DNA from: a virus | Length of the DNA: 64,000 bases | Virus record (IMG/VR): IMGVR_UViG_3300009165_000006 | Direction: 5' to 3' (one strand) | Part shown: positions 1 through 64,000 of the stretch, piece after piece | Position numbering within the stretch: position 1 is the first letter of the stretch | Layout of the letters: every line of letters starts with the position of its first letter | Position numbers and translations under genes: made by a program | Notes under the pieces: generated by a model | Databases searched by the model: none | Told to the model about the DNA's origin: nothing | The model's input: the letters and a program-made list of their open reading frames with translations, nothing else

Positions 1-1572
1 AAGATCAACTTCAGGAAGGGCAGGATTCGACGGTCTTACACAGCTCTCTATGCGAAGAGGGACTCTCGTAGGGTTAGGCAAGGTAAGCTAGCTCTACCCT
101 CTTACCGTCATCACATGATGCGATTGAACAGTAATGCCGAGAGTGCCATCCTGGCAGTGATTTTCTTCGGTAAGGATTGGGTAGTGTTCGATCTTCGGGG
201 TCTACTTCGAAACGTTCGATGGCGTAACTTGTTTGTTGATGGGTCAACCCCCAGCACCTTGCTCGGCATGTTCGGGGATCCAGTGATTGACCCCAAGCGT
301 GGAGTTGTGGCCTTCTGCTACAAGGAGCAGATAGTCCCAGTTGTTTCGAAGTCGATCACGAAGATGGTCAAAGCACCGGAGTTATTGAACAAGCTCTACC
401 TAAAAAGTGAGGATCCCTTAGTTCTAGTGGCTATAGATCTAGGTCAAACTAACCCTGTGGGGGTTGGAGTCTATCGAGTGATGAATGCTAGCCTCGACTA
501 TGAGGTTGTTACTCGGTTCGCCTTGGAGTCGGAACTACTCCGTGAAATTGAGTCCTACCGACAGAGAACGAATGCATTCGAGGCTCAGATCAGAGCTGAG
601 ACTTTTGATGCAATGACTTCAGAAGAACAAGAGGAGATTACCCGGGTTAGGGCGTTCTCAGCATCGAAGGCGAAGGAGAATGTGTGCCATCGATTCGGAA
701 TGCCTGTTGATGCCGTGGATTGGGCTACAATGGGATCAAATACCATTCACATAGCCAAATGGGTGATGCGTCACGGTGACCCAAGTTTAGTTGAGGTGCT
801 CGAGTACAGAAAAGACAACGAGATCAAGCTAGATAAGAATGGGGTACCCAAGAAAGTCAAGTTGACGGACAAGAGGATTGCCAACCTGACCAGTATTAGA
901 TTGAGGTTCTCCCAAGAGACCAGCAAGCATTACAACGATACGATGTGGGAGCTGAGACGTAAGCATCCGGTCTACCAGAAGTTGTCCAAGAGCAAGGCAG
1001 ACTTCTCTCGTCGAGTGGTGAACTCCATTATTAGGAGGGTCAATCACCTAGTTCCACGAGCGAGGATTGTATTTATCATCGAGGATCTGAAGAACCTCGG
1101 CAAAGTGTTTCATGGAAGTGGAAAACGCGAGCTCGGTTGGGATTCCTACTTTGAACCAAAGAGTGAAAACCGATGGTTCATCCAGGTGCTTCATAAGGCT
1201 TTCAGCGAGACTGGTAAGCATAAGGGGTACTACATCATAGAGTGTTGGCCAAACTGGACTAGCTGCACATGCCCTAAGTGCAGTTGCTGTGACTCTGAGA
1301 ATCGCCATGGTGAGGTATTCCGGTGCTTAGCCTGCGGATATACTTGCAATACGGATTTTGGTACAGCCCCAGACAACCTAGTCAAAATTGCTACTACAGG
1401 TAAGGGTCTGCCCGGGCCGAAAAAGAGATGCAAAGGGTCCAGTAAGGGGAAAAACCCTAAGATCGCTCGATCGAGCGAAACCGGTGTATCTGTTACCGAA
1501 TCAGGTGCACCAAAGGTCAAAAAGAGTAGCCCAACTCAAACGAGTCAGAGCTCCTCGCAATCTGCGCCCTAA
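1..1572 (+). CDS. Cas12/TnpB-family RuvC nuclease, candidate type V CRISPR effector (5' end lies outside window)
   Basis: Frame is open from nt 1 (no stop before the first ATG at 115), so >=523 aa. RuvC-I VLVAIDLG (D at nt 436-438), RuvC-II IVFIIEDLKNL (E at 1081-1083), CPKC...CLAC zinc finger, RuvC-III-like CNTDFGTAPDNLVKIA (D at 1354-1356). About 215-aa helical insertion between RuvC-I and RuvC-II. Lys-rich C-terminal tail. CRISPR array starts 33 nt downstream. Confidence 0.75.
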   Translation, partial: KINFRKGRIRRSYTALYAKRDSRRVRQGKLALPSYRHHMMRLNSNAESAILAVIFFGKDWVVFDLRGLLRNVRWRNLFVDGSTPSTLLGMFGDPVIDPKRGVVAFCYKEQIVPVVSKSITKMVKAPELLNKLYLKSEDPLVLVAIDLGQTNPVGVGVYRVMNASLDYEVVTRFALESELLREIESYRQRTNAFEAQIRAETFDAMTSEEQEEITRVRAFSASKAKENVCHRFGMPVDAVDWATMGSNTIHIAKWVMRHGDPSLVEVLEYRKDNEIKLDKNGVPKKVKLTDKRIANLTSIRLRFSQETSKHYNDTMWELRRKHPVYQKLSKSKADFSRRVVNSIIRRVNHLVPRARIVFIIEDLKNLGKVFHGSGKRELGWDSYFEPKSENRWFIQVLHKAFSETGKHKGYYIIECWPNWTSCTCPKCSCCDSENRHGEVFRCLACGYTCNTDFGTAPDNLVKIATTGKGLPGPKKRCKGSSKGKNPKIARSSETGVSVTESGAPKVKKSSPTQTSQSSSQSAP

Positions 1573-1604
1573 GTCACCTAGATCATTGATAACTCCAGGA
1601 GCTA

Positions 1605-1936
1605 GGATCCAATCCTTTTTGATTGCCCAATTCGTTGGGACTACCCCAAAAAGATCCACGAGGCCCGAGTGATCGACGGATCCAATCCTTTTTGATTGCC
1701 CAATTCGTTGGGACGATGACACTCTGGGTTCCCCAAGCCGGCCACGTTTTCCAAGGATCCAATCCTTTTTGATTGCCCAATTCGTTGGGACTAGGCACCT
1801 TCGGAGAGGTTCGACTGGGCAGCCTTGGATCCAATCCTTTTTGATTGCCCAATTCGTTGGGACATATCGCTTTGTCGGACGCTGAGTTCGAGATGATTAG
1901 GGATCCAACCCTTTTGATTGCCCAATTCGTTGGGAC
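1605..1936 (+). CRISPR. CRISPR array: 5 repeats (4 x 37 nt GGATCCAATCCTTTTTGATTGCCCAATTCGTTGGGAC plus a degenerate 36-nt terminal copy), 4 spacers (36, 40, 35, 37 nt)
   Basis: Repeats at 1605-1641, 1678-1714, 1755-1791, 1827-1863, 1901-1936. The first four are identical; the last has T->C and one fewer T. Spacers are unique and 35-40 nt. The 3' half of the repeat forms a CCCAA/UUCG/UUGGG hairpin. The degenerate repeat is distal to the nuclease gene, so transcription probably runs left to right. Confidence 0.9.
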
Positions 1937-2452
1937 CAGTCTTATTCCTCCTACGAGCATTACACGGTCCTCGAGAACGTGGCCCTCGGTCTGAGGTACC
2001 GAGGGATCCCAAAGAAAGAACGAGAAGCCAAAGCCATGGAGATGATCGTCAAGGTCGGTCTCGAGGGGCATGAGCACAAGTTCGCCAAGTACCCGGACCT
2101 CTCAGGCGGGCAACTCCAACGTGTAGCCATTGCTCGAAGCATCGCCTACGACAGCCGGATCCTCCTAATGGACGAACCCTTTGGAGCCCTTGACCTCGAG
2201 ACTCGTAGCCAGATGCAGGAGATGATCGCTCAATTGTGGTTGAGCATCACCCCTACCATCATCATGGTGACCCATGACATTTCGGAGGCGGTCTACTTGG
2301 GTGATACCATCTATGTGATGGGTAGAAACCCTGGAAACCTCAAGAGGAGTTTCATCTCGCCTTTGCCTCTTGAGCGGAACAAAAGTATGAAACGTAGCCC
2401 TGAATTCACTCGAACTGTTCAAGATATCGAAGACTACATGTCCTCGATATGA
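1937..2452 (+). pseudogene. 5'-truncated ABC transporter ATP-binding protein fragment (NitT/TauT-like: LSGGQ signature, Walker B ILLMDEPFGALD, H-loop VTHD); no Walker A
   Basis: The frame of ORF 1979-2452 is open back to 1937, immediately after the last CRISPR repeat (EHYTVLENVALGL...). N-terminal Walker A and Q-loop are absent. Confidence 0.8.
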
Positions 2453-2464
2453 CTCTTTGCTCAC
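2402..2464. repeat. copy A of a diverged direct repeat (3' end of the ABC-ATPase gene)
   Basis: gaattcactcgaactgttcaagatatcgaagactacatgtcctcgatatgactctttgctcac; about 80% identical to 3212-3274. Confidence 0.7.
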
Positions 2465-2484
2465 CGAGGAAACGGCAAGACGAT

Positions 2485-3015
2485 TCAGACTTTCCTTCTC
2501 AAGTATTCAATTCGCTCTTGCGTTTTTTGGAGCTCTTCAGGTGAGTACATGTCGAGGTTGACTCTGAGATTGGTTTCGAGAGCTTCCAACTCTCTGCGAG
2601 CCTGGTATTTGGCTTCCGCGGCACGACTTCTGGGTTTAATCAGATACTGGATTTTCCCTTTTAGCTTACGCTTAGCTACGATAGTACCGATAGGGGTTTC
2701 GGTACCAATAGGGATAGATCTAAGAGTAAACGTGGGTCCGAAGTCACTATCGAAACCATGTCCCTCGATTTTGGCGTTTTCCTCTTGGATGAAGCATCCA
2801 TCTTTCCAAGGTTTGTCTGCCTCATCCTTTGGGATCCGCTCTGGTTTGCCAGGTCTACCGCTCTTTGAGAAGTACTGAACCTCTACGGTAGAGTCCAGGT
2901 AGCGCTGTTTAACCTTTTGCGCTTCAGCGTGTTTGTAATCCGACTCCCACTGCTGGTAAACCTTTTTGAGGTTTACCGGGCCTTTTTGGAGTGGACCGGC
3001 TTCGATGGAGATCAA
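2485..3015 (-). CDS. hypothetical protein (176 aa), lies between the direct-repeat copies
   Basis: ORF track; no recognisable motif. Confidence 0.4.
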   Translation of the reverse strand: MISIEAGPLQKGPVNLKKVYQQWESDYKHAEAQKVKQRYLDSTVEVQYFSKSGRPGKPERIPKDEADKPWKDGCFIQEENAKIEGHGFDSDFGPTFTLRSIPIGTETPIGTIVAKRKLKGKIQYLIKPRSRAAEAKYQARRELEALETNLRVNLDMYSPEELQKTQERIEYLRRKV

Positions 3016-3211
3016 TCTTTGGATGCTTCCTGGGGCACCCTGTCCGAACTTCCCGTTATCATCAAACTCTGTATTCTCTAACTCCTATGAAAGTGGTCCA
3101 GTACTCACCTTGAGATGGGAGTGACTTAGCCTTGTCGACCAGAGCTTGGATAACTTCGCTTTTCACCTCCTAGTTGTAGTATAAGAACAAAAACTAGGTA
3201 CGTTCAAGGGC

Positions 3212-3274
3212 GAATTCACTCAAACTGTTCAAACCATCGAGGACTATGTGTCCTCGATGTAGTCCTTTGTTCAC
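3212..3274. repeat. copy B of the diverged direct repeat (non-coding remnant of the ABC-ATPase 3' end)
   Basis: gaattcactcaaactgttcaaaccatcgaggactatgtgtcctcgatgtagtcctttgttcac. Together with copy A it flanks minus-strand ORF 2485-3015. Confidence 0.7.
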
Positions 3275-3360
3275 ACATCGGAACGTTATCGAGAGCCACA
3301 GATCTTCAATCCAACTTTCAGTATGCCCCTTAGGCAAATTCTACTTATAATTGTTTCCGT

Positions 3361-4029
3361 TTGTCCTACTTAGAGGGACGGACACACTATAAGTCTAGAA
3401 AGGAAAGTATGGGACTAGCTCATTTGAACATTTGGGTCCGGAATCGAAACTGTGACCTACTAACCGATATGTGGCGTACTGATTTGGTCATTCAAGCCTG
3501 TACCGGCACGTACCTGGTTGACATTTGGCCGGAGATCTTAAGCCAATTGCAGACTCGGTATCCTACTTACACGATACTGAGTCACTTCTACCAAGGGGCT
3601 CAACGGATCATGATGATGCCGCCGTCAGGGACCTTCTTCAATCACATTGAGGTTGATATCCCTCCTGGCTGTTACAAGGTGTGGACTCGTTGCTGTCACG
3701 GACAGAACGAGGAGACCTCAGTTCAGTTGATCTCTCCACGATGCGGGGAGGAAGCTTGCGTGAATCTGTTGCTGCCGTCTCTCAAGGTATGTGCCCAACA
3801 GATTGTGCACCCGCTCATCGACCATATCGCTGTTCAGGGGGCCTTCCCGGCGGTGGCTGATAGGCTCGTCATTCTGAAAGGGGTGATGTACGCAGGGGAC
3901 ATTGGTCGAGCCCTTTTGCTTGAGCAGTTGCAGTACCGCTTGTCTGAGGCTGTGGCGAAGGGAGACACGGCTCTGCAGGCTCGTGTCAATGCCGTGATAG
4001 CTCTTGCCGATCAGCTTCCAGCTTGCTGA
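3361..4029 (+). CDS. hypothetical protein (222 aa)
   Basis: ORF track; no motif recognised. Confidence 0.35.
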   Translation: MSYLEGRTHYKSRKESMGLAHLNIWVRNRNCDLLTDMWRTDLVIQACTGTYLVDIWPEILSQLQTRYPTYTILSHFYQGAQRIMMMPPSGTFFNHIEVDIPPGCYKVWTRCCHGQNEETSVQLISPRCGEEACVNLLLPSLKVCAQQIVHPLIDHIAVQGAFPAVADRLVILKGVMYAGDIGRALLLEQLQYRLSEAVAKGDTALQARVNAVIALADQLPAC

Positions 4030-4281
4030 TAGTTTGCATCGGAATGTTGAAGGGGTCCCTCTGAGTGGGGTCCCCTTCGCATTTAACACGCTGGCTGTAC
4101 AGTGGTTCGGGACGATATCTCGGGGACTGCGAAGGAGCTACGGGAGTCAGCGGCATCATCTTTGAGCGAGTAGCCTCGATCTCGATCTCGACTGGTCATT
4201 GACTTTACCAGGTCAGAGAAAGCGTGCTACGGTGCGAAGACGTCAAGGGCCGAATATCCTGAACTCACCCTGTAAAACATC

Positions 4282-4569
4282 ATGATCGAAGTACATATTG
4301 ACTTAAACTTATTCGAGATCACTCGAACAGAGGGGGTTCCAGACAACCCTCACGAAAATATCTACTTGGAATTGATCTCTATCCTCTGGAGTGTCAAGGA
4401 ACAAGCTTCAAACTCCTTGGTACTTTTAGCCCTCGGCTCTTACCTGACTCAGAAGTACCCATCAATCCCATGGAAGGTCGTAGCCTTCGTTGACAATGTT
4501 GAGGTGAGTCGACTCGAGTTCCAAAGCTTGGATGAGAGTGCTCCAATCTCCCGCCTAAGATCCGGTTAG
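4282..4569 (+). CDS. hypothetical protein (95 aa)
   Basis: ORF track; followed by a hairpin at 4571-4598. Confidence 0.3.
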   Translation: MIEVHIDLNLFEITRTEGVPDNPHENIYLELISILWSVKEQASNSLVLLALGSYLTQKYPSIPWKVVAFVDNVEVSRLEFQSLDESAPISRLRSG

Positions 4570-4599
4570 GTCTAAACAGATCGGTGTATTTAGACCACT

Positions 4600-5082
4600 A
4601 TGCCAGAAAGTACCATTCCAACTCTCGCAGTACTCGAAGTTGTGGGTTTTGACCAATTCCGTGAGGTAGTAGCCGTCAAGGAATCAGGTTCAAATCGAGT
4701 AAAGTACCTCACCGCTGTGAGTGGTTCTCAGAAGTCATTCGTCGATGTTAGGACTAAGAATGGTCAGATCTTTCGACTTCCAGTAGATCAAGATAGCTAT
4801 GAAGCTATCTGCGAGGATACAATGTCCAACAAAGGTAGTCGTCAAATCAAGAACGTATCTGGGCACCCGCTTCCTAGCTCCTATGCGCGAGATCGAGCTA
4901 AGGAGTATCAAGAGAGGTATGGGTCTCTTGATTCTATCGACTTCAAACGAGCGTGGGCTGAGGCTCAGATGCTCGACTCCACACTACCCCCGAACCCTCC
5001 CAAATATGTCCCTGAGGAAGCTCAGAAGGCCATCACTCTACTGGCTCGGAGAATTCTCAAACTCGAATCGGAGTGGTCATGA
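4600..5082 (+). CDS. hypothetical protein (160 aa)
   Basis: ORF track. Confidence 0.4.
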   Translation: MPESTIPTLAVLEVVGFDQFREVVAVKESGSNRVKYLTAVSGSQKSFVDVRTKNGQIFRLPVDQDSYEAICEDTMSNKGSRQIKNVSGHPLPSSYARDRAKEYQERYGSLDSIDFKRAWAEAQMLDSTLPPNPPKYVPEEAQKAITLLARRILKLESEWS

Positions 5083-5127
5083 TAGAGACTGCGTGTACTT
5101 GAATGCCAAGTTTGGCCCAGGAAATTC

Positions 5128-5553
5128 ATGCTCCTCTCAAGCCCCCAACGTTTGACTTGGATTTACCTCGTGTTCCAGGATACTCCACCAACATGTGGGG
5201 AGTACGTCGACCCAAAGGGAATCCACTGGCATGTTCGAAACGTGATCCGGGAGCCTGGAGTTGTCCTGCGAGAACCAGCCCCACCGGCATGGTATGTCGA
5301 GATAGCTGCGGACCACCCAGCTTACCAGCTCGAACCCGGATGGGAGCTCCGAAGGTTCTTTAGGCCCGACGAGATTGCTCTTCACCGAGAGCACCTGACG
5401 AACAGCATTCGAAGGATGAGGATCCCAGGATTCGAGTTCGTTGGAGTCTCAGAGGATGAACTCACTCTCGTGGCCAACTTTCAAGGAGTCACTAAGGCTT
5501 CAGGAGTCCCTGATGAGATCGATGGAATGCCGGTTACCATCAATTTCAGGTGA
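5128..5553 (+). CDS. hypothetical protein (141 aa)
   Basis: ORF track. Confidence 0.35.
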   Translation: MLLSSPQRLTWIYLVFQDTPPTCGEYVDPKGIHWHVRNVIREPGVVLREPAPPAWYVEIAADHPAYQLEPGWELRRFFRPDEIALHREHLTNSIRRMRIPGFEFVGVSEDELTLVANFQGVTKASGVPDEIDGMPVTINFR

Positions 5554-5557
5554 AATC

Positions 5558-5797
5558 ATGAGCTGCAAGTACGAGATAACCATCCTACACCCCAAGTATC
5601 GTGATGATGTAATGGTGTGGAACACAGTATTTAGGTCCGATACATTAACATTGACTGTTCTCAAGCGAAAGATTGATATTGCTCATGAGCTTGGTTTACC
5701 GACGACTGCAGCATATAGTAAAGGTAGTCTAGGTACTGGGAAAATCGTTGAGATGTTTGGTGAGCCTCAGTTCTTCGAGGTGGTAAAGGTTTCCTAG
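5558..5797 (+). CDS. hypothetical protein (79 aa; MSCKYEITILHPKYRDD...)
   Basis: ATG 4 nt after the stop of the upstream ORF; C-terminal part of track ORF 5441-5797. Confidence 0.3.
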   Translation: MSCKYEITILHPKYRDDVMVWNTVFRSDTLTLTVLKRKIDIAHELGLPTTAAYSKGSLGTGKIVEMFGEPQFFEVVKVS

Positions 5798-5825
5798 GTT
5801 ATACAAGCGTCCGGATCTGTCAGCT

Positions 5826-6221
5826 CTACGGTAATACGCTCTGGGGGACTTTAGAGGTATCGTTACGCACCTCCCAGGATACCTCTCCCTCGTCTAACCA
5901 CTTGTAGAAGACCTGGCCTCTTCCGACTTGGTTTCGAACAAGATTTGGCTCACCAAGGTGCACCAAGGCCAAGCAATCATCGGGTACCCCTCTGGACATA
6001 TAGATCTTGGCTCCACGGAAGGTTCCCATGAATCCGATCTTCAGCGAAGCAGGATTCGATTCGGACTCAATCGTGTAGATGTCTCTTCCCCATTTGCGGA
6101 TGTCAGCATATGTACAAGGAGACACCCAGACGTATTCAATCTCAGGAGTTAGCATTCCTCCGAGGATATCAGGAGTTAGCACGTAGGCTCGTTTGACTTC
6201 TTCTCTTTCGATGATGACCAT
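5826..6221 (-). CDS. hypothetical protein (131 aa)
   Basis: ORF track. Confidence 0.35.
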   Translation of the reverse strand: MVIIEREEVKRAYVLTPDILGGMLTPEIEYVWVSPCTYADIRKWGRDIYTIESESNPASLKIGFMGTFRGAKIYMSRGVPDDCLALVHLGEPNLVRNQVGRGQVFYKWLDEGEVSWEVRNDTSKVPQSVLP

Positions 6222-6273
6222 AAGTAGTACCTACACTGATTCAGATGACCCGTTCACAATAATGGCAAGGGCA

Positions 6274-6870
6274 TCACTTCCGTTCTCCAGGTTGACCACA
6301 GACTAAGCACTCATCGGGACATCGATCCTCATCATGATTGTACAAACAACTTCGAGTTGGACTCTTGACGCACTTATGAGTGCCTTCAACTAAGACTGTA
6401 CCTTCAGGCAAACCAAGCTGCTCAGCAGCATACTTCATCAAGTCCGCGTGTACAGATTCGTACCTCGAGAGGGCTTCTTTGAAGTTCTCCCAGGTTCTCC
6501 GACTCTCCCAGTAGACCTCAGGGAGCCGAGATTCTCCCCCCAAGAGGTCGATGGCATAGAGGATCTCTCGGCGAACTCTCTTGTTGATCCTAAGGTTCTG
6601 GCAATCTATTTCGTCCAAAGCCTCAATCAGTGCAGCCTCAGTAGCCCCTACAGGTTTTCTCCCGAGTCGGACAACGGGTATCCCTTTGTCAGCAAAGACT
6701 TTGGCCACGTCCTCACTGATGGTGAATGAGCGGATGACTCGTGGGGCTCCCTCAGGGTACTCTGCACGAAGGCGCCAGTTGGTCTCTTGATTCGGGACTG
6801 GTGGGATGAGGTAGATCATAAAAGTAGGCTGAGTGCTCAATAACCCTTGGCACCAGAGAGCATACACCAA
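6274..6870 (-). CDS. hypothetical protein (198 aa)
   Basis: ORF track. Confidence 0.35.
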   Translation of the reverse strand: MVYALWCQGLLSTQPTFMIYLIPPVPNQETNWRLRAEYPEGAPRVIRSFTISEDVAKVFADKGIPVVRLGRKPVGATEAALIEALDEIDCQNLRINKRVRREILYAIDLLGGESRLPEVYWESRRTWENFKEALSRYESVHADLMKYAAEQLGLPEGTVLVEGTHKCVKSPTRSCLYNHDEDRCPDECLVCGQPGERK

Positions 6871-7297
6871 GAACTTGCTGTTTCCTAGTCATTCAAGTAC
6901 ATTCCGGGGCATGCCAGAATTCAGTGCCGGAGATATTGTTCGAGTAGTCCGTCAGCCAGAGCACCTGATTGTTCAGGTCGTGGGTAAAGTCGGGTTCCTT
7001 ACTAGCTTGACCGCAACCCATGCTGAGTTTACAGGTTTGAATTTAGATGGGTCCTACTCAGGGGGCATTACAACCCAACTTGATTGCCTGGAGCCTGAGA
7101 CCTCCCCTCAGTGGGTTGAAGCCAAAAGGCTTCGAGATGAGGCTTTCAAAAAGACCATAGCCGAGAGTATAGCTCGTGCTGAAAGATACAATGCCAGGAT
7201 GTTCGAACTGTCGGTCAAGTACGGAATCTCGGTGGAGCATGTGAAGGCATTGTTTTCTGACCTAACGTACCTCAATCGTCAGGGTTGGTGGCCGTAA
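6833..7297 (+). CDS. hypothetical protein (154 aa)
   Basis: ORF track. Confidence 0.35.
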   Translation: MLNNPWHQRAYTKNLLFPSHSSTFRGMPEFSAGDIVRVVRQPEHLIVQVVGKVGFLTSLTATHAEFTGLNLDGSYSGGITTQLDCLEPETSPQWVEAKRLRDEAFKKTIAESIARAERYNARMFELSVKYGISVEHVKALFSDLTYLNRQGWWP

Positions 7298-7392
7298 GTT
7301 CAGATTTTCAGTTGAACATCAGACCGCTTGTACGTAATAGGAGTTGGCCTGACCAGGTTTTGAGCAAAGCTCAGTCATTCGAGGAGAAGAGT

Positions 7393-7737
7393 ATGAGGAA
7401 TCGAGTATCGCGTGGGTTTACCGTTATAGAGGTGATCATCTGCGTGGCTCTGCTTGGGGTTTTCGCGGTCTTAATTGGGATGCAAGTCATCACGTGGTCA
7501 TCATCTCAGGGCTTGGCCGAAGAAGAAGCCCGAAACTACGCCGCGAAGATGGATAGGACTCTCAAGGGCGTCTCCTGTATGAACCGTGACATAGACGGGG
7601 ATGGTTACGTCTCGTGTACTCTCAACGTGGTCGAGAAAGACGGCTCCCTCTCCCGGGTTCCGATCGAATGCGCGGCCAAATGGACCTACAACAACGAAGG
7701 TTGCAAGGAAGCCTTCGTGAATGTGCTACGAAAGTAA
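7393..7737 (+). CDS. type IV pilin / pseudopilin-like protein with prepilin-type N-terminal signal
   Basis: MRNRVSRG|FTVIEVIICVALLGVFAVLIG: basic leader, G-1/F+1/E+5 prepilin-peptidase site, hydrophobic helix. GAGGAG SD 3 nt upstream of ATG 7393. Confidence 0.75.
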   Translation: MRNRVSRGFTVIEVIICVALLGVFAVLIGMQVITWSSSQGLAEEEARNYAAKMDRTLKGVSCMNRDIDGDGYVSCTLNVVEKDGSLSRVPIECAAKWTYNNEGCKEAFVNVLRK

Positions 7738-7740
7738 CCC

Positions 7741-8190
7741 ATGGTCGTCAAGTTGGGTTCGGAAAGTGGGTTTGACCTCATCCAAGTACCGGTTTCACGT
7801 CTTTCTGAGATGTGTGACGTTACTCACGGGATAACCCCATGGGGTTATCCGATAAACCCCGAAGAGATTCGGGAAGCTGTAAGTGCCGGTCGAGTAGCGC
7901 CTAAACCCAGAAGGGGATTCCCCGGGTGGCCTACAGAGAGGAAGCGGCAGTATCACATCAAACGCGTGGCCTACTTGGTAATGAACGGATGGTATGATCC
8001 GATTGAGATCGACGTAGGGGTACCAAGCCTGAATTGTTACATTGACTGGCCTATCGTGGACGGAAATCACAGGTTCTATGCGTCTATCGTCCGAGAAGAT
8101 CCTTTCATTCTAGCGGTAATCAGCGGTGAGCTTGACTATGCTGAGGAGGTTCTTGGAGTTAAGTCAAGGGCGACATTGTCGCCCTTGTAG
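7741..8190 (+). CDS. hypothetical protein with possible ParB/Srx-fold motif (IVDGNHRFYA)
   Basis: ORF track; motif resemblance only. Confidence 0.3.
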   Translation: MVVKLGSESGFDLIQVPVSRLSEMCDVTHGITPWGYPINPEEIREAVSAGRVAPKPRRGFPGWPTERKRQYHIKRVAYLVMNGWYDPIEIDVGVPSLNCYIDWPIVDGNHRFYASIVREDPFILAVISGELDYAEEVLGVKSRATLSPL

Positions 8191-8252
8191 GTCCCTCATG
8201 CTCTAGGACGGTCGGACTTAAGTTCAAACTTCGATATTTATTGGCATCCCAG

Positions 8253-8287
8253 TTGAGTTTTGAGTAGGCTTACGCGTAATACTGGGC
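8253..8287 (+). promoter_or_regulatory. conserved promoter-like element TTGAG-N15-CGCGTAATA-N6-ATG
   Basis: Only plus-strand instance of the recurring motif; directly precedes ATG 8288. Confidence 0.5.
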
Positions 8288-9223
8288 ATGGCAAGCAACA
8301 TCAACTACAAGCAACTTCGGGATGGCACGTGGGGAGTTCAGGGGCGCAATCTTGTGACAGGCCGGACCGTGACGGTCACGAAGAAATCTGGTGAGACCAA
8401 GCAAGAAATAGTGGGAGAGATTGTTTGGAAAGGTACTGACGGCTTCTGCTACGCTAGAATTGCCGAACAGGGTGTTTCCTCTAAGTCTTCGACCCGTAGC
8501 AGCTCTACTCGAGGTAGTTCTACTCGTACCACTTCTACCCGGCGAAGCAGCCGGAAAAGCGGTAAGAAAGAGGGCGCCCAAGAGGGCAAATACTCATCAT
8601 CCCGCGAGGGCGATACGGGGGACGAGATCGGGAGAGTCTGCTTCCTCCGTGCGGGTGGAAACCGCATTCCAGTTGTTGTAGTGGGGTGGCAGACGGGCTA
8701 CTGTAGTGAAGATGGTCTCTCCTTTGGGTTACCAATGGATGATGGGTACTACACGGTTTCGTATTACAGAGACGCAACCGAGGAAGAGGCTACTGCACTT
8801 GCCTCCAAGGAAGCTGCTGCGAAGGCTGCGAAGGACTCAGCGGCCCAACAGGCCAAGGATGCTCGGATGGCAGCGGAGACGGCTGCTCGGGCACCTCTCG
8901 CAGGCCTTACGCGAAGTGATAGCTTGAGCACCCCTGCAGGTACCAAGACCTCGGTTGGTACCTACAAGAGTGAGCACGGGTGGGACATTAGCATCACCCG
9001 GGTCGAGATGGGTGATGCTAATGTGGTCTACATCGAGAGTGCCTACGGCTTCGACGACAGCCGAGAGTACCTCTGGGGCACTCCCGAGGTTCTTGCCACC
9101 CTCTACGAAGCCAGACTTGCTGAGCGTTCAATCAGCAAAGAAGAGGCTCAAGAGTACTTGTCCAAGTACTCGGGTTGCTATGGAGCAGACATCTACAAGT
9201 ACGTAGTCGCGCGAGGTGAGTGA
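8288..9223 (+). CDS. hypothetical protein (311 aa) with Ser/Thr/Arg-rich low-complexity segment
   Basis: ORF track; SSKSSTRSSSTRGSSTRTTSTRRSSRK run; promoter-like motif upstream. Confidence 0.45.
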   Translation: MASNINYKQLRDGTWGVQGRNLVTGRTVTVTKKSGETKQEIVGEIVWKGTDGFCYARIAEQGVSSKSSTRSSSTRGSSTRTTSTRRSSRKSGKKEGAQEGKYSSSREGDTGDEIGRVCFLRAGGNRIPVVVVGWQTGYCSEDGLSFGLPMDDGYYTVSYYRDATEEEATALASKEAAAKAAKDSAAQQAKDARMAAETAARAPLAGLTRSDSLSTPAGTKTSVGTYKSEHGWDISITRVEMGDANVVYIESAYGFDDSREYLWGTPEVLATLYEARLAERSISKEEAQEYLSKYSGCYGADIYKYVVARGE

Positions 9224-9275
9224 GAAGCTGCTCGATGCCTTGACTCCGCCCAGCACAACGGTGTAGCTGACTTCC

Positions 9276-9740
9276 ATGAAATCCACTGATCTTCTGAAGT
9301 TGGCTTGGAGCAAGATCGATCGACCTCATTCGATGTGTCCTGACATCGAGATTGGCTACGTTCGACGGGTGCTGGGTGAGGTAATGGCGGCCGAGATCAA
9401 GGACCGCGAGATCCTCGCCGAGGAATCCTATCGGTGGGTTTTTGGTCAACTCCTCGTGAGCCCCATGTCCCAGAGTAGTTTGGAGGATGATTGGTACGAG
9501 ACCAATCGAGTGTATCGGGAATGCATTCAACCACCCAACGACAATTACGAGGACGAGGGGTATCAGAAGGCCCTCAGCGACCAGTTCGAGGCTGAGGATC
9601 GGGAGAAGGAGCAACGGGCTGAGGAGGTCTCTGAAGCCCTCAGGTACCTCCTCACACGTGGACTAGTGGGTAGAGATCACGAAAGATACTTCGGCGATCC
9701 GGCAGCCTACCAGATGATGGTCAAGATGTCCTCGGTGTAG
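9276..9740 (+). CDS. hypothetical protein (154 aa)
   Basis: ORF track. Confidence 0.35.
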   Translation: MKSTDLLKLAWSKIDRPHSMCPDIEIGYVRRVLGEVMAAEIKDREILAEESYRWVFGQLLVSPMSQSSLEDDWYETNRVYRECIQPPNDNYEDEGYQKALSDQFEAEDREKEQRAEEVSEALRYLLTRGLVGRDHERYFGDPAAYQMMVKMSSV

Positions 9741-9750
9741 CTAACTCGAT

Positions 9751-10338
9751 ATGAAGACCTATCGAGTTGAGTTATCTTCAGATGAAGGGCCTATTCGAAT
9801 TGAGTTACTAATTCGAGATTCGAATTCTACCCTTGAGCCACCTATCAGGAGATGCTTGATACTGAAGGCAAATGGGGTACCCGCATTGGAATACTGTGAC
9901 CAATTACAAGCTGGGGAGCAGCCCAACAGTTTTCGAGTGTTACTTACCCCTAACCCCATCGACTTGACTATGACCGTCGAGGACGAGGTGCTTGAATCCC
10001 AGGACCCCGTTGTCATAGATGGGCTTTATGGTAGGCGTGCGAGAATTAGTGGGGGAATACCTGCTGTTAGAAGAACTCGTGAGGAGTTTCTGGCCTCAAT
10101 GAGCGACGAGTATCGAGAGGCATACCTTACTAAAATTGCACAGAAAAGAGCTCAATATGTAAACCTTGAGGGTCAGTCCCTTTATCGAGTTAACTTAAAC
10201 GAGCTATGGTCCATTCCGGAAGGGATTCCAAGACCCCTTGACTCAAAGTTATTATTGGTTGCTCCGGCTGAGCTACCTCCAGTTGAAGATGGGCCTATCG
10301 TAGTCGAATTTGAATCATGGGAGGGTTCCGATGATTAA
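9751..10338 (+). CDS. hypothetical protein (195 aa)
   Basis: ORF track. Confidence 0.4.
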   Translation: MKTYRVELSSDEGPIRIELLIRDSNSTLEPPIRRCLILKANGVPALEYCDQLQAGEQPNSFRVLLTPNPIDLTMTVEDEVLESQDPVVIDGLYGRRARISGGIPAVRRTREEFLASMSDEYREAYLTKIAQKRAQYVNLEGQSLYRVNLNELWSIPEGIPRPLDSKLLLVAPAELPPVEDGPIVVEFESWEGSDD

Positions 10339-10445
10339 CGGACAAGGCACGGGACTACGCCCCGAAACAGGGCCAATGTGTTTCGAAAGCGATTGGCGTG
10401 GAGTGTTCATCCGCGGGGACAACGCCTTTGGTGTAGCAAATACCC

Positions 10446-10661
10446 ATGGCAAAAGAAGCTTCCTCTGAATCCCTTGGGCACGGCAAAGTAGTCAGGGCGT
10501 CGGACAAGGCCCTGCAGATTGAGCTATCCGACATTGGTGAGACCAAGTGGATCCCACGTTCTATTATCCATGACGACTCCGAAGTCTACGATGATGGCGA
10601 GAACAAGGAGGGGGAAGTAGTGGTCAAGCAATGGTGGGCTGTGCAGGAAGGATTGGTCTGA
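10446..10661 (+). CDS. hypothetical protein (71 aa)
   Basis: ORF track. Confidence 0.3.
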   Translation: MAKEASSESLGHGKVVRASDKALQIELSDIGETKWIPRSIIHDDSEVYDDGENKEGEVVVKQWWAVQEGLV

Positions 10662-10699
10662 TGTTGACTATTACCTTCGTGCAGGTGTAGGTTTTTGCT

Positions 10700-10933
10700 A
10701 TGGCTACGCACGAAGAAGAACTCAGGAAGATCGTCGACAACATCGAACTACTCGAGGCCGAGCAAGAGTCCAACACTGAGGAGATGCAGCGAATCGTCCC
10801 TTTGGAGGGCCGTGACAAACGCTTGACGTACCTCAACAAGAGGAATGTGCACATCGAGAACGGCCTCAAGGAATTACACGAGAAGCGTAAGAGCAAGATC
10901 GAAGTTATCGAATGGGAACATCGAACTGGTTAA
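10700..10933 (+). CDS. small coiled-coil protein (77 aa)
   Basis: ORF track; charged heptad-like sequence. Confidence 0.3.
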   Translation: MATHEEELRKIVDNIELLEAEQESNTEEMQRIVPLEGRDKRLTYLNKRNVHIENGLKELHEKRKSKIEVIEWEHRTG

Positions 10934-11448
10934 GTAACAGACCACCCGCGCTCGAGCGATCGTAGAACCCGGCGAACAGCCCGATCGGCTCCGACAAATT
11001 GGTCCGATCGGAACTTGAGGTTCGGGTGAAGTTCGTGCTCTGAGGTGAAGAACGGATTGCTCGCCCCATCCTGGAAGTACTCAGCGAACCACTCGGTGGT
11101 ATAGCTGTAAGAAAGGGTGGCTCGGTAAGGTGGTATCGAGTATTCCCATGTGTTGTCGGGCTTCAAGTCCCGGGCGATGGCCTTCGGTCTCATGGATCCT
11201 CAACAACCCAAGCTAGAATCTCAGAGGCTGAGATGAAAGAAAATAGTTGACTCTCTGTCTCTAGCAGAACTTTTGGCTTTCCAGTAGAGGCTACTGAACA
11301 GAAACCTAGGGTGTAGACGTCCCATAGGGTACCTAGTTTGCTGATCGTGCCACAGTATGTTCTACAGTGACATTCGCTCTCTTTCCCTTGGACATTAACT
11401 AACGTTGCCATGTGTTGCCCTGACTTCGATGGTTTTGTCTCACTTAGC

Positions 11449-11916
11449 TCACGTTTCTACATGAAACCTACGAAGGCCTATGACGAACGTCATACCGCAC
11501 CCCATTTTTCTACCTTGCTCGTACCAACACCCATTCTTTCGAAGAGTTATGATTCTGACCTCACCCTTCGCATCCCGAATGGCCTCGAGCCCCCCATCCT
11601 TTTCTGAGTGAACGACCAGATCTTGTTGAATGATGAGGGTCTTGTAGCTCAAGAATCTAATGATCGTGTACGGATAGTAATCCGTACCCCAATGGAAGGT
11701 CACCCCCATGCCTATTGCCGGCTCTGGGGTCTGTTTTGCCCACTGTGCCACCAAATCGAGAACGGATGTTTCGGTGTTTGGGCTGTCAATTTCTCCAGGC
11801 CCCCTAAGGTAGAGGCGAATTCCATCCAAACTAACCCAACTCACTTTGGTCATCCGTCCATCAACGTTACAATAGACGGTACCTTCGGAGTCGATTGATA
11901 GGCTTTCTGTTGCCAT
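11449..11916 (-). CDS. hypothetical protein (155 aa)
   Basis: ORF track. Confidence 0.35.
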   Translation of the reverse strand: MATESLSIDSEGTVYCNVDGRMTKVSWVSLDGIRLYLRGPGEIDSPNTETSVLDLVAQWAKQTPEPAIGMGVTFHWGTDYYPYTIIRFLSYKTLIIQQDLVVHSEKDGGLEAIRDAKGEVRIITLRKNGCWYEQGRKMGCGMTFVIGLRRFHVET

Positions 11917-11952
11917 ATCGAATATTGCATGCCAAAGGTGGCGAAATCAACC

Positions 11953-12312
11953 CTAAAATGGCTCGGCAGTGGTTAAAATGATGATGCCTTCCAGCACCTG
12001 AGCCTCGGTGAGCTCCCAATCAACTTCTCGAGGGAGTCCAGCGATAACAGCTACCTTGAACTTCTGGTAGACCTCCAGGGCTTTCTCGTCGTCCCTTAGG
12101 ACGTCTGCGCAGATAGCCAGGGCGAGCTGGGCAGGCCCGCTTCCGGAATAGCCACACTCGAAACCGATCGAATGGTTCCGAAGATCGGAGCGTGGATCGA
12201 TCTTGTTTTCGACCTCACCAATTCGGACGAAAACTGACAGGATATCATCCTCATCACGTTCCCCTATGTAGACTTTCATGAGGTTAACCCCCCCTCCACT
12301 TGCAGGTTTCAT
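11953..12312 (-). CDS. hypothetical protein (119 aa)
   Basis: ORF track; preceded by the conserved promoter-like motif. Confidence 0.45.
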   Translation of the reverse strand: MKPASGGGVNLMKVYIGERDEDDILSVFVRIGEVENKIDPRSDLRNHSIGFECGYSGSGPAQLALAICADVLRDDEKALEVYQKFKVAVIAGLPREVDWELTEAQVLEGIIILTTAEPF

Positions 12313-12346
12313 ACTCTGTATTACGCACTAGTCACGACAATCTCAA
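12313..12346 (-). promoter_or_regulatory. promoter-like element TTGAG-N14-TGCGTAATA-N6-ATG (minus strand)
   Basis: Plus strand reads cat-actctg-tattacgca-N14-ctcaa. Confidence 0.5.
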
Positions 12347-12426
12347 TGACTTTTCAAGCTGCCAGTGCTTTTTTGTTGACTGCTAGGGTGATTCGAGTGC
12401 AATGAGGTGAAATCAGGCAGGTTTCT

Positions 12427-13404
12427 ATGGGCTCATTCAATCAAGTTTGCATGCTTTCTGGGATCCCAATCACCTATCGGGATCCGGTACGGGCTATCCT
12501 CGTGACGGAGCATCCCCGGGCTACCCTTGGTACCGCTGCGCGTGGTTACTCCTCGAAATACATCCCGAGGACCTTTCCAATTCGTGGTACTTACAACGAT
12601 TACGGGTCGTTAGAGAACGTCCCAGACGACGTATTCAAGCGTCTGTGGGTCAAGGGATTGCAGGATGACCTAATCGAGCTTTCGCAAGGTGCGAACCCAA
12701 GAGATGAAGCTGTCACGAAAGACTTGGACTTCGATGACTTGTGGGTGGCTATTTTGCAAGAAAGGCTACTAGTTCCTGGTCACGTTTCGAGGGGAATTGG
12801 CTTTTGTGAGCCGATGCCCTTGGAGGTTGTAGACCATCCGGTTGTTTCGCGACATATACGGAACGTTCGCGTTCAAGTAGCTATGATCCGCGAGGATGTC
12901 TGGCAGTCCATCATGGCTACCCCTCTCAAAACCAGGGCTTTCTTCGAGCTACCTGAGACGTTGGAAGCTCTTCAAGGGGCGGTTCAAGCTTACTGGGGGG
13001 AGTGCTCCACCCTGTTGAACAAGCCCATTAGCAAGTTTGACAAGCAGTTACTTCGAAACACTATTCGTTGTATCCAGCTAGAAGGACCCGTGGCGAACCT
13101 GCCAAGTTATACACTTCGAGACGAATGGGTCTTCGGACTCGGATCGCATTGGCTCATGGCTCTCGAGGGCGAGATTCAAACCCAGGAGTTGAACGACTTC
13201 TACCAAGGCGTAGCCGAGATGGTCTGGTTCATCTGGGTCAACTCCTATCGCAATCGAGAAGGAAGTCTTTGGAAACCCTCCTACGCAGGTGGTGAGGATC
13301 TTCCTTGGAATGACCATCTCCGGTTCCATAAAGACATGGTGCGGATTCTCGAAGGTTTGATTGCCAAGGACAAGGAAGAATACGAAGAATCATGCACACC
13401 ATAA
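12427..13404 (+). CDS. hypothetical protein (325 aa)
   Basis: ORF track. Confidence 0.45.
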   Translation: MGSFNQVCMLSGIPITYRDPVRAILVTEHPRATLGTAARGYSSKYIPRTFPIRGTYNDYGSLENVPDDVFKRLWVKGLQDDLIELSQGANPRDEAVTKDLDFDDLWVAILQERLLVPGHVSRGIGFCEPMPLEVVDHPVVSRHIRNVRVQVAMIREDVWQSIMATPLKTRAFFELPETLEALQGAVQAYWGECSTLLNKPISKFDKQLLRNTIRCIQLEGPVANLPSYTLRDEWVFGLGSHWLMALEGEIQTQELNDFYQGVAEMVWFIWVNSYRNREGSLWKPSYAGGEDLPWNDHLRFHKDMVRILEGLIAKDKEEYEESCTP

Positions 13405-13736
13405 GTCTTGAGCAGGCGCTATCCATATGGTCGGAACTTGAGCAAGCGTATCACAGGCCTGAGACTCATCGTACTATCGAGCTCTACCTGTACCGATTGG
13501 TTACCGGGTCCCCTTCTGCTTATCGAGTTGAACTCATAGAAAGTCCAGGACCTATCGGCGATAACGTTCGGGAAATCTACCGAAAGGCAAATCGAGCTCT
13601 CTATGCTCTATTGAAGCACTTCTGTGACATCAGAGAGGCCTCAATCACTGTGGAGGGCCAAGAGCTTGGACCTTGGTTGGCTGATTCCCTTCAATGTCAC
13701 AGAGTCCAAGTCACTGTGAATCCAAGAAGAAAGTGA
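13392..13736 (+). CDS. hypothetical protein (114 aa)
   Basis: ORF track. Confidence 0.35.
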   Translation: MHTISLEQALSIWSELEQAYHRPETHRTIELYLYRLVTGSPSAYRVELIESPGPIGDNVREIYRKANRALYALLKHFCDIREASITVEGQELGPWLADSLQCHRVQVTVNPRRK

Positions 13737-13960
13737 TGACTAATAAGCCCGTGATCCAGGTTTCTCACGCTGATCTCGAACGATGGGATGATGGACCTTA
13801 CAAGTCCAAGTGCCCAACCTGCAAGGATGGGATCCTCATGATCTGCCGCGATTCATCTACGTTCAAGCTACAACGTCGAGATCGATGCATCAGTTGTGGT
13901 CAACAATTCAACTACACGGACGCGGAGATCAATGGAGAACGGTTCGAGGGGGACAAGTAA
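13694..13960 (+). CDS. small zinc-ribbon protein (CPTC...CISC)
   Basis: ORF track; two CxxC pairs. Confidence 0.35.
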   Translation: MSQSPSHCESKKKVMTNKPVIQVSHADLERWDDGPYKSKCPTCKDGILMICRDSSTFKLQRRDRCISCGQQFNYTDAEINGERFEGDK

Positions 13961-14104
13961 GCACAAGTAGGTTCTCTGCGGCATTCTGGTTACAAGAACT
14001 CTTGCGGATACTCGCTTGACACGTTGCCTAGATCCTGCTCTCCTTCTTGGTGACTCAATTGTTGAGTTCTAGCCTAGAAGGAATTCGGGGCGGGAAGGAA
14101 CACC

Positions 14105-15250
14105 ATGAAACCTACAGTAGCAGTTATCTCCTTAGTTCTCCAAGCCACAGCCCTAACAGCCTATGCACATCCGGCTTGTCACGGACAGTTACAGGGGGCC
14201 ATCAACACTCCGGCAGATGATTCCGTACATTGCCCGACGGTATGTGATCCGACTGGATGCCAATGTGATCCCACTCAGCTCTCCCCCTATAGCCTCGAGT
14301 GGTGGTACTGGACGGGCCACCTGAAGACACTGAGTGGTCGCAAGTTTGGGTTCTCGAACATCGTCTACACGGGGATCGACCTCGTCACCTACCTTCCACT
14401 CACATGGTCGGACAGTACGGTGGCCGACCTTCGTAACGGCACGTTCAACTATGGTGGACGAGAAGCTATTCTCGGGTTGCCGACGAAGGTCCCCAACGGA
14501 TTCGAGTTCACTTTCCCTCACTCGCAGGTCTTTGGGGGTAATGGAACTGATGCGATCCACTCAGTGATCGTCGACCAAACCTCGGGCAAGCGGTACGAAG
14601 TGGATCTGGCGATTCACTCGGTGAAAAAGCCGGTTCAACAGCGTGCCGATGGACTCGTTTACTACTATTCCCGCGAGCAAATGCTTGCAGTCGGAGCCAT
14701 CGTTATCGATGGGATACCCCAGATCGTAACGGGAACCGTCTGGTTCGACCATCAGTTTGGGGATCAACGAGACGCTTACCAGAATGTCACCACGTGGCAG
14801 TGGTTCGGGATCCAACTCTCGGGCAACCGGCAGCTCGTCCTCTACGACGTCCAGGTGAACGAGAACGAGACTCGCCCCGAGTACGCCTCCGGAGTCATCG
14901 AAGGGACCTTCACGGATCCCAACTGCGGAGTCACTCACCTGACCCGGAACGACTTCACCATCACGCCCCTTGGTAGCTGGCAGTCGGCTTGGATGCCCCC
15001 AGGCTGGGGTGACTTCCAGTGCATCTACCCGATGGGGTGGAGCATCCAAGTCCCCAGCAAGGGGATTGACATCACCGTGGATCCCTACTTCGATGCCCAG
15101 GAGATCATCGCCCCCTTGCCGGCTCCTGAAGGCACATTGACCGTTGGTGACCGGTATTGGGAAGGGGATGCCGCGGTGACGGGTAGCGATACCGGTGAGG
15201 CCTTCGTGGAACTCACCGGCTTCTGCCCATTTGCCCCAGGATCTAACTAG
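14105..15250 (+). CDS. secreted protein with N-terminal signal peptide; possible CrtC/AttH-like lipocalin-fold hydrolase
   Basis: MKPTVAVISLVLQATALTAYA signal. LEWWYWTGHL resembles the EWWY motif of CrtC/AttH family. GGAAGGA SD upstream. Local GC is higher than the surroundings. Confidence 0.45.
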   Translation: MKPTVAVISLVLQATALTAYAHPACHGQLQGAINTPADDSVHCPTVCDPTGCQCDPTQLSPYSLEWWYWTGHLKTLSGRKFGFSNIVYTGIDLVTYLPLTWSDSTVADLRNGTFNYGGREAILGLPTKVPNGFEFTFPHSQVFGGNGTDAIHSVIVDQTSGKRYEVDLAIHSVKKPVQQRADGLVYYYSREQMLAVGAIVIDGIPQIVTGTVWFDHQFGDQRDAYQNVTTWQWFGIQLSGNRQLVLYDVQVNENETRPEYASGVIEGTFTDPNCGVTHLTRNDFTITPLGSWQSAWMPPGWGDFQCIYPMGWSIQVPSKGIDITVDPYFDAQEIIAPLPAPEGTLTVGDRYWEGDAAVTGSDTGEAFVELTGFCPFAPGSN

Positions 15251-15255
15251 TTTGG

Positions 15256-15519
15256 TCAGGTCACGGTACCTGCAATTTCTTTCTTGGCTACAGCTTGCAG
15301 GTACCGTATGACCAACCAATCGTCGACAACGTCCCCTGCTCTTAAGTATTGGGGGGCATCGGGTGGCACGTACTTAGTAAGTTCATCCTTGAAATTTTCA
15401 AGTTCCTCGGGTGTGAGGCCTTGTTTGGTTAGGTCAAAATCATTGTACCCATGAAGACAGAATTCACTAGCTGCATCATTCAGGATAGTCACTAAAACTT
15501 TCAATTGAGCACGATTCAT
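15256..15519 (-). CDS. hypothetical protein (87 aa)
   Basis: ORF track. Confidence 0.3.
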   Translation of the reverse strand: MNRAQLKVLVTILNDAASEFCLHGYNDFDLTKQGLTPEELENFKDELTKYVPPDAPQYLRAGDVVDDWLVIRYLQAVAKKEIAGTVT

Positions 15520-15705
15520 TCCCCGGTGTACACCAGTTCATGCACTTTTGTGGAGACCTATTTCACGATCTGCCGTTTTATTTGGTGACGGCGTTGCCGT
15601 TCTTAGGTACTCTCGTCGCCTGGTGTCGATCCATGGTCAAAAGGCTTCGTGTGGATAGAAGACGATGACTGAGGCTCTTAGGCGAGGCAGAGGTTAAGCT
15701 CACGG

Positions 15706-16167
15706 TCAGCTCTTCATGAAATTCGCTGGGCTATCTTTCCGGACTCGATGCTTGATCTCGTCCCGCACCTTGCATCCCTCGGCTGACTTCGTAGGCTCAA
15801 GTGGGGTAGCAGGGGCTCCACAGTTCTTGCACTTGCCGCCCTTCACATAGAGCGGGTTGTGACAGTAGTGGCACTTCGGCCTTCTCTTCGGCGTGTGCTT
15901 CATAACTACCACCGGACATCCTCCGGGAGCCTCCCATAGGCCAGCTCACAGGCTTCCTCGTACTTCGTAGCCCGCTCAACCTCACCTTCGAGCCGGAGGC
16001 TCATGGCACACGACTTGTTGATGGCGTAGCAAGCTAGCGTCTCCATGATCCGGCGAGCGCCCTTCCGCTTCCCAGTGACAACGACGGCTTCCTTCTGGGT
16101 GGCGATGTGCCACCCAGAAGTCTCGGAGTTCTTCCCGGCTCATTGCGTCGAAGTTTGGGATTTCCAT
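15706..16167 (-). pseudogene. degenerate, frame-disrupted paralog of the 17357-17811 zinc-ribbon gene module
   Basis: Three consecutive ORFs in three frames (16167-15982, 15985-15797, 15912-15706) are collinear with the intact copy. It has the same N-terminus (MEIPNFDAMSREELRDFW) and the same C-terminal CHYCHNPLY...CKNCGAPATP zinc ribbon. Confidence 0.5.
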
Positions 16168-16201
16168 GCCTTCTATTACGCACCACCAGCAGAGAATTCA
16201 A
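16168..16201 (-). promoter_or_regulatory. promoter-like element TTGAA-N14-TGCGTAATA-N6-ATG (minus strand)
   Basis: Plus strand reads cat-gccttc-tattacgca-N14-ttcaa. Confidence 0.5.
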
Positions 16202-16598
16202 CTGAATCTTTGCTACCCACCTCTCCCCATGGTATCATCTGGCTATGGATACTCGACGAAAAGACCACATCCAAAGAGGAGGTCGTGTATTCCTTCCCCT
16301 TTGGCGTATGAGACAGATTAAGTTCGAAGAGGCTGTACTCAATTCGATAGCCAAGCGCGAGGGATTGACTGGTAGTCTTCATCACATGGATTGCCGGTGC
16401 GGCTCTATCTACTGCAAGGCGACGCCCTACCTCTCCACGACTAAAGACGCTCGACCCGAAGGATGCACTGAGGAGCCCAAGATGCGGAGCGGTTTCCAGC
16501 CCGGTCGACCTAAGTACTAGGAGTCAAGAGAACGACAAGCGAGTGTTCAATACTGAGGACAAGCAAGTAATCCCCCTCCATCTTTTGTGCTCTGATCT

Positions 16599-17345
16599 AT
16601 GCCTCAGCTAACAATTGAACAGCAAATCCGATATGAGCGTCACGTTAGGCTGCCTGAAGTCAAGGAAGCTGGGCAGATCAAACTGCTTCAGAGCAAGGTC
16701 CTGCTCATAGGGGCGGGCGGGTTAGGATCCCCAGTAGCGCTCTACTTAGCCGCCGCAGGGGTCGGTACCTTGGGGGTCGTGGACTTTGATTCGGTTAGCC
16801 TCTCGAACCTCCAGAGGCAGATCATCCACTCCACCGTCGGAAAACTCAAGGTCCCAAGTGTCACAGAGGCGGTGACCCGGTTGACCCCTGACGTATCCAC
16901 CGTTGAGTATGTCGGTCGCGTGGATGCCTCGACCATAGATCAGATCTTCGAGATTGGTTGGCACGTGGTCATTGACGCCGTGGATAACCTGGAAACTCGG
17001 TACCTCATCAACGAAGCTTGCGTAAAACGTAAGCTCCCATGGATCCACGGGGCCGTTTTCTCGTATGAGGGTCAAGTGACAACCTTCACCCGGGGCGGCC
17101 CCTGCTATCGATGCCTCTATCCAGATGTGCCCCCCAAAGGGGCTGACAAGCCCGGTGGCGTCCTTGGAGTTGTCCCAGGCGTGATAGGTACTATCCAAGC
17201 AACAGAGGCGCTCAAGGTCATCCTGGGGCTCGGACAGACGTTGGAAGGGACGATGCTCAACTACAACGCTCTCTACATGTCCTTCGACCGAATGCCGCTT
17301 GGAGCTCGCAACCCAAACTGCTCAGTTTGCTCGATGACTTACTGA
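16599..17345 (+). CDS. ThiF/MoeB-family E1-like adenylyltransferase
   Basis: LLIGAGGLGSPVALYLAAAGVG (GxGxxG), DFDSVSLSNLQRQ, and C-terminal CYRC...CSVC zinc motif. About 248 aa, MoeB-like size. Confidence 0.85.
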   Translation: MPQLTIEQQIRYERHVRLPEVKEAGQIKLLQSKVLLIGAGGLGSPVALYLAAAGVGTLGVVDFDSVSLSNLQRQIIHSTVGKLKVPSVTEAVTRLTPDVSTVEYVGRVDASTIDQIFEIGWHVVIDAVDNLETRYLINEACVKRKLPWIHGAVFSYEGQVTTFTRGGPCYRCLYPDVPPKGADKPGGVLGVVPGVIGTIQATEALKVILGLGQTLEGTMLNYNALYMSFDRMPLGARNPNCSVCSMTY

Positions 17346-17356
17346 GCATAGGTTCA

Positions 17357-17811
17357 TCACTTGAAAAACATGGCTGGTGTGTCCCGACGAAGAGGGTGCT
17401 TGATTTCGTCCTGCACCTTGGGATCTTCAGTGGGCTTCAGCGGGTCAAGTGGAGTAGCGGGGGCACCACAGTTCGTGCACTTGCCATCGCTCAAGTAAAG
17501 CGGACGGTGGCAGTAGTAGCACTTGGGGCGGCCCGTAAGATTACCTACCACCGGACGTCCTCCGGGAGCTTCTCGTACTGGATCTCGCAAGCCTGCTCAT
17601 AGGTCAGGGCAGGTTCAATCTGGCCTTCGAGACGAAGGCCGATAGTACACGATTTGTTGATGGCGTAGCAGGCTAGACTCTCCATGACCTTGCGAGCGTC
17701 TTTCCGGTCACCAAGGAAGAGGCCGGCCTCTTCCTTGGTGGTAACGTGCCACTTCGACCAAAAAGCTCGAAGCTCGTCTTGAGTCATGGCCTCGAGGTTT
17801 GTGAGTTCCAT
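17357..17811 (-). CDS. zinc-ribbon protein, apparently split by a frame change (17811-17545 N-terminal domain; 17590-17357 CYYCHRPLY...CTNCGAPATP ribbon)
   Basis: The two ORFs overlap by 46 nt in different frames. A paralogous module lies at 15706-16167. Promoter-like motif upstream. Confidence 0.5.
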
Positions 17812-17845
17812 ACGTTCTATTACGCACGATTGGGGTGAAACTCAA
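17812..17845 (-). promoter_or_regulatory. promoter-like element TTGAG-N14-TGCGTAATA-N6-ATG (minus strand)
   Basis: Plus strand reads cat-acgttc-tattacgca-N14-ctcaa. Confidence 0.5.
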
Positions 17846-17887
17846 CAAGCAATTGTCTGATTCCTAGGATTGGTGTAGGGTTGAAGC

Positions 17888-18202
17888 ATGGAATGTATTG
17901 ACCAGTCAACTTTGAACTCTGAACCAGATCTCGGAACTATCGCGCAGTTGAATCACGAGGGGGATACGACGTACACGTGGGACAAAACGAATGAAAACGA
18001 GTGCCGGGCCGCCGAGGCACACTTCAACCTGTTGAAGTCGAAAGGATTTCTCACCTTTAAGGTGAAACGTAGTAGACGTAAAAGTCCGGAAGAAGCATTT
18101 GATCCGAAAGCAGGCAAGTACGTCTACGTGGCCCCCGAAATAGCGACCACCCTTGACCCCAAGGCGGACTACGTAGTGACACCACAGATGCGAGGCGGGT
18201 GA
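17888..18202 (+). CDS. hypothetical protein (104 aa)
   Basis: ORF track. Confidence 0.3.
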   Translation: MECIDQSTLNSEPDLGTIAQLNHEGDTTYTWDKTNENECRAAEAHFNLLKSKGFLTFKVKRSRRKSPEEAFDPKAGKYVYVAPEIATTLDPKADYVVTPQMRGG

Positions 18203-18554
18203 TGGGTAGTAGAACTACCCAGTGGATTCCTGAATCAGAACTTAGCCTTAGCAGGAGATAACTTGTGCATCTCCTCGTAGGCGTTCTTGATCCAGGTGAG
18301 ATCCCCATTTATGAGTTAGAAGGGGCAGAGCATAGCTATCAGTGGGATGGGGCCTCCAATTTTGCCAATGGAGGAATCTGGGACATCAGGCCCTTAACAG
18401 TCAACCATAGAGTCATAATCAGCTTAGGGCTTGATGAACCACTGACCGTTCTCGTTGCCCAACTTTCAGATCGCCTTCAAGCGTTACCTCAACCACTGGA
18501 TGGTTCCTTGATTCTGTCTATCAGGTCCGTCTATTCTGTTGATGGGGTTACTAA

Positions 18555-19220
18555 TTGGGAATCAGGTCCAGATCAGCATGGGATCTGGATCGTGGGGGTT
18601 TGGCCTTTGTAGAACGAGCCTACACGGGCATAGATCTCGATGGGCAAGATCCAAGCTATTTGATTGAGCAGACGTGCTTGCTTATCGCCGGCAAGGATTA
18701 CGATAGAAACATACCTAGACTTGAAGCTTGGAGGGTTCGTCTCGAAGAAGAAAGGCGCGAGAGGAAAGCCAAGCGTGATAGTGTTGAAGCAAAAGCTCGA
18801 GCTATCCTAATGGCCCATCTCGATGAAACCCAAGTGTCTGAGTTCGAATCCTCTGGATCCTTCCACGTCCTTGGTGCCGATGGTTACACCTATCTCATCA
18901 CCTCCAGGGAACAACACAATGTGTTTCGAATCGAGGAGGGACGTCGAACCTTCGAGTACTGCATCGTGACAAGGGATTTCGTACCCCTTCAGGATCAGAT
19001 GCTGACTCAAATGCTTCTCTTGACGACCCATCCTGCGATGTTTCATCAAATCGCGAACACCTGGGAAATTAGAGAAGATGGGACCCGCATCCGCATAGCA
19101 GGGCGACTAGTTGACGTTCTTGAGAACCCAGCCGCCCAAGTCGGCTGGGTTCTCAAATCTCCTTACCGGCAAGTATCTCTCTGTACATCGGGCCTAGCAC
19201 TTTTGAGACACTCCCCTTGA
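18555..19220 (+). CDS. hypothetical protein (221 aa; start uncertain)
   Basis: ORF track; overlaps ORF 18265-18612. Confidence 0.3.
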   Translation: MGIRSRSAWDLDRGGLAFVERAYTGIDLDGQDPSYLIEQTCLLIAGKDYDRNIPRLEAWRVRLEEERRERKAKRDSVEAKARAILMAHLDETQVSEFESSGSFHVLGADGYTYLITSREQHNVFRIEEGRRTFEYCIVTRDFVPLQDQMLTQMLLLTTHPAMFHQIANTWEIREDGTRIRIAGRLVDVLENPAAQVGWVLKSPYRQVSLCTSGLALLRHSP

Positions 19221-20094
19221 TGCTCTGCTCGGTAGCCCCGAGTTCGGTCATCTCCCGTTGGCAATCCTTGGCCAGGTCTGCGCAAACCGTGGTCAAGATC
19301 AATGGCATGTCCTTCATGGTATGGGTTAATTCAACCCCTCGGTCGTTAAGGCGTCCGACGGCGTTGATGACTCGCCCCTTCGTGACGTACTTGACGATGA
19401 AGTCATCAATCGGAGAAGGACCCCTTGGAGTTTTCTCTTTGGCGGCGGATGCAACTTCAGCGAACTTGGCGCATTTATGCTTACAGATTAGCCAGTTTCC
19501 AAACACGTTTCGGAGAAGAGGATTCGATCGGATGACCACCCCCTCAGCGATGTTGTCATCCCCAAAACCATTGATCTTCCCAACCGTGCTGGGTTTTTCT
19601 AAGAGCGCATCGAAGTTTGCCTGAGTCGGCTCCCCTCGCCACACCTCGGGTATTACAGGTAGCTCCATCTTGGAGCAAAGCTCGATGAACAGGTCGTAGG
19701 TGACAAAGTTCTTGGCCACCATGATGTCGAAGGCTCTGAAAAGAGGCTCCTGACCACTTGAGTATTGAACTCCCTTGGTTTTGATGCCGGGACCGTGAGC
19801 TTCACCAAAAACGGTGACTTCAGAGAACCCGTAGGACTTGATGACCTCCATCATCCTTGTTAGAAGGTCCTTCTGGGCTTTGAACTTGTTAAGCATGCTC
19901 CCGAGCGGGAAGTTCTGCCCAAGTTGATATTCGACGTCACGTGAACCATAACCAATCTCTTCGATGCTTTTCATCCCGAGTGGGAAAAAGAGACGAAAAT
20001 TCGAACCGTGGATTTTCTCGAGGGCAACTACTTCCCTGACAGAAAAGATCTCTGGGCAGTCGGAGAGTTGAACGATTGAAGGGTACTTTTCCAT
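19153..20094 (-). CDS. Rnl2-family RNA ligase (ATP-dependent nucleotidyltransferase)
   Basis: Motif I EKIHGSN (lysine adenylylation site, cf. KIHGTN of T4 Rnl2), motif III VTVFGEAHG, motif IV AEGVVIRS, motif V WLICKHKCAKF. 313 aa. Confidence 0.75.
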   Translation of the reverse strand: MEKYPSIVQLSDCPEIFSVREVVALEKIHGSNFRLFFPLGMKSIEEIGYGSRDVEYQLGQNFPLGSMLNKFKAQKDLLTRMMEVIKSYGFSEVTVFGEAHGPGIKTKGVQYSSGQEPLFRAFDIMVAKNFVTYDLFIELCSKMELPVIPEVWRGEPTQANFDALLEKPSTVGKINGFGDDNIAEGVVIRSNPLLRNVFGNWLICKHKCAKFAEVASAAKEKTPRGPSPIDDFIVKYVTKGRVINAVGRLNDRGVELTHTMKDMPLILTTVCADLAKDCQREMTELGATEQSIKGSVSKVLGPMYREILAGKEI

Positions 20095-20193
20095 TGGATC
20101 CTGTATAAATCCACGGATAGGTACTCCAATCCCTTGGCCAAGTCAACATAATGTTGACTTTCTTGATATACCCTGACACCTTGGACTACTACT

Positions 20194-20529
20194 ATGTCAA
20201 AAGACGAATGTCCGGCTGAGGATAGACTGATAATAGGTCCAGATCTTGGGGATGGGTCGCATTCGTGCGTGAGGCATACTCCAGATCACAAGATCCACGT
20301 GGGTAGAGTCCAACCTTTGAGAGATGGGCAATCGATCATTGGGGACCAAGAGATTCTGATGGTGAAGTACGATTCCCAGCAAGGAGACTTTTTGGTACGA
20401 ACTGTATACAATCCTCGTCATCAAGGAGAAGAGTCCAACACCTCGAAGGGCCCAGCCAAGGTCACCAGCGACGCTTATCGAGCCGGCTACGACCGTATCT
20501 TCGGCAAGACTTCGATCGGAACAGCTTGA
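20194..20529 (+). CDS. hypothetical protein (111 aa)
   Basis: ORF track. Confidence 0.3.
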   Translation: MSKDECPAEDRLIIGPDLGDGSHSCVRHTPDHKIHVGRVQPLRDGQSIIGDQEILMVKYDSQQGDFLVRTVYNPRHQGEESNTSKGPAKVTSDAYRAGYDRIFGKTSIGTA

Positions 20530-20595
20530 TGAGCTGGTTCGGTGTAATCACCGATAGTGTCTCAGGAGTTCAAAAACCCCAATGGGTTTGATCGG

Positions 20596-20640
20596 TTTGA
20601 TCAACTTTGACTAGCTTTGGAGTCAACTGCTACTACCCTG
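20596..20640. repeat. copy of a ~45-nt element shared with the region upstream of tnpB (46707-46748)
   Basis: GATCAACTTTGACTAGCTTTGGAGTCAACTGCT versus GATCAACTTTGATCAGGTTTGGAGTCAACTGCT (3 mismatches in 33 nt), with similar flanks. Confidence 0.6.
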
Positions 20641-20665
20641 ATCGATACAAGCGAGAACCCATGAT

Positions 20666-20869
20666 ATGACTTTCTCCGAAGCCCTTGTTCACCTCAAAGC
20701 TGGTCGACAGATTAAGCGCAAGGGGAGTGTTGTTTGGCTGCATATCGACAAGTACGGGCACATCCGGGAATTGGACTTTGCCTTTGGATTTCCAGACTCC
20801 ACACTCTGGGTACCAACCGAAGAGGACATCTTAGCCGAGGACTGGGAAATGCGCGAAGTTACCAGCTAA
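20666..20869 (+). CDS. hypothetical protein (67 aa)
   Basis: ORF track. Confidence 0.3.
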   Translation: MTFSEALVHLKAGRQIKRKGSVVWLHIDKYGHIRELDFAFGFPDSTLWVPTEEDILAEDWEMREVTS

Positions 20870-20931
20870 ATAGCTCATTGACACATAGTACTTAAATTAA
20901 CACTACCCTCAATTTACACAAAAGGTATCGT

Positions 20932-21561
20932 ATGTTCTTCTGGTTCGGATTGGCCCCTTGGATCTGGGGGTTTGAATTTGTACTGTTTGTAGGGCTTATT
21001 GTGCTAGTCGAATTCGAGTTCTACAAGTGGTCCACCGCAACCCTCATAGGAGCTCTCGTACTGAGTCACTTCCTGCATGCGTTCTCAGTAGTGGATCTAG
21101 TAAGGCATAACCCTGGAACCTCCTTTATCGTAGTCCTGAGCTATTTCCCTGCGGGCACCATATGGGCAACCTTCAAGTGGTTCTTGTTCCTCTATCGGTT
21201 CAAGGACGCCAGGATGGATGCCTTGGATGAGTTCCATGATATTCAGGAAGCGGCTCGAGCTCGAATCGCTTCGGGTGCTGTCTACACAATGGATGAGGAG
21301 TTGGTCAATAAGACGGATTACCAGTATTTGCGTAGCCAATACTTCAAGAAGACCAACCTTTCGAAGATCCCACGTGTCCGTGACTACAAGAGGAAGGTTA
21401 TCGGTTGGATTGCGTTCTGCGTGTTTTCGATAGTTGGCACTATCTTCCACGACCTGGTTCGTAGGATCGCACTCTGGATCTACAATCGAGTCAGCAGTTT
21501 CCTTCAGTGGATGTCAAATCGGATTATCTCCGAGGTGGAAGAAATACCTGAAAAGACCTAG
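20932..21561 (+). CDS. integral membrane protein (209 aa)
   Basis: Several hydrophobic helices (FFWFGLAPWIWGFEFVLFVGLIVLV; IGWIAFCVFSIVGTIF). Confidence 0.45.
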   Translation: MFFWFGLAPWIWGFEFVLFVGLIVLVEFEFYKWSTATLIGALVLSHFLHAFSVVDLVRHNPGTSFIVVLSYFPAGTIWATFKWFLFLYRFKDARMDALDEFHDIQEAARARIASGAVYTMDEELVNKTDYQYLRSQYFKKTNLSKIPRVRDYKRKVIGWIAFCVFSIVGTIFHDLVRRIALWIYNRVSSFLQWMSNRIISEVEEIPEKT

Positions 21562-22451
21562 TGAACCAAGGTTCGCTCGAAGGCCTCGTTGTTGAGCACA
21601 ATCATGATGGAGGGTGGATCCGGAGCGTTCGCTTGACGAGTTGACTCATCGTACTCGTGGCAACCCCACTCACCCTTCTCCATGTAAGGTTGAACTCTTA
21701 CCCATGTTCCGATACTTGGATCAATGGCTGCAGCAGCCGCTATTGTGTCGTGAAGGGCCTTCCCCTCTGGGCGCTTTTTGAAGTAAAAAGCCATCCCTTC
21801 CTTGATGAGGTCAAGCCCAGCATGGGCTCCGGAAGGGATTCTCTCATTGACCATAGGACCCCAGAAGACACCGTGACAAACGTTCTTGGAAACCATCCGT
21901 CGAGTCCAGATAGGTGAGTTTTTACCCAGTAAACCGAGGGCTGCTTTCGAGTCGCCCCCAAGGTTGAAGGTCGGACAGGTGAGCTTGCCGGCGAACTTGG
22001 GTAGCCGGTGTTCGGGTGGGACGATGTTGTCTCCGGCGAAGCCACCCTGGCAAGTCCACGTACGGAAAAACGGCCACACCTCACTGCTAGCCTTCCAGAT
22101 GTTGGTGAGGGCCGCTCCAGTGATTAGGTGGGTGGTTGGAAAGTCCAGTAGTACCTGCTTAATGACCTCAGTGGCGCTTCCCTGGGGCTGACAGGGGGAG
22201 ATCTTCCCAAGCCAATCATAGTGGAACTGGGACACCTTAGAAGTTTGCTTCTTGAGGCTCCCAATTCCGATAGGCACGTCCGTCCGCCCAAGACGATCGA
22301 GGACATGACGAACTATCCCGACCTGGTCGAAACCTCCTGGATGGATCGTAGCCCCAACGAGTTTGGCTCGGGGATGAGTAGCAAGGAGCGCTAGAGTGAA
22401 CACGTCATCTGGGTCACTCGTTTCCATGTCGAACAGATATTCTTGAGTCAC
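21558..22451 (-). CDS. nucleoside hydrolase-like protein (IU-NH/RihA fold candidate)
   Basis: N-terminal DMETSDPDDVFTLALL resembles the DxDxxxDD aspartate cluster of nucleoside hydrolases. GTG start. Divergent from the ADP-ribosylglycohydrolase gene. Confidence 0.4.
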   Translation of the reverse strand: MTQEYLFDMETSDPDDVFTLALLATHPRAKLVGATIHPGGFDQVGIVRHVLDRLGRTDVPIGIGSLKKQTSKVSQFHYDWLGKISPCQPQGSATEVIKQVLLDFPTTHLITGAALTNIWKASSEVWPFFRTWTCQGGFAGDNIVPPEHRLPKFAGKLTCPTFNLGGDSKAALGLLGKNSPIWTRRMVSKNVCHGVFWGPMVNERIPSGAHAGLDLIKEGMAFYFKKRPEGKALHDTIAAAAAIDPSIGTWVRVQPYMEKGEWGCHEYDESTRQANAPDPPSIMIVLNNEAFERTLVH

Positions 22452-22514
22452 TTGAAATCAATCTCAGGTTATAGGAGTGGCTGCCACCTAAATTTCGATG
22501 GTGTATCAGCTACC

Positions 22515-23456
22515 ATGCCCTCTTCGTTGAGTAAAGCCCAAGCTTGTCTGCTGTGTCATGTGGTCGGAGACTCCCTTGGGAGCCTCGTAGAGTTCGAGTC
22601 CGAGGAGACCATCCTTCAGGAGCACCAAGGAGAAAAAGTGCGCTACCTCGCTGATGGGGGCACCTGGGAGACCTTGGCGGGGCAAGGCACAGACGATTCC
22701 GAAATGGCCATCACCCTAGCTAGGACTCTCATTCACCATGGTTTTTACAGCTCAACCATTATGCGGAGTATGTATTGCTATTGGCTCAATAGCCAACCAT
22801 TTGACGTTGGCAGGACCACTCAAAATGGACTCCTGGATATGCCTGACTTCCACAGCCAAGCCAATGGGGCTTTGATGCGTGTCGCCCCCTTGGGGATCTT
22901 TGGAGCGAAGAAGAAGGACTGGAGAAAGACCATGATCTGGGCGATGGAGGATGCCCTTATTACGCACCCAAATCAAATATGCTTACAAATCAATGCACTT
23001 TATGTATCGATGATCGATCAAGCAATCGGAAGTGATGCAAGCCCAGATCAACTCTACGGTGCGCTGGCCGCAACAGCAGTGGATATGGAAGCCCATCCAG
23101 TTATCCTCGAAGCTATCGACCGAGCTAGAACTGCCCCACCGGAAAACTACATGGTGAATATGGGTTGGGTTGTCCTCGCTTTCCAGAATGCGCTCTATCA
23201 ACTACTACACGCCCCGTCATTGACTGAAGGAATTGTCGATACCGTCAATCGCGGAGGTGATACCGATACCAACGGAGCAATTGCCGGTGCTCTGCTTGGG
23301 GCTGTTTACGGGATGGAGCAAGTCCCCAAGGATTGGATCGATGGAGTAACCCAATGTTGCCCATCGGTGACCAACCCCTACTCTAGAAAGCCACGTACAG
23401 GCTTCTTTTGGACTAATGATGTGCTAGAAGTAGCCAAAAAACTACTTGATAGTTGA
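22515..23456 (+). CDS. ADP-ribosylglycohydrolase (DraG/ARH family)
   Basis: GDSLG, GQGTDDSEM, GALMRVAPLG and GGDTDTNGAIAGALLGA motifs. In-frame ATG within track ORF 22443-23456. Confidence 0.8.
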   Translation: MPSSLSKAQACLLCHVVGDSLGSLVEFESEETILQEHQGEKVRYLADGGTWETLAGQGTDDSEMAITLARTLIHHGFYSSTIMRSMYCYWLNSQPFDVGRTTQNGLLDMPDFHSQANGALMRVAPLGIFGAKKKDWRKTMIWAMEDALITHPNQICLQINALYVSMIDQAIGSDASPDQLYGALAATAVDMEAHPVILEAIDRARTAPPENYMVNMGWVVLAFQNALYQLLHAPSLTEGIVDTVNRGGDTDTNGAIAGALLGAVYGMEQVPKDWIDGVTQCCPSVTNPYSRKPRTGFFWTNDVLEVAKKLLDS

Positions 23457-23488
23457 CACCTGCGCTACTTTAGGGCAAGCATCCGCCC

Positions 23489-23941
23489 ATGAGTGAACAA
23501 ACCCCTGGTAGAGACGAGAAAGGCCTTACGATATCCGGAAGGACGATGCTCCGGATACTCTTGGAGTTTGCGAGGTTACTCGCAGCTTCGAGAAAAGTCG
23601 GAAGTAAGATGACTTATGAGGTTCTCCAGACTCCAACCATTCTCGTTGAGATTCGGACCCTCCTGTGGATTGCATCTGGGATGGCCAAGAGATTGGGTTC
23701 GCTTGTGGAGGTAGAAGACTACTTGGCCGAGCATGCTGAGGAAGACGAGAGGACTGTTTTAGCTGGAACTACTGAACTAGAGAAGACCTTGATAGCGGAA
23801 GCTCTGGCGCGTAGCGGGGTTCCAAGATGCCCCAAGTGTCACGAACCTACCTGCCCAATGTGTAGGGAGTGTCACTCTTGTGAAAAGCGAGAGTCGCACT
23901 CTAGCCCTTTCGATTTCTCAGGTGGTGGAGCGGCTAACTAA
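23489..23941 (+). CDS. hypothetical protein with C-terminal Cys-rich zinc-finger-like tail (CPKCHEPTCPMCRECHSCE)
   Basis: ORF track. Confidence 0.35.
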   Translation: MSEQTPGRDEKGLTISGRTMLRILLEFARLLAASRKVGSKMTYEVLQTPTILVEIRTLLWIASGMAKRLGSLVEVEDYLAEHAEEDERTVLAGTTELEKTLIAEALARSGVPRCPKCHEPTCPMCRECHSCEKRESHSSPFDFSGGGAAN

Positions 23942-23948
23942 TGTTGAT

Positions 23949-24221
23949 ATGGAGGCTACGAAGATGATCCGTGCAGTAGGTACTCAGAAAGACGGGCGTA
24001 AGTTACTGATCCTTGGGGTTGATGCGATCAACCTCGAGAACTTGAAGGCCAAGAATGCCATTCTCGTCCGAGGAACTCAGTTCGGTATTAATCTGCCAGT
24101 GGACGTATTGATCATGTATGGGGACACCTTGGAGGAGGTAGCGGAAGACCTTCGTAAGAGTGGGGTTGGATCCATTCCAACCCCACTACCAGATCCCGTA
24201 GAAGGAGGTTCCAATGTCTGA
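23949..24221 (+). CDS. hypothetical protein (about 90 aa)
   Basis: In-frame ATG within ORF 23880-24221. Confidence 0.3.
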   Translation: MEATKMIRAVGTQKDGRKLLILGVDAINLENLKAKNAILVRGTQFGINLPVDVLIMYGDTLEEVAEDLRKSGVGSIPTPLPDPVEGGSNV

Positions 24222-24516
24222 AGTCCGAGCTGTCACCTATGTCTCATTCGCTATCCCTAGAAGAAACCTAGGGGTGCTCATTTTAGAGGGGGAGCTGAAC
24301 GTATCTGAGGCAATCCTTGAAGCTAACCGTCTCAAGTTGAACCCTGGTGGAGAAGTAATCGCGGTCTCATGCAAAGAGACCGATACGGATGTACCAAAGG
24401 AACTCTTTGAAGCCATGTGGAACAATCGGAACCGTCTCATCCCTGAGGTAGAAGCTCGAATTCTATTTGAAGCAGCTTCAATCAGAGATTGGGATGGGAC
24501 TGCGGTTCAATCTTGA
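24214..24516 (+). CDS. hypothetical protein (100 aa)
   Basis: ORF track. Confidence 0.3.
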   Translation: MSEVRAVTYVSFAIPRRNLGVLILEGELNVSEAILEANRLKLNPGGEVIAVSCKETDTDVPKELFEAMWNNRNRLIPEVEARILFEAASIRDWDGTAVQS

Positions 24517-24801
24517 GTACGTTATCCGGAAGAAGAAATATCGTGGCTGATGATCAAAATCTAGTGCAGTGGTCGAATGCTGATCCCCGAGACACCATTT
24601 ACAAGCGAGCTAACATCATCATTTTGAGACCCAATACCCAAGGTCAATTCGGCAATGAAGTAGGTGAGGGTTGGGTTGAAACTAAAGAAGGATACCACAT
24701 TCATACAACATTTGAGGACCACCGACATATCAGTGCGGACGATAAGTGGGATCCCATATGGTGGTGGGTTAGGGGCCCCATGCAACCGTAGTTGGTAGGT
24801 T

Positions 24802-25092
24802 TTGTCATCCAGCTTCCACTTTGTAATCGGTGTAATTTTCAGAATGAACAAAGAAAAGTACGGGTCCCCAGCTGAGGAACAAGCTACCAAGATCCTCGCA
24901 GGCATAAAGATCATTCAGAAGTATTACGCCAAGGTCTCACTGATAGGACTGGATAAGGGAGTGTTCGTCGGTCCCTGCTACGGCCCCAAGGACGCCCCGT
25001 ATCTAGATGCGGACGTGAAGGAGCTTCAGTCCCTAGGATGGAGTTGGAGTCAAGAACAAGGCGCCTGGGAGTTCTATACAGGTCATGGCTAA
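24802..25092 (+). CDS. hypothetical protein (96 aa)
   Basis: ORF track. Confidence 0.3.
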   Translation: MSSSFHFVIGVIFRMNKEKYGSPAEEQATKILAGIKIIQKYYAKVSLIGLDKGVFVGPCYGPKDAPYLDADVKELQSLGWSWSQEQGAWEFYTGHG

Positions 25093-25441
25093 CGAATCGA
25101 ACCTATTCACGTTTGCCGCTAATTGTGGCTACGAGGTGTGTAAGGTTACACTAACCTCTTTTGGTCCCAACCCCAATCGGATCCGCCAGTACCTTCGTCA
25201 ACGATTCGTCTACACTCTAGCCGAAGTCCTTCGAGTTCGACCACCAGTCCCATTGCTAGAGACCATCTTTTGCGAGGAGGTTCAGCTGATTAAGAATGAG
25301 CTCGAATCCCGTGGTGCGAGAACCAAACTAGATTACGGGTGCAAATCTGCAAGTGAGGATTACCCTAAGGTTAGAATTTCACTCTTCGAATCCATTCCCA
25401 ACCCAACTACCCAAACCTGTAGGGGGTCCAATGGAGGCTAA
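25085..25441 (+). CDS. hypothetical protein (118 aa)
   Basis: ORF track. Confidence 0.3.
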   Translation: MANESNLFTFAANCGYEVCKVTLTSFGPNPNRIRQYLRQRFVYTLAEVLRVRPPVPLLETIFCEEVQLIKNELESRGARTKLDYGCKSASEDYPKVRISLFESIPNPTTQTCRGSNGG

Positions 25442-25446
25442 TTTCA

Positions 25447-26094
25447 GTGCCAAGCACGTGTAACTTTCTTATGAATGGCGTTACTAGGTGTAAAATGAAG
25501 AAACCGTCCTGGCTTCGTTGGATCGATGTTGTTACCTTTGGTGGTCTTACGGCCGTCTCTTCTTCAGCGTTCTTCTACGCTCTTACGCACAAGATCGAGA
25601 CCCCTCATGCTACTGAAGGACTGTGTCTGCTTGGTACTGTAGCTCTATGCTTTGGTTTGATCTGGCTCCGTTTTACCCTACTCTACAAAAAGTGGTGGGA
25701 TGCCTTCACTTGGTACCCAGAATATGGATTCATGATCAACCCTGGGAAGTACAAGCTCCCTGATTCCAAGGAGCTGAACAGGCTCGTCAAGAAGACCATC
25801 GACGCTTGGTCACCCTACCACCCAACAGCTTACTTCATTGTTCGATCTGAGGTCAACTGGGTTTGGTTTGAGGAAGGTCTCAACATTAGGGTTCGAGACG
25901 TTGTTGGAAAGCTCTGCAAAGGGTACACTGTGCCCTTTAGTCACTTGATGGGGGTTGACTACGATACCCCGAATGACGTGCTAGAGCTGACAGCCTTTGA
26001 GCATGAGCTAGGCCATGTTATCAGGGGAAATGCCACTGGCATTTGGGACGAAGATGAACACCACAAGTTCATGCGTGAGCACGGACTCAAGTAA
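25447..26094 (+). CDS. membrane-anchored putative zinc metallopeptidase (HExxH)
   Basis: N-terminal TM helices; FEHELGHVIRG motif. Confidence 0.4.
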   Translation: MPSTCNFLMNGVTRCKMKKPSWLRWIDVVTFGGLTAVSSSAFFYALTHKIETPHATEGLCLLGTVALCFGLIWLRFTLLYKKWWDAFTWYPEYGFMINPGKYKLPDSKELNRLVKKTIDAWSPYHPTAYFIVRSEVNWVWFEEGLNIRVRDVVGKLCKGYTVPFSHLMGVDYDTPNDVLELTAFEHELGHVIRGNATGIWDEDEHHKFMREHGLK

Positions 26095-26264
26095 TTTACA
26101 TTCAGACCAGTGTGTGAGCTTCGTAAGCACCATCATGGAACAAGTTGAACGTGAATACTCAGCCCGATTAGGTATTTGTTTGGAACTTCTCCGCAAGATC
26201 AACCAAGCTCGAAGACTTGGGGAATGGGACTTAGCTGAGAACTTGCTGAGAAAGTTGCGTCGAG

Positions 26265-26819
26265 TTGAAGGCAAAGTGTGAGGGTATCGGGGGCTACATG
26301 AAGATCGATACCAAGTTATGGACCTTGAATCAAAGTAGCGGTCCAGTGCTCTTGGTTTGTATTGAGGGCGCTGAGACTTTCTTACTTCGAGACAATGGTG
26401 AGTTAGGGCATCAGGTTGGGAGTAAGATTAAGTGGTATTTCAATAACCGGTTGTCATCAACTCAGGCACTACTTGAGGTAAGGCTTGTTCTTGTACCAGT
26501 ACCTAGGCTAACCCTCTTCGGTGGTCAATTTACAACTAATGAATGGGTTGGGTGGCAAGCTCGGAAGCTAATACAGTTTGCTCAAGAGATGAAAGGATCT
26601 TCGATTGCTGGCACTTTGCACCTGATAGATCTCTGGTCTGAAATCCAGGATGGAATGCCACGAAGGGATCTGGCCCTGCTGTTCTCGTCCTCCAAGTTCG
26701 ATACCTCGGCGCTAACTCCGATACCAGAGTACTGCGGTTGGACTGGAATCTTCAATAGCGATGGAAAAGAAGAGAGCCTTCCTCGAAAGAACCGGTACTC
26801 TAGACCATGGGTTATCTGA
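26265..26819 (+). CDS. hypothetical protein (184 aa)
   Basis: ORF track. Confidence 0.35.
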   Translation: MKAKCEGIGGYMKIDTKLWTLNQSSGPVLLVCIEGAETFLLRDNGELGHQVGSKIKWYFNNRLSSTQALLEVRLVLVPVPRLTLFGGQFTTNEWVGWQARKLIQFAQEMKGSSIAGTLHLIDLWSEIQDGMPRRDLALLFSSSKFDTSALTPIPEYCGWTGIFNSDGKEESLPRKNRYSRPWVI

Positions 26820-26898
26820 CCCTCTAGCCGAATTACTAGTCCTCGAACTAATTGGTTGAGAATGTAGAAGCCTGTGCGTAGTACATCGACATAAGTCT

Positions 26899-27291
26899 AT
26901 GCCGATACCTATCCACCAAGAATCAGATCCTGAGATTCCTCGAAACTCGGACCTGGAACGGTGCTGCATCTGCCGAGAACGAACGTCTTGGTGGACTTCC
27001 CTTCCAGACCGTAAACCCGGAGAGCAGGTGGCGATCTGCCCTCATTGTGCATCTCGAGGAAATCCCGAGGACGTCCCCTCGAAGTTGGTTTGGTGCCGGC
27101 GAGAAGACATCGCGTACCACCCGACTTTTGGTGACATCAGTCAAGGTCACGACCGAGAATACCCACCCGCGCCAATAGTTCAACCAGAGGCCAAGAATGA
27201 CCTACTACAGCGACCCAGTCAAAGACAGCGAAGCCCAAAGCATCGTAACTCAAATTCAGGCTCGACTCGCCGAAGTCGGACTCAAGTCTGA
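26899..27291 (+). CDS. hypothetical Cys-containing protein (CCICRERTSWW...CPHC)
   Basis: ORF track. Confidence 0.3.
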   Translation: MPIPIHQESDPEIPRNSDLERCCICRERTSWWTSLPDRKPGEQVAICPHCASRGNPEDVPSKLVWCRREDIAYHPTFGDISQGHDREYPPAPIVQPEAKNDLLQRPSQRQRSPKHRNSNSGSTRRSRTQV

Positions 27292-27997
27292 GATTACCAC
27301 CAACTGGTATCACTATCAGTTAACGGTAAAAGAGCCTCAAGATTACGTAGCATTTCAGGTTTTGGAGGGCGGACTTGAGAGTTTGGAGGGCGGACTTGAC
27401 CGCAAACTAATTGTGGTCTTTAGTACCATTAGGCTAAGTAATGACGGGGAGACCTTATACCATGGGGTCAACCTCAGAGAAGACCTGGAGAACTTCCATG
27501 AGAAGATATTCGATGAAGCCAAGCGCCAGAACGATTGGGTTAAGCAGAAGATACAACGGGAAGTTGAGAGCGCCGAAGCAATCCAAAGTTGCAATCGGAT
27601 CCTTCAACAACTAAAAAACGACTTCCCAACCTATGCCAAGTCCATATTGATTGGGCTGTCGTCTCCTGAGGGGCCTAAGTTCAGCTTGGGGCTCCACGGA
27701 CTTACGGAAGATCGGATCCGTCAAATTCTAAACCTGATCGGGTCACCTTCGATGTACGCAATAATTGGAATTTACTCTGATAAACCTACCATTTGGGGTA
27801 TCGGAGGCACTCCAGATGAGGCCCTAGCTGATGCTCAGAGTAACGGCTTCCAGATATCCAACTGGAGCATCATCCCAATCACCGACGATCAAGTTCGAAT
27901 GATCACCAAGAAGGGGGCCGAGGGTACGGATCCTAGAGCCATTGGAATCGAGCTAGCTGAAAAAGATTGGTTGAACTTAGGATACCGTCGCGCGTAA
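27197..27997 (+). CDS. hypothetical protein (266 aa)
   Basis: ORF track; contains an in-frame 18-nt tandem duplication (LEGGLESLEGGLD). Confidence 0.4.
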   Translation: MTYYSDPVKDSEAQSIVTQIQARLAEVGLKSEITTNWYHYQLTVKEPQDYVAFQVLEGGLESLEGGLDRKLIVVFSTIRLSNDGETLYHGVNLREDLENFHEKIFDEAKRQNDWVKQKIQREVESAEAIQSCNRILQQLKNDFPTYAKSILIGLSSPEGPKFSLGLHGLTEDRIRQILNLIGSPSMYAIIGIYSDKPTIWGIGGTPDEALADAQSNGFQISNWSIIPITDDQVRMITKKGAEGTDPRAIGIELAEKDWLNLGYRRA

Positions 27998-38222: not shown

Positions 38223-38792
38223 TCAGATCACCGGGCTACGCTTGTAGCGGCTTGGGATGGTCGTTCGGTCTTTTTTCATGGGCTCCTTCTTCCTCGAAGA
38301 TGAAGGTTCCGGTTCAGACCGTCCTCGCACCCGTTCGACAACAACCTCAAGCCTCTCTCTGATAGGCTCCGTCAGGATGGCGTCAATCAGAGTTCTTCGC
38401 TGAGGGAGATTCAATTCAGTGAGTTCTGTGCGAACCGGCATGAGCCCGACGGACTCTGGCTCAGAATTGAAATAGATATGACCTATGGCGGGGCGAATCC
38501 TTTCCCAGGGCGTCTCTTCAATTAGGTTCTGATTCCTCCTTACTACGACCTGAATGTCATTAGGATTGAATACGACGATCCCACTCTCTATTTGGTTTCG
38601 AAGGCTATTCCAGAAGGTGGCACCCAACTCGCGAGCCAGGTCGAACGGATCCTCGAGTTCACCAGCGCTCCAGGATCGCATAACCTCATCGGTCATTGTG
38701 AATTCAGAGGAGGCTAGGTCCCCACCTTCCCCAATGACTCGAACAAGAACCTGTACCGTTGGCATAATCTTAATGAAGCTTACTTCAATCAA
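38223..38792 (-). CDS. hypothetical protein (189 aa)
   Basis: ORF track. Confidence 0.4.
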   Translation of the reverse strand: MIEVSFIKIMPTVQVLVRVIGEGGDLASSEFTMTDEVMRSWSAGELEDPFDLARELGATFWNSLRNQIESGIVVFNPNDIQVVVRRNQNLIEETPWERIRPAIGHIYFNSEPESVGLMPVRTELTELNLPQRRTLIDAILTEPIRERLEVVVERVRGRSEPEPSSSRKKEPMKKDRTTIPSRYKRSPVI

Positions 38793-39266
38793 CTTCCGGT
38801 GTAAAGACCTTCATGGATAGGCTGAGCTGATCGAGTATCGATCTATACGACGATAGACGAGTAGCGGTTCATCGATTGGGGGATGGTGTTCAGTGACCGG
38901 CATCCAGCCTTTTCTTTCGGGTTCAGGCTTCTCTTTCATGGGGGATCCTCCGGTGGCAGGGATACACCGGTTGACTTTTGGAGGTGATCCCCGGATAATG
39001 GGGGTCATTATGGTCACCATTACGAAAGAACACCTTGAGAATTGGAAGACTTCCGGCTTTATCCTAAGTGAACTTTTCCCGATGGGAGTGATGGGAGTGT
39101 TTGATGCTCCGATTTCTTCTGAAATCAAGGTTCGGATTCTCCTACGGGAGGAGATTCTTGGTAGCAGGGGTTTGATCTATGTAACGGCGAGGGCGGTACG
39201 CTGAAGGGGGAGAGATCCCGAAGGAAGAGTTAGAGAAGGCTGCTGAGGCTGCTTCTATGGCAGCCG

Positions 39267-40016
39267 TTGAAGCTGTTAGGGGGAATGCTTGGGCTTCTTC
39301 TATTGACTGCTTGGGCTGCTTCTATGGCTGCTTGGGCTAATGCTAGAGTTACTTGGGATGCTACTAATGCCTGGAATAATGCTATCACTGCTGCCCGAGC
39401 CACTGCTTGGATGGATTTTTCTAGTGAGGAGGAAGAGAAAGAAGCCCAACTCACTGATTGCCGAGAGTGGTTGCTGAGGGTTCCTGTACCAACGAATAAT
39501 GGGGGTGATATGATAGCCAATAAGAAAGAGATCATTCCGATGGGGCTTATGGGATTGTTTGAAATCCCTATCTCCCCTATTAATACCCTATTGATACTCT
39601 TACACGAGGAGGTTCTTGGGAGGAGGGGAATGGTCTATGTGGCGGCGAAGGCTGCCCGTCGGGCCTGTACGAAGACAGAATTGTCTCATTCTGATAGCCT
39701 TCGAGCTCTAGATCTATGCGACCGATACGTTGAAGGGGAAGAGATCCCGAAAGAAGAGCTAGCGAGAGCTGCTAATGTGGCTGATGTGGCGGCTCTGTCT
39801 GCTTGTGATGCTACTTGGGGGGCGGCATGGGCTACTTGTAAGGCGGTAAGGGCTGCTAATGCCGCTTCGTCTTTGTCCCCTGTCAGGACTGATGCTTGGG
39901 CCGCTGTGGAGGCAGCTGCTGTTAGAGCCACTTCTAATGAGGAAGGAGAAAGGGAAGAGGAGAGAAAGTCCCAACTCGCTGATTGTCGAGAGTGGTTGCT
40001 GAAAGGGAACACATAA
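39267..40016 (+). CDS. paralog-family protein (tail of unit 1 fused in frame to unit 2)
   Basis: ORF track. Confidence 0.45.
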   Translation: MKLLGGMLGLLLLTAWAASMAAWANARVTWDATNAWNNAITAARATAWMDFSSEEEEKEAQLTDCREWLLRVPVPTNNGGDMIANKKEIIPMGLMGLFEIPISPINTLLILLHEEVLGRRGMVYVAAKAARRACTKTELSHSDSLRALDLCDRYVEGEEIPKEELARAANVADVAALSACDATWGAAWATCKAVRAANAASSLSPVRTDAWAAVEAAAVRATSNEEGEREEERKSQLADCREWLLKGNT

Positions 40017-40028
40017 GATGAGGTCGTT

Positions 40029-40565
40029 GTGATTACAATTACGAGTGAACTTCTCGAAAGTTGGGAGGTTTCCGACTTTATCCCAAAAGAACTACTTCCG
40101 ATGGAGGTGATGAGGTTGTTCGAAGCCCCGATTCCCTCTAGGGACAAGGTTCGGGTTCTTTTACGTGAGGAAGTTCTTGGGCGGAGGGGTTTGGTCTATG
40201 TAGCGGCCAGGGCGGCACGCCGAGCCCGTACAGTGACAGGTTGGTACCATTCTGATAGTCTTCGAGCTCTAGATCTATGTGATCGGTACGCTGCTGGAGA
40301 AGATATCCAGAAAGAAGAGTTAGAGAGAGCTATTAAGGCGGCTGAGGTGGCTTCTTCTGAAGCTGCTTCTTCTTGGGCTGCTAGGGCTGCTGCTAATGCT
40401 GCTAGAGCGATTGCTGTTCCTAGGGCTGCTTGGACTGCTACTTCTAATGAAGAGATAGAGAGAAGGTCCCAACTTACTGATTGCCGAGATTGGCTTCTAA
40501 GGGGAAACCCACAAGAAAGAGCCCCCATACTCACAAGGTATCAGCGGATAATGAGGTCCTTGTGA
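40029..40565 (+). CDS. paralog-family protein, unit 3 (GTG start)
   Basis: ORF track. Confidence 0.5.
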   Translation: MITITSELLESWEVSDFIPKELLPMEVMRLFEAPIPSRDKVRVLLREEVLGRRGLVYVAARAARRARTVTGWYHSDSLRALDLCDRYAAGEDIQKEELERAIKAAEVASSEAASSWAARAAANAARAIAVPRAAWTATSNEEIERRSQLTDCRDWLLRGNPQERAPILTRYQRIMRSL

Positions 40566-41185
40566 TAACCATTACGAGTGAACTCCTTGAGAGGTGGGAA
40601 AATTCTGACCTTATCCCGAACGAACAACTCCCGATGGGGGTGATGGATGTGTTCGGAGCATCGATCCCCTCTAAGAACAAGGTTCGGCTTCTCCTACACG
40701 AGGAGGTTCTTGGGAGGAGGGGAATGGTCTATGTGGCGGCTCGGGCTGCGCGCCGGGCCTGTACGAAGACAGAAGGGTCTCATCCTGGTAGCCTTCAAGC
40801 CTTAGATCTATGCGACCGATACGCTGAGGGGGAAGAGATCCCGAAAGAAGAGCTAGAGAGCGCTTCTAATGCGGCTGACGAAGCGGCTAGGGTTGTTTCT
40901 GAGGCTGCTTCTACTTGAGCTGCTTTTGACGCTTCTGTTTCTGATGTTAGAGATGTTTGGCCAGCGAGAGCTGCTGCTTTTGCTGCTGGAGCTGCTTTGG
41001 GTACTTGGACTGTTTCTGATGCTTGGGATGCTACTACTTGGGCTTGGGATACTACTGATGGGGTTAGTGATGAAGAAAGAAACTCCCAACTCGCCGATTG
41101 CCGCGAGTGGTTGCTGAGGAATTCCCCACAAGAAAAGGCTCCAGTACTTACTCGGTACCAACGGATAATGAGGTCGCTATCCTAA
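40562..41185 (+). pseudogene. paralog-family unit 4 with in-frame TGA at 40916-40918 where the unit-3 paralog has TGG (Trp)
   Basis: GTG 40562 overlaps the unit-3 stop (GTGA). Track ORFs 40481-40918 and 40997-41185 are in the same frame, separated by the TGA. Confidence 0.45.
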
Positions 41186-41353
41186 CCGTAGGACGGGAGC
41201 ACCTTCAAGGCCAGACTCGAGCTAGTCCAGCCCAGATCAGGTTCAGTAGAGTGACCACAATGAGGCACTCAATAGCCGCTTCTTTCGGGAACTTGAGGAC
41301 GGCACAGGTCATCAAGCAGATGACCCAGGAGGTGAGGATCCTCGTGACCACGG

Positions 41354-41650
41354 TCATCCTACGAGTCTGAAGGTCTTCCAGCACCTGACGCAACCGTTGC
41401 TCTCAACGTCATCAAGCTGGTCGAGGGCATTGACCTCAACCTGGACGGCTCGGCCCAGGATAAGTTGCACGACGGATTGGACCTCAAGGATTGAGAGGTC
41501 TTGGTAGCTCGTAAGAGGCGTTCCTACCTTGACGAGGTCAGCCACGACCTCTACGCGAGTGATGTGCCAGCCCAGAGTTGGATCGTTCGGGAGCGTGTAC
41601 TGCACCCTCGCACGTTGGAAACCCTCCATCCTGACGACCTCGATGGTCAT
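41354..41650 (-). CDS. hypothetical protein (98 aa), preceded by a 14-codon mini-ORF that follows the promoter-like motif
   Basis: ORF track; the mini-ORF (ATG at 41691) ends in an ATGA overlap with this gene's start. Confidence 0.35.
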   Translation of the reverse strand: MTIEVVRMEGFQRARVQYTLPNDPTLGWHITRVEVVADLVKVGTPLTSYQDLSILEVQSVVQLILGRAVQVEVNALDQLDDVESNGCVRCWKTFRLVG

Positions 41651-41691
41651 GGGGACTCACCTATCAGGATGAGAGAGTACGTCTTTGTCAT

Positions 41692-41725
41692 ACTGGGTAT
41701 TACGCGGCAGGCTTGGATTTCTCAA
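41692..41725 (-). promoter_or_regulatory. promoter-like element TTGAG-N14-CGCGTAATA-N6-ATG (minus strand)
   Basis: Plus strand reads cat-actggg-tattacgcg-N14-ctcaa. Confidence 0.45.
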
Positions 41726-42160
41726 CCACTCTCTTGGGCACCTTGGGGGCGTTCGCGAGCCAAGCCTCAACCTTAATCCGGAAGTCAATCCAAGCCTCAG
41801 TGTTACCCAGAGTCCAATTCTCGGTAGCGTGGTCAATGGTGCGTGCCATATGGATCAGGTCGATGACCGTTGGAAGGAGGAGCTTTCTATTGAGCTTGGC
41901 TGAGATCTCCTCAGCGGGCTTCAATCGTTTTAGGCGTTTCATTCGTTACTTTTTCAGTAGCTCGGGGGGAATGTTCTCGCAGGAGACTTGGAAGGCCGAT
42001 TGATTCCATAGGCCCATGCAAATCTTTGGGGCTCGCGGATCTCGAAAGTACGTGGGTTGATTCCAAGTCGTTCTCTGCCGGTGCCCAACCCAAAGAAGCA
42101 ACGAAGTTGACCACAAGATCGCTGCTACGACCAGAGCTATGCAACCTATCTGCTTGGAAC

Positions 42161-42736
42161 TTAGAGCCATTGGTTTACCTCAGGATCCCAGTACTTCTTC
42201 GACACTGGGCATACTTTGGACACTAGCTGACGCATCTTGGTGTGGTCAACTTTATTCAGCGTTTCGATCCCTATGCAAAGAGCCGCAGTCATCACTCGAC
42301 GATGGCTGACGGCCCCAAAGGTCTGCCTCCACACGTAGTCAACCCCCTCGAGCAACCCCTGCGTGGAAGTACACTCGAGCACCAGGACGAAGTTGGAACA
42401 GATTCGACCCCTCACCTTTCGGGGCGCCCACTTCTCGATTAGCTGCTTAAGTGTACTCTGGGGCTTCCTCTTGAGTATTTGAATGCCTATAACTATCGCG
42501 GTTTTAGCCAACCTGTGTTTGGTAACGGTGCATTTGATTCTACCCTCACCCTTGTCCTTAGTTGAGGCCAAAAGTGCCATCATGATCTCAGCACTCTCTG
42601 GACTACCAACCAAGTTGAGTACCGAATTGCGACGAATTGCCAAAAGAAACCCCTCGAGATGCCAAATCCCCGAAGCAACGTAGGTTATGGCATTTGACTG
42701 TGCGAGAGGGTACACGAGCTTTTTGGCCCATGACAA
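42161..42736 (-). CDS. hypothetical protein (191 aa)
   Basis: ORF track. Confidence 0.35.
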   Translation of the reverse strand: MSWAKKLVYPLAQSNAITYVASGIWHLEGFLLAIRRNSVLNLVGSPESAEIMMALLASTKDKGEGRIKCTVTKHRLAKTAIVIGIQILKRKPQSTLKQLIEKWAPRKVRGRICSNFVLVLECTSTQGLLEGVDYVWRQTFGAVSHRRVMTAALCIGIETLNKVDHTKMRQLVSKVCPVSKKYWDPEVNQWL

Positions 42737-43265
42737 GGAAGAAATGCTAAAAAGAACGTGGATTTATCGGCGGTGCTGGGTCAAGCAGAATGAGGTGGTT
42801 GAGTTTTTAGGGGCTTTCAGCTACGAGGCTCGATTACTGCTCGAAAAACTCGTTACAATCGTTCGTTGTGCGTCCCGGATTAGGGACTTCGTTCCGACGA
42901 GGACCCGCAAGATGGGTTGTCTACCGGGCCGGTAAAAGGGCCAGGGTCACTTTTGGCATGATCTTGATGGTTTACCCCAATCAACTTCCGGTGTAAAGAC
43001 CCACATGGATAAGGCTGAGCTGATCGCAAGCTACAAGTTCGAGAAGGGTCGTCAAGTCATGGTTGAGAAGGCCCAAGAGATTCAGAAGCGAAAGCTCTCT
43101 AGTATCTGCAAAGAACTACTCGAGAAATACGGCAAAGGTCCACATGACCTTGGAGATGGGAACTCCGAAGGGTACAACATCATCCAAAAAGGCGATACTT
43201 GTTACTTGAGTCAAGTTCGAGCCAAGAAGGCTGCTTCCGGTTGAATCCTATGACCCAGGCTGGCG

Positions 43266-43637
43266 TTATGGTTTCCAACCAGCAGGTGGTTGGAAACCAG
43301 CATCCTTAGCTTTCACGGCCCAATCAGGCCATGGACGTTCAACTCCCAGCAATGCAACGTTGGCAGCATCTAGCGCTTGCTGAGCGCGTTTCTTCGAGTT
43401 GAACTCGAAGACATCCTCTTTCGGGTCAATCGCGTAGGACCTAACAGCCTTCTGTGCTATCGTGAAATCGCGATCGTAGGTTTTAAAATCCCCCAAGGGG
43501 GCATCGGCCGGATCCGATCCTTCCTCTGCTTGAGGATAGTACCATCCGATGGCATATGCATGCCTCGTTTCAAAGAGAGCAAGAACCGCGCCATCCGAGG
43601 TGGTGTACTTTGGTTGCTTAGTAGCTTGCTTTGGCAT
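43266..43637 (-). CDS. hypothetical protein (123 aa)
   Basis: ORF track; promoter-like motif upstream. Confidence 0.45.
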   Translation of the reverse strand: MPKQATKQPKYTTSDGAVLALFETRHAYAIGWYYPQAEEGSDPADAPLGDFKTYDRDFTIAQKAVRSYAIDPKEDVFEFNSKKRAQQALDAANVALLGVERPWPDWAVKAKDAGFQPPAGWKP

Positions 43638-43677
43638 ATGACGAAACCCTATTACGCACGAGATCTGGGGAACTCAA
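43638..43677 (-). promoter_or_regulatory. promoter-like element TTGAG-N14-TGCGTAATA-N12-ATG (minus strand)
   Basis: Plus strand reads cat-N12-tattacgca-N14-ctcaa. Confidence 0.45.
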
Positions 43678-43764
43678 TGAGAAAGTATACCGTTTAGCAA
43701 TGCCTACCGCTGCTTGGAGCTGGGGGCTGAACATCGTGGGATCGCTCGGTTTGGTAGGGGCTAA

Positions 43765-44484
43765 TCATCGCTCACTGCGTTGTATTAGCGGGCGAGAGCT
43801 CTCATTCCACAAGCCATCCAACCTTTGGATCTCTCGCCTGATAAGGGATACATTCTCATCGATCTCGGGCTTCAAGTACTTGAGGTACACTTCGCGTCTC
43901 TTACTGAGCCAGACCTCTTGGGCATCCTCATCATCCATGGGCCTCTTCCCGAAGGCACTCACCTCTTCTAGGATCTTGTCCCGATCAGGACCATACACCC
44001 AAAACAAAACATCCCCTTGATGGTCCACAGAGGAAGGGCCGATTCGAACACCCCATGGATCCACAGCCCAATGACGACGTCTCTTACTGAGGGACGCCTC
44101 CTGTTCTTCAGTGACTACTAGTACAGGAATGTTGTGAGCATCACAGTCATAGTTGTAGTAGGGGACCGCCTCTTGAAAGAGAACCAACTCTGAGCTGATA
44201 TCAGTTGACATCCTACTCTCTCGGTCCCCAACCTTAATCGCAATCCAACGAGTAACACTGTAGATGTAGTCTCGTTCGAATCCGAACATCCCCGATTGGT
44301 AATCAAATCCAATGGAAGTCGGACGTTTGAAGATGTCGTCGGTGGGGGGACTTGCCGATCCGTGCCATTCGTCAGGATTCTTTCCTGACACCTTGTCCCA
44401 AGACAAGAAGTTCTCCTCCATGAAACAGAAGAACTTCATCCTGAGTTTCTTATCCCCAATTGGAACGGATATTGAATAACCCAT
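43765..44484 (-). CDS. hypothetical protein (239 aa)
   Basis: ORF track. Confidence 0.4.
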   Translation of the reverse strand: MGYSISVPIGDKKLRMKFFCFMEENFLSWDKVSGKNPDEWHGSASPPTDDIFKRPTSIGFDYQSGMFGFERDYIYSVTRWIAIKVGDRESRMSTDISSELVLFQEAVPYYNYDCDAHNIPVLVVTEEQEASLSKRRRHWAVDPWGVRIGPSSVDHQGDVLFWVYGPDRDKILEEVSAFGKRPMDDEDAQEVWLSKRREVYLKYLKPEIDENVSLIRREIQRLDGLWNESSRPLIQRSER

Positions 44485-44788
44485 CGAGGCAACTACACCA
44501 GGCTTTGGTGACTCCCCTTAGGATCGTAATGGTAGCCCACTTGTACCCCTATGTTATCTACCTCTTGACCAAGATAGTAAGACAGAGTACACCTACCTAC
44601 ATGGAATCAGACCAAGCAATCCACTACCTTCTCCATACCTTGTGGACGAAGGCCGTAGGGACTGAGAACTACGACAAATCCGAGTGGAAACGCATGAGCG
44701 CCTTTATCTACGCTCACTTGGACAGAAACAAGATCTACACAAGAAGTCCCCGAAACGATCAACAAGAGGTCGAGCGAAAGCCCGTGAT

Positions 44789-45244
44789 CTAAGAGATGGG
44801 CTTGGTGTGAGTGTACCTGGGTTCAACTTCTTTGACCACCTTGTTCAAAAAGTCAGCCAAATGCTTTGCTACCTGAGCCGGAGTACCAGTTTTCCCTCGG
44901 AGTCGATACTCTCGGGGCATAGCCGATAACCTATGCTCGACCTGGACCTTACCTGTTGGTGGGGGGCTGTGTGGAGTCTCCTTTCCGAAGCCTTTGATCG
45001 AGAAGGCCATGCGGTTGTTCTCGGCTTCTGCTCCTCCGCCGGCACTCCCCACACCTTTGGGCAGATTGATGAAATTGACAAACACCGTGTCGTATCGGAC
45101 TCCAGCGAGTTTACTCACGTTGTCGAATTTAATCTGGCGGCCCTGAAGATTGAGATGGGACTCAACCATCTTGATGAACTCTTCGGATCCTCCACTCTCA
45201 GCAGCGAATCTTGTGGCAACTCTCTTGGTTAGATCTTGGGTCAT
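44789..45244 (-). CDS. hypothetical protein (151 aa)
   Basis: ORF track. Confidence 0.35.
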   Translation of the reverse strand: MTQDLTKRVATRFAAESGGSEEFIKMVESHLNLQGRQIKFDNVSKLAGVRYDTVFVNFINLPKGVGSAGGGAEAENNRMAFSIKGFGKETPHSPPPTGKVQVEHRLSAMPREYRLRGKTGTPAQVAKHLADFLNKVVKEVEPRYTHTKPIS

Positions 45245-45398
45245 ACCCTTGAACCTCGATAAGAACTATCGCACGCCTTGACTCCAGTGACGAACTGTGA
45301 ACCGCTTCAACCACTCTTACGCGCGAGCTTGTCTGAATCTCAACTAAATTGAGTATAGCCTTCCAAAAGACCGTTCTGTGAAACTTATTCAAAGTTGC

Positions 45399-46643
45399 TC
45401 ATAGGAGAACTCCGATGTTCACTTCCTGCTTCAACGAGACATGACTCGTAGGCCGAAGGGTTCTCCTTCGTTCCGCCGCTAGAGGACTCTCCACAGGCTT
45501 TTTAGCGCCGAAGGCGCCTAGGTTCCTCGGGAACTCCGAGTACCTTTCCAAATTCTTCGCCGCATTCTCATCTCGATCATGAATAGCTCCACATCCTTCA
45601 CAAACCCACTCTCTCACAGAAAGAGCCAGCTGCGGCCGTTTAAGGCCGCAGCTGGTACATATCTTCGAGGATGGGAACCATCGATCAGCTACTTCTAGCT
45701 TAGATCCATACCAAGTGGTCTTGTAGGAAAGTAGCCTCTTACTTTCAAACCACCCTTGGTCCAAGATCGACCGAGAAAGGTGAGGATTCTTACTCATTCC
45801 ACGAATACCAAGGTCTTCCACAACGATGGCTGACTTGGTTTTCGCCAGCCCCGTTGTGAACTTATGAAGGAAATCCCTTCGAACGTTTGCTACTCGTGAG
45901 TGAATCCTCGCTAATCTTTGAGCTGATTTCCTCCTATTTGACGAACCCTTACGCTTCCTCGAATGAGAGCGTTGAGCCCTTCTTAACCGACTTAACGCTT
46001 GTTTCAATGGATTCGGGGCATGTATCTTCGTACAGGCCCCGTCCGAAGAGACCGTAGCGAAAGTAAGAATCCCTAGATCTACCCCAGCTTTTGGTCCTTG
46101 GATAGGAATAGGATCCGTCACGACCTCAACGGTATTGACGGATACGAACCATCGATCTGCTACCCTCGAAATCGTAGCTGAAAGGATCTCCCCACTAATC
46201 CTGCCGTTGATCTTCTCTTTGGTTCGAATAGTCCCAAGCCTAGGGAGCTTAATATACCTAGTTTGTGGCTCAATTGAACCATAGAGACGGAAGGAATCCT
46301 TTGATTTATGCTTCTTTTTGAACTTTGGGAAGCCAACTCCTTCTGATCTTCTGGACCAGAAAGCTTTGAAAGCTTTGTCAAGATCACGAAGAGCTTCCTG
46401 AGGGGCACACTTGGAAACCTCGTACATCCAAGGGAAGTCAGGGCCCTTGCGGGCGTTGAGGTCCCGATGTTCAGCGATGGCGTTGGTGAACTTCTCCTTA
46501 CCTTCTTGGGTTCGGAAGCGTTCGATCCTCCTTTGGAGGGACCAATTCCAAGCGAAGCGAGCCGTTCCGGCATGCTTCGCCAAGAACGTCCGAACCCGAT
46601 TGTTCGGATCTAACTCGAACTTATACGCCTTCCGAAGTTCCAT
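45399..46643 (-). CDS. tnpB: TnpB (IS605 OrfB-family RNA-guided RuvC nuclease)
   Basis: N-terminal MELRKAYKFELDPNNRVRTFLAKHAGTARFAWN (OrfB HTH), RuvC-I KAGVDLGI, RuvC-II AIVVEDLGIRGM, zinc finger CTSCG...CEGCG, RuvC-III IHDRDENAAKNL. 414 aa. Confidence 0.9.
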   Translation of the reverse strand: MELRKAYKFELDPNNRVRTFLAKHAGTARFAWNWSLQRRIERFRTQEGKEKFTNAIAEHRDLNARKGPDFPWMYEVSKCAPQEALRDLDKAFKAFWSRRSEGVGFPKFKKKHKSKDSFRLYGSIEPQTRYIKLPRLGTIRTKEKINGRISGEILSATISRVADRWFVSVNTVEVVTDPIPIQGPKAGVDLGILTFATVSSDGACTKIHAPNPLKQALSRLRRAQRSHSRKRKGSSNRRKSAQRLARIHSRVANVRRDFLHKFTTGLAKTKSAIVVEDLGIRGMSKNPHLSRSILDQGWFESKRLLSYKTTWYGSKLEVADRWFPSSKICTSCGLKRPQLALSVREWVCEGCGAIHDRDENAAKNLERYSEFPRNLGAFGAKKPVESPLAAERRRTLRPTSHVSLKQEVNIGVLL

Positions 46644-46706
46644 GAAGAATGGGTATCTTACACCAAGTTCAGAAAAAGTTATCGAAATTCAAGTTTGAAT
46701 AGGGTC

Positions 46707-46748
46707 GATCAACTTTGATCAGGTTTGGAGTCAACTGCTGCGACCCTC
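46707..46748. repeat. second copy of the ~45-nt element (upstream of tnpB)
   Basis: See 20596-20640. Confidence 0.6.
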
Positions 46749-46842
46749 GGAGGAGCCCCCAGCTCCTCCAGCTCCATTTGCTCGATAGGTTTTTCAGGAT
46801 CCCGCCTCCAAACTACATGGAATCGGAGGCTAGGAGTCAGAC

Positions 46843-47340
46843 CTAGGTCCGAGCAGCCAAAGCCCGAGCGATAAACCGTCGAGCCTCGGGGTCCGAGGGA
46901 TCGAAGGCAATCGAGGCGCGTCCGGTGATTGGCACCGGGGGTTGTACGGATTTTGAACCGCCATCAATAGCAGGCTTCTTGGCGGACTTCCCCTCCGCCT
47001 TCTTGTCAGCACTCCGGAGAGTGTAAATCGTATTCGGGGTAATTACGGCTCCAAGTGCAGCTGCCTTCTCGACGATCTGCGCAGCCGAGAGCTTGGGATA
47101 CTTTCGAATAAACGCAGACTTATTGAGGGGGTTCCCCTCAACTTTCTTGGCAGCCTTGGCGGTCTTCTTGGCAGCCTTGCCAACCTTCCCCTCCGCCTTG
47201 CGCTTGTCCGCACTTCGGAGAGTCCAGATCGTTCCTGGACTTATTTCTTCCCCCAGTTTAGCCGCTTCCTCGACGACTTCTGCAGGCTTGAGGTTGGGAA
47301 ACCTGCGGATGAACTCTGATTTGTTGAATCTTTCTCCCAT
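46843..47340 (-). CDS. putative DNA-binding protein with two HeH/SAP-like repeats separated by Lys/Ala-rich histone-H1-like linkers
   Basis: Internal duplication FNKSEFIRRFPNLKPAEVVEEAAKLGEEISPGTIWTLRSADKRKAEGK / LNKSAFIRKYPKLSAAQIVEKAAALGAVITPNTIYTLRSADKKAEGK; KAAKKTAKAAKK linker. Confidence 0.4.
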   Translation of the reverse strand: MGERFNKSEFIRRFPNLKPAEVVEEAAKLGEEISPGTIWTLRSADKRKAEGKVGKAAKKTAKAAKKVEGNPLNKSAFIRKYPKLSAAQIVEKAAALGAVITPNTIYTLRSADKKAEGKSAKKPAIDGGSKSVQPPVPITGRASIAFDPSDPEARRFIARALAART

Positions 47341-47840
47341 GTGCTTATTACTTTCTAGCCATTTAGGCTGTGGCCATCAATAGTGGATCAAAGTAGATCG
47401 AGGTACAACCTGAAAAGTACGTGCAGAGCTTGACTATCGTCAAAACCTGTAACTTCAGCCATAAGGCCCGTGAGGGATCTGTATATAAAATGAGGCATTT
47501 CGACCAAGGTAGTAGATGATAACTGTATGATAGAGCTAAGAAATGAAGCTAGTAAGGCGGACTTAAGGGTAGTTCGTTGGGGCCTACTGACTGAGAATCC
47601 TTGGACTCGGCGATGCTAGTGCGTCTAATCTCGGAAGAATTGGGTTTCAAGCGACGGCAGAGTACCTACGCAGTCAAAGCAATCGAGGGCTTCGAGACGG
47701 GCAAGCGAATACGCTCCCCCAAGGATGATTGGAGTCCATTGGTTCTAGGACTAACTTGGCCAAGCACACCTACCGCAATGAACTCACCCTGTCAGACACC
47801 AAGCGTGGTTTGCGGGTCTTGCCGATGCCACGACAGCCTA

Positions 47841-47901
47841 AAAAAGCAAAAAGCCCATCCAGCTCCGCTCTGTGGGACTGGATGGGCTTTTTGCTTTTTT
47901 T
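47841..47901. terminator. strong bidirectional rho-independent terminator
   Basis: Perfect 22-bp stem AAAAAGCAAAAAGCCCATCCAG / CTGGATGGGCTTTTTGCTTTTT around a 15-nt loop, flanked by A and T runs. Lies at the 3' end of the 47904-48968 gene. Confidence 0.8.
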
Positions 47902-47903
47902 GG

Positions 47904-48968
47904 TCAACAACCCAAAGTGTCGACGATTCGGCTAATCTTCTGGACCTTGGACCGGAGCTGATCTTCGGCAGCCATTCGGGCCACGGATCGATCCTCATCG
48001 TTACCCTCGCACCACAGTTCAAGACCGTGCACGAAGATTTCGGTGTGCCACTTCCCACCTGTTTGCTTCTCGGAAAGAACAACATCCTCGTTCTGGTAGT
48101 GGCAATGAGTTGGGTTTACCGAGTGCATGGGTTGGTTCATCCATGTCGAGAACTCTGACTGTACTTTGGCTTTGCTCTTAGCGAGATCAGCATCGTCCTC
48201 ATCATCGTCATCGGACTCGTCACCCTCCTCGTCATCATCGTTCTCAGACTCATCATTCTTCCCCTCATCCTCATCAGACTCGTCGCTCATAGCTTGAAGA
48301 GCTTCTCCAAGATCTAGGGTATCATTTGAGGGGTCATCTCCGAGGATTGGGCTAATCTTCGCTTTGGTTGCTAGAGAGTACCTGCCCCTCACGGGGCAGA
48401 TGAACCGATTCTTGTGTGCCGAAAGTATATTACTTACTGAACTCCTTCGCTTGGGCATCCAACATCTCTTCTCCAGCCTAGTGCAAATCTCGCCGACGCT
48501 GAGAGTCTCAGTTCCAATGACATAGATTACCCTATCGAGTAACTTTTGAGGTTTTTCATCTTCCGACATCACAACTTCCTCCTCCACCGATACTGACACC
48601 TCTACCACAGGTGCCCGAGTATCGGAACTACTTACTGAGGTGGCGGGGCTCGTCGGGGTTAGCCCTGTCCCATTAAGCAGTTTCTTATGTTCAATCACGG
48701 CTATAGCGGTTGCCCTCCTTTCTTTCTCTTGCAACCGCCTCGCTTCAACGATTGCCAGCCTGCGGTCCGTGAACAAGCAGCTCTCGCTGGCCACGAATTC
48801 GTAATGGTCTTCAACTGAACGTACGGTCACAGGATCAGGAGGGGCATTCGTCGGCGAATGCCCTTCAGTACCAGCTTTTATGATGAAAACTGGTATGATC
48901 TGCCCCGTTCCCGCTATCCAGCGCATAGGGTGGGTAGTCATGCCCCGTGTTATTACGCATAGATGCAA
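47904..48968 (-). CDS. highly acidic protein (long D/E run); probable true ATG start near 48942, downstream of the promoter-like motif
   Basis: ESDEDEGKNDESENDDDEEGDESDDDDEDDADLAKSK segment. The track start is a TTG; an in-frame ATG follows TGCGTAATA-N9. Confidence 0.45.
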   Translation of the reverse strand: MHLCVITRGMTTHPMRWIAGTGQIIPVFIIKAGTEGHSPTNAPPDPVTVRSVEDHYEFVASESCLFTDRRLAIVEARRLQEKERRATAIAVIEHKKLLNGTGLTPTSPATSVSSSDTRAPVVEVSVSVEEEVVMSEDEKPQKLLDRVIYVIGTETLSVGEICTRLEKRCWMPKRRSSVSNILSAHKNRFICPVRGRYSLATKAKISPILGDDPSNDTLDLGEALQAMSDESDEDEGKNDESENDDDEEGDESDDDDEDDADLAKSKAKVQSEFSTWMNQPMHSVNPTHCHYQNEDVVLSEKQTGGKWHTEIFVHGLELWCEGNDEDRSVARMAAEDQLRSKVQKISRIVDTLGC

Positions 48969-48979
48969 GAAAATTCAAC
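48943..48979 (-). promoter_or_regulatory. promoter-like element TTGAA-N14-TGCGTAATA-N9-ATG (minus strand)
   Basis: Plus strand reads cat-N9-tattacgca-N14-ttcaa. Confidence 0.45.
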
Positions 48980-49055
48980 AGAAATTGTCGAGTGGTGAAA
49001 TCTCCTACCTTGTACCCAATCGTGACCAGGCGCATCCTCGGTGTAGCCCATCTGA

Positions 49056-49541
49056 ATGGCACTCCTAGACTTCGTTCTCAGTGAAAATGAGAGCTACATC
49101 AACCGATCCTACTACCATTCGCACTGCGAAGAGCACGAAGCCTCCCGAGAGGAAGTCCTTCTGTGGCGTAAAGTGAAGGAGCTGGAAGCTATCCTTCAGA
49201 GCCTCCGACCTCAGGTTGTCAATGAGCTCCTAGCGGCTATCCCTAGGGATACTGAAAAGGTGTGGGTAAATGTCAGAAGCATGGAACTCCTGAAGAAGTA
49301 CGCTGGAGACCTAATCAGACAAGAGATCCTCTCTAGTATTGACAGCACCTACCAAGAGATCTGGGGATCAATTCAGGTCCTCTCCGACTATGACGAGGAG
49401 CCGCATACCATCTGGCTCGCGGTGGACCCAAACTTACCAGATGATGGGGTCAGCACTGAGAGAGCTTCCACGTACCTGACCCCGGTAATCGAAACTCTCC
49501 GATCTGCAATTGACCATCAGCCTGTTGAGGTGGATTCATAA
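49056..49541 (+). CDS. hypothetical protein (161 aa)
   Basis: ORF track. Confidence 0.35.
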   Translation: MALLDFVLSENESYINRSYYHSHCEEHEASREEVLLWRKVKELEAILQSLRPQVVNELLAAIPRDTEKVWVNVRSMELLKKYAGDLIRQEILSSIDSTYQEIWGSIQVLSDYDEEPHTIWLAVDPNLPDDGVSTERASTYLTPVIETLRSAIDHQPVEVDS

Positions 49542-49805
49542 TTACAGTGATATTGCTCCCTTTAAAGCTCTCCAGGAAATCACTGCCCACTATGATCCTC
49601 TTCACCTCATATTGAAAGACCTTCGCCCTCAACAGGAATAGTCGAAGCTCGTTCAAGTTACTGAAGCAAGGTAGGTAGTAGCGACCTGGTGTAGTCGATT
49701 GAATGTAGATCGGCGACCCGTTTGCCCAAGGGAGTAATGCCCCGGAGAGGCTACCTCGCACTGATTTAGGTCCTTCAGTCACGCAGCAGCACCCTAGCAC
49801 CAATT

Positions 49806-50108
49806 ATGGATACAACGCAAATCCTAAAAGTATCGGAGAGATACAGATCAATATTTCAGCTTGCAGGAGCTACTCCTCGAAAGTGGGATACCTCTCTGAA
49901 CACTTGTCCAGGAAACCTCTGCGCTTATGATCACTGCTTTTGGATGTGCGAGGAGATTCGGAAGATGATACCAGCGAATCCGGAAAAGGCTGTTCGTTGG
50001 TTGTGCTTCGTTCAGGGCATCCTCTGGGTTTCTGGAAAATCTAGTATCGATTCTATGCGGGAGGATAATCGACTCATCCTCGGTAGTCAAGCCGACTGCC
50101 GAGGATGA
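49806..50108 (+). CDS. hypothetical protein (100 aa)
   Basis: ORF track. Confidence 0.3.
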   Translation: MDTTQILKVSERYRSIFQLAGATPRKWDTSLNTCPGNLCAYDHCFWMCEEIRKMIPANPEKAVRWLCFVQGILWVSGKSSIDSMREDNRLILGSQADCRG

Positions 50109-50291
50109 GGGGGCGCATGACCCCGAAGTGGCTCAGCGTCGCTCATCACTTCGACTCCGACACAGTCCGTTCAAGGCGGTTAGCAGCCTCTGAGAGGTCT
50201 CCGTTAATGAGTTGGGCACCCGCCACGCTTCTTCACTACACCAAACTCAAACACGATTCTGGTGTAGTGTACTGCGACGAATGAGGTGTGA

Positions 50292-51218
50292 GTGCTAGCA
50301 ACAAGAAAATGCGCATTCGACTCATGCGAGATAGAGTTCGAACCAACACATCCATACCAACAATACTGCTGTACTAGGTGCAAGGAGCGCGCTCGTTGGC
50401 ATCGTTCAGAACAGATTGAAAAATCCAAGAAACGCAGCCAAAAGTGGTACTCCGATCCGGAAAATAAGCTCAACCACAGGGTAGCTCGAAGGGGTAGACG
50501 CATGTCAGTAAAAACTGGTAGAGGTGAATGGGAGATGCCAGCCCCAATGATCGAATACCTACCGGGCGGATGCGTCCCGATTGCTATTGAGTGTGGGTAT
50601 AAGTTCGAACATTGGCAACTTGCATCACTTCACGGAATGATGAGTACGATCACTGGACCTCACTCAGCCAACAACCCAGTATTTACACTGTTTCCGTGGC
50701 ACATAGGGTGCGGATGGGCCGCGTACATTCGAGATATTGAGTTAGCCAGATCGATTGCCATGCGTACACACGTGGTCAACTTCAATGACCGTGAGCAGGA
50801 ACTCGCTCTAGGATGGCTCGTACGTGTCAAAGCACCACAGATCAAGCCAGGTGCTTGGAAACTTCGAATCACAACTATTACACCTGTGTGTTGTCGCGCA
50901 ACTGGAGGGACTTATTACATGGCTCCAACTGCGAACAACATCAAAGGGACTCTTGAGGTAAACGTTGCACGAAGGCTTGGAATAAAGACTGAGAAACACG
51001 ACGTTCAGGTCAGATTGCTTGACTCAAAAGCCTTCTTAGACAAGCTTCGACTATCTGGCAATGGCAGCAAGCTTGGTGACATTTGTGGGTGGTCTGGAAG
51101 CATCGACATTGAAGTGAATGCGCTTGGTAGGCTTCTGCTTGAATGTGCCGCCCTCGGCATGGGATTGGGAGGCAAGTTGGCGTTTGGATTTGGGCGAATC
51201 AAGGTAGAGACAATATGA
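50292..51218 (+). CDS. RAMP-like protein with C-terminal glycine-rich loop (Cas6-like candidate); N-terminal Cys cluster
   Basis: Extreme C-terminus ALGMGLGGKLAFGFGRIKVETI fits the RAMP G-rich loop GhGxxxxxGhG. N-terminal CAFDSC...CCTRC. GTG start; its TGA stop overlaps the next ATG (ATGA). Confidence 0.4.
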   Translation: MLATRKCAFDSCEIEFEPTHPYQQYCCTRCKERARWHRSEQIEKSKKRSQKWYSDPENKLNHRVARRGRRMSVKTGRGEWEMPAPMIEYLPGGCVPIAIECGYKFEHWQLASLHGMMSTITGPHSANNPVFTLFPWHIGCGWAAYIRDIELARSIAMRTHVVNFNDREQELALGWLVRVKAPQIKPGAWKLRITTITPVCCRATGGTYYMAPTANNIKGTLEVNVARRLGIKTEKHDVQVRLLDSKAFLDKLRLSGNGSKLGDICGWSGSIDIEVNALGRLLLECAALGMGLGGKLAFGFGRIKVETI

Positions 51219-52387
51219 GGCCCTCGCCAAGTCAGCTGCTTCACAAAGCAATAGGAAGCCCGCGGGTTGACGGGTGCTCGGAGGCAAACGGTCTTTGCTA
51301 CGTTTGCGCAGGTCCTGTAGTTCGAGGAAAACCCGTTGTCGACTGGTGTACTTCAAGTTACACAGATCAGAATCGTGCGCGTTGTCCTGCAGCAATTTAC
51401 GTCTGTGAGGCATGTTGCATGCTTGCTGCACGTACTTTTCCAGTCCCTGGGCGCCCGCCAGGACAGTGTTCGGTTTGCGAGGGAACCGGAACTGTGAAAA
51501 AGATTCCTCCCAAGGGCAAAGGAAAGGCGTCCAAGATCGGAGACGCTTGCCCTAAGTGTGGTGGTACGGGCGAAGCGTCGTTCGGTGGCAACTTCCGCAA
51601 TTACAGCCACCTATATGAGGAGGGGTGGGATTCACCGTCACTTCCGGATGGAACCGTGATCCCAGGCTACCTGAACGCATCAAAGGGAGAAAAACCGATC
51701 GTGCTTAACTTCCTAAGGCGTGACCACCACGGCATGTGGTTCGCTGCAATCGCAGACAGTGGACAGAAGCATGTGGTGCATCATACACCACCGAACCTGC
51801 TCGGTCCAGGCGGAACGGTGCTGTTCGAGGAGACGCTTGTTAGCATCCCACCAGGTCTCTCGCTGGTAGACGAAATGACAGCACTTCTCACCGCTGGAGC
51901 AACAAAGGAAGAGATTCTCATCGGAGAATATAGCCAGTTCACATGGCTGCGCTTGGAGACAGCAATCCGTGAATTTGAGGGTCGTAACGCGAAGCGGCGG
52001 CATACTGGGTGGTTTCGTTTGGCGCTATGGCTATCTCAACGAGATGAGGCAGCAGTAGCTATAAGGATTGAAGCCGAGAAGGCAGCAGAGAAAGAACGTA
52101 AGGCACGGACCAAACAGAGAACCAAGGAGACTCAAAGTGTTGAAACAGGAAGAAAGAAAGCATCTCGAAACACTTCTTGTCGAGATGCTGTTATCGATCC
52201 GAGACCGGTATGTGAAGGACAAAGGGGGGAAGGTAAAGCCGGACTACCTCGAACAGATCCAAAACCGAGCCAGAACAAGTGCAGAAATGTCACCGACCAT
52301 CAATCGGTGGGTGAACGAGCTTCAAATAGACCTACAAATGCAGAGCATCGACACGTGGGGCAGCTCAGCCTCTTCAACGCTCCTTGA
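51215..52387 (+). CDS. cysteine-rich protein with CxxCxGxG zinc-finger repeats (possible large-subunit analogue); 3' end uncertain
   Basis: CYVCAGPV, CSVCEGTG and CPKCGGTG repeats. C-terminal ~100 codons are low complexity and overlap the next gene in another frame. Confidence 0.4.
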   Translation: MRPSPSQLLHKAIGSPRVDGCSEANGLCYVCAGPVVRGKPVVDWCTSSYTDQNRARCPAAIYVCEACCMLAARTFPVPGRPPGQCSVCEGTGTVKKIPPKGKGKASKIGDACPKCGGTGEASFGGNFRNYSHLYEEGWDSPSLPDGTVIPGYLNASKGEKPIVLNFLRRDHHGMWFAAIADSGQKHVVHHTPPNLLGPGGTVLFEETLVSIPPGLSLVDEMTALLTAGATKEEILIGEYSQFTWLRLETAIREFEGRNAKRRHTGWFRLALWLSQRDEAAVAIRIEAEKAAEKERKARTKQRTKETQSVETGRKKASRNTSCRDAVIDPRPVCEGQRGEGKAGLPRTDPKPSQNKCRNVTDHQSVGERASNRPTNAEHRHVGQLSLFNAP

Positions 52388-52607
52388 TCTAGTAAGCTTC
52401 TGCGACGAACACTCGTGCCACAGAGAAGCGAAAATGATGGTAATTCGCGATGGTGCGTTCTTGTTTGCATTGCTCCGCAAACAGATCGAACTTCGCAAAG
52501 AAGAACGGGAGCGAGAGAAGCAGGAGCGAATCCTTGGGAAACTTACCAAGGAAGACATGTTGGCAGCAGCAGAAGAGAATGGATTGTTAGTTGAGGAAAC
52601 GGCATAA
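52137..52607 (+). CDS. small alpha-helical protein (~156 aa; Cas11-like small-subunit candidate) starting at GTG inside the 3' part of the upstream gene
   Basis: AAGGAG SD 7 nt upstream of GTG 52137. Sequence is helical and charged. Its TAA stop overlaps the next ATG (TAATG). Confidence 0.4.
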   Translation: MLKQEERKHLETLLVEMLLSIRDRYVKDKGGKVKPDYLEQIQNRARTSAEMSPTINRWVNELQIDLQMQSIDTWGSSASSTLLDLVSFCDEHSCHREAKMMVIRDGAFLFALLRKQIELRKEEREREKQERILGKLTKEDMLAAAEENGLLVEETA

Positions 52608-53590
52608 TGGAGACAACTCGATACATTTCGGTGGTCAGGGCAGTTCAACCGATCGCGCATCACAAGGGTAGTATCGGAAATCACGCAACGATCATGCGTG
52701 CAGCTGTAAGGCTTCCTGGCGGAGAGATCGCAGACGTGCCAGAGGGCACTGGTAACGCAGTTAGAAATCGATTACGCCGAGCTGCCGCGATCTGTTCATT
52801 GGACGCAGCTGGAATTCTGGGGGATCCCCAACTCGAACGTGGAGCGATGCGGCTGCTGTTCAACGGCGGAATGCTCACTGGAAAGGGTGATGGGACCACG
52901 ATCAACATCGATCGATGGCGCGAGCTTGTGACGCTATTCCCGTTTCTTGGGATCCTTGGGGGTTGCATCGACAATCGTACCCAAGGCGGACAACTCAATG
53001 TTGACGCACTGAAGCTCATCTGCGAGGAAAACATGCACTCGCTAAATCCATGGACGCGACAGTGGCTCAAGGATAACAATGAAGGGATCTGCGAAAGCTC
53101 CTACCTACTTGAGAAAGTTCAACGGGTGAATATGGACCCGGAGATCCTTCCCGAGAACCTGAAACTGCTTTCGGAGGGTGCGAGGTTACAAGTCTATAAC
53201 AAGCTACTAGCACAGGGTAAAGCTCACGAGGAGGGGAACGCGATCGAGGCCGCAAAAGTCAAGAGCGACATGATGCCGCATACGTTCGAGCGAATCATTC
53301 GCGGGTCATTGTTTCAACTGTCGTTCTTGTTGAGGTCTTATAACGAGCTTGAGCGAGACGCTTTCGAGTACGCCTACTCCTGCCTATTGAACAACTTCCG
53401 TTTCGGAGGAAAACAAGCATCAGAACACGGGGAACTCGAATTCCTTGCGGGTGCCAGGGTTCACTTCAAACAATACACAGGAGAGCTCGACATCGGTGAG
53501 CGAAAAGGAACCGGTGATCTGTTCCGAGCGCACGTTACCGATCACAAGGAACAGCTGGTGAACTGGTTACGGCACGAGGTAGCAGCGTGA
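52607..53590 (+). CDS. Cas7-like backbone protein candidate (327 aa)
   Basis: Operon position between the small-subunit-like and Cas5-like genes. Gly-rich segments LLFNGGMLTGKGDGTT and FRFGGKQASEHGE. N-terminal VP.GTGNAVRNRLRR resembles the RAMP S.KG..R motif. Weak. Confidence 0.3.
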   Translation: METTRYISVVRAVQPIAHHKGSIGNHATIMRAAVRLPGGEIADVPEGTGNAVRNRLRRAAAICSLDAAGILGDPQLERGAMRLLFNGGMLTGKGDGTTINIDRWRELVTLFPFLGILGGCIDNRTQGGQLNVDALKLICEENMHSLNPWTRQWLKDNNEGICESSYLLEKVQRVNMDPEILPENLKLLSEGARLQVYNKLLAQGKAHEEGNAIEAAKVKSDMMPHTFERIIRGSLFQLSFLLRSYNELERDAFEYAYSCLLNNFRFGGKQASEHGELEFLAGARVHFKQYTGELDIGERKGTGDLFRAHVTDHKEQLVNWLRHEVAA

Positions 53591-54240
53591 ACTACGAGCC
53601 AATCAAGGTCAGCTGCAAGCTTGCCGAGGGGTTCGTAATGCGAACCCCTACCGTGTTGGATTCACTATTGGCCGCAGTGATAGCAATGCGTGAGCAGTTG
53701 CCTACTCCGATATCCGAGGACGAAATCAAAGAGATCCCAGTACCCATTGACGAAGCTGCTGGGATTCGACTGTGCTCATCGGCCATGTTTGAGATAGAGG
53801 AGACATTCGGCTCATTTCGAACACGACGCCCACCAATCGAAGAATACTGCCACTTTGGAAAGCGTGGTGGTTCCGTATCGATTGCTAGTGGCCCCGACAA
53901 GCTCTATATGATGGAGTATGACTACCAGTTCGCAGTTGACGACAAAGTGACATGGTTTGCATTGGGAGACATTGTCAGTGTACACAACTTACTGACGGAT
54001 GTATTCTACCTCGGCAAACATCGCTCAATCGGCAAAGGGCGGATCATTGAAGGCTCATGGAAGGTTGAAAGCTGTAAACCCTGGGGTGAAGGGTTTCCGG
54101 TGGTTCATAACGGCACTCCGAAGCGTCCCTTGCCGTTAGGTTGGCCTGGCGTGGCCACGACAACCAGGACCGGTTACGCAACGTTACGACCCCCCTATTG
54201 GATGTACTCTCGTGAGGAAGCCTGCTTCCTCCCAGGATAG
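53587..54240 (+). CDS. RAMP-like protein with glycine-rich loop (Cas5-like candidate, 217 aa)
   Basis: FYLGKHRSIGKGRI loop. GTG start overlapping the upstream stop (GTGA). GAGGT SD. Confidence 0.35.
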   Translation: MNYEPIKVSCKLAEGFVMRTPTVLDSLLAAVIAMREQLPTPISEDEIKEIPVPIDEAAGIRLCSSAMFEIEETFGSFRTRRPPIEEYCHFGKRGGSVSIASGPDKLYMMEYDYQFAVDDKVTWFALGDIVSVHNLLTDVFYLGKHRSIGKGRIIEGSWKVESCKPWGEGFPVVHNGTPKRPLPLGWPGVATTTRTGYATLRPPYWMYSREEACFLPG

Positions 54241-55701
54241 ATGAAAGCTCTAGCTTGCACGCTCGACACATGGGATGCCTTCGCAAGGGCCACCGGAAGA
54301 ACTGAGACCACCGGTCTCACGTTTCCCCTACGAATACTCGAGATTATCGGAAAGCCCTACGGACTAGAGCTCGAATACGCGAACAAACTGAACCGCCATG
54401 ACGCAGTGTTCATAGCGGTTCACGACTTTAGTTCGATGCTGTCCCTTGGAAAGGCGATGCAGAAGCTGAAATTGCCGCTACTTGCCAAAGACCGCGACCG
54501 AAGTCACCCGCTCGTATGGATGGGCGGACAAGGTACACGCAATCCGCTACCTATTGCCGATATTGCTGACTTGATAGTGCTTGGGGATGCAGAGCTCTCG
54601 CTGCCTCAATTACTCCAAATATGGGAGCGAAATGGGAACAGTAGAGAGTTCCTGGTGGGAGCGTCTACTGTCTCTGGGGTATTCGTTCCTTCGATCCACA
54701 ACGAAAATGAGGTGACCCTGAAAATGGGTTGGTCACCGGATATACGAACTTCACTTCAAAGCAGAAGCCTACCAATGGAACAGCATGCCAGAATCGAGCT
54801 CTCGCGTGGATGCAAGAGCAAGTGCTCATTCTGCGGACTCGGATGGATGGGTCCAGTTCGACATAACACCTTGGACGACGTACGGGATGCTATCCGAGGA
54901 GTGCCTTCGGTCCACCTGCAGGCTTGCGATGCCGAAGCTTACCCGGACATCGTTCGGTTGCGTGAGTGGATGCGCGAGAGAGGAATCAAAGACACCGGGT
55001 GTACCTCACGTCTCGATTCTAATTACGATGCTAGGAGCGAATTTCTATTCGACAAGTTGTTCAATTTCGGAATCGAGGCTGTGACCGAGCGTGTCCGCCG
55101 CAAAATCGGCAAGGCCAGACTAACGAACGACTTCATCGTTGAGGCTATGTGCGGGCTATACGAGAGACAGAAAACGCGGAAGGGTGAAGCCTGTGAGAAG
55201 ACCAATTGGCACATGATCTCTGGACTTCCGGGGGAGTTGGTATCTGAAACCGCGGAACTGGCGCAGACAATCCGAAGGCTCGATGCGACAATGCTGGAAC
55301 GGAGAATCACCGGGCAGCTAACGATCCGATGGCAACCGTTACTACCCTGTCCTGGGACACCACTGCAGTGGTGTCCCATTGGGCCGGATTGCGAGCCGTG
55401 GAGTAAGGCCTTGGCCAGAAACATCCGCAAAACGTACTGTCTGAAGCTAGAACATGGTTCCGGGAGACAGGAACGAAAGCACGCCCTGACCTGTATACTG
55501 ATGCGGTCAGGGCGTGTGGGGGCAAAGCTGATCGCACTTGAGTCAAAGTCTGCGGTTACCCCAGTTGCCGCGGTCGAGCTTACCGGGACGACTACCGGTA
55601 AGCTCGACCTTAGTGGTCCGCTTCCATGGGATTTCGTGCATGGTTACTACCCGCGAGGGGTGCTCGAAAAGGCCTACAAAAAGACCATACAATGCACGTA
55701 G
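54241..55701 (+). CDS. B12-binding-domain radical SAM enzyme
   Basis: IELSRGCKSKCSFCG contains the CxxxCxxC cluster in the RGC..C.FC context typical of cobalamin-dependent rSAM enzymes. N-terminal B12-binding-like region (IAVHDFSS...LVWMGGQGT). ATG immediately after the upstream TAG. Confidence 0.65.
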   Translation: MKALACTLDTWDAFARATGRTETTGLTFPLRILEIIGKPYGLELEYANKLNRHDAVFIAVHDFSSMLSLGKAMQKLKLPLLAKDRDRSHPLVWMGGQGTRNPLPIADIADLIVLGDAELSLPQLLQIWERNGNSREFLVGASTVSGVFVPSIHNENEVTLKMGWSPDIRTSLQSRSLPMEQHARIELSRGCKSKCSFCGLGWMGPVRHNTLDDVRDAIRGVPSVHLQACDAEAYPDIVRLREWMRERGIKDTGCTSRLDSNYDARSEFLFDKLFNFGIEAVTERVRRKIGKARLTNDFIVEAMCGLYERQKTRKGEACEKTNWHMISGLPGELVSETAELAQTIRRLDATMLERRITGQLTIRWQPLLPCPGTPLQWCPIGPDCEPWSKALARNIRKTYCLKLEHGSGRQERKHALTCILMRSGRVGAKLIALESKSAVTPVAAVELTGTTTGKLDLSGPLPWDFVHGYYPRGVLEKAYKKTIQCT

Positions 55702-55715
55702 ACTGGAACGAGGAA

Positions 55716-55958
55716 TCAGTTAGATCGTTTTGGCGGAAGAAGCTCGTGAAAAACGAATCCATCCGTAGACTCTGTAAGAAACAGACGCATCCCCGGCTTC
55801 AATTCCGGGTACTTCGCCACATCCTCAGCGGTAATAGTGAACTTGAAAATCGTATCATCCACTTCGTCTGCCATACCCTTTTGGGCGCGTTCCCAAAAGT
55901 CAAGAACAAACTTGGGCTCTCCTTGAAACTTGTCAGTCAATCGATCTCCATTCAGCAT
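55716..55958 (-). CDS. hypothetical protein (80 aa)
   Basis: ORF track; promoter-like motif upstream. Confidence 0.35.
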   Translation of the reverse strand: MLNGDRLTDKFQGEPKFVLDFWERAQKGMADEVDDTIFKFTITAEDVAKYPELKPGMRLFLTESTDGFVFHELLPPKRSN

Positions 55959-55992
55959 ACCCTCTATTACGCATGAAGAACCAATAACTAAA
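55959..55992 (-). promoter_or_regulatory. promoter-like element TGCGTAATA-N6-ATG (minus strand; weak -35)
   Basis: Plus strand reads cat-accctc-tattacgca. Confidence 0.4.
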
Positions 55993-56025
55993 CCAAGAAT
56001 CCGAATTTTGGTGTATTAGCACCCC

Positions 56026-56481
56026 ATGGAATACTCAATTCTGGTTGAAGGTGGGTCTATCACATTGGACGAAAAGGTGGATTGTCGAAAGATTATCGAC
56101 GGTTGCATCTACTTAGGCCTTCTCGCCAATTCCAAAAGTGAAGTCAAAACCGAGTCAAAACCCATCTACCTGAAGGTCAGTGCGTACTACTTCCTCAACC
56201 TTGGGTGCCTCGTCATGCTTCGAAACATCAAAGACGACACCGTCCTCGAACACCGATCTGCCATCATCGCTTGGCAGGGTGGTCTCGTAACGCACATGGA
56301 GGTGGACCGTTTCTTGGCCCAGTCCATTCATTGGTCTGCTGTTCGGATAAGAGATGCGGACTTCCTTGGCGGGAGGTTCGCCAAGGGCTACTTCGAACCA
56401 GCATCATCTCTCGCCGAAATCTTCAACCCATCTGAGCCCAGGGTGCCCACTCCAATGAGCGCGGCTCCGGTTCCTAGTTGA
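56026..56481 (+). CDS. hypothetical protein (151 aa)
   Basis: ORF track. Confidence 0.35.
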   Translation: MEYSILVEGGSITLDEKVDCRKIIDGCIYLGLLANSKSEVKTESKPIYLKVSAYYFLNLGCLVMLRNIKDDTVLEHRSAIIAWQGGLVTHMEVDRFLAQSIHWSAVRIRDADFLGGRFAKGYFEPASSLAEIFNPSEPRVPTPMSAAPVPS

Positions 56482-56790
56482 GGATTGACATAGTATTGAA
56501 GCTTGAGCACTGTTCCGCATTGTATGGAACCCAAGAAACTCCGGCAATACGGTAAGGTAATTAACTTCAACCCTATTATAATGGGCTACCCAATCCGTTC
56601 GGTTGCTCCTGCCAAGGGACTTCGTTCAGGTCCCCACCGGGATGGGGACCTGAACAGTGCTCTAGCTATACAGTCTCCTCAGGCACCTCCAACTTCAATG
56701 GTACGAGTAAGTCGATACCAAAGGGTCTTGAATCGGGGGAAATGGTTAATCTAGTGACATCAGAACCGAGAGCAGTGAACGGGACAACCC

Positions 56791-57069
56791 ATGAGTCAGC
56801 GTAGGTTGGAAGTAAAGGTCCTCCCCGCGAATGGGTCAAGTCCTGAGGTTGTCGAGATCCCACTAGACAATCCGTCAGCCAGCAAGCTCAACTTGTTCGT
56901 CTTTCGACGCCCGACCTCTATGGGCGAACGGGACATCGAAGAGCTCGTTCAGATCTCAACTCAGGTATCTGGGCATCCAGGTGCTGCGATAATTCTCGGA
57001 GAAGAAGACAAGTTTGAAGTGTATGAAGTAGAGATCCCAACCCGGTACGAAAGAAAGCCGGTCATCTAG
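56791..57069 (+). CDS. hypothetical protein (92 aa)
   Basis: ORF track. Confidence 0.3.
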   Translation: MSQRRLEVKVLPANGSSPEVVEIPLDNPSASKLNLFVFRRPTSMGERDIEELVQISTQVSGHPGAAIILGEEDKFEVYEVEIPTRYERKPVI

Positions 57070-57088
57070 TTTCGGTGTACTTGATTGA

Positions 57089-57727
57089 ATGCGACCGCGC
57101 TACGGAGATTGGGTGCAAACCCTGACAGGACATAGATTCTATGTCCTAGACCCAGAACCAGAGGACATACAAATCGCAGATATCTCTGGTTCCTTGGGGA
57201 AAATCTGCCGATTCAACGGGCACCCCCGAATCCCATACTATGTCGGCCAACATTGTGTCTTGGGCTCTCACGTTGTCGAGGAGCAGACTCACAACTTGAT
57301 CCTAGCCTTGGCGTTTCTCCTTCATGACTCGGGAGAAGCCTATTTGATGGACATGGTCCGTCCGTTGAAAGTGATGCCTGAGTTGGAAGCCTACCGTTTG
57401 GCTTCCAAGAGACTGGATAGGGTGATCGAGAAGCGGTTCAACTTACCAGAGGGGATCCTGGACCACCAAGTCATCAAGGAAACGGACAATCGAATGCTCT
57501 TCACTGAGAAGAGAGACCTGCTCGTTGCTCTTCAGTGGGATCAATCAGCCCAACCTTACGACTTCAAGATCAAACCTTGGAGCTGGCAGAAAGCTCAGAA
57601 GAGGTACTTGTTTCGATATCACGAGTTGTGCCTAAGGCTTGATGGTTATCCAGAGATGGCTACCAAAGCACTCTCCTTGACTCGATTGCTACCAGTTGTC
57701 GGCAAGTTCTCGACTAGAGAACGGTAG
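57089..57727 (+). CDS. HD-domain phosphohydrolase, YfbR-like 5'-deoxynucleotidase family
   Basis: GQHCVLGSHVV (His) and LAFLLHDSGEAYLMDMVRPLK (HD...E..D...P.K) parallel YfbR HSLQVAMVAH / [21 protein letters not shown]. Confidence 0.6.
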   Translation: MRPRYGDWVQTLTGHRFYVLDPEPEDIQIADISGSLGKICRFNGHPRIPYYVGQHCVLGSHVVEEQTHNLILALAFLLHDSGEAYLMDMVRPLKVMPELEAYRLASKRLDRVIEKRFNLPEGILDHQVIKETDNRMLFTEKRDLLVALQWDQSAQPYDFKIKPWSWQKAQKRYLFRYHELCLRLDGYPEMATKALSLTRLLPVVGKFSTRER

Positions 57728-58088
57728 CCACTCCATCGTCCACAGGATGATCACTTAGCACCAGCTTGATGGTGGAGACCAGCTCGGTCAAGTGAAAGGG
57801 CTTGGACAGAAAGTAAGGAAAACCCTCAAGATCCGGCCATCCTGAGACCACGATGAACCTGTCCTTCAGCTGGAGGTCTTTATCGACGAGCCATTGATAC
57901 AATTCCGTTGCTGTACCGGCACCCAACTTGAAGTCAGCCACGATTACTTCGACTAATCCCGTAGCTATGATACGCTTAGCCCCCTCTACGGAGTCAGTCT
58001 CCTCAACAATGTAGTTTTCGGCTTTCAGAAAAGTCCGTATCAGCTTCCTGAGAGCAGACTCATCCTCCACCAGCAAAACGCGGTTCAT
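57714..58088 (-). CDS. stand-alone response-regulator receiver (CheY-like REC) domain protein
   Basis: VLLVEDE acidic pocket, VIVADFKLG phospho-acceptor Asp, VVSGW, SKPF lysine motif. 124 aa. Confidence 0.75.
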   Translation of the reverse strand: MNRVLLVEDESALRKLIRTFLKAENYIVEETDSVEGAKRIIATGLVEVIVADFKLGAGTATELYQWLVDKDLQLKDRFIVVSGWPDLEGFPYFLSKPFHLTELVSTIKLVLSDHPVDDGVATVL

Positions 58089-58122
58089 TCCTTACCTATT
58101 CAAAAGTAGAATCCTACGTGCC

Positions 58123-59478
58123 ATGAAAGTCCCTGAAAGAGTCCGTTTTATCTGCAGTATCTTGAATCAAGCAGGCTTTGAAGCCTGGGTTGTTGGTGGC
58201 GCAGTGCGCGACTCTATACTTGGCCGAGAAGCTCACGACTTCGATGTGGCCACTAATGCTCTCCCTGATAGAGTCGTCAGGCTGTTCAGTCGTGTCATTG
58301 AGACCGGTATCCAACATGGAACGGTCACGGTCATGATTGAAAACGAGGGCTTCGAGGTCACCACCTTCCGTGGTGAAGGTACCTACTCGGATGGGCGCCA
58401 CCCAGATAGTGTCAGGTTCTTGGACTCTATCATCGAGGACTTGGCTCGTCGAGACTTCACAATGAATGCGGTCGCGTACGACCCCTTGACAGGGAAGTTC
58501 TGTGACCCCTTCGGTGGGGTGCAGGATATCGAATGCATGCTCATCCGAGCTGTAGGATCTCCTGAAGAAAGATTCCAAGAAGACGGCTTGAGAGTCATGC
58601 GAGCTATTCGTTTCATGAGTACTCTGGGATTCTCCATTGAACCACGTACTCTCGAAGGTATGGCGAAGATTGATTCCCTAGCCTCCCTAGCCAAGGTCAG
58701 CGTTGAACGGGTCAGGGACGAGCTCTTTAGGATCATGGGCTCGAAAGCACCCTCTCGTTCAATGAATGCCATAGTTCATACCGGAGTCTTGGACGTGATC
58801 CTACTAGAGATGCGCCCGATGGTTGGGTGTACTCAAAATCGGTACCATTCCTACGACGTTTGGACCCACACGATGGTTACTCTCGACCATTGTCCGGATG
58901 ACAACCCTATCCTCAGGTTTGGGGCTCTCTTTCACGATATCGCAAAGCCCGAGGTGAAAGGGGTTCACCCAGTCCATGGGGATGCCACTTTCTACGATCA
59001 TGAGCTGGTGGGGGCAAAGAAGACCGATGAGATCTTGACTCGGTTGAGGTTCTCAACCGAAGATCGGGAGAAGATTGTTCACTTGGTTGAGCACCACTTC
59101 ATCCGGTACGAACACGAGTGGTCGAATTCAGCGCTTCGTCGTTGGGTTCGGAAGGTTGGATTGGAGAGCGTCCCCACTTTCTGCACTCTCGCCCGGGCGG
59201 ACATCGCCGGGAAAGGGCCTATAGCCACAGTTGAATCCGAGAATTCAGTCATTGATGACCTGGAGAATCGGGTATCCAGACTGCAATTGACCGAAGTGAT
59301 CCCAACGTCAATCAAGGTGCTTGCCATCGACGGGAACGACGTGATGGCTCACTTGGGTATAGGACCAGGCCCTAGGATAGGAAGAGTGCTAGAAAGCCTT
59401 CTAGACGCCGTAACGGAGGACCCAGAACTCAACACCCGGGAGAAGCTCTTGGAGCTTGCCAGGGAAGTTCAAGTGTGA
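58123..59478 (+). CDS. cca: CCA-adding tRNA nucleotidyltransferase (class II) with HD domain
   Basis: WVVGGAVRDSILGREAHDFDVAT (GGxVRD...DxD), RDFTMNA, and HD domain HSYDVWTHT...LFHDIAKP. 451 aa. Confidence 0.85.
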   Translation: MKVPERVRFICSILNQAGFEAWVVGGAVRDSILGREAHDFDVATNALPDRVVRLFSRVIETGIQHGTVTVMIENEGFEVTTFRGEGTYSDGRHPDSVRFLDSIIEDLARRDFTMNAVAYDPLTGKFCDPFGGVQDIECMLIRAVGSPEERFQEDGLRVMRAIRFMSTLGFSIEPRTLEGMAKIDSLASLAKVSVERVRDELFRIMGSKAPSRSMNAIVHTGVLDVILLEMRPMVGCTQNRYHSYDVWTHTMVTLDHCPDDNPILRFGALFHDIAKPEVKGVHPVHGDATFYDHELVGAKKTDEILTRLRFSTEDREKIVHLVEHHFIRYEHEWSNSALRRWVRKVGLESVPTFCTLARADIAGKGPIATVESENSVIDDLENRVSRLQLTEVIPTSIKVLAIDGNDVMAHLGIGPGPRIGRVLESLLDAVTEDPELNTREKLLELAREVQV

Positions 59479-59656
59479 GAAAAAGTGCAAAACGAGATGC
59501 TACTAGTACTCGGCTTGTCCTTCTTGGCTATACTCGTAATAACCACGGTCATCATCACGCTAATCGTGGTCAACCTCCGTGACTGAAAAAACCGCGGATA
59601 CAGCTGAAAGAGCTGCAGGCCGAAACGAAATCAGTGTGAACAGTTCGTATGTAGCC

Positions 59657-59697
59657 TTAAAAAGCGAGACCCCAAGTCGGAGGAAATGGGGTCTCGC
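59657..59697 (-). terminator. rho-independent terminator for the minus-strand gene 59766-60089
   Basis: 11-bp perfect stem GCGAGACCCCA/TGGGGTCTCGC with a 12-nt loop, followed on the minus strand by TTTTT. Confidence 0.65.
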
Positions 59698-59765
59698 CGA
59701 AGAACGGCATCAAATGGCAATTTACGATGAGCAACAATACATCATTGATCCCCAATAAAAGGATT

Positions 59766-60089
59766 CTACATTTCTCGGGGGCACGGGATCCCAGTTGCCA
59801 TTCTACCCGCTAGGTACTCTCTTTCGGCTTCTTCTACCTCTTCTGGCAAAAGCTCTCCCCCAAAAGTACTGTTCATGATGTCCTTGACTTTCATGTCTTC
59901 TGGGAGCAAGTCCTCAAGACAGAACAGTCCCTTAGTGGCTTCTCCGTTGTCGCCTTCGATATTGGACTCAACAAACAGATGCGGGTAGCCCTCGTTGTCA
60001 ATAACGAGTTGCCACTTGCCACTCTTGGGACGAATTACGCCTTGTGCCTGAGGATCACGGTCATAACGACCGACGATTATGTCTTCCAC
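59766..60089 (-). CDS. hypothetical protein (107 aa)
   Basis: ORF track. Confidence 0.35.
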   Translation of the reverse strand: MEDIIVGRYDRDPQAQGVIRPKSGKWQLVIDNEGYPHLFVESNIEGDNGEATKGLFCLEDLLPEDMKVKDIMNSTFGGELLPEEVEEAEREYLAGRMATGIPCPREM

Positions 60090-60180
60090 GTCAATACCCT
60101 TTCGAGCTCCTCACGGAGCGGTTAGGGCCAGTGGTCATCCCCCATTGGCTCCCCAAGCCTAAGACACCAAGAACGGGAGG

Positions 60181-62007
60181 TCAAGAAAATTCTTGCAGGT
60201 ACCTTTGAGCCACTAAAGTCACGAGGTCGTCCATCGACGAGAAGACGGATCTGAAGGATTCAAGCTGATCTCGATCCATGTCCATCTCCAACACGTAGTG
60301 AGTGAAAGCTTCAGCGAAAGCCTCATCTATATTGGCTCCCCCATACTCGGAAACTGGGGCGACAGGGCGAGTATCCTCTCTGAATCTTCGATCCCAATCC
60401 TCTACGACTCTCTTCCCCTTAGTATTCTCGTACTCGTTGGTTGCCTCAACCGCAATCGTCACATAATGGTGCGCAGCCTTAACCGTACGATTGATCAAAT
60501 CTAGCGTCTTGTCTAGCCACTTACCTCGCTCGACTCGGAACACTTGATTGAAGTCAGTTCCATCTGGGTACTTGTTCACAGTGCTATTCAAGACTTCACT
60601 CATATTCGCACAAGTGGTGTGCACCTCAGCAACCAGATCTAAGACATCTAGTAGGGCTTTCCTGACTGTCTGATTAACTGGCGAGTCAGCGCTTGAAGAA
60701 TGAACCGCTGTGATCATTTCATTCTTGAAATCCCAGGCCGTATCGTTGATTGGTCGGGAGAAAGCATCCAAGATCTTCATGTACCAACGAAGCTTTGACT
60801 TGCGGAATAGTTCCAACTTCTGCTTGATAGGCTCGGCTACACTGTCAATCTTAGCCTGAGCTGCTTGTACCTTCTCTTCTGGGATTGTGTAGGTTGGGAT
60901 GTCACTCTCTGAAGGGCGAATTGCGGTTGGTCTTACCTTTATCAGACTGTTGAATTTGGCTCTCTGAGTTGAGGTCATCTGTTTGAACCAATAGCGATGA
61001 CCGAGTTCATGAACTAGAAGCTTCACAATAAACTTACCAGGCTTCGAGTAGCAGTTGATGGTATCTGGTCCGATTCGGTAATCCCCACCGGTCTCACCTG
61101 ATAGTGAGTTAGGATTTACTCCTCCACAATTATGGCACCTAACAAAGAACGTGCCATACCAAGCTTTCCCGAACCCCTTGGTTTTCATTCTCGTGTGAGC
61201 TTCGTCTATGTATTTGACATAATCCTCGGTGTCCATCTCAGTTACGGTTGAATCGTCAATGACGACCTTCATCCTGTACATGTCAAATTCACGAAAGATA
61301 TTACTATTCTGAACCGCTTGCTCAGTGTAGTTGGACTTCAGTACTTCACAGACCCAATCGAACCACTTGATGGGGTTGAAGTTGTCGATCCTAATTCGCT
61401 TGACGGTCTTGAGTGCTTCACGCTTGAACCCAACAGCAGCTAGAAAGGCGGTGACAACCCTGAAGTTCCGATCAATATCAGCGTCCACTAGAGCTTTAAT
61501 TTGGGTTGGAGTAGCCTTATTGATGGTTTGTTGCACGAGGCGCTCTATGGCAGCCTCATCAATGACCCAACCCCAAGTAAAAAACCCCCCAAAGGTTTTT
61601 GTTGTACTTGCAATCTTTTCTCGGATCTCTACGGCTGCCCGCCATGTTAGGTACTGTGTTGGATCACTAATGTCAACGTAATTTCCGTACCTTCCAACTG
61701 CGTCTAACGATTCCGTGATTACCTCCAGTTTGTCCTGGGCTTCCTTAACCCTACGATGAACAGACTCTAGGGCTGGTTCGAATGTAACCATGCTCTTGAA
61801 GTCTTTTTCAAATTTCGTTAGGAAACCCCCAACCTTGTCATCCAACAAGTGAGCCCACCACTTAGATTGATGGCCTTCAATTGGGGTCTTCAAGATAGCT
61901 ACGAGTTCCGCCCTCTTCGCTTTGAACCACTTGTCTGGGATGAAAGTAGCAACAATCCCTCTCTGGAAGCGGGCAGCTACTCGAAGGATGATAAGATCTT
62001 CTCGCAT
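60181..62007 (-). CDS. large hypothetical protein with HExxH zinc-metallopeptidase motif (608 aa)
   Basis: KLLVHELGHRYWF; CHNCGG upstream of the motif. Confidence 0.45.
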   Translation of the reverse strand: MREDLIILRVAARFQRGIVATFIPDKWFKAKRAELVAILKTPIEGHQSKWWAHLLDDKVGGFLTKFEKDFKSMVTFEPALESVHRRVKEAQDKLEVITESLDAVGRYGNYVDISDPTQYLTWRAAVEIREKIASTTKTFGGFFTWGWVIDEAAIERLVQQTINKATPTQIKALVDADIDRNFRVVTAFLAAVGFKREALKTVKRIRIDNFNPIKWFDWVCEVLKSNYTEQAVQNSNIFREFDMYRMKVVIDDSTVTEMDTEDYVKYIDEAHTRMKTKGFGKAWYGTFFVRCHNCGGVNPNSLSGETGGDYRIGPDTINCYSKPGKFIVKLLVHELGHRYWFKQMTSTQRAKFNSLIKVRPTAIRPSESDIPTYTIPEEKVQAAQAKIDSVAEPIKQKLELFRKSKLRWYMKILDAFSRPINDTAWDFKNEMITAVHSSSADSPVNQTVRKALLDVLDLVAEVHTTCANMSEVLNSTVNKYPDGTDFNQVFRVERGKWLDKTLDLINRTVKAAHHYVTIAVEATNEYENTKGKRVVEDWDRRFREDTRPVAPVSEYGGANIDEAFAEAFTHYVLEMDMDRDQLESFRSVFSSMDDLVTLVAQRYLQEFS

Positions 62008-62058
62008 CTTACGTAAGCGGGCCCAACAAGAGAAAACCGCTCGGTGTACTAACCCTTT

Positions 62059-62430
62059 GTGAAACCAGGTGATAATCTCGACGGGCCAGTACCTTACGTA
62101 GTGTGTGCGACTCTCAATGACTTGGACCAGTTTGTTACGATCCCCAAGTTCATTGTCGATGGGGTAGTCAAAGCTTCTGGGTTGACACCATGGTGGCCCC
62201 TAGGAGTGTTCGTCATCTTCACGGATGAGGGGGCTACTGTCTGCGTCTACGGGCATGACGAGAATCTGGTCTTCGGCTTCAGACGCAACACCATCCCTCT
62301 TAGCGACGATGAGTCCAAGAATCCACCGATCGGAGAAGCTGTTCTGAAAATGTGGAAGGAACTCCGGAGCACACCTGAGTCCGTCCTATCGGAAAACCTC
62401 AACAAATTGAGGTCCAAAAGTGACACATGA
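62059..62430 (+). CDS. hypothetical protein (123 aa)
   Basis: ORF track. Confidence 0.3.
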   Translation: MKPGDNLDGPVPYVVCATLNDLDQFVTIPKFIVDGVVKASGLTPWWPLGVFVIFTDEGATVCVYGHDENLVFGFRRNTIPLSDDESKNPPIGEAVLKMWKELRSTPESVLSENLNKLRSKSDT

Positions 62431-63038
62431 TCACCTTCGACGATATCACACCTCTACCATTAGCCGGCCAGTACTGGGCAAATTTACTCGAATTATCTCT
62501 CATGCGAGTAATAGAGGGATACCCAAATCCGCTTGCATACGCATTCACACAATGGTGTCTAGGTCAAGAATCCGAAACTCTGTACAGTTTTATCCCACCA
62601 TTAAATAGGGAGTTTAAGCTACTGCGCTGGTCCTACCCCTACAGTGATGAGCGAATCTCCAATGATCTGGGATACAAGTTCAAATCTCGCATGGGCGACA
62701 TTCTAGAGCTCTCATCTGGGCTCCTAGCATTTGTCGTGATAGTTGATGAGGCAGTCTTTCTCTACACGGATGAGCAATTGCCTCTTGCAATTGACTATGT
62801 TGAACCGTCAGTTTACACTGTAGTTCAACGGGGTCCTGGTCCTCTTGAGGCCGCACCTCCCCCAAAGAAACCCCCCTACCTCAATCGTTACGAGAGAGTC
62901 CTCAATGCGATGTCCAATCGATCGATGCCACGACCTGAGGATCCTCTACGAAAAACAGACTTACCGTTCTATGACTCTCAGAATCATAGAACGGTTTTCA
63001 CAAACGCCAACCTAGTAGGGAGATGGCGACACCTCTAG
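62427..63038 (+). CDS. hypothetical protein (203 aa)
   Basis: ORF track; ATGA overlap with the upstream ORF. Confidence 0.35.
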   Translation: MITFDDITPLPLAGQYWANLLELSLMRVIEGYPNPLAYAFTQWCLGQESETLYSFIPPLNREFKLLRWSYPYSDERISNDLGYKFKSRMGDILELSSGLLAFVVIVDEAVFLYTDEQLPLAIDYVEPSVYTVVQRGPGPLEAAPPPKKPPYLNRYERVLNAMSNRSMPRPEDPLRKTDLPFYDSQNHRTVFTNANLVGRWRHL

Positions 63039-63092
63039 TTAAGCCCTTTACAAGAAGGCCTACCTTGCTCAAAAGACGGGAAATCGAGTGCT

Positions 63093-63518
63093 TCAGCTAG
63101 AGGTCTTGGTTGGTAGCTTGATGTCGAAGTGATCGAGTAGTGCTTGGGACATTTCTTTCAGCTCTCGCACACAGGCATGCAAGCACTTCAACTCATTAGC
63201 GACGGAGTTGCTCTCATTCTCGTGTACTGCTGCAGACCCCTCGAAACGAGATATGGCAGTGTCCAATTTAGCCTGAACAATGCCCAATTGCTCGTGTACT
63301 TGCTGTTGCGACTCGTGAACTTCCTCGACTTTCTTGCCGTACCATACAGCTTGGACCAAAGCCGATTCTCCGATATCACTCAGGGTCAACAAACCTTGGG
63401 TGATGGTCTCCGGATCCAAGGGGTTTTCGTTGAATCGGTCTCTCCATTCCCGTAGGCTCGAGAGCACTACTACTTCCGATTGCACTCTTTCACTAGATCT
63501 CGTTTGATTTTCACCCAT
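63093..63518 (-). CDS. coiled-coil protein (141 aa)
   Basis: ORF track. Confidence 0.3.
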   Translation of the reverse strand: MGENQTRSSERVQSEVVVLSSLREWRDRFNENPLDPETITQGLLTLSDIGESALVQAVWYGKKVEEVHESQQQVHEQLGIVQAKLDTAISRFEGSAAVHENESNSVANELKCLHACVRELKEMSQALLDHFDIKLPTKTSS

Positions 63519-63618
63519 TGGACTAACTCCAGAAGCTTTTACCTAAGCTAGGGGAACCCATCAGGCATTTAATCACTAGACTTATAATCGCTAAGACCCC
63601 CTGAGCCCCAAAAAGCTC

Positions 63619-63897
63619 TTAAACTGGAATGCAGCAACAATTGGAGGTTTGGAGGGGTTGAGGTAGTACAAGCACCGATTCAAAAACTATCCTTGTGTGA
63701 TACCCAGCAGGCAAACCAAGTATGGGGGTAAGGTCCTTGGGGAAGACCCCTAGAGAGATAGTTCGGTAAGCAGGCTCTACAGTCCACCCAATACTGTCAG
63801 AGTACCAAAGAGCGGCGCCAGGCCCCTCCGCTACCAGGCTGACATAGTGACCGCTTCTCGGAGTTCCCATAACTAAGACTTCCAAAAGGACTTCCAA
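63619..63897 (-). CDS. hypothetical protein (92 aa)
   Basis: ORF track. Confidence 0.25.
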   Translation of the reverse strand: MEVLLEVLVMGTPRSGHYVSLVAEGPGAALWYSDSIGWTVEPAYRTISLGVFPKDLTPILGLPAGYHTRIVFESVLVLPQPLQTSNCCCIPV

Positions 63898-64000
63898 CGG
63901 TGTAGTTAGGCCCCATGATCAGAGAAACGCTAACTAGCGTGGAAAGGCTCAGAATCCTCACCGGTCCAATGTTCTCCGACAAGACGGAAACGTTGATTCA

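Follow-up and report, generated by a model that had tools for sequence, protein, structure and literature searches.

Combining homology searches, structure prediction and comparison with related loci, our analysis of a 64,000-nucleotide stretch of DNA (hereafter the window) indicates that the locus at its start is very probably a type V-J (Cas12j/CasΦ) CRISPR–Cas system, a member of a known family and not a new type of system. Nucleotides 1–1572 of the plus strand, in which frame 1 runs uninterrupted from nucleotide 1 to a stop codon at 1570–1572, encode the C-terminal 523 amino acids of a 793-aa Cas12j (CasΦ) protein, whose full sequence (P0001) we obtained through a public contig, L001, that is 100% identical to the window over their 1,633-nt overlap. 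A previous sequence-only reading had rightly noted that the frame is open to the first nucleotide and that the protein has at least 523 residues; the upstream extension brings it to 793 aa, inside the 700–800-aa range of Cas12j, and supplies a standard Cas12j N-terminal half (OBD/REC), with nothing unusual upstream of the window. The same reading's proposal of a miniature single-effector type V system resembling Cas12j/CasΦ is borne out by full-length phmmer matches in the PDB to CasΦ-2 (E 5e-140, residues 19–784 against 18–756 of CasΦ-2), CasΦ-3 (E 4e-134) and Cas12j-SF05 (E 3e-128). The structural comparison that it recommended points the same way: the AF2 model (pLDDT 83.8, pTM 0.71), confident over all domains, retrieves 7lyt (E 7e-55) and 7odf (E 4e-54) in Foldseek with TM 0.70–0.80 over ~760 columns, while the next-best family, Cas12f, reaches a TM of at most 0.48, as does TnpB.

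Within this family, first described in 2020, we regard the protein as a divergent Cas12j ortholog, which may coincide with one of the published Cas12j-4 to -10. Its closest full-length relatives do not exceed 40% identity; the nearest relative, L017, is 61% identical but has lost the N-terminal third and the array, keeping solitary handles alone. CasΦ-2/Cas12j-2 (PDB 7lys, 7lyt, 7m5o) and CasΦ-3/Cas12j-3 (PDB 7odf), both type V-J effectors of huge phages, are collinear with it over their full length and share its fold, RuvC triad, zinc ribbon and size class, an array 3′ of the gene on the same strand, the lack of a tracrRNA and of adaptation genes, and a 36–37-nt repeat with a GATTGCCC...GGGAC hairpin handle. 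They differ from it in sequence, structure-based identity being only ~35%, and in that our protein carries a disordered insert at residues 265–302 and a long C-terminal tail of low complexity (746–793). Cas12j-SF05 (also Cas005 or Cas12-1; PDB 8iew, 8wrp and others; P0019), ~38–40% identical over its full length and located on a 570-kb contig, belongs to another branch of the same family. We found the protein in JGI and Logan only, with no NCBI or UniRef record; a set of 50,697 phage records contained no match to nucleotides 1–2000 by megablast or to the full protein by tblastn, and neither repeat nor protein strings had a full-text match in the literature searched.

The catalytic machinery is likewise that of the family. 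The three catalytic codons picked out by the sequence-only reading (D436, E1081 and D1354 in nucleotide coordinates) encode D416, E631 and D722, which align with the experimentally validated catalytic residues D413, E618 and D708 of Cas12j3 (PMC8298400) and, together with the zinc-ribbon cysteines C694, C697, C712 and C715, are unchanged in an alignment of 38 family members; the active site thus comprises a single RuvC Asp/Glu/Asp set and a zinc ribbon, without an HNH domain. An insertion of ~215 aa between RuvC-I and RuvC-II had been singled out as much larger than that of the TnpB elsewhere in the window. Its size (215 aa) and its contrast with this TnpB (45399–46643, minus strand; D189 to E276, 87 aa) both hold, but it is nothing special, since 212 aa in CasΦ-2 and 205 aa in Cas12j3 make this the usual Cas12j spacing.

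Table 1. Features of the cas12j locus and its right-hand junction, in window coordinates.
Feature	Position	Strand	Remarks
cas12j (casΦ) coding sequence	1..1572	+	codons 271-793 + stop; codons 1-270 upstream of window
RuvC-I catalytic Asp, D416 of full protein	436..438	+	aligned with Cas12j3 D413
RuvC-II catalytic Glu, E631 of full protein	1081..1083	+	aligned with Cas12j3 E618
Zinc ribbon CxxC...CxxC (C694, C697, C712, C715)	1270..1335	+	invariant cysteines
RuvC-III catalytic Asp, D722 of full protein	1354..1356	+	aligned with Cas12j3 D708
Gap, cas12j stop codon to repeat 1	1573..1604	+	32 nt
Repeat 1 (GGATCCAATCCTTTTTGATTGCCCAATTCGTTGGGAC)	1605..1641	+	37 nt; 3′ 21 nt = crRNA handle
Spacer 1	1642..1677	+	36 nt
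Repeat 2	1678..1714	+	37 nt
Spacer 2	1715..1754	+	40 nt
Repeat 3	1755..1791	+	37 nt
Spacer 3	1792..1826	+	35 nt
Repeat 4	1827..1863	+	37 nt
Spacer 4	1864..1899	+	36 nt
Terminal (fifth) repeat	1900..1936	+	changes confined to 5′ 16 nt; 21-nt handle perfect
ABC-transporter ATPase gene, 5′-truncated	1937..2452	+	codons 100-270 of NitT/TauT-type ATPase

The RuvC fold and C-terminal zinc ribbon are shared with Cas12f (type V-F) and with TnpB of IS200/IS605 elements, to which the similarity amounts to E ~1e-7 over ~60 residues; both are half the size, and neither shows homology with the first 400 residues of the 793-aa protein. Cas12f acts as a tracrRNA-dependent dimer; the guide of TnpB is an omega RNA linked to the ends of the transposon. 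That the locus is a transposon-borne nuclease of the TnpB/IS200-605 type, its repeats being element ends or an omega RNA scaffold, might be argued from this common core and from the presence of a true TnpB in the window. This reading is refuted, and its probability practically negligible, given a protein of 793 aa and not ~400 with a complete Cas12j N-terminal half and a full-length Cas12j alignment, TnpB structures that align over 61 residues only (phmmer against the PDB), and a regular repeat–spacer array 3′ of the gene in place of element ends. The flanking IS ends that would have marked a TnpB element were not seen either, no inverted repeats bracketing gene and array within window positions 1–4000. 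An identity as Cas12f was rejected as well: the NCBIfam Cas12f2 model gives 32.6 bits where its cut-off is 450, the PADLOC Cas12f match (E ~1e-7) covers the C-terminal region only, and no anti-repeat was found in the window or L001. The Pfam model Cas12f1-like_TNB matches weakly, below its cut-off, at the zinc ribbon only. Pfam, NCBIfam and PADLOC hold no Cas12j model and return weak Cas12f/TnpB matches only, so that annotation with these libraries would mis-file the protein.

The array that follows the gene (Table 1) is as the sequence-only reading described it, with identical 37-nt repeats, 35–40-nt spacers and a degenerate terminal repeat, except that the gap between gene and array measures 32 nt and not the 33 nt given there. 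Repeats 1–4 are 100% identical, and four exact 37-mers at a 72–77-nt period cannot have arisen by chance. Nor are the array and its right-hand junction an assembly artefact, since both recur unchanged in the independent assembly of a sister genome, L018. The array lies on the same strand as cas12j and is likewise 3′ of the gene in nine related loci; its repeat and spacer sizes (37 nt and 35–40 nt) correspond to the ~36-nt repeats and 35–38-nt spacers used to recognise Cas12j arrays, and fit the range given in bioRxiv 10.1101/2025.09.16.676532. The repeat's handle forms a 5-bp stem with a UUCG loop (CCCAA-UUCG-UUGGG), as do Cas12j handles with their 5-nt stem and tetraloop (PMC9917002). The likeness to Cas12j repeats that the sequence-only reading had suggested is now borne out by computation: the handle has GATTGCCC-stem-loop-stem-AC in common with the published repeat of Cas12j-2 (PMC11048056). 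The 5′ 16 nt of the two repeats are unrelated, and the two inner stem pairs are changed in a compensatory way, AA/UU here and CU/AG in Cas12j-2. Across 11 family repeats, Cas12j-2 included, the handle stem is 98% paired with 16 doubly changed cells, a covariation that none of 500 shuffles equalled.

The locus also shares with Cas12j the apparent lack of a tracrRNA, since no reverse-complement copy of the 21-nt handle (anti-repeat, up to 4 mismatches) occurs in the 64-kb window or in L001. A sigma-70-like promoter of the array was looked for in 1573–1604 but not found, which makes co-transcription with cas12j probable. Scans of the window for Rfam families and tRNAs were negative, and the repeat was not found in IMG/VR. 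In bacterial genomes the handle had two matches, both in one conserved gene, which we take by eye to be methionine synthase, of two rumen Bacteroidales MAGs; we dismissed these as a coincidence and not as a sign of a host array.

In agreement with the sequence-only reading, no cas1, cas2 or cas4 accompanies the locus: a Pfam scan of the 107 window ORFs (complete list, E ≤ 1e-4) detected none, and none figures among the precomputed Pfam hits for the 2.1 kb upstream in L001, whose upstream ORFs have no Pfam hit, or for the 10 kb upstream in L018, where Thg1 is the sole hit. What had been overlooked are other CRISPR–Cas genes, a type IV csf1–csf2–csf3 module at 51–54 kb. Almost all huge-phage CRISPR systems lack Cas1, Cas2 and Cas4 (PMC7162821). 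The spacer search that had been proposed as a route to targets and PAM came back empty: spacers 1–4 have no match in the window, INPHARED phages, PLSDB plasmids, IMG/VR (24-mers) or the retrieved related loci, so that these searches yielded no protospacer from which a PAM could be read.

By analogy with characterised family members, we propose that a transcript would run through cas12j into the array, and that the 793-aa protein would bind the 3′ hairpin handle of the repeats and use its only RuvC site to trim the precursor RNA, requiring no tracrRNA. The 35–40-nt spacers would then guide it to double-stranded DNA flanked by a T-rich PAM, which the same RuvC site would cut. Both processing and cleavage are assigned here by homology with Cas12j1, j2 and j3, for which they have been demonstrated; Cas12j processes its own pre-crRNA with RuvC, without a tracrRNA, and recognises a T-rich/TTN PAM (PMC8298400; PMC9917002). 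Because Cas1, Cas2 and Cas4 are missing, the array is unable to grow by itself, and this, with the identical array in the sister genome, points to an unchanging set of four guides, or of five with the terminal repeat–ABC unit included, probably aimed at competing mobile elements.

The same features could be read as those of a decaying relic, an unused cas12j with a frozen mini-array kept through recent copying between genomes. The missing adaptation genes, the array identical in two genomes, the fruitless spacer searches and the truncated, array-less state of the closest relative, L017, would all suit such a relic, as would the eight differences between the sister cas12j genes, six non-synonymous and two synonymous, tiny numbers that give no sign of purifying selection. 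We nevertheless consider it unlikely, as the 793-codon ORF is intact with every invariant catalytic and zinc-binding residue present, the four repeats are 100% identical and the fifth handle perfect, the predicted structure is confident throughout, and functional Cas12j loci normally do without adaptation genes (PMC7162821).

It is very unlikely, in our estimation, that the guides serve regulation or hard-wired competition and not classical adaptive defence, with Cas12j acting on handle-tagged transcripts or promoters in a CreR/crRNA-like manner and thereby regulating its own gene or other genes of the phage. What invites the idea is a solitary handle that precedes the cas12j ATG of L001 by ~110 nt, together with the recurrence of solitary handles in relatives, several of them 0–8 nt before start codons and one, in L007, within the opening codons of cas12j; autoregulation by standalone repeats located upstream of cas12a is known (PMC10120712; bioRxiv 10.1101/2023.03.10.532045). 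However, we found no pseudo-spacer whose seed matches a PAM-flanked site close to a cas12j promoter and no CreR-type target for the upstream handle, which moreover is missing from L018 and hence not conserved, and the window contains no solitary handle.

The type IV module raises the further question of which effector the array serves. The genes csf1, csf2 and csf3 (51143–54240) have no array of their own, and the 64 kb contain no array besides the one adjoining cas12j, so that this one might wholly or partly feed the Csf1–Csf2–Csf3 complex 50 kb away, instead of or besides Cas12j. We hold this to be highly improbable: the repeat carries the Cas12j family-specific handle and adjoins cas12j, no Cas6/Csf5-type processing enzyme was detected in the window, and type IV-B-like modules normally lack arrays (PMC9071438). 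The module also bears on the nature of the carrier, which would be a large mobile element and probably a huge phage. Carriage by huge phages of the Biggiephage clade is characteristic of Cas12j; Cas12j relatives lie on contigs of 300–570 kb, and an 850-aa protein of the window matches only uncultured phage genomes of 462–735 kb and no plasmid. Less in keeping with a phage, no capsid, terminase or tail genes were detected in the 64-kb window, and type IV modules of this kind are typically plasmid-borne (PMC9071438).

At its right-hand end the array is joined directly, through the terminal repeat, to a truncated ABC-ATPase gene, and intact ABC homologs have TTC or TTT in the 3 nt directly 5′ of the point of junction. 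Comparison with L018 shows sharply different divergence on the two sides: cas12j differs at 8 of 2,382 nt and the spacer region plus array at 0 of 367, so that the cas12j–array cassette is 0.3% diverged, against 7.8% (40 of 513 nt) for the adjoining ABC fragment, in which differences begin 6 nt beyond the junction. From its sequence, the fusion of terminal repeat and ABC gene looks like a scar of spacer–protospacer recombination. This is one junction, and a TTN at a random site has a ~6% chance; moreover, the Q-loop Gln follows a Phe codon in both intact ABC homologs read, as in most ABC ATPases.

Promoter region, cas12j and array together appear to behave as an exchangeable module, whose right end, a repeat at the PAM-adjacent base of a target-like gene, is most readily accounted for if a former fifth spacer recombined with its protospacer. 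The joint reading, that the cassette moves among huge-phage genomes by spacer–protospacer recombination and that its terminal repeat–ABC scar is expressed as a fifth guide against rival phages, we put forward tentatively, as a possibility that is at present rather doubtful. Were it true, the fifth guide would be hard-wired against rival phages that carry an intact ABC operon with a TTC/TTT PAM, its crRNA would consist of the handle followed by CAGTCTTATTCC..., and the phage's own ABC copy would be protected by having the repeat in place of the PAM. Solitary handles beside start codons in related genomes could then be further products of such recombination. A search of IMG/VR for exact copies of the ABC-derived guide was negative.

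Spacer–protospacer recombination reportedly mobilises CRISPR loci, as described for staphylococcal type II/III loci and their phages (Varble et al. 2019, cited in PMC9071438). The present locus resembles these in that a repeat runs into a gene exactly 3′ of a PAM and that the cassette is far less diverged than its flanks; it differs in that the exchange would be between phage genomes and a type V-J array carried by a phage, and in being deduced from comparison of nucleotide sequences alone.

Cas12j is a family under active exploration as a source of compact genome editors, and our study adds to it a divergent ortholog together with the cognate repeat. The effector itself is biologically ordinary, and its surroundings are the more interesting lead. 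Sharp cassette boundaries, with an array joined to a target-like gene at the PAM-adjacent base, provide a concrete and testable case that may bear on how phage CRISPR loci without adaptation genes spread, and on whether their ‘guides’ can be gained by recombination rather than through Cas1–Cas2.

Our analysis places the locus at the left end of the window as bona fide type V-J, with an effector that is a new, divergent member of the known Cas12j (CasΦ) family in a comparison that covered CasΦ-2, CasΦ-3 and Cas12j-SF05 among its named members. Searched with phmmer against all PDB chains, the 523-aa fragment encoded in the window matches CasΦ-2 (1.4e-91), CasΦ-3 (1.5e-90) and Cas12j-SF05 (9e-87), as against about 1e-7, in the zinc ribbon only, for Cas12f and TnpB. 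Upstream extension, suggested by the sequence-only reading, recovered the full ORF: a database search returned a 793-aa protein (P0001) that contains the fragment at 100% identity, encoded on a public contig (L001) identical to the window at 1,633/1,633 overlapping bases, and the CasΦ-2 alignment spans its residues 19-784 (E=5e-140). No NCBI or UniRef record for the 793-aa protein was found, and the Pfam, NCBIfam and PADLOC profiles, none of which includes a Cas12j model, gave sub-threshold Cas12f matches only. The structural comparison proposed in the same reading agrees, the AlphaFold2 model (38 input homologs; pLDDT 83.8) superposing on CasΦ-2 (7lyt) and CasΦ-3 (7odf) with TM 0.70-0.80 at 35% identity, versus TM <=0.48 for Cas12f and TnpB. 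The catalytic codons it had placed at nt 436, 1081 and 1354 are real: they encode D416, E631 and D722, which align with Cas12j3 D413, E618 and D708, validated by mutation (PMC8298400), and which, like the four zinc-ribbon cysteines, show no variation across 38 family members. The RuvC-I to RuvC-II insertion of about 215 aa was correctly sized and is larger than in the window TnpB (87 residues), but it is not unusual, about this distance being usual for Cas12j (212 in CasΦ-2, 205 in Cas12j3).

Features of the window and solitary crRNA handles in related cas12j loci
Feature	Sequence	Position	Strand	Remarks
cas12j, C-terminal part	window	1-1572	+	frame 1 open from nt 1 to TAA at 1570-1572
Repeats 1-4	window	from 1605	+	four identical 37-nt copies, GGATCCAATCCTTTTTGATTGCCCAATTCGTTGGGAC
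Spacers 1-4	window	between repeats	+	36, 40, 35, 36 nt, all unique
Terminal (fifth) repeat	window	1900-1936	+	changes confined to 5' 16 nt
ABC ATPase fragment, NitT/TauT-type	window	1937-2452	+	C-terminal 171 codons, 5'-truncated
ThiF/E1-like, RNA ligase and GmrSD_N nuclease domain genes	window	within 20-64 kb
ADP-ribosylglycohydrolase	window	22443-23456
850-aa protein	window	30749-33301		major-vault-protein shoulder domain
TnpB, canonical IS605-type	window	45399-46643	-	414 aa; HTH_OrfB_IS605, OrfB_IS605, zinc ribbon
csf1/Cas8-like	window	51143-52387	+	E=2e-13
csf2/Cas7	window	52607-53590	+	E=9e-33
csf3/Cas5	window	53587-54240	+	E=1e-29
Radical-SAM gene	window	54241-55701		directly after csf3
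CCA-adding tRNA nucleotidyltransferase	window	58123-59478
Solitary handles	L008	2010, 2050, 5859(-), 5896(-), 9454, 10343
Solitary handles	L017	6889, 11123
Solitary handle	L005	3946	-
Solitary handle	L007	5982

The five-repeat array reported beside the nuclease held up in its repeats, spacers and degenerate last copy, the gap from the cas12j stop codon to repeat 1 being 32 nt rather than 33. No second array was found anywhere in the 64-kb window, and in 9/9 related loci that extend far enough the array likewise follows the gene on the same strand. Because the array and its right-hand junction recur in L018, a sister genome assembled independently from another sample, an assembly artefact is ruled out. 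The array is frozen: L018 carries it without a single difference, even though the adjacent gene has diverged at 7.8% of sites. Elsewhere in the family, the Cas12j arrays of L007 (8369-8650) and L015 (682-1190) have four spacers in common and L015 carries three more internally, so that arrays of the family gain or lose internal spacers even without the help of Cas1-Cas2.

The likeness to Cas12j repeats, raised in the sequence-only reading, has now been computed: GATTGCCC, a 5-bp stem, a 4-nt loop and the terminal AC are common to the window repeat and the published Cas12j-2 repeat (GTCGGAACGCTCAACGATTGCCCCTCACGAGGGGAC; PMC11048056), which differ by compensatory changes at two inner stem pairs. 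Across 11 aligned repeats (the window's, Cas12j-2 and nine from related loci), the stem of the crRNA handle, the 3' 21 nt of the repeat, pairs at 98% and shows 16 doubly changed cells; 0/500 shuffles gave as high a covariation score, and every slid register collapses. The reverse-complement handle, sought as an anti-repeat in the window and L001, was not found, in keeping with the tracrRNA independence of Cas12j (PMC8298400). Since no promoter was found between cas12j and the array, one transcript probably carries both. By homology to Cas12j1-3, for which self-processing and T-rich-PAM cleavage have been shown as individual steps (PMC8298400, PMC9917002), Cas12j would bind each handle, its RuvC would trim the precursor RNA, and the enzyme would cut spacer-matching DNA flanked by a T-rich PAM.

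The absence of cas1, cas2 and cas4, claimed from the sequence alone, is borne out by a Pfam scan of 107 window ORFs (complete list at E<=1e-4) and by precomputed Pfam matches for 2.1 kb upstream in L001 and 10 kb upstream in L018; CRISPR loci of huge phages are without Cas1/2/4 as a rule (PMC7162821). The proposed spacer search for targets and PAM returned no match in the window, INPHARED, PLSDB, IMG/VR or the fetched loci. Contigs with Cas12j relatives reach 570 kb, and the 850-aa window protein matches only uncultured phage genomes of 462-735 kb and no plasmid. We take a huge phage to be the probable replicon; what tells against certainty is that the window yielded no phage structural genes. 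The auxiliary genes at 20-64 kb are of a kind typical of very large phages. A Thg1 gene lies upstream in L018.

Further along, the csf module at 51143-54240, absent from the sequence-only reading, is a type IV CRISPR-Cas effector module. It appears to be type IV-B-like, since no Cas6/Csf5, DinG or CysH was detected with it and it has no array of its own in the 64-kb window. The window TnpB matches ISDra2 TnpB (E=2e-68), with GGTGTA 21 nt ahead of its start. This motif stands 12-21 nt upstream of 16/106 window ORF starts, with about 2 expected by chance (ORFs at 4600, 9276, 9751, 10446, 17888, 49056, 56026 and 62059 among them). The cas12j ATG is likewise preceded by it, at 19 nt, in both L001 and L018. 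GGTGTA is probably an element-specific signal for promoters or start sites. L018 has an extra TnpB/Cas12-like gene of >476 aa (21212-22382, minus strand), with none at the corresponding window site.

Handles also occur singly, outside arrays. In L001 an intergenic 21-nt copy occupies 2015-2035, which puts it about 920-940 nt before window nt 1 and about 110 nt ahead of the cas12j start codon. Next come 35 nt of low-complexity (TTTCC)4 and then the start of near-identity with L018, which lacks this handle. Among the relatives, four solitary handles lie 0-8 nt before an ATG, some lie 9-15 nt 3' of GGTGTA, one falls within the first codons of cas12j (L007), and L008 has paired bare handles spaced only 10-19 nt. 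Standalone repeats upstream of cas12a are autoregulators (PMC10120712; bioRxiv 10.1101/2023.03.10.532045); no promoter target matching the solitary handles was found here. Judged from their sequence, two single repeats look like insertions, each flanked by direct duplications of 10-11 nt: a 37-nt repeat in frame inside L007 cas12j at the conserved GDPVIDP motif (7026-7085, flanked by ACGGGGGATCC) and one in L008 (10313-10373, flanked by TGAAATGACC).

At the right-hand junction the ABC ATPase fragment is fused directly and in frame to the terminal repeat, running from the Q-loop onward with neither Walker A nor an upstream start codon. Intact homologs of 270 aa are 94-95% identical to it, and one of them closes a complete transporter operon carried on a 293-kb contig. 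Homology to the window starts at codon 100 in both intact genes, and directly 5' of that point stands TTC or TTT, a TTN PAM. Terminal repeat and ABC sequence together are built like a repeat whose spacer runs on into the gene of its own protospacer, and we read the right end of the cassette as a possible scar of spacer-protospacer recombination, which has been described in staphylococci (Varble 2019, cited in PMC9071438). Against such a scar, TTN would stand at the junction by coincidence alone with a chance of roughly 6%, and in both intact homologs read the Q-loop Gln comes directly after a Phe codon. Most ABC ATPases have a Phe codon there. A remnant of 17 codons from the C-terminus of an ABC paralog lies 810 nt downstream, at window 3212-3262 (plus strand).

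Between window plus L001 and L018, cas12j differs at 8/2,382 nt (2 synonymous, 6 non-synonymous), the intergenic region and array at 0/367, and the ABC fragment at 40/513 (34 synonymous, 6 non-synonymous), the first ABC difference coming 6 nt after the junction. The left edge of the near-identical stretch is about 75 nt ahead of the ATG, with different sequence beyond. Among alternatives, the cassette may have been inserted once, long ago, and later replaced homologously. We read these edges as suggesting that the cassette was recently exchanged between diverged genomes, and consider the observations at its boundaries somewhat more interesting than the effector itself.

Follow-up and report, generated by a model that had tools for sequence, protein, structure and literature searches.

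CasΦ (Cas12j) is a phage-type CRISPR system that was described in 2020. According to PMC11127173, Cas12j uses only a crRNA, which is processed by RuvC, whereas Cas12a processes its crRNA via a dedicated WED-domain site. PMC9943656 gives TBN as the PAM of CasΦ and reports that CasΦ1-3 cleave pre-crRNA. In the crRNA used for the structure of Cas12j3, a handle of 26 nt, UAUUGAUUGCCCAGUACGCGUGGGAC, precedes a guide of 20 nt (PMC8298400 supplement). The handle is contacted at C-1, A-2·G-17 and U-18, and R338 clamps it at C-1/U-18 (PMC8298400). Further, compact arrays without adaptation genes are usual in huge phages (PMC7162821). Here we analyzed a CRISPR array and the adjacent nuclease gene at one end of a 64-kb stretch of viral DNA (hereafter the window).

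The ORF upstream of the array, whose stop codon lies at 1570-1572, encodes the C-terminal 523 aa of a protein, and the 5' part of its gene lies outside the window (2145-2954 of locus L001, in which the full gene spans 2145-4526). The complete protein (P0001, 793 aa) is 100% identical to the translation of the window, and its N-terminal 270 residues are known only from L001 and L021. PDB matches were obtained to CasΦ-2 (7lys, 1.4e-91), Cas12j3 (7odf, 1.5e-90) and Cas12j-SF05 (8iew, 9e-87), and no Cas12a chain was among them. Residues 42-514 of the window fragment aligned to residues 290-756 of CasΦ-2, so that the homology extends beyond the RuvC core, while matches to TnpB and Cas12f were restricted to the zinc ribbon (~1e-7). 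Invariance of the residues listed in Table 1 was judged over 36 homologues. An earlier note on this DNA had proposed a Cas12-type system from the repeats, and this proposal is supported by the adjacent gene, a CasΦ/Cas12j homologue with conserved catalytic and handle-binding residues. Judged from its sequence, the effector is a divergent CasΦ orthologue, only ~40% identical to characterized orthologues (CasΦ-4 to CasΦ-10 and Cas12j-11 to Cas12j-18 stood outside the comparison), and its processing site and PAM may therefore differ. The protein sequence was found only in JGI and Logan, where it is labelled "hypothetical protein", and no paper was found when the full-text literature was searched with the repeat and with peptides from the protein. 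The locus is of type V-J (CasΦ/Cas12j), a kind of system already known, and we are confident that the array is the CRISPR array of such a system, most likely on a huge-phage genome. The gene content is typical of huge phages (tRNA nucleotidyltransferase, RNA ligase, ThiF, radical SAM and Thg1), and the IMG/VR contigs that carry relatives measure 125-529 kb; among the genes identified in the window, none encoded a capsid protein or terminase.

Table 1. Features of the CasΦ locus and its right flank, with positions in the window.
Feature	Position	Strand	Remarks
casΦ/cas12j gene, 3' part	1..1572	+	residues 271-793 of the 793-aa protein
Handle-binding Arg R340	208..210	+	aligns with Cas12j3 R338 (RGLLRN vs RGLYRN of 7odf); invariant in 36 homologues
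RuvC-I catalytic Asp D416	436..438	+	aligns with CasΦ-2 D394 (LVAIDLGQTNP); invariant
RuvC-II catalytic Glu E631	1081..1083	+	invariant column; IIEDL
Zinc-ribbon CxxC...CxxC (C694, C697, C712, C715)	1270..1335	+	invariant; Pfam Cas12f1-like_TNB match
RuvC-III catalytic Asp D722	1354..1356	+	invariant column; NTDFGTA
Leader motif CTCGCAA(T)	1554..1561	+	51 nt upstream of repeat 1, inside the casΦ CDS; core 1554-1560
Intergenic part of the leader	1573..1604	+	32 nt; weakly conserved (A/T)TCATTGA / TTGAnn box, TTGATA at 1586-1591
Repeat 1	1605..1641	+	37 nt; handle core 1619-1641; hairpin 1626-1630 paired with 1635-1639
Spacer 1	1642..1677	+	36 nt; target search negative
Repeat 2	1678..1714	+	37 nt
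Spacer 2	1715..1754	+	40 nt; target search negative
Repeat 3	1755..1791	+	37 nt
Spacer 3	1792..1826	+	35 nt; target search negative
Repeat 4	1827..1863	+	37 nt
Spacer 4	1864..1900	+	37 nt; target search negative
Repeat 5, terminal, degenerate	1901..1936	+	36 nt; handle intact
ABC-ATPase ORF, N-terminally truncated (flank, outside the CRISPR system)	1937..2452	+	starts immediately after repeat 5

The CRISPR array at 1605-1936 is genuine and not a chance arrangement. Five direct repeats, whose starts are spaced 73, 77, 72 and 73 nt apart, enclose four spacers that show no relatedness among themselves, and repeats 1 to 4 are identical 37-mers (GGATCCAATCCTTTTTGATTGCCCAATTCGTTGGGAC). Repeat 5 carries a T to C change at repeat position 9 and has lost one T from the T-run, exactly as the earlier note had described; the 5' half contains both changes, and the last 23 nt at the 3' end are unaltered. 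The note had taken this repeat to mark the trailer end. In related CasΦ loci, degenerate repeats are always found at the distal end of the array (3'-distal here and in L003, L004, L011, L014 and L016), in agreement with that assignment.

The four spacers were found unchanged in a second phage genome. When the whole array was searched against GenBank phages, only chance matches to the repeats were obtained; the first 22 nt of each spacer had no match in IMG/VR, and a search of the window and L001 that allowed up to 4 mismatches gave no match for any spacer. Since protospacers were not found, the PAM side provides no independent confirmation of the array orientation. The repeat handle was absent from IMG/VR. 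Its two matches in GTDB genomes (...AHPNAGLPNSLGLYDQTPE...) came from two Bacteroidales MAGs, in each case from within one and the same conserved coding gene, and were dismissed as one chance event. Further, an Rfam scan of 1300-2200 revealed nothing meaningful, and megablast of positions 1-2500 of the window against phage records gave no match. With regard to cas1, cas2 and cas4, no Cas family match was obtained in 19 of the 22 ORFs of at least 230 aa, a set that leaves out small ORFs of Cas2 or Cas4 size, and the precomputed Pfam marks of L021 included no Cas family. Adaptation genes were thus not seen, and nothing indicates that spacers are still being acquired.

The block formed by casΦ and the array is cassette-like and is nearly identical in the second phage genome (99.6-100% identity between the two genomes, with flanks differing by 5-11%). 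The truncated ABC-ATPase ORF on its right extends from the Q-loop to the C-terminus and lacks Walker A (ABC_tran profile positions 71-136 of 137); compared with L021, it shows 32 synonymous versus 5 non-synonymous codon differences. Insertion of the cassette into an intact ABC-ATPase gene was considered and rejected, as no N-terminal ABC half was found at the left boundary.

At its 3' end, each repeat reads GAUUG, then a 5-bp stem (CCCAA/UUGGG) with a UUCG loop, then AC, and the hairpin claimed from the letters alone is thus present. RNA structure prediction, a check that the earlier note had suggested, placed it in the MFE fold of a single repeat. The folding energy was not significant, with z-scores of -0.57 (single repeat) and -1.41 (entire array), and an A-U pair closes the UUCG loop, in contrast to the extra-stable C(UUCG)G context. 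It is covariation across 14 related arrays, not energy, that establishes the predicted hairpin. The set comprised 14 distinct CasΦ arrays, namely that of the window and those of thirteen further loci, the latter with 36-nt repeats ending in (G/A)AU(U/G)G, five stem nucleotides, a 4-nt loop, five stem nucleotides and AC. The stems vary among loci (CCCAA, CTCGG, CGCTC and others), and across the set 97.1% of the cells of the 5-bp stem were paired, with 21 cells changed on both sides. None of 500 shuffles reached the observed pairing, and at most 51% was paired when the 3' partner was slid sideways. The tail 3' of the stem was 2 nt (AC) in all 14 arrays. Further, the 3' 23 nt of the repeat are identical in the single repeat of L022, the locus of a 61%-identity orthologue, in which the 5' half is unrelated.

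The contact positions C-1, A-2·G-17 and U-18 of Cas12j3 map one-to-one onto GAUUGCCCAAUUCGUUGGGAC of the window repeat. The Cas12j3 crRNA has the same layout and nearly the same sequence (PMC8298400 supplement), which supports the proposed 5' repeat-derived handle on the + strand, and the 5'-handle, Cas12-type reading of the array is supported as a whole. The window repeat is not the published CasΦ-3 repeat: it resembles the Cas12j3 handle without matching it fully, and the two proteins are different orthologues. In Cas6 systems, the crRNA takes its 5' handle from an 8-nt tail of the repeat. The contrast with Cas6 drawn in the note was accordingly loose in its wording ("8-nt 3' handles"), which leaves the conclusion unaffected.

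From these features, a course of crRNA production and interference can be proposed, in which the transcribed strand, the RNA ends and the promoter are predictions from the DNA, while the length of the handle, the PAM, the cleavage of DNA and self-processing by RuvC are carried over from homologues (for self-processing and the 5' handle, from CasΦ-1, CasΦ-2 and CasΦ-3). The array would be transcribed from the + strand, in the same direction as casΦ, whose end lies 32 nt upstream, and RNA polymerase would either continue into it from casΦ or initiate within the leader or the final ~60 nt of the gene. CasΦ would bind the 3' part of the repeat (GAUUG, both arms of the 5-bp stem around a UNNG tetraloop, and AC) and would cut the precursor upstream of the handle with its single RuvC site; neither tracrRNA nor Cas6 would be needed. 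By analogy, ~23-26 nt of the repeat (...UUGAUUGCCCAAUUCGUUGGGAC) would form the 5' handle of each mature crRNA, ahead of a guide of ~18-20 nt from the downstream spacer, and the complex would probably cut dsDNA of competing mobile elements that is flanked by a T-rich PAM on the 5' side.

It is extremely improbable that the array is instead read from the - strand, or depends on Cas6 or tracrRNA, and gives crRNAs with a 3' repeat part. The reverse complement of the repeat also folds, and it begins with GTC... like many class 1 repeats. However, the effector is CasΦ, the covarying conserved element is the 3' end of the repeat on the effector's strand, and the degenerate repeat lies at the distal end of the + strand. 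No anti-repeat of at least 10 nt was found in positions 1-8000 of the window or in L001, which argues against tracrRNA (L021 contains one 10-mer complementary to the repeat, compatible with chance), and the tail after the hairpin has 2 nt, not the 8 nt of Cas6-type repeats. We also consider it very unlikely that the array is an inert relic carried along with casΦ, with obsolete spacers and neither adaptation nor interference. Such a relic would be consistent with the small number of spacers, none with a detectable target, with the identity of the array in two genomes, with the failure to find Cas1 among window ORFs of at least 230 aa, and with the decay of the locus of the closest orthologue, L022 (truncated gene, single repeat). 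Yet repeats 1 to 4 do not differ at any position, repeat 5 keeps an intact handle, all catalytic residues of the effector are intact, and the near-identity of the casΦ and array block despite the divergence of its flanks suggests recent spread or selection, not decay. Further, compactness without adaptation genes is the norm for arrays of huge phages (PMC7162821).

The earlier note had placed the leader at or within the 3' end of the nuclease gene, and the comparison of related loci upheld this. The gap between the stop codon and the first repeat is 32 nt (1573-1604) in the window and ranges from -5 to 188 nt across the family. Of 14 related loci, 13 have array and effector on one strand, and in 12 of these the array is directly downstream; arrays upstream of casΦ (L004) or on the opposite strand (L013) also occur. 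A conserved motif 51-52 nt upstream of the first repeat falls within the CDS in the window. Of 14 related loci, 12 have an 8-mer with at most one mismatch from CTCGCAAA at -51/-52, and the remaining two have near-matches; its form is CTCGCAAA/T in most loci, CTCGCAAG in L014 and CTCGCAGA in L017. The position of the motif holds whether it is coding or intergenic, and for any side or strand of the array. It was not enriched elsewhere in the window (10 found versus 7.9 expected). The leader also keeps TA at -34. Several explanations of the motif were discarded. It is not a degenerate "repeat 0" and does not pair with the handle, since it stays CTCGCAA while the repeat stems vary, and changes at its eighth base do not follow the GAUUG/AAUUG variation of the handle; nor does it encode a conserved C-terminal peptide, since it falls in different reading frames or in non-coding DNA across loci.

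Co-transcription with casΦ and a promoter within the CDS explain this layout equally well. It is quite possible that the array has no promoter of its own and is co-transcribed with casΦ, so that CasΦ would cut crRNAs from the 3' end of its own mRNA. Besides the 32-nt gap in the window, gaps of -5, 7, 23, 32, 32, 55, 62, 91 and 188 nt occur in relatives, several of them too short for a separate promoter. Further, no terminator-like site was found on the + strand between casΦ and the array, and a scan of 1000-2600 on both strands detected no sigma-70-like promoter. However, this simple scan was also blank on the + strand upstream of casΦ and may not fit this host or phage. Separate promoters are required for the arrays of L004 and L013, which nonetheless retain the -51/-52 motif, and transcription may thus start within the conserved leader. 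That the leader (CTCGCAA at -51, TA at -34 and the TTGAnn box) holds an array promoter overlapping the end of the nuclease CDS nevertheless appears somewhat unlikely. The motif does keep its distance from the first repeat in 12 of 14 loci, whatever the position of the stop codon, and a weak sigma-70-like pair, TTGATA (1586-1591)-N16-TCCAAT (1608-1613), which is below threshold and was not called by the scan, would start transcription just before the handle of the first repeat. In contrast, the motif itself does not resemble a -35/-10 pair of sigma-70 at proper spacing, and its lack of enrichment in the window indicates that it is no general phage promoter. L004 has a better pair, TTGACT...TACACC, ~50 nt further upstream of the motif. 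Finally, handle-only mini-arrays, which need transcription and not spacer uptake, lack the motif, that of L003 using TTGACT-N17-TACAAT; this absence suggests that the motif serves regulation or the integration of spacers more than transcription.

Handle-only units were observed outside the array. A solo handle upstream of casΦ (L001 2014-2036) is identical to the repeat 3' end at 23 of 23 positions, with an unrelated 5' half; it follows the stop codon of the preceding ORF by 3 nt, precedes the ATG of casΦ by 109 nt, and is absent from the near-identical locus L021. A generic search of the window for handle-like hairpins found no further ones with a GAUUG prefix. A CreR-like target of the pseudo-spacer of this unit was sought and not found, the best match in L001 apart from the guide itself (9/12) having no PAM context and being within chance. 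The related locus L003 contains a handle-only self-targeting mini-array, in which all five guides match the adjacent gene, mostly next to TBN motifs.

Taken jointly, these features would mean that CasΦ loci exceed a minimal nuclease plus array and contain a leader signal, handle-only units and a mobile cassette; we regard this combined reading as speculative and unlikely to hold in full. According to it, CTCGCAA would be a V-J-specific leader signal kept even when written into the nuclease CDS, handle-only crRNA-like units would guide CasΦ to genes of its own or related phages, and the casΦ and array block would move or sweep between related phages, bounded by repeat-derived units, namely the solo handle on the left (L001) and the terminal repeat on the right (1936). 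If this were true, the solo handle upstream of casΦ would be a regulatory or recombination element, not debris. If they hold up, a fixed-distance leader motif overlapping the effector CDS would bear on how arrays without cas1 and cas2 are transcribed or extended, and both the handle-only V-J units, unmentioned in two preprints on repeat-like elements, and the block nearly identical in two phages with diverged flanks would be of specialist interest. The reading from the letters alone re-derived known traits of CRISPR-CasΦ, a tracrRNA-free, self-processing miniature nuclease with 5'-handle crRNAs. Of practical value, the divergent orthologue (~40% identity) with its cognate handle UUGAUUGCCCAAUUCGUUGGGAC is a candidate compact genome editor.

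When compared with known systems, the window repeat differs from Cas6-processed class 1 repeats, which have a tail of ~8 nt after the hairpin, in that its tail is only 2 nt. Cas12a (type V-A) shares the logic of the locus, that is, a repeat hairpin at the 3' end with a 1-2 nt tail, self-processing by the effector and a 5' handle, and its PAM is likewise T-rich and on the 5' side (PMC9943656). However, Cas12a belongs to another protein family and has another handle sequence, and the type V-A repeat end, UCUACU-loop-UAGAU, does not occur in the window handle. Solitary repeat units and the CreR-type crRNA-like RNAs upstream of cas12a (Shmakov et al., 10.1101/2023.03.03.530964; Liu et al., 10.1101/2023.03.10.532045) resemble the solo handle of L001, and V-J is not mentioned in these two preprints. 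As in Moraxella CreR, the 23 consecutive nt shared by the solo unit are exactly the would-be 5' handle part; unlike CreR, the region upstream of casΦ yielded no partial target flanked by a PAM. The locus differs from characterized CasΦ systems in its stem (CCCAA/UUGGG), its repeat length of 37 nt and the ~40% identity of its effector. As in CasΦ, no tracrRNA was seen, the array adjoins the effector, the spacers are 35-40 nt and the 36-37 nt repeats end in GAUUGC-hairpin-AC on the effector's strand; adaptation genes were not seen in the ORFs scanned. Further, CasΦ (CasΦ-2 7LYS/7LYT/7M5O; Cas12j3 7ODF; Cas12j-SF05 8IEW) is homologous to the window effector over ~470 residues, and the latter is compact (793 aa, with about 700-800 aa expected) and possesses the handle-binding Arg, a zinc ribbon and one RuvC site.

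The open reading frame beside the array encodes the C-terminal part, at 100% identity, of P0001, a 793-aa full-length protein present only in JGI and Logan data. The 5' part of the gene and the region upstream were recovered from the Logan contig L001. Over ~470 residues, the window protein matched CasΦ-2 (PDB 7LYS, 1.4e-91), Cas12j3 (7ODF, 1.5e-90) and Cas12j-SF05 (8IEW, 9e-87), and in this comparison its similarity to TnpB/Cas12f was limited to the zinc ribbon. Conservation was judged on an alignment of 36 homologues, in which the four zinc-ribbon cysteines, the three RuvC residues and R340 were invariant. D416 aligned with D394 of CasΦ-2, and R340 with R338 of Cas12j3, an arginine called "strictly conserved" that clamps nucleotides C-1 and U-18 in the handle of the crRNA (PMC8298400). 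Identity to characterised orthologues was ~40%, and the window nuclease is a distinct CasΦ orthologue. The window that carries this TnpB-derived CasΦ also encodes an IS605-family TnpB of 414 aa (HTH_OrfB_IS605, OrfB_IS605 and TNB domains; 45399-46643, - strand).

Coordinates of the casΦ-array locus and of related units (window positions unless another contig or locus is named)
Feature	Position	Strand	Remarks
casΦ ORF, 3' part	1-1572	+	open at window start; 523 residues
RuvC D416, E631, D722	436-438, 1081-1083, 1354-1356	+	invariant, 36 homologues
R340	208-210	+	invariant, 36 homologues
Leader motif CTCGCAA	1554-1560 (with eighth base 1554-1561)	+	in casΦ CDS: ...TCC TCG CAA TCT GCG CCC TAA
Repeats 1-4	starts 1605, 1678, 1755, 1827	+	identical 37-mers, GGATCCAATCCTTTTTGATTGCCCAATTCGTTGGGAC
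Repeat 5	1901-1936	+	36 nt; T->C and one T missing, both in 5' half
ABC-ATPase ORF	1937-2452	+	lacks N-terminal Walker-A half; begins exactly at last repeat's end
Shared block	1-1941 and L001 2071-2954 vs L021 5928-8751		99.6-100% identity
Solo handle	L001 2014-2036		~940 nt before the window start; 23/23 nt as repeat 3' end; 5' half unrelated
L003 mini-array	guides 3652-3873; targets 2857-3581		five handle-only units just upstream of casΦ
L011 units	14-70, 3839-3892 (- strand), 7458-7474, 8347-8363		handle-only units and solo repeats
L022 decayed-looking locus	4700-6410		N-terminal part frameshifted; called gene 420 aa

Five direct repeats occupied 1605-1936, with spacers of 36, 40, 35 and 37 nt, and every repeat ended in CCCAA-UUCG-UUGGG-AC. 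The factual statements of the earlier note on the repeats, the hairpin followed by AC, the mutated last repeat (T->C, one T lost) and the gap were all correct; the stop codon of the upstream ORF lies at 1570-1572, followed by 32 nt before repeat 1. The mutated repeat had been taken to mark the trailer end, in agreement with the related loci, in which degenerate repeats, where present, were always 3'-distal. The proposed hairpin was borne out in part by structure prediction: RNAfold included the CCCAA/UUGGG hairpin in its MFE structure of one repeat, although the folding energy was no better than that of shuffles (z = -0.57 for a single repeat, -1.41 for the entire array). Therefore, energy alone is no proof of the hairpin.

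We compared 17 related loci from IMG/VR and JGI metagenomes, 14 of which possessed arrays. In 12 of these 14 the array immediately followed the effector on its strand, and in L004 (same strand) and L013 (opposite strand) it lay upstream. In all related arrays the repeat 3' end began with (G/A)AU(U/G)G and finished with AC, with a hairpin of 5-bp stem and 4-nt loop between them, and loop positions 1 (U) and 4 (G) were at least 90% conserved. The stem itself varied (CCCAA, CUCGG, CGCUC, CUCGA, CUCCC, CUCAG, CUCCU, CUCUC) with pairing kept: 97.1% of cells were paired and 21 were altered on both sides, a pairing level that was reached by none of 500 shuffles, while slid controls gave at most 51%. 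Further, the single repeat of L022, the locus of the closest orthologue (61% identity), shares its 3' 23 nt with the window repeat and has an unrelated 5' half, and in L001 a stand-alone unit ahead of casΦ has these 23 nt too. Both cases identify the 3' 23 nt as the functional unit of the repeat, whose 5' half is dispensable.

The crRNA in the Cas12j3 structure consists of UAUUGAUUGCCCAGUACGCGUGGGAC followed by a 20-nt guide (PMC8298400), and the handle contacts seen there (C-1, the non-canonical A-2·G-17 pair and U-18) fit GAUUGCCCAAUUCGUUGGGAC of the window position by position. The G before and the A after the 5-bp stem would lengthen it by a non-canonical pair. A complement search with the repeat revealed no anti-repeat (≥10 nt) in 1-8000 of the window or in L001. 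Together, the repeat comparison, the covariation, the Cas12j3 fit and the absence of an anti-repeat support + strand transcription with a repeat-derived 5' handle, in the manner of type V-J (CasΦ/Cas12j). Thus, the Cas12-type, 5'-handle reading of the earlier note gained support from the CasΦ effector, the covarying 3' hairpin and the Cas12j3 crRNA match, and we are highly confident that the window array is of type V-J and should yield + strand crRNAs of this architecture. Cas12j uses crRNA only, which its RuvC domain processes (PMC11127173; PMC8298400), and its PAM is TBN (PMC9943656). We infer the same crRNA-only use, RuvC processing and PAM for the window orthologue by analogy, with lower confidence in processing chemistry and PAM than in architecture.

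A short gap between gene and array is a family trait, with distances from stop codon to repeat 1 of -5, 7, 23, 32, 32, 32, 55, 62, 91 and 188 nt. When the upstream sequences of the 14 loci were anchored on repeat 1, a motif, C-N2-CTCGCAA(A/T), began 51 or 52 nt upstream of the repeat in 12 of them, including one-base variants in L014 (CTCGCAAG) and L017 (CTCGCAGA); the other two held near-matches (CTCGCGAT in L008 and CTCGCATT in L006). A TA at -34/-33 was also conserved, and a looser (A/T)TCATTGA / TTGAnn box lay closer to the repeat. The position of the motif was fixed to the repeat, not to the gene: it was intergenic in L003, L011, L012 and L017, fell within the CDS in varying reading frames in the window, L002, L007, L008, L014 and L016, and was also carried by L004 and L013, whose arrays do not follow casΦ. 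It showed no covariation with the repeat stem and no enrichment in the rest of the window (10 occurrences, 7.9 expected). The fixed position, the lack of covariation and the lack of enrichment identify it as a CRISPR-leader-specific DNA or RNA element. The leader had been placed within or next to the 3' end of the nuclease gene, and the motif at 1554-1560 shows that leader and gene indeed overlap.

As to transcription, the leader may contain a promoter within the coding sequence, as the earlier note suggested. A simple scan called no sigma-70-like site at 1000-2600 or on the + strand upstream of casΦ, and TTGATA (1586-1591)-N16-TCCAAT (1608-1613) is a weak promoter candidate only. Co-transcription of the array with casΦ would agree with the tiny gene-array gaps. 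Handle-only mini-arrays lacked the leader motif and possessed ordinary promoters (TTGACT-N17-TACAAT in L003), which hints that the motif serves not transcription but regulation or the integration of spacers. In type I systems, leader motifs upstream at about such a distance serve integrase recognition, which offers a lead for the V-J motif.

Units of the handle without a matching 5' half also occurred outside arrays. The L001 solo handle lies between a 104-aa ORF, whose stop is 3 nt away, and the casΦ ATG, 109 nt further on, and is followed by a 35-nt pseudo-spacer, AGCAGAGCGCTCC, with no detectable target, and by four copies of TTTCC. It was absent from L021, a near-identical second locus, and is no more likely to be a regulator than a scar of recombination. 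In L003, where the self-targeting mini-array follows the sigma-70-like promoter, all five guides matched the adjacent 249-aa ORF, two over their full length (32/32 and 26/26) and three over the PAM-proximal 14-18 nt only. A TBN motif preceded four of the five target sites, and one target, with its TCG flank, was kept in distant homologues of that gene on five other IMG/VR viral contigs (L023, L026-L029). For the L011 handle-only units, whose spacers measure 19 and 16 nt and of which one pair is divergent from casΦ, no targets were found inside the 10-kb locus; downstream of its array, two near-complete solo repeats lay immediately 5' of ORF starts. L022 carried two copies of the leader motif, then one repeat with the identical 23-nt handle and no spacers, and looks decayed. 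Separately, 21 nt of the handle were found once each in two rumen Bacteroidales MAGs (L019 5594-5614, L020 263-283), both within the same conserved coding gene (...PNAGLPNSLGLYDQ...); we rejected these as chance matches, not CRISPR.

From 74 nt ahead of the casΦ ATG through to the end region of the terminal repeat, window/L001 was nearly identical to L021, a 120-kb JGI contig that harbours all four spacers unchanged and an identical degenerate terminal repeat. Downstream, the two sequences first differ at 1942, and the right boundary of the block falls at the terminal repeat's end; beyond it the flanks were 89-95% identical, and to the left L021 has unrelated DNA in place of L001 694-2070 with its solo handle. 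This near-identity beside diverged or non-homologous flanks suggests a recent exchange or transfer of the casΦ-array cassette between phages, or a sweep. The truncated ABC-ATPase ORF is under purifying selection because it differs from its L021 counterpart by 32 synonymous versus 5 non-synonymous codons. A second remnant of the ABC-ATPase 3' end (63 nt, 79% identical) lies 810 nt downstream, at 3212-3274.

Elsewhere in the window, an 850-aa ORF (30749-33301) matched the major-vault-protein 'shoulder' domain (PF11978, 3e-9) and had no other annotation. Accessory genes at 16599-17345, 19153-20094, 21558-23456, 54241-55701 and 58123-59478 (ThiF, RNA ligase, nucleoside hydrolase, ADP-ribosylglycohydrolase, radical SAM and tRNA nucleotidyltransferase) form a cluster typical of huge phages. 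No tRNA genes were found in the window, nor could a capsid or terminase gene be recognised there. Searches with spacers 1-4 against the window, 50,697 phage records and IMG/VR gave no match.

The array is a type V-J array of known kind, to which the window adds a further member; the main interest lies in the conserved, coding-embedded leader motif and the handle-only units rather than in the array itself. PAM-proximal partial complementarity is a hallmark of CreR-type regulatory guides (crRNA-like RNAs) of types I and V-A in the CreR preprint literature, and the partial L003 guides resemble them in this respect; the preprints on repeat-like elements (10.1101/2023.03.03.530964, 10.1101/2023.03.10.532045) do not mention V-J. 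Almost all CRISPR systems of huge phages are reported to be compact in their arrays and devoid of adaptation genes (PMC7162821), and the window locus, with four spacers and no Cas1 found among the larger ORFs, agrees with this pattern.

What the first reader, a model, noticed from the sequence alone, without database searches (positions are those of the whole stretch)
1901..2464. CRISPR array abuts a 5'-truncated host-type ABC-ATPase gene
Immediately after the terminal repeat, the frame encodes EHYTVLENVALGL...LSGGQLQRVAIARS...ILLMDEPFGALD...VTHD. This is the C-terminal two thirds of a NitT/TauT-type ABC ATPase lacking Walker A. The nuclease+array module therefore appears to have been inserted into, or recombined next to, a cellular-type gene. 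This records how the CRISPR module was acquired, or is a remnant of host DNA capture.
Basis: seen in the sequence. Interest (0 to 1): 0.5.

Follow-up and report, generated by a model that had tools for sequence, protein, structure and literature searches.

The report
Phage CRISPR cassette fused to truncated transporter gene
A phage's Cas12j CRISPR array ends exactly where the last two thirds of the phage's own ABC-transporter ATPase gene begin, and a sibling phage shows this joint is a sharp recombination boundary, so the nuclease-plus-array unit seems to move as a discrete cassette.

Summary
Window 1937-2452 encodes codons 100-270 of a TauB/NitT-TauT-type ABC ATPase. It has the Q-loop Gln, LSGGQ, Walker B and H-loop but no Walker A. 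It is joined to the last base of the degenerate terminal repeat (1901-1936) of a Cas12j (CasPhi) array.

It is not host DNA. Full-length homologues at 73-95% identity close an SBP-permease-ATPase operon in related huge-phage contigs, while the best cellular hits reach only 63%. Relative L144 has the intact gene with the same downstream genes.

No Walker-A part, permease or SBP lies in the window or within 2.95 kb upstream, so this is a truncation, not a frameshift.

Sibling phage L148 has the identical junction. The 2.8-kb cas12j-array cassette is 99.7% identical between the two (dS 0.004). Divergence jumps to about 10% within 6 nt of the junction (relic dS 0.38, dN/dS 0.036; flanking genes dS 0.07-0.19).

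In intact alleles the breakpoint is preceded by TTY, a Cas12j-type PAM.

Best reading: the cassette was joined and exchanged here by recombination that uses its own CRISPR sequences. The exact mechanism, the left junction, and whether the truncated ORF still functions remain unresolved.

The parts
1..1572 (+). 3' 61% of cas12j (CasPhi). The full gene encodes 793 aa and starts 810 nt upstream of the window, at L139:2145.
   Evidence: P0001 is 100% identical and 793 aa long. PDB CasPhi-2 7lys scores E 5e-140. L139 overlaps window 1-1633 at 100%.
1573..1604 (+). 32-nt stretch between the cas12j stop and the first repeat (leader side of the array).
   Evidence: Sequence. Identical in L148.
1605..1936 (+). 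CRISPR array: repeats at 1605-1641, 1678-1714, 1755-1791, 1827-1863 and 1901-1936, with spacers of 36, 40, 35 and 37 nt.
   Evidence: The 3' hairpin CCCAA-UUCG-UUGGG is shown. The repeat shares the ATTGC...GAC ending with other Cas12j arrays.
1901..1936 (+). Degenerate terminal repeat. Its last base is the right end of the 2.8-kb cassette shared at 99.7% with L148.
1937..1972 (+). First 36 nt of the ABC fragment, occupying the position of a spacer. In intact alleles it is preceded by TTY.
   Evidence: 29 of 33 homologues have TTT or TTC there. Only 4.4% of positions in the L144 gene are preceded by TTN.
1937..2452 (+). 5'-truncated ABC ATPase gene, corresponding to codons 100-270 of the 270-aa L144 protein. 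Open frame with no stop or indel. Possible starts are GTG 1979 (157 aa) and ATG 2036 (138 aa).
2485..3166 (-). Neighbouring gene of unknown function, frameshifted here by a 2-nt deletion near 3085. It is an intact 227-aa ORF in L144 and L148.
3184..3274 (+). Second, older relic of the last ~25 codons of the ABC gene, including the hairpin ATCGAGGAC-TATGT-GTCCTCGAT.
   Evidence: (D3, 79% identity to 2402-2464). A more decayed trace sits at the same place in L144.

Best explanation
Shown:
- Window 1937-2452 is the 3' 63% of the TauB-like ABC ATPase gene that this clade of huge, Cas12j-carrying phages encodes as the last gene of an SBP-permease-ATPase operon.
- Lacking Walker A, it cannot hydrolyse ATP.
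- Its first base is joined to the last base of the terminal CRISPR repeat.
- That joint is a recombination boundary. A cassette runs from 70 nt upstream of the cas12j start to the last base of the terminal repeat (2816 nt). It is 99.7% identical between this phage and sibling L148. The DNA immediately to the right is 8-10% diverged, and the DNA immediately to the left is unrelated.

Inferred:
- The cassette was joined to the ABC gene, and later exchanged between diverged genomes, by recombination that uses the CRISPR sequences themselves.
- One candidate is crossover between a spacer and its protospacer in the ABC gene. The breakpoint has the TTY PAM on the correct strand.
- The other is crossover within the identical repeats that bracket the cassette.
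- Either could be stimulated by Cas12j cutting intact ABC alleles with the guide made from the terminal repeat plus its flank.
- On this reading the ABC fragment is a by-product, not a working transporter part.
For: Identity and origin:
- establish the gene family and its phage-clade origin.
- L144 gives the ancestral state, with 87-90% nt identity and the same downstream genes.

Position of the breakpoint:
- It falls at the repeat end to within 1 nt.
- In intact alleles the preceding 3 nt are TTT or TTC, the Phe codon of the VFQ motif. Only 4.4% of positions in the gene are preceded by TTN and 18% by TBN.
- Cas12j3 uses a 5'-TTN PAM on the non-target strand and the family uses T-rich PAMs (PMC8298400).
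- A rough chance estimate for 'repeat end plus TTN' is about 0.001 (my inference).

Divergence against L148:
- Left of the junction there are 8 differences in 2816 nt, and 0 in the last 432 nt.
- Right of the junction there are 17 differences in the first 164 nt, the first at +6. Fisher p is 1e-10 to 1e-25.
- Synonymous divergence is 0.004 for cas12j, 0.385 for the relic and 0.07-0.19 for six flanking genes.

State of the relic:
- dN/dS is 0.036-0.05 with no stop or indel. Its variation therefore arose in functional genes or under selection, not by in-place decay.

Repeat copies outside arrays in the clade:
- A solo half-repeat lies 39 nt left of the cassette.
- L145 has two lone repeats.

Precedent:
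- Spacer-target recombination that moves CRISPR loci is documented by Varble et al. 2019, as summarised in PMC8616872.
Against: - Only two cassette carriers are available.
- The left junction with the ABC operon was not found, so insertion, replacement and deletion cannot be told apart.
- The two relics already differ at +6. This is awkward both for a crossover inside a shared 36-nt spacer and for repair templated from the other carrier.
- The PAM of this particular Cas12j is unknown. No protospacer was found for any of its four spacers.
- No intact allele that exactly matches the flank-derived guide was found. Those collections do not hold even L143, which matches the pattern, so this negative is weak.
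- The terminal repeat is degenerate, as expected for a true last repeat rather than for one that was once followed by a spacer.
- By parsimony, two sister backbones sharing the same breakpoint suggest one old fusion. That would instead require selection on the truncated ORF.
Confidence: 0.5

Rival explanations
1. One old fusion, and the truncated ORF is a working gene. The fusion happened once in the common ancestor of this phage and L148. The 157- or 138-aa Walker-A-less product has since been kept by purifying selection, perhaps as a decoy partner for full-length NBDs. The cassette was later replaced by crossovers in the identical terminal repeat.
For: - Both sister backbones share the identical breakpoint, the loss of the upstream operon and a derived last residue (Ile171).
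- The frame is open in both. dN/dS between the two truncated copies is 0.036 (5.5 nonsynonymous against 34.5 synonymous changes; p 7e-17 against neutrality).
- All catalytic motifs apart from Walker A are intact.
- A crossover in the 36-nt identical terminal repeat would explain why differences can start at +6.
Against: - The relic's dS (0.385) is 2-5 times that of the flanking backbone genes. This fits imported or independently captured alleles better than divergence in place.
- No function is known for such a fragment.
- No start codon or ribosome-binding evidence was obtained.
- The sharp left boundary of the cassette is not explained.
Confidence: 0.2
2. Ordinary illegitimate recombination. 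A random deletion or translocation happened to end at the repeat boundary. Later mosaic homologous recombination among co-infecting relatives produced the divergence pattern. The CRISPR sequences played no part.
For: - The locus is a rearrangement hot spot. There is an older second relic of the ABC 3' end and a frameshifted neighbour.
- Downstream genes differ among L143, L144 and the P0163 contig.
- Backbone identity is mosaic, 89-99%.
Against: - It needs a breakpoint at the last base of a repeat (about 1-2 in 73) and at a TTN-preceded site (4.4%).
- It then needs a second exchange point within 5 nt of the same base and another at the cassette's left end. Homologous exchange has no template to the left of the junction in genomes with an intact gene.
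Confidence: 0.18
3. Gene conversion from an intact ABC operon elsewhere in the same genome keeps each relic looking 'purified'.
For: Only about 67 kb of this phage and about 22 kb of L148 were seen, whereas relatives are 200-500 kb. A tandem-duplication product of spacer-protospacer unequal crossing-over would contain both an intact and a truncated copy.
Against: - No intact ATPase in the 90%-identity cluster carries this phage's private residues (M36, D53, L98, I171). The closest intact allele differs at 9 of 171 residues.
- No ABC parts appear in 64 kb to the right or 2.95 kb to the left.
Confidence: 0.07
4. One reading: a cellular (host) gene fragment captured by, or interrupted in, the phage.
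For: The family is cellular in origin. The nearest cellular relatives are Bacteroidota, the likely host phylum.
Against: Phage-clade homologues are at 73-95% against at most 63% for cellular ones. Synteny with phage relative L144 continues for more than 10 kb to the right of the fragment.
Confidence: 0.02

Closest known systems
CRISPR-CasPhi (Cas12j, type V-J) loci of huge 'Biggiephage'-type phages (Al-Shayeb et al. 2020, PMC7162821; Cas12j3 structure, PMC8298400)
   Same: A single ~750-800-aa effector next to a short array, with no cas1, cas2 or cas4 nearby. The repeat ends in a short hairpin plus GAC. The effector matches CasPhi-2, CasPhi-3 and Cas12j-SF05 at E 1e-128 to 1e-140.
   Different: This orthologue is only about 40% identical to the characterised ones. 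The published descriptions I read do not mention an array fused to a truncated gene, or cassette-like sharing between diverged genomes. One search found no mention of transporters.
Spacer-protospacer recombination that moves CRISPR-cas loci (Varble et al. 2019, Nat Microbiol, PMC6533911, as summarised in PMC8616872)
   Same: A junction at the repeat/spacer boundary with target-gene sequence following the repeat is the expected product. So is a PAM-flanked breakpoint in the intact target.
   Different: That work was experimental, between a bacterial type II/III locus and staphylococcal phages. Here the event is inferred from sequence, between phage genomes, with a type V system. The Varble paper itself was not read.
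TnpB/IS200-IS605 omega-RNA arrangement (the ancestors of Cas12), from my own knowledge
   Same: The RNA scaffold lies at the element's right end and the guide is the flanking DNA just outside it. The element-free allele therefore carries the target next to its TAM/PAM. The geometry here matches: repeat end, then flank, with TTY in the intact allele.
   Different: No TnpA and no IS ends are present. The left side of the cassette does not abut the other half of the target. No cleavage or homing has been shown.
NitT/TauT-family ABC importers (TauABC, SsuABC)
   Same: The best NCBIfam match of the fragment and of L144 is TauB. The partner SBP matches the SsuA family and the permease matches SaoP/TauC. 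JGI names the homologues 'NitT/TauT family ATP-binding protein'.
   Different: All scores fall below the curated cut-offs (138 against 357 bits for the fragment), so the substrate is unknown. The SBP carries a C-terminal OmpA-like domain. In this window only the Walker-A-less 3' part remains.

Membership tests
ABC transporter ATPase (PF00005; NitT/TauT-TauB type) | Walker A P-loop (GxxGxGKS/T) | tested here: not met
   The Pfam match starts at profile position 71. No motif or N-terminal similarity appears in any frame of the 67 kb examined. L144 has GPSGSGKST.
ABC transporter ATPase (PF00005; NitT/TauT-TauB type) | Q-loop Gln, signature LSGGQ, Walker B hhhhDE, D-loop and H-loop His | tested here: met
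   Read from the sequence at 1937-1939, 2099-2113, 2159-2176 and 2273-2275.
ABC transporter ATPase (PF00005; NitT/TauT-TauB type) | Score above the curated family cut-off, for assignment to a specific transporter | tested here: not met
   TauB model NF008421 scores 138 bits for the fragment and 184 bits for intact L144, against a cut-off of 357. Only the general Pfam ABC_tran cut-off is passed (43.5 against 25).
ABC transporter ATPase (PF00005; NitT/TauT-TauB type) | Operon partners (substrate-binding protein and permease) adjacent | tested here: not met
   Present in relatives L001, L002, L143, L144 and the P0163 contig. Absent from the window, from L139 and from 10 kb upstream in L148.
CRISPR array | Regularly spaced near-identical repeats with unique spacers, next to a cas gene | tested here: met
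   Five repeats of 36-37 nt and spacers of 35-40 nt, starting 33 nt after the cas12j stop.
Cas12j / CasPhi | Full-length similarity to solved CasPhi proteins, with the family-invariant acidic and zinc-ribbon Cys residues | tested here: met
   E 5e-140 to 7lys over residues 19-784. D416, E659, E684, D722 and C694/C697/C712/C715 are invariant columns in 26 homologues. I did not map which of these are the RuvC catalytic residues.
Cas12j / CasPhi | T-rich 5' PAM and self-processing of pre-crRNA | not testable with these tools
   Known for Cas12j1-3 (PMC8298400). No protospacer was found for this array.
Product of spacer-protospacer recombination | Target-gene homology begins at the first base after a repeat | tested here: met
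Product of spacer-protospacer recombination | The intact target has the system's PAM at the breakpoint, on the spacer-sense strand | tested here: inconclusive
   TTT in L144 and TTC in L143, and 29 of 33 homologues have TTY. The PAM of this orthologue has not been determined.
Product of spacer-protospacer recombination | A donor array that carries the corresponding spacer followed by a further repeat | tested here: not met
   Only two carriers exist in the data and both have the fused state. The repeat was not found in IMG/VR or in the metagenome collection.
Homing / TnpB-like selfish element | Both halves of the target flank the element | tested here: not met
   The left flanks are unrelated ORFs, and they differ between the two carriers.

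The most novel reading that the evidence does not exclude
The cas12j-array unit may be a self-propagating cassette. RNA made from the terminal repeat plus the adjoining ABC sequence would guide Cas12j to cut intact ABC ATPase alleles of co-infecting relatives. The cut would fall at the TTY-flanked Q-loop codon. Repair against the cassette-bearing genome would then install the cassette at the same nucleotide. This would be a TnpB-like 'guide = flank' homing strategy retained by a phage CRISPR system. It would explain the nucleotide-exact junction, the cassette being 20-50 times younger than its flanks, and the ABC fragment being more diverged than the backbone yet looking purified.
Probability: 0.12. 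Interest if true: 0.85.

Novelty: new variant of a known kind. Interest (0 to 1): 0.55.

Why it matters
How phage-borne CRISPR systems without Cas1-Cas2 spread and rearrange is poorly understood. This locus offers a nucleotide-resolved natural example. A 2.8-kb cas12j-array cassette has its right end exactly at the last base of a repeat. It sits at a PAM-flanked position of a conserved phage gene, and it is far younger than the DNA around it. If CRISPR sequences, or Cas12j cutting itself, drive this, phage CRISPR modules would be mobile in their own right. That would link them functionally to their TnpB ancestors. It would also explain how competing huge phages acquire each other's weapons. 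If instead the truncated ATPase is under selection, it would be an unusual Walker-A-less ABC fragment with a function. Both alternatives can be tested with a few more genomes and simple biochemistry.

Tried and rejected
Searches that found nothing:
- INPHARED phages with window 1-6000: no match.
- The repeat in IMG/VR and in the metagenome collection: no match. That collection lacks even the JGI contigs known to carry the repeat, so the negative is weak.
- A degenerate pattern for an intact allele encoding F-QSYSSYEHYT: none in either collection. It also missed L143, which fits the pattern, so coverage is incomplete.
- The first 20 nt of spacers 1, 3 and 4 in IMG/VR, and all spacers against all fetched loci: no protospacers.
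- Spacers of the other Cas12j arrays (L140-L142) against the ABC neighbourhoods: nothing.
- Guides following the solo repeats: no complementary sites.

Attempts to reach the left junction:
- All contigs of this phage either break at the array or stop 2.1 kb upstream of cas12j.
- No DNA was available for the 435-kb P0163 contig.

Ideas rejected:
- Frameshifted N-terminus.
- Assembly chimera, given the six other contigs with the same junction.
- The terminal repeat being derived from ABC sequence: only 8 of 36 positions match (my count).
- Microhomology at the junction: 1 nt at most.
- Cas12j lying near the ABC operon in relatives: none within 10 kb in 54 loci.

Weak lead kept only as a note:
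- A 12-nt match to the repeat's 5' end lies 11 nt left of the cassette in L148 (18 of 2000 shuffles reach its score).

Full report
**What is there**

The window opens inside a cas12j gene. Its product is the C-terminal 485 residues of a 793-aa protein, P0001. P0001 matches CasPhi-2, CasPhi-3 and Cas12j-SF05 structures at E 1e-128 to 5e-140.

Thirty-three bases after the stop codon a CRISPR array begins. It has four perfect 37-nt repeats at 1605, 1678, 1755 and 1827 and a fifth, degenerate repeat at 1901-1936.

The frame that opens after the array, 1937-2452, is an ABC ATPase fragment. Pfam ABC_tran matches at E 6e-11, but only over profile positions 71-136 of 137. The best NCBIfam model is TauB, over positions 86-212 of 255.

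The Q-loop Gln (1937-1939), LSGGQ (2099-2113), Walker B (2159-2176) and H-loop His (2273-2275) are all present. Walker A is not.

No Walker A motif and no similarity to the missing N-terminus, permease or binding protein exists in any frame. The region tested runs from 2954 nt upstream of the window (contig L139, 100% identical over the overlap) to base 64000.

The junction is present in contigs from six other samples, so it is not a chimera.

**Whose gene is it**

It is not the host's. Full-length homologues of 265-271 aa at 73-95% identity lie on IMG/VR contigs of 215-512 kb and on JGI contigs of 292-435 kb. There the gene closes an operon of a 515-aa NMT1/SsuA-like binding protein with an OmpA tail, a 261-286-aa permease and the ATPase.

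The best matches in named bacterial genomes reach 52-63% and come from Saprospiraceae, Sphingobacteriales and other Bacteroidota MAGs. The fragment is therefore a piece of a gene that this phage clade has carried for a long time.

The closest intact relative with DNA available is L144 (Logan SRR30010507). It has the permease, an intact 270-aa ATPase with GPSGSGKST, and then the same genes as the window: a minus-strand 227-aa gene, a plus-strand 206-aa gene and further genes. Nucleotide identity is 87-90% next to the ABC gene and 71-80% further on.

Compared with L144, the window has the cas12j-array unit where the operon's first 2.3 genes should be.

**Where exactly the break is**

Alignment with nine intact genes and with L143 and L144 puts the start of homology at 1937, the CAG of the Q-loop glutamine, give or take one base. 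That is the first base after the repeat, the position a spacer would occupy.

In intact alleles the three bases before it are TTT or TTC, the Phe codon of the conserved VFQ motif. This holds in 29 of 33 homologues.

Cas12j3 recognises a 5'-TTN PAM on the non-target strand, the family uses T-rich PAMs, and Cas12j processes its own pre-crRNA (PMC8298400). So strand and position are those of a type V protospacer.

Only 4.4% of positions in the L144 gene are preceded by TTN, and a given base of a repeat-spacer unit is 1 in 73. This is a post-hoc estimate, but the coincidence is about one in a thousand.

**The sibling phage**

Cluster look-ups led to L148, a 120-kb JGI contig. It has the same four spacers, the same degenerate terminal repeat and the same junction.

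Pairwise alignment shows an abrupt change at the junction:
- From 70 nt upstream of the cas12j start to the last base of the terminal repeat (2816 nt) there are 8 differences. None falls in the last 432 nt.
- The first 164 nt of the ABC fragment have 17 differences, starting at +6.
- Fisher's test gives p = 1.6e-10 for these adjacent stretches and 1e-25 for cassette against relic.

Synonymous divergence is 0.004 for cas12j, 0.385 for the ABC fragment and 0.07-0.19 for six flanking genes on both sides.

To the left, identity ends just as sharply at L139:2075. The next 0.5-1.4 kb are unrelated in the two phages, and then a shared 203-aa gene resumes at 95%.

The nuclease-plus-array unit is thus a discrete 2.8-kb cassette. 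It is 20-50 times younger than the genomes it sits in, and its right end is the last base of the terminal repeat.

**Is the fragment decaying**

It is not visibly decaying.
- Against L144, dN/dS is 0.049, the same as between two intact genes.
- On this phage's own branch there are 24 synonymous and 5 nonsynonymous changes.
- Between the two truncated copies dN/dS is 0.036 (p = 7e-17 against neutrality), with no stops or indels.

Simple descent from one fusion followed by neutral decay is therefore excluded. Three options remain:
- The junction formed more than once in already diverged functional alleles.
- The relic was overwritten from functional alleles.
- The truncated ORF is itself under selection.

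The relic's synonymous divergence is 2-5 times that of the backbone, which favours imported or independently captured alleles. The shared breakpoint, the shared loss of the operon and a shared derived last residue in two sister backbones favour one old fusion. I could not resolve this with two genomes.

No intact allele in the 90%-identity cluster carries this phage's private residues. That argues against conversion from a hidden intact paralogue.

**Most likely mechanism**

I commit to this reading: the cassette was joined to the ABC gene, and has since been exchanged, by recombination that uses its own CRISPR sequences.

A spacer against the conserved Q-loop region of a rival's ABC gene could cross over with its protospacer. 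That gives a repeat-then-gene junction at a PAM-flanked site. Spacer-target recombination is known to mobilise CRISPR loci (Varble et al. 2019, cited through PMC8616872).

Alternatively or additionally, crossovers in the identical repeats would move the cassette without dragging flanks along. Repeat copies outside arrays do exist in this clade:
- A solo 3' half-repeat lies 39 nt left of the cassette.
- Two lone repeats sit in L145 beside an N-terminally truncated cas12j.
- One of those lone repeats is a clean ~29-nt indel relative to L003.

Shown so far: the gene's identity, the exact junction, the PAM-type context, the cassette boundaries and the divergence contrast. Inferred: the involvement of spacer or repeat homology and of Cas12j cutting.

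Points against this reading:
- The two relics already differ at +6.
- The terminal repeat is degenerate.
- The PAM of this orthologue is unknown.
- No donor array carrying the presumed spacer was found.

**Comparison with what is known**

The system is a member of CRISPR-CasPhi. The gene fragment belongs to the NitT/TauT ABC ATPases only as a remnant, because it fails the Walker A and operon criteria.

The arrangement 'scaffold at the element's end, guide equals the flank, PAM in the empty site' works like the TnpB omega-RNA layout. It fails membership, because the other half of the target does not flank the cassette.

**Verdict**

The 'host DNA' reading is wrong.

By itself a truncated gene beside an array is ordinary. 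The nucleotide-exact, PAM-flanked junction that doubles as the boundary of a much younger cassette is not. Interest is 0.55, as a new variant of known kinds (mobile CRISPR modules, spacer-mediated recombination).

Noticed in passing
L139:2015-2035 (about window -939 to -919, outside the window): A solo copy of the 3' 21 nt of the CRISPR repeat (GATTGCCCAATTCGTTGGGAC) lies 109 nt upstream of the cas12j start and 39 nt left of the cassette boundary. A (TTTCC)4 run follows it. L148 lacks this copy. It could be a relic of a left-hand repeat or a site for Cas12j binding or processing in the cas12j leader.
   Followed up: partly
L141:5651-5873: Another Cas12j locus has five copies of only the 3' 20 nt of its repeat, spaced 45-59 nt apart, just upstream of cas12j. 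It also has a normal array downstream. Short-spaced half-repeats upstream of the nuclease gene may be a recurring feature.
   Followed up: no
L145:5245-6759, 6889-6909 and 11123-11143: A related phage has a cas12j lacking the first ~261 codons (61% identical) and no array. It has only two lone repeats, 4.2 kb apart. The second is a clean ~29-nt indel relative to L003, with both flanks conserved, ending 8 nt before an ATG.
   Followed up: partly
window 3184-3274: A second, older relic of the last ~25 codons of the ABC gene (79% identical to 2402-2464, with a 2-nt frame-breaking indel) keeps a perfect 9-bp hairpin. A more decayed trace sits at the same place in L144, so this duplication predates the cassette event.
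   Followed up: partly
window 2485-3166 (-): The gene next to the ABC fragment carries a 2-nt deletion (frameshift near 3085) relative to the intact 227-aa ORF in L144 and L148. The deletion is identical in the other contigs of this phage that span the site (L055, L056, L057).
   Followed up: yes
window 45399-46643 (-); L148:21212-22382 (-): A TnpB/IS605-OrfB-like gene (phrog_506, E 2e-107) lies in the window. A further Cas12f1-like_TNB gene lies in the sibling, at a place where the window has none.
   Followed up: no
window 58123-59478 and 22443-23456: A tRNA nucleotidyltransferase and an ADP-ribosylglycohydrolase are present. No tRNA genes were found in the 64 kb. Five of the ten large ORFs scanned have no PHROG match.
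   Followed up: no
L144:2940-5334 versus L148:1640-4033: A block encoding a 651-654-aa protein and a small neighbour lies downstream of the ABC region in L144 but about 6-8 kb upstream of the cassette in L148. It is absent from the corresponding place in the window, which is further evidence of rearrangement around this locus.
   Followed up: no

Follow-up and report, generated by a model that had tools for sequence, protein, structure and literature searches.

Introduction

Several phages encode sigma factors with promoter sets of their own, among them T4 (gp55, with TATAAATA), SPO1 (gp28 and gp33/34) and phiEco32 (gp36, with TAATGTATA). These factors redirect the host core polymerase to a short, highly conserved phage-specific element near position -10, and the mRNAs of these systems are leadered and translated from Shine-Dalgarno (SD) sites, with no fixed fusion of promoter and start codon. 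Layouts that yield leaderless mRNAs are known from Deinococcus-Thermus, where a -10 motif is located 6-7 bp before the ORFs (PMC12340547), and a -10 element next to the ORF is likewise found in Actinobacteria (PMC3160421, PMC4633059). In the Thermus phage phiYS40, the transcripts of middle and late genes are mostly leaderless, as shown experimentally by Sevostyanova et al. 2007 in the account given by PMC3594737, while in the Thermus phage P23-45 the protein gp39 disables sigma region 4, allowing a temporal switch (PMC3950348). For sigma-28 (FliA/WhiG) promoters, the consensus quoted in PMC12784957 from Koo et al. 2009 is TAAAGTTT-N11-GCCGATAA.

The DNA analysed here, a window of 64 kb in all, is a section of an ORFan-rich accessory region of a large uncultured phage, the relatives of which include contigs of 443 kb and 512 kb. 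In this giant phage family, small genes with ATG-adjacent motifs probably give rise to leaderless messages; the terms "promoter" and "leaderless" are applied below as inferred from motif geometry and conservation.

Motifs upstream of the start codons

The core YGCGTAATA has 10 exact matches in the window against 0.20 expected, and none of the shuffles reached 10. With the upstream box included, TTGAR-N14/15-YGCGTAATA is matched 8 times against 0.00 expected, in addition to one site with a TTTAG variant. The layout of these class 1 sites is GTTGAG(A/T)T, a spacer flexing by 1 bp, (CTCG)YGCGTAATA, 6 nt and ATG. The putative class 1 promoters, with the coordinates of the full TTGAR-N14/15-YGCGTAATA match in brackets, are as follows.

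8253..8290, plus strand (8253-8281): TTGAG(8253)-N15-CGCGTAATA(8273-8281)-N6-ATG(8288); 311-aa gene 8288-9223
12310..12346, minus strand (12319-12346): N6-ATG(12312); DUF6166 gene 11953-12312
16165..16201, minus strand (16174-16201): N6-ATG(16167); 61-aa DUF6887-like gene 15982-16167
17809..17845, minus strand (17818-17845): N6-ATG(17811); 88-aa gene 17545-17811; back-to-back with class 2 site 17872
27971..27999, plus strand (27971-27999): no ATG; ATA (28006) at N6, in frame with an ORF reaching 28167
41647..41725, minus strand (41698-41725): N6-ATG(41691); 14-codon mini-ORF MTKTYSLILIGESP, 41647-41691
43635..43677, minus strand (43650-43677): N12-ATG(43637); 123-aa gene 43266-43637
48939..48978, minus strand (48951-48978): N9-ATG(48941); gene 47904-48941; divergent from class 2 site 49040
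55956..55992, minus strand (core 55965-55973, TTTAG variant of the -35 box): N6-ATG(55958); 80-aa gene 55716-55958

The ATG follows at N6 in 6 of the 9 class 1 sites (binomial p = 1.2e-9). When the sequences preceding all ATGs of the window were scanned without bias for 5-mers by offset, TAATA at offset 6 came out among the top signals, and class 1 and the class 2 described below are the top position-specific signals there. Two extra copies of GCGTAATA, at 22958 and 24922 on the minus strand, lack a -35 box and lie antisense within genes, their number being the chance expectation for an 8-mer in 64 kb. The preliminary description, which had claimed a motif at a fixed distance from the start codon with TTGAR 14-15 nt upstream of the core, holds in all its coordinates, the signal being stronger than claimed, and its list is extended by a ninth promoter-like site at 27971-27999. 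The reported coupling of the 14-codon mini-ORF to the next gene was confirmed as well, the mini-ORF overlapping the start of gene 41354-41650 via ATGA. At 27971-27999, gene 27197-27997 ends on the TAA within the core.

A second putative leaderless class, GGTGTA(G)-N9/10-ATG without a -35 box, is an addition to the earlier single-motif picture and, with 20 sites in the window (p = 9e-16), outnumbers class 1. Putative promoters of class 2 include the following.

4583..4602, plus strand: ATG 4600
9260..9278, plus strand: GGTGTAG-N9-ATG(9276)
9734..9753, plus strand: ATG 9751; the upstream gene ends on the TAG of the core
10430..10448, plus strand: ATG 10446
10684..10702, plus strand: ATG 10700
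15517..15534, minus strand: ATG 15519; core within the palindrome GGTGTACACC
17872..17890, plus strand: ATG 17888
22500..22517, plus strand: ATG 22515; ADP-ribosylglycohydrolase gene
24829..24846, plus strand: ATG 24844
33605..33623, minus strand: ATG 33607
42990..43007, plus strand: ATG 43005
44482..44499, minus strand: ATG 44484
49040..49058, plus strand: ATG 49056
50261..50294, plus strand: class 2 core GGTGTAG; start codon GTG 50292 after 24 nt that include a GAGG Shine-Dalgarno sequence
56010..56028, plus strand: ATG 56026
57074..57091, plus strand: ATG 57089
62043..62061, plus strand: GTG start 62059
63899..63917, plus strand: ATG 63915; gene runs beyond the window

Each of four successive genes on the same strand (9276, 9751, 10446 and 10700) has a class 2 site of its own, and ATG 22515 is probably the true start of the ADP-ribosylglycohydrolase gene, for which the ORF caller had TTG 22443. 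The palindrome at 15517..15534 also gives a class 2 core on the plus strand, and a decayed paralogous copy of site 42990..43007 is present at 38798-38815. Common to both classes is a core of GYGTA located 9-10 nt before the ATG, and both lack the T that canonical -10 elements have at -7. An SD-like sequence was found in only about 28 of 120 roughly called genes.

Two expression classes, one motif-led and the other SD-led, had been proposed earlier. The SD operon at 50-55 kb (50292-55701), however, has the class 2 core at 50261 at its head, followed by a short leader with an SD, so that motif and SD do not simply mark two separate groups. The arrangement suggests that the core works independently of its distance to the ATG. 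This arrangement also bears on the idea that the motifs are not promoters at all, but a translation- or RNA-level signal such as an atypical ribosome-binding or processing site, or else the operator of a regulatory protein. Such signals would account for the fixed distance to the start codon, and the 16S 3' tail contains a stretch complementary to the GGTG of class 2; however, the GGTG lies 12 nt from the ATG, too distant for that anti-SD part, the invariant TA is left unexplained, and at 50261-50292 the core precedes a genuine SD. Furthermore, a second conserved box some 35 bp upstream, movable by +/-1 bp, is nothing that a ribosome needs, most operators are palindromes whereas the two motifs are not, and there is no match in Rfam. 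We consider a non-promoter role very improbable.

Conservation and the start-site signature

Contigs of relatives in IMG/VR and in metagenomes contain the extended class 1 motif, GTTGAGATC..CTCGYGCGTAATA-N6-ATG, more than 200 times. One of these contigs, 443 kb long, holds 27 class 1 sites in its fetched parts, and 169 unique class 1 sites are found in the metagenome loci. GCGTAATA is present at 53 sites over 173 kb of five IMG/VR contigs, 52 of them with TTGA 15-16 nt upstream and 44 with N6-ATG. Class 2 is also kept in relatives, with 29 of 100 GGTGTA sites at N9/10. Upstream of orthologues, the motif blocks and the ATG are invariant whereas spacers and flanks diverge, and protein similarity begins at Met1; for gene 8288, both motif and ATG are kept in the orthologues in L034, L035 (the 512-kb contig) and L046. 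Purifying selection appears to act on the motif blocks only. The -35 block shifts by exactly 1 bp relative to a rigid -10 block, and this play suggests a behaviour like that of sigma-dependent promoters.

Immediately before the ATG, 52 class 1 sites display an R-G-Y signature, with a purine at -3 in 49, G at -2 in 36 and a pyrimidine at -1 in 51, the last being what a transcription start on the A of the ATG would predict. Divergent intergenic regions with 67-114 bp between the start codons, the 67 bp being those between the class 1 start at 55958 and the class 2 start at 56026, hold one class 1 and one class 2 element, which would leave no room for leaders. The 1-bp play, the conservation among orthologues, the R-G-Y signature and the divergent gaps all support the -35/-10-like geometry proposed earlier, which would put the transcription start at the ATG. 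Several sites have a spacing of N7-N19 or no ATG, so that some transcripts would not be leaderless.

The spacing of N5-N12 at a minority of sites and the use of both N9 and N10 by class 2 would also fit promoters initiating a few nt before the ATG, with very short leaders and non-SD, 30S-dependent translation, and alignment of A-11 and the GC extended -10 to the sigma-28 numbering moves +1 by one base (PMC12784957). With a core-to-ATG gap of only 6 nt, however, an upstream start would be nearer the -10 than polymerases normally allow, and a pyrimidine at -1 with A at +1 is the usual start-site preference, found exactly at the ATG. Such short leaders are thus unlikely.

The polymerase reading the motifs

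Within the core lies TAATAC/G, which is also found at the 5' end of the T7 promoter, literature matches to GCGTAATA are T7-promoter primers only, and the information content of the motif is high, all of which could point to a phage polymerase of the single-subunit (T7-like) type or to another polymerase working without sigma. A T7-type promoter, however, is a single uninterrupted element of about 19-23 bp across +1, whereas here two blocks are separated by a variable spacer and only R-G-Y is conserved between core and ATG. The phage polymerase raised in the preliminary description did not materialize, as its gene was not seen in the 64 kb or in about 500 kb of family loci, and a reader of this kind is highly improbable.

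A FliA/WhiG-type sigma gene is, in turn, encoded in relatives of the window phage. Its best family match is FliA_WhiG, at 95 bits far below the family cut-off of 189.6, all PDB matches are to FliA or WhiG, and the protein retains the RIRGxxxDExR motif. The two closest homologues in IMG/VR sit on class-1-rich contigs, the link between sigma and motif being a co-occurrence on few contigs, and a class-2-like GGGGTA element is located upstream of the relatives' sigma gene. The dedicated sigma factor suggested earlier thus has a candidate in relatives but none within the 64-kb window, and its presence in the genome of the window phage is assumed because relatives encode one. As T-7 is absent, the class 1 -10 is not sigma-70-like, and it appears to fit the sigma-28-type composite -10 better. 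Under strict sigma-28 numbering, +1 would fall on the base that follows the A of the ATG.

The best explanation, to which we assign a probability of about 0.7, is that the motifs are sigma-dependent promoters fused to start codons and giving leaderless mRNAs, with class 1, whose layout copies sigma-28 promoters, read with a phage FliA-like sigma. Many genes would each have their own promoter, with transcription starting on the A of the ATG or no more than about 1 nt from it. The resulting leaderless mRNAs would for the most part be monocistronic, and their translation would proceed without a Shine-Dalgarno site. At least class 1 would be read by the host core RNA polymerase with the phage-encoded sigma, and class 2 would be a -35-independent set, perhaps an earlier one.

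The same leaderless promoters might instead be read by a host sigma, either the primary one with unusual specificity or an alternative one, with the phage FliA-like sigma serving other genes. In two 'uncultured delta proteobacterium' MAGs and one Polyangiaceae MAG, chromosomal contigs of 0.1-0.8 Mb carry extended class 1 motifs ahead of tyrosine-recombinase genes and of a 122-aa gene that is conserved, and the promoter is kept between paralogues and between MAGs. As the MAG loci (8 kb) carry exact class 1 motifs without a FliA-like sigma, recognition by a host sigma fits at least equally well; the missing sigma gene in the window agrees with it, as does the nature of the class 1 genes, small ORFans (median 88 aa) typical of early host-polymerase genes. 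On the other hand, the -35 is always TTGAG and never TTGAC, the -10 is without T-7, and sites of the canonical sigma-70 type are, if anything, fewer than expected (3 against 7.5). Outside those MAGs, the strict pattern turns up in 185,579 species genomes about as often as chance predicts (22 against about 17 expected), which argues against a general host promoter, and the chromosomal copies adjoin integrases, i.e. mobile elements. A host sigma as the reader is therefore possible but doubtful.

Comparison with known systems

Class 1 shares with sigma-28 promoters an 8-bp composite -10 in which GC occupies -15/-14 and A occupies -11 (PMC12784957), the -35 box T..AGTTT, present in class 1 as T(T/A)(G/A)AGTTT, and a sigma of the same family encoded by phage relatives. 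In contrast, only 4 of 8 bases of the class 1 -10 agree with GCCGATAA, the -35 boxes have 6 of 8 bases in common, the class 1 spacer exceeds that of sigma-28 promoters by 1-2 bp, and the targets are phage ORFans instead of flagellar genes.

Like lambda PRM-cI (PMC10491246), the window phage would have transcripts beginning at the AUG, although in lambda this concerns a single regulatory gene and here a genome-wide architecture. P23-45 similarly combines -10/-35 and -35-independent promoters in one phage (PMC3950348), but its late promoters have a classical TG-extended -10, whereas in the window phage GYG directly abuts TA; no gp39-like factor was identified here.

In Deinococcus-Thermus, a -10-type element is likewise fixed 5-7 nt before the start without an SD, some promoters are strengthened by an optional -35, and the motif aids start-codon correction (PMC12340547). 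There, however, the element is an ordinary TANNNT read by the housekeeping sigma in a cellular genome, while the window phage has a GYGTA core without T-7 in two stereotyped and much more information-rich classes. With phiYS40, as described in PMC3594737, the window phage would share a large phage's need to steer host ribosomes to 5'-terminal AUGs; the host phylum and base composition differ, phiYS40 uses a host sigma-A-type -10 with no phage sigma known in that account, and its leaderlessness is demonstrated by experiment whereas that of the window phage is deduced. The layout in the window phage would be a new form of the leaderless layouts in Deinococcus-Thermus and phiYS40.

The class-1 element in the window

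The preliminary description had proposed a promoter-like motif giving leaderless transcripts, and the observation itself is confirmed. The motif, here termed class 1 (TTGAR-N14/15-YGCGTAATA, mostly followed by N6-ATG, with GCGTAATA as its core 8-mer), is clearly enriched, with YGCGTAATA occurring 10 times in the window versus 0.20 expected. The form with TTGAR at the described distance upstream of the core occurs eight times versus 0.00 expected, and TTTAG replaces TTGAR at a ninth site. The exact six-nucleotide gap to the ATG likewise holds at every position for which it had been reported, that is, at six of the nine sites (p = 1.2e-9), and the two longer gaps are as claimed. The start codon is ATG for all class-1 sites of the window that have a start.

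Class-1 sites in the window, by the start codon that they precede
8288, + strand: N6-ATG
12312, - strand: N6-ATG
16167, - strand: N6-ATG
17811, - strand: N6-ATG
41691, - strand: N6-ATG, mini-ORF of 14 codons with an ATGA overlap, as first described
55958, - strand: N6-ATG
48941, - strand: core-to-ATG gap of 9 nt
43637, - strand: core-to-ATG gap of 12 nt
27971-27999, + strand: perfect motif, with ATA at N6 in place of ATG

The ATA of the 27971-27999 site shares its frame with an ORF of 53 codons ending at 28167, 2 nt short of the GmrSD_N gene at 28170, and may represent either a decayed start codon or the sign of a leadered transcript. Two more copies of GCGTAATA, at 22958 and 24922 on the minus strand, lie antisense inside genes and carry no -35 box; about two such copies are predicted by chance in the window. 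The TAA within GCGTAATA was also considered as a meaningful stop codon and rejected, as it ends an upstream ORF at three of nine sites, which is the chance rate.

Short ORFs of 8-21 codons directly 3′ of class-1 promoters are also seen in the relatives (IMG/VR and metagenome contigs sharing the motif), where they resemble the mini-ORF at 41691, and some of them are followed by the next ATG within 3 nt or by a Shine-Dalgarno (SD) sequence plus ATG.

Short ORFs after class-1 promoters in related loci (L-numbers, each locus with its own coordinates)
L016, 3640: short ORF
L072, 269: short ORF
L122, 2994: short ORF
L033, 6765: short ORF

Conservation of class 1 and the phage family

Scanning IMG/VR with the originally described pattern gave 38 loci, the matches being concentrated on five contigs with 5-10 each. 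When every GCGTAATA in the five-contig loci was examined, seeds of the search and others alike, TTGA was found 15-16 nt upstream in 52 of 53 cases and N6-ATG downstream in 44 of 53. The consensus in these IMG/VR loci extends to aa.tct.GTTGAGATC-N5-7-CTCGYGCGTAATA-N3-(R)GY-ATG. Within it the -10 block is rigid, while the -35 block shifts by one base relative to it; the distance from TTGAG to GCGTAATA is 15 or 16 nt, and the CTCG extension moves with the -10 block. The metagenome scan yielded at least 109 loci with at least 169 unique class-1 sites, and at least 27 sites are present in the fetched parts of a 443-kb contig, all of them, among the matches listed, at 36-187 kb. Two groups of orthologues were aligned, one comprising the 311-aa gene that starts at 8288 and the other the DUF6887-like genes starting at 16167 and 17811. 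In each group neither the motif blocks nor the ATG vary, spacers and flanks have drifted apart, and the protein similarity starts from Met1.

Few of the 111 rough window ORFs have Pfam matches; these are RNA ligase 2, a CCA-adding enzyme, ThiF, ADP-ribosylglycohydrolase, nucleoside hydrolase, a Tad2-like protein, GmrSD_N, a radical SAM protein and two TnpB proteins, and no structural, sigma or polymerase genes were found among the window ORFs by Pfam. The tRNA and Rfam scans of the window returned nothing. Homologues in related loci exist for 58 of 120 window ORFs at 30-89% amino-acid identity, and the relatives, which comprise IMG/VR contigs of 36-98 kb, one contig of 512,571 bp and one metagenome contig of 443,068 bp, carry P22 antirepressor domains, GIY-YIG/T5orf172 endonucleases, Thg1, R2K ATP-grasp and UDG. 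On this evidence, the most likely identity of the window is that of an accessory region from a huge uncultured phage. Megablast of 20 kb of the window against deposited and cultured phages gave no match, and the sole deposited phage with a protein match (LR745208.1, 485 kb) has no motif in the surrounding 40 kb. An 18-kb JGI contig identical to window sequence exists; the window-end proteins, looked up for sequence beyond the window, were not on record.

Several further features of these regions are of interest. The Tad2-like protein of the window has an anti-Thoeris domain, the related contigs have genes for ThsA-Macro and ThsB-TIR Thoeris domains as well as PvuII restriction and methylase genes, and defence and counter-defence genes thus share the promoter-rich regions. 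The TnpB at 45399-46643 (- strand) is of the IS605/IS607 type, with its best plasmid matches in Rhodothermus and Thermus (~45% identity), and the TnpB-like ORF at 115-1572 (+ strand) has a weak, below-cutoff Cas12f1-like_TNB match. A near-class-1 site, TTGAGA-N..-GCGTAAGA, is located at 45315-45322 (- strand), just 3′ of tnpB 45399-46643, in a region that normally encodes the guide RNA in elements of this type.

A second element, class 2

Listing the upstream regions of all rough window genes revealed an additional element, GGTGTA(G), about 9-10 nt ahead of many ATGs (class 2). GGTGTAG is enriched in the window (15 versus 5.5 expected), and an ATG lies 9-11 nt downstream of 20 of the 43 GGTGTA sites (p = 9e-16); in the relatives ATG follows at N9/10 for 29 of 100 sites. 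No conserved -35 was seen for class 2. Of the window start codons that follow GGTGTA, ATG outnumbers GTG by 9:1 at N9 and by 8:3 at N10, and TTG is absent. An unbiased 5-mer-by-offset scan of 1,917 window ATGs returned as top signals TGTAG/GTGTA at offset 9-10 and TAATA at offset 6, and the two classes can be brought into a common alignment, GYGTA-N9/10-ATG.

Each of four consecutive same-strand genes (9276, 9751, 10446 and 10700) has a class-2 site of its own. The ADP-ribosylglycohydrolase ORF 22443-23456 was called from the TTG at 22443, whereas its class-2 site indicates the ATG at 22515, shortly after which the Pfam match starts. The ATG at 22515 is thus the probable true start, and several further ORFs called from TTG or GTG have probably been overextended in the same way, as the class-2 site at ATG 24844 illustrates.

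Other class-2 sites show unusual arrangements. A class-2 promoter and gene start are duplicated at 38798-38830 and 42990-43244 with ~75% identity over ~90 nt, and the copy at 38813, reduced to 5 codons, looks like a decayed paralogue. The palindrome GGTGTACACC (15525-15534) presents the class-2 core on both strands and is followed by N9-ATG both ways, at 15519 on the minus and at 15540 on the plus strand, and at 49688-49708 GGTGTAG-N8-ATG-TAG combines a class-2 site with a start codon that runs straight into a stop.

Classes 1 and 2 also occur as back-to-back pairs within divergent intergenic regions only 67-114 bp long. Class 1 is biased to the minus strand of the window (7 of 9 sites) and class 2 lies mostly on the plus strand, with a similar partition in the 443-kb relative.

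Back-to-back class-1/class-2 starts in the window
17811/17888
48941/49056
55958/56026

Probable leaderless expression and the SD-led operon

Leaderless genes have an mRNA 5′ end at the start codon, a -10 element ~5-7 nt before it, no SD and a strong preference for AUG. The corresponding gap is 6 nt for the class-1 core and 9-10 nt after GGTGTA for class 2, and the 6 nt of class 1 leave no room for an SD. Immediately before the class-1 ATG, position -1 is a pyrimidine in 51 of 52 sites, -2 is G in 36 of 52 and -3 is a purine in 49 of 52, with the same trend for class 2 (17/26 and 18/21); a pyrimidine at -1 followed by A at +1 is the usual start-site preference. The start codon of motif-linked genes is nearly always ATG, and an SD-like sequence is present at only ~28 of 120 rough window genes. 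Between window positions 8000 and 20000, matches to the canonical sigma-70 promoter show no enrichment (3 versus 7.5 ± 2.8 in shuffles), and intrinsic-terminator-like hairpins there are at chance level (10 versus 10.5). The gap size, the Y(-1)/A(+1) step, the ATG starts, the scarcity of SDs and the lack of sigma-70 enrichment together argue for leaderless transcripts. The class-1 gap also matches that of leaderless-gene -10 motifs in D. radiodurans, which lie at a distance of 6-7 bp (PMC12340547).

The operon that had been singled out as SD-led is borne out as a block of five co-oriented, tightly packed genes with GAGG/AGGA sites at 50292-55701, no other block in the window being clearly SD-led; one gene encodes the radical SAM protein and four have no Pfam match. 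A class-2 core at 50261 heads the operon with a leader of 24 nt, and an inverted second copy of the core lies at 50236-50242. Since the core precedes an SD-led, leadered operon, it appears to act in transcription and not in translation. GGTG as an SD in its own right was rejected because of the spacing and the invariant TA.

Probable promoter type and the candidate sigma factor

The overall layout of class 1 is that of the sigma-70 family, with two blocks ~35 and ~10 bp upstream of the start and a spacer varying by ±1 bp. Promoters of this family start transcripts 6-8 nt beyond the -10 element, and for class 1 the Y(-1)/A(+1) step in 51 of 52 sites lends indirect support to such a start. The housekeeping -10 hexamer, TAnnnT, has A at -11 and T at -7. 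In class 1, the base following TAATA is mostly C or G and is T in only 2 of 52 sites, no T enrichment is found at the equivalent class-2 position, and a canonical sigma-70 scan does not pick up these sites; lacking T-7, the -10 part is thus not a housekeeping -10. Extended -10 promoters have TG at -15/-14, one base before the hexamer, and no -35; class 2 shares the missing -35, but its GGTG directly abuts TA and is one base out of register. T7-like single-subunit RNA polymerases recognize a contiguous block of ~19-23 bp spanning +1, which the variable spacer and the conservation of only R-G-Y between core and ATG do not fit. Finally, ECF promoters strictly require both a -35 with an AAC core and a CGT-type -10, and were rejected as well, as class 1 has the CGT but a TTGAG -35 and class 2 has no -35.

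In layout, class 1 partly resembles the sigma-28 promoter, (-36)TCTAAAG(-30) plus (-15)GCCGATAA(-8), where a conserved arginine reads GC as an extended -10 and the base A-11 flips out (PMC12784957). Its -10 shares G-15, C-14, A-11 and A-8 with GCGTAATA, which lacks the CGA core (PMC12784957). The -35 boxes have T..AGTTT in common but differ otherwise: sigma-28 has TAAAGTTT and an 11-bp gap to the 8-mer, whereas class 1 has TTGAG(A/T)T(T/C) and a gap of 12-13 bp, a spacer 1-2 bp longer. A search of the literature for GCGTAATA brought up only T7-promoter primers, irrelevant here.

A dedicated sigma factor had also been suggested. None is found in the window by Pfam or by a family-sigma HMM, nor is an RNA polymerase gene by Pfam, but the relatives do encode a FliA-like sigma, recognized by Sigma70_r2 and r4 matches in a Pfam scan of metagenome-locus ORFs.

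FliA-like sigma proteins of the relatives
L128, 491-1048: sigma gene, protein of 186 aa
L090, 4490-5287: sigma gene, identical to the L039/L172 copy, on the 443-kb genome
L108, L120 and L175: partial copies

The best NCBIfam match is FliA_WhiG (TIGR02479, E = 4e-27, 95 bits), under the 189.6-bit cut-off; the protein passes the sigma-70 superfamily model, WhiG and FliA proteins account for all seven of its PDB matches, and it keeps the RIRGxxxDExR segment. Searching IMG/VR with the sigma alignment gave seven loci, of which the two closest are class-1-rich family contigs (11 and 8 sites); the other five, distant and GC-rich (24-30% identity), contain no GCGTAATA, and apparent fixed-offset motifs near these distant homologues proved to be palindrome and repeat artefacts. 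With a sigma gene in the relatives and a sigma-28-like layout, reading of class 1 by the phage FliA-like sigma is therefore favoured. The region upstream of the sigma gene, conserved between two relatives, reads CCTTCTGTCC.GGGGTA, and in one relative GGGGTA-N10-GTG is class-2-like, which hints that class 2 may act earlier in a cascade.

Class 1 in bacterial genomes

Among 185,579 species genomes the strict pattern is at chance level (22 versus ~17 expected). Matches to the extended consensus are nevertheless concentrated, occurring twice in each of two 'uncultured delta proteobacterium' MAGs, MFD01476.bin.3.99 and MFD09286.bin.2.92, once in a Polyangiaceae MAG and once in an Omnitrophota bin, on a 5-kb fragment that carries an orthologue of the 8288 gene. 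The MAG genes with the motif ahead of them are tyrosine-recombinase paralogues (Phage_integrase, E = 1.5e-30), an ORF resembling an integrase, and a conserved gene of 122 aa that lies beside a divergent ECF-like sigma ORF and has a paralogue whose motif is degenerate.

MAG motif loci
L057, 4526-6270
L058, 775-1335
L060, 6168-7136
L061, 3201-4169
L043, 7150-7313

The loci lie on large chromosomal contigs and adjoin defence-type genes (Mrr, SbcC-like ATPase). They look like integrated elements, and may be either integrated relatives or islands responding to the phage's sigma; they suggest a Myxococcota-like host range. The presence of the motif ahead of genes in deltaproteobacterial and Polyangiaceae MAGs would equally suit a host sigma as the reader of class 1, which is kept open next to the favoured phage FliA-like sigma. 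The Sigma70_r2-like ORF beside the motif in L057 was rejected as the cognate sigma, since neither the window nor the loci nor IMG/VR contain a relative of it and it is unrelated to the phage FliA-like sigma.

Discussion

The initial interpretation is supported and extended. The fullest reading, to which we assign a probability of only about 15%, is that of a widespread soil and sediment lineage of huge phages that would run a large part of their accessory genome as one-gene leaderless units read by their own divergent FliA-type sigma of undescribed GYGTA specificity, with Myxococcota-like islands sensing that sigma through the same promoter. Such islands, with the promoter at integrases and other genes, would act in a satellite-like or defence-trigger manner. 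Confirmation of the main reading would make these phages the first huge-phage lineage with demonstrated reliance on leaderless mRNAs, and would add a promoter specificity not previously described for phage-borne group-3 sigmas. With the two motifs, start codons and transcription units could be placed to the base for hundreds of ORFans that gene callers mis-start, as with 22515 versus 22443; the motifs also serve as a sequence tag for fragments of this phage family in metagenomes, while the promoter shared with Myxococcota-like MAGs is a handle on the host. They also raise the question of how the phage biases host ribosomes toward 5′-terminal AUGs, which phage phiYS40 reportedly does through IF2 and IF3.

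Leaderless mRNAs made from a -10 fused to the ORF are already well known from Deinococcus-Thermus and from Actinobacteria (PMC12340547, PMC3160421, PMC4633059) and from the Thermus phage phiYS40 (PMC3594737), and -35-dependent and -35-independent phage promoter classes coexist in P23-45 (PMC3950348). What is new here is the element itself, with its GYGTA core, no T-7 and a sigma-28-like layout, its very high conservation across hundreds of sites in a huge-phage lineage, and a phage sigma as its candidate reader.

Follow-up and report, generated by a model that had tools for sequence, protein, structure and literature searches.

A ThiF/MoeB-family gene in a huge phage and its candidate Gly-Gly-terminated partner

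Why does a phage carry an adenylyltransferase of the ThiF/MoeB type, and which of the small genes around it, if any, works with it? The question is raised by IMG/VR virus record IMGVR_UViG_3300009165_000006, of which a stretch of 64,000 nucleotides, here called the window, was analysed. It belongs to a huge phage, of whose genome it represents an accessory region, and its DNA gives no matches to GenBank phages. The enzyme gene lies between two copies of a pair of small genes (A and B, with A′ and B′ upstream), which the initial annotation had read as one frame-disrupted, two-part zinc-ribbon module. Our analysis points to a different partner. Most probably the locus is an activation module of either ubiquitin-like or sulfur-carrier type. 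We give roughly even chances to a core that is a phage ubiquitin-like (Ubl) activation module, composed of ThiF, a Gly-Gly-terminated protein (GG104), a partner protein with an invariant cysteine and possibly orf91, with A and B independent of it. The features are collected in Table 1; related loci are cited by L-numbers.

Table 1. Positions of the features in the window
Feature	Position	Strand	Remarks
B′, zinc-ribbon ORF of the upstream copy	15706..15912	−	65–68 residues; open frame; own ATG at 15903
A′, pseudogene of the upstream copy	15906..16167	−	Frameshift from a 5-nt deletion (TCAAA) at 16113/16114
Promoter-like site of A′	16174..16202	−	GTTGAATT-N12-TGCGTAATA-N6-ATG; near-identical to the L010 A promoter
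orf91, small Cys/His-rich protein	16245..16520	+	Probably co-transcribed with ThiF
ThiF, ThiF/MoeB-family E1-like adenylyltransferase	16599..17345	+	248 residues, intact
B, zinc ribbon of the downstream copy	17357..17551	−	64 residues; GTG start overlapping the A stop (GTGGTAG)
A, four-helix protein of the downstream copy	17545..17811	−	88 residues, intact
Promoter-like site of A	17818..17846	−	GTTGAGTT-N12-TGCGTAATA; ATG 6 nt downstream
GGTGTAG motif	17872..17878	+	Second recurrent promoter-like class; 9 nt 5′ of the GG104 ATG
GG104, beta-grasp-like protein	17888..18202	+	104 residues; candidate ubiquitin-like/sulfur-carrier substrate of ThiF; C-terminal ...PQMRGG-stop
Partner gene	18265..19220	+	Conserved, ~270–282 residues, 3′ of the GG gene; alignment with intact homologs L005, L008, L009, L020, L022

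The assignment of the enzyme in the initial annotation is upheld. The Pfam profile PF00899 matches ThiF over residues 12–243 (E = 2e-72; 243.5 bits, cutoff 28.1), and E. coli MoeB (1jw9) matches it at 4e-49. In the alignment to MoeB, the nucleotide-binding GxGxxG motif (GAGGLG) and the conserved arginine motif NLQRQ, within SNLQRQ, both match their counterparts, and the zinc-site pairs of CxxC type, CYRC and CSVC, lie opposite CYRC and CEVC. Judged from its sequence, the protein is a member of the ThiF/MoeB/E1-like superfamily PF00899 in which the zinc site of the MoeB/ThiF subgroup is present. The best NCBIfam models are MoeB and then the SAMP-activating UbaA (7e-82), with all scores under the curated cutoffs: 319 against 449 (NF006444), 246 against 266 (NF004281) and 188 against 377 (TIGR02355) for the MoeB equivalogs, and 275 against 450 for UbaA. 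An ordinary MoeB or ThiF equivalog was dropped on these scores. Weak PADLOC E1-E2 matches fall on the adenylation domain (3e-17). The gene differs from that of L005 at 1 of 747 nt.

The position of MoeB C187, in the crossover loop, is a gap in the ThiF alignment. Apart from the four zinc ligands the only cysteine of ThiF is C131, and a crossover-loop cysteine is also absent from relatives. ThiF would therefore be unable to hold a Ubl protein as an E1 thioester.

The initial annotation had found no Gly-Gly-terminated carrier adjacent to the enzyme. GG104 overturns this: its ORF lies 76 nt from gene A and its product ends in RGG. The proposal of an E1-like enzyme with a small partner gains support, with GG104 and not the zinc-ribbon cassette in the partner role. 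Each of the 10 close homologs terminates in GG, as do 130 among the best 150 distant ones; the family comprises at least 657 protein clusters. The predicted model and its fold matches are of the beta-grasp type and dN/dS against L005 is 0.05, which suggests that GG104 is a beta-grasp-like protein with a GG terminus, under selection. Sequence searches do not support membership of the ThiS, MoaD, Urm1 or ubiquitin families. Ten GG-family members gave no Pfam or NCBIfam match at E ≤ 1, hhalign of GG104 against ubiquitin returned a probability of 0.1%, and the family has no match among defence-system models. Against MoaD, hhalign gave a probability of 5.9%, confined to the last 20 residues (E = 0.006), where the family tail ..FDP.A..I..PP..GG is similar to ..FFPPVTGG of MoaD.

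Neither GG104 nor the ~270-residue partner has a protein match among 50,697 phages; a short-type GG protein alone gave matches, to two uncultured-virus records. A search of cellular genomes with the GG family gave one match, in a Gemmatimonadaceae MAG, where the contig concerned is phage-like. Neither family is represented in Pfam, NCBIfam, PHROGs or PADLOC, and both would therefore go unseen in standard huge-phage annotation. The GG family is large and unannotated and is widely distributed among phages, huge ones and others.

In more distant phages (L008, L020, L021, L022) ThiF is followed on the same strand by a directly adjoining GG gene, and in L020 and L022 the two share 4 nt, an overlap that suggests translational coupling. 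The GG gene lies 0.6–6 kb from ThiF in the window, L005, L009, L011, L013, L015 and L016, and the two genes co-cluster in about 12 loci with ThiF identities of 50–100%. Comparison of the window and L005 lineages indicates that the block from ThiF to GG104 was transferred as a unit. The gap between the two genes also holds other inserted genes in related phages.

In every relative the conserved partner gene lies 3′ of the GG gene, as in L005, L008, L009, L014, L017, L020, L022, L026, L027 and L028, and its domain follows short GG proteins in L014 and L026–L028. The C-terminal domain carries an invariant G..Y..C-x7-9-P-x2-D motif, with P..D and an LLL stretch of helix-like character after the cysteine. 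Pfam, PDB sequence and profile searches and hhalign give no similarity to E2 or anything else (hhalign against UBE2D2, 0.2%), nor is there a match to a known sulfurtransferase; sequence comparison accordingly lends no support to the partner as an E2. In the window the gene is split into ORFs 18265–18612 and 18555–19220 by a 1-nt deletion near 18593, beside a G5 run, and the same lesion is present in four independent assemblies. Since the gene is frameshifted in the window lineage, parts of the module may have lost their function there.

A further candidate component is orf91. Its homologs (64–83% identity) adjoin GG104 in L009, L011, L012, L013, L016, L017 and L025, and in most relatives it lies immediately 3′ of the GG gene. 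A promoter-like TTGCTA-17-TATCAT site ends 6 nt 5′ of its ATG.

In the core module as we picture it, ThiF would bind ATP and adenylate the terminal glycine of GG104, as its family, the GG terminus and the conservation of the operon suggest. The activated C-terminus would then pass to the partner protein, at its invariant cysteine, for attachment to target proteins, the step we slightly favour, or alternatively be converted to a thiocarboxylate via a host persulfide. The A/B pairs on the opposite strand would each be expressed from their own promoter, the intact downstream pair lying between ThiF and GG104. A more specific proposal, which we consider distinctly unlikely, is that the GG protein and the invariant-Cys partner form an undescribed phage-borne Ubl conjugation system with a non-canonical E2-like carrier. 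It would be activated by the phage MoeB-type E1, or by a host MoeB hijacked via the MoaD-like tail, and would tag host or phage proteins, for example in counter-defence. If true, a phage-side Ubl module would mirror the recently recognised anti-phage Ubl weapons of bacteria (Bil, CBASS Cap2), and an E1 with its own GG family and Cys-protein would mean that both parties use Ubl chemistry.

The proposed module resembles several known systems in part. Like the E. coli MoeB–MoaD and ThiF–ThiS pairs (1jw9, 1zud), it has a single-domain E1-like adenylyltransferase of ~250 residues that combines a Rossmann ATP site with a Cys4 zinc site, and a small GG-terminal protein coded adjacent to it, with a PPxxGG tail as in MoaD. 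It differs in that the GG protein has no detectable ThiS or MoaD family sequence, no MoaE or ThiG accompanies it, the E1 scores below the equivalog cutoffs, and the module is phage-carried and includes a predicted Cys-protein. Archaeal SAMP–UbaA, Thermus TtuB–TtuC and eukaryotic Urm1–Uba4, which serve both for sulfur transfer and for protein modification independent of an E2, likewise combine a MoeB-like E1 with a GG beta-grasp protein and lack a canonical E2 or E3. UbaA has a conserved active-site cysteine, which is missing in the window ThiF, and the rhodanese domain of Uba4 has no counterpart in the window, nor is there a JAMM protease. The anti-phage systems Bil, CBASS Cap2/Cap3 and 6A-MBL also pair an E1-like enzyme with a Ubl protein in phage–host conflict; these systems are host-coded, whereas the window module is phage-coded, and their E1s come with a recognisable E2, either fused or paired, catalytic cysteines and a JAB deubiquitinase, none of which was found in the module.

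A pure sulfur relay is a possible, if unlikely, alternative. ThiF and GG104 would then be a MoeB/MoaD-like pair, with GG104 adenylated and thiocarboxylated by a host persulfide donor, the sulfur ending up in a phage-made cofactor, nucleotide, tRNA or DNA modification and the Cys partner serving as sulfur acceptor or transferase. The closeness of ThiF to MoeB, its missing thioester cysteine, the MoaD-like tail of the GG family and the lack of a detectable E2 or JAB are in line with such a relay, and viral thiF and moeB have already been counted among sulfur-relay auxiliary genes (PMC10134843). Against it stand the sub-cutoff equivalog scores, a partner that resembles no known sulfurtransferase, and the gene content. 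The 92 other window ORFs include no JAB, E2, MoaE, ThiG, PP-loop or rhodanese protein. The window also yields no ThiH, TtuA/NcsA-type PP-loop enzyme or cysteine desulfurase and no Pfam match to MoaD, MoaE, MoaA or MoaC among its ORFs, and positions 14800–19500 contain no riboswitch or other known RNA, the Moco and TPP riboswitches included.

It is quite improbable that ThiF is a stand-alone auxiliary gene acting on a host pool of MoaD, ThiS or Ubl proteins, with GG104 and its partner unrelated. L010 has a ThiF (77% identical) and no GG gene within 8 kb, the GG gene and partner occur with no nearby ThiF in five loci (L014, L017, L026–L028), and an enzyme acting on the host Ubl/ThiS pool has been proposed for jumbo archaeal elements (PMC13444090). 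The overlapping or adjoining gene order, the co-clustering over a wide range of ThiF identities and the block transfer described above all argue for a linked pair. Viral and element-borne ThiF/E1 genes (Asgard virus Nidhogg, Methanoperedens jumbo elements, virome thiF/moeB) share the large mobile carrier with the window; they have been proposed to act on host Ubl or ThiS, whereas the window phage brings a GG partner family of its own, along with a conserved third gene.

The cassettes themselves are as first described in layout. Two direct repeats on the minus strand, at 15706–16183 and 17357–17827, flank ThiF with 73–76% ungapped identity (81% mean column identity in a gapped alignment), far beyond chance; the downstream ORFs, 17545–17811 and 17357–17590, overlap by 46 nt, and the upstream copy spans three frames. 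The interpretation as one disrupted two-part gene does not hold. Among 25 gene A homologs all are 88–90 residues long except one 66-residue fragment, and the full-length ones end at the same stop (LPEDVRW-stop) or at most two residues away, one having two extra residues. In related phages gene B has a start of its own, and for the window copy an independent gene caller (JGI) gives the same 64-residue product (P0036). This product is N-terminally shortened relative to the full-length B proteins of L002, L003, L009, L010 and L017 (78–100 residues), which have their own ATG and an extra N-terminal helix. A occurs without B in L001 and B without A in L003 and L009; the two are 115 nt apart in L010 and separated by a whole CRISPR locus in L002. 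On this comparison A and B are two separate small genes, and their junction is the natural end of A. Fold comparison of A returned generic helical bundles only, and one homolog search with B returned B itself only. B shows five nonsynonymous and zero synonymous changes against L005.

That the zinc-ribbon cassette is a partner module of the E1, with programmed or regulated frame changes, as the initial annotation had it, is highly improbable. B does adjoin ThiF convergently in most relatives, and the junction sequence GGAGGAyGTCCGGTGGTAG is common to both copies; the same string, however, closes the coding sequence of A even in L001, which has no B next to it, and in L010, in which B has its own ATG 115 nt away. 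This weakens the idea that GGAGGA-N6-GTG evolved as Shine-Dalgarno and start of B, although it may still act as the B start, because the JGI caller used it. Profile searches of Pfam, NCBIfam and defence models gave B no similarity to Ubl, E2 or JAB proteins. Reading of either junction reveals no X XXY YYZ slippery heptamer, and this, together with the solitary A of L001, the shared A stop and the separate B ATG in L010, L017, L002 and L003, argues against a programmed frameshift. As far as the reading frames tell, no frame change in the cassettes is programmed. In many relatives A and B lie near GG104 as conserved genes, and they may thus be functionally linked to it.

Decay, one of three causes raised by the initial annotation along with error and programmed shifting, is the favoured cause of the break in A′. 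The deletion site reads TTCTGGGTGG in the window, whereas L005 and L006 have retained TTCTGGTCAAAGTGG; L029 and L031/L015 carry exactly the window lesion. The repaired A′ protein is 82% identical to P0014 and only 61% to the neighbouring A, and a recent tandem duplication was rejected on these values. B′ starts 2 nt past the A′ stop and shares 67% identity with B and 73% with B of L002. In the sister genomes L005 and L006 the B′ segment is missing and the A′ copy bears other lesions, namely loss of the ATG, a TAG in frame and a deletion of 795 bp, which also removes an 87-residue ORF conserved elsewhere. Since most of the upstream copy is deleted there, A′ appears to be a decaying paralog. The evidence favours an old, divergent upstream pair undergoing loss, in which only the A copy would be truly broken; the duplicated "broken" zinc-ribbon genes would then reflect ordinary duplication or exchange followed by decay. 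We give almost no credence to sequencing or assembly errors in genes intact in the real phage, to which the G5 run beside the partner-gene lesion might point: in A′ five nucleotides are lost, which is no homopolymer slip, the window and L005 differ by few other indels that break a frame, and both lesions recur identically in contigs from separate samples and sequencing runs (JGI 3300009146, 3300027675, 3300027956; SRR5468433, SRR5468430), which argues against error as their cause.

The identical promoters ascribed to the two cassettes are borne out as a motif, GTGCGTAATAGAA-N-ATG upstream of both copies, with sigma-70-like geometry (TTGAGT-17-TAATAG, ATG 5–6 nt on). They are not special to A and A′, as at least nine gene starts across the window carry the motif. 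The exact string TGCGTAATA is found at 7 places, where about 0.5 would be expected, and nine sites share a GTTGAnnT upstream element and a fixed distance to the ATG. A promoter role for this motif, generalisable across the window, is plausible from these regularities. The GGTGTAG motif preceding GG104 has 15 sites against 5.5 expected, at least seven of them 8–10 nt before ORF starts. Genes for a Tad2-like protein, an ADP-ribosylglycohydrolase and an RNA ligase also lie in the neighbourhood.

The real interest of this locus, beside the repeats flagged in the initial annotation, is a phage MoeB-type E1-like enzyme (ThiF) together with its own unannotated family of proteins ending in Gly-Gly, represented here by GG104, and a conserved cysteine protein encoded by a partner gene. 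ThiF is closest to MoeB (1jw9, 4e-49); among NCBIfam models UbaA and MoeB are nearest, with scores under every equivalog cutoff. The ATP and zinc motifs are kept. Because the crossover-loop cysteine (the position of C187 in MoeB and of C184 in the ThiF of ThiF–ThiS pairs) is absent from the window enzyme and its relatives, the established behaviour of E1-like enzymes predicts that ThiF adenylates without an E1 thioester. Among 92 further window ORFs scanned against Pfam, none was a JAB, E2, MoaE, ThiG, PP-loop or rhodanese protein, and Rfam gave no match within 14800–19500. ThiF genes have been described in viruses before (PMC10134843; 10.1101/2021.07.29.454249; PMC13444090).

Features of the window and of related huge phages
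Feature	Position	Strand	Remarks
ThiF	16599–17345	+	248 aa; Pfam ThiF match, full length, 2e-72
GG104	17888–18202	+	76 nt from A and divergent from it; C-terminus PQMRGG-stop
Partner gene, split	18265–18612 and 18555–19220	+	1-nt deletion near 18593
A, downstream copy	17545–17811	-	88 aa
B, downstream copy	17357–17590 (ORF calling); best placed 17357–17551	-	
A', upstream copy	15982–16167 and 15906–16046	-	Two pieces
B', upstream copy	15706–15912	-	
GTTGAnnT-N12-yGCGTAATA	8273, 12327, 16182, 17826, 24930, 41706, 43658, 48959, 55973		
GGTGTAG	9260, 9734, 10430, 17872, 33617, 44493, 49040 and others		8–10 nt ahead of ORF start codons
RNA ligase	19153–20094		
Tad2-like protein	about 20666–20869		
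Inosine-uridine nucleoside hydrolase	21558–22451		
ADP-ribosylglycohydrolase	22443–23456		
TnpB/IS605 OrfB-type genes (two)	115–1572 and 45399–46643		Second with full HTH, OrfB and TNB domains
CRISPR/Cas12-like insert	L002 7700–9250; L003 7580–9050 and 9963–11936		Related huge phages

The initial annotation saw no Gly-Gly carrier adjacent to ThiF, a statement contradicted by GG104 and its C-terminus. All 10 close homologs of GG104 also end in GG. A profile search among 1.84 billion representatives yielded at least 657 proteins at E ≤ 1e-3, mostly of 70–120 aa; the exact GG terminus is present in 130 of the 150 best matches, with GG plus 1–3 residues in six more. An AF2 model of GG104 (pLDDT 73.5) has a β-β-α-β…β order and a flexible tail, and the hhalign alignment of the family with Escherichia coli MoaD is confined to the last strand and PPxxGG tail. 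The family has no covering model in Pfam, NCBIfam, PADLOC or PHROG and no PDB sequence match, and no description of it or of the partner gene was found in the searchable, incomplete literature. ThiF probably adenylates GG104, after which GG104 would be either conjugated via the partner's cysteine or thiocarboxylated.

In four related loci (L008, L020, L021 and L022) the GG gene comes immediately after ThiF and in the same orientation, overlapping it by 4 nt in L020 and L022; their ThiF proteins are 50–58% identical to that of the window. Elsewhere the two genes are separated by the A/B pair of small genes (window lineage and L016), by six other genes and B (L009), or by a whole CRISPR array and a 657-aa Cas12-like gene (L002 and L003). 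Direct adjacency in some loci and varied inserts in others mark the junction as an insertion hot spot, with ThiF–GG as the ancestral unit. The CRISPR array (37-nt repeat GCTCCAATCCCCATACACTCAAWGAACCACTGAGGC, 13–20 units) and the Cas12-like ORF, which has a C-terminal zinc finger, are inserted between B and A/GG104.

The ~270-aa partner gene comes after the GG gene in L005, L008, L009, L014, L017, L020 and L022. Its C-terminal ~105 residues, with invariant G, Y, C, P and D, also occur after short GG proteins in L026, L027 and L028. The 1-nt deletion that splits the window copy recurs unchanged in four independent assemblies; the copy in the sister genome L005 is intact (282 aa), with 33 nt missing nearby instead. 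The short GG proteins (73–90 aa) preceding a Cys-domain gene come from a Gemmatimonadaceae MAG contig (L026), LR756511 (L027, 595 kb) and Virus Rctr197k (L028, ending in PG instead of GG); no ThiF lies near them. In most relatives the Cys/His-rich orf91 (16245–16520, + strand) directly follows the GG gene.

The reported layout is accurate: ORF listing and sequence reading confirm the ThiF ORF, and the flanking repeats, the A and B ORFs and the shared motif are present. The two direct repeats (15706–16183 and 17357–17827, minus strand) are 73–76% identical ungapped, with 81% mean column identity in a gapped alignment, and each consists of an N-terminal ORF (A, a four-helix protein) and a CxxC…CxxC ORF (B, a zinc ribbon). 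The supposed frame disruption between them is a gene boundary. A stands on its own before a convergent gene in the 512-kb viral contig L001, and in L010 A closes with the same CCCGGAGGATGTCCGGTGGTAG and B, with an additional N-terminal helix, has its own ATG 115 nt further on. A search of 5.8 billion proteins gave 25 A homologs of 88–90 aa, save one 66-aa fragment, nearly all closing in …(D)VRW. Full-length B (78–100 aa) occurs without adjacent A in L003 and L009 and lies ~5 kb from A in L002; in L017, 25 nt separate the A stop from the B start. Both window B copies are N-terminally shortened and joined to the stop of A by two different junctions. The JGI gene caller independently called downstream B as 64 aa from a GTG overlapping the A stop, which favors the shorter placement. 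The flagged module is ordinary, consisting of an intact pair of small genes and a second pair in decay. A 32-nt perfect palindrome (CACCAAGGAAGAGGCC/GGCCTCTTCCTTGGTG, centre GGCCGGCC) lies within the A coding region at 17709–17740 in all window/L005-lineage copies; the other A homologs lack it and have no palindrome longer than 8 nt.

The only real break is in A', which reads TTCTGGGTGG where close relatives (L005, L006 and L007, ~92% identical to the window overall) keep TTCTGGTCAAAGTGG, a loss of 5 nt. Contigs assembled from other samples (L029, L031/L015) carry the identical lesion, which speaks against random sequencing error, one of the explanations first offered, and the break is decay, another of them. 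Different lesions affect this copy in L005 and L006: the ATG reads AGG, a TAG lies in frame, and 795 bp are deleted (window 15319–16113), which eliminates the remainder of A', the whole of B' and most of an 87-aa gene (15256–15519). Because that gene is conserved in L002, L003, L009 and L010, the deletion is the derived state. It joins the first 21 A' codons to the tail of the 87-aa gene, with short TGG repeats at its breakpoints. Repaired A' is 82% identical to the A homolog P0014 and only 61% to neighboring A; recent duplication is therefore rejected, and the copies either are old members of the family or were acquired separately.

Between the window and L005, positions 16200–18250 (ThiF-B-A-GG104) are 97.5–99.9% identical and the flanks ~90–91%, which points to recent recombinational exchange of this block between co-circulating phages. 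ThiF shows a single difference in 747 nt, and dS in flanking genes is 0.35–0.42. dN/dS is 0.05 for GG104 and 0.2 for A; among the block genes only B, with five nonsynonymous and no synonymous changes, looks relaxed or diversifying, numbers too small to tell which.

GTGCGTAATAGAA stands ahead of both A copies, whose ATG lies 6 nt past TGCGTAATA. They do share the promoter-like motif, as first described, but it is not limited to them: exact TGCGTAATA occurs 7 times in the window (~0.5 expected by chance) and 17 times with one mismatch (5.1 expected). Nine sites have a common GTTGAnnT 12 nt upstream and an ATG 6–12 nt downstream. The arrangement, TTGAGT-17 nt-TAATAG with the start codon 5–6 nt beyond, looks like a genome-wide phage promoter class of sigma-70-like geometry, and given the nearby ATG its mRNAs would be leaderless or nearly so. 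GG104 and at least six more ORFs begin with a second motif, GGTGTAG-N8-10-ATG (15 GGTGTAG sites, 5.5 expected); it may represent a different temporal class and, as a candidate promoter, may drive GG104. Ahead of orf91, TTGCTA-17-TATCAT ends 6 nt before the ATG.

The segment 19153–23456 looks like a counter-defence or RNA-repair neighborhood. Elsewhere the window encodes a GmrSD_N domain protein and, at 30749–33301, an 850-aa ORF matching the major-vault-protein shoulder domain (PF11978, 3e-9), an unusual find in a phage. L005 carries TnpB and a serine-resolvase gene at another place.
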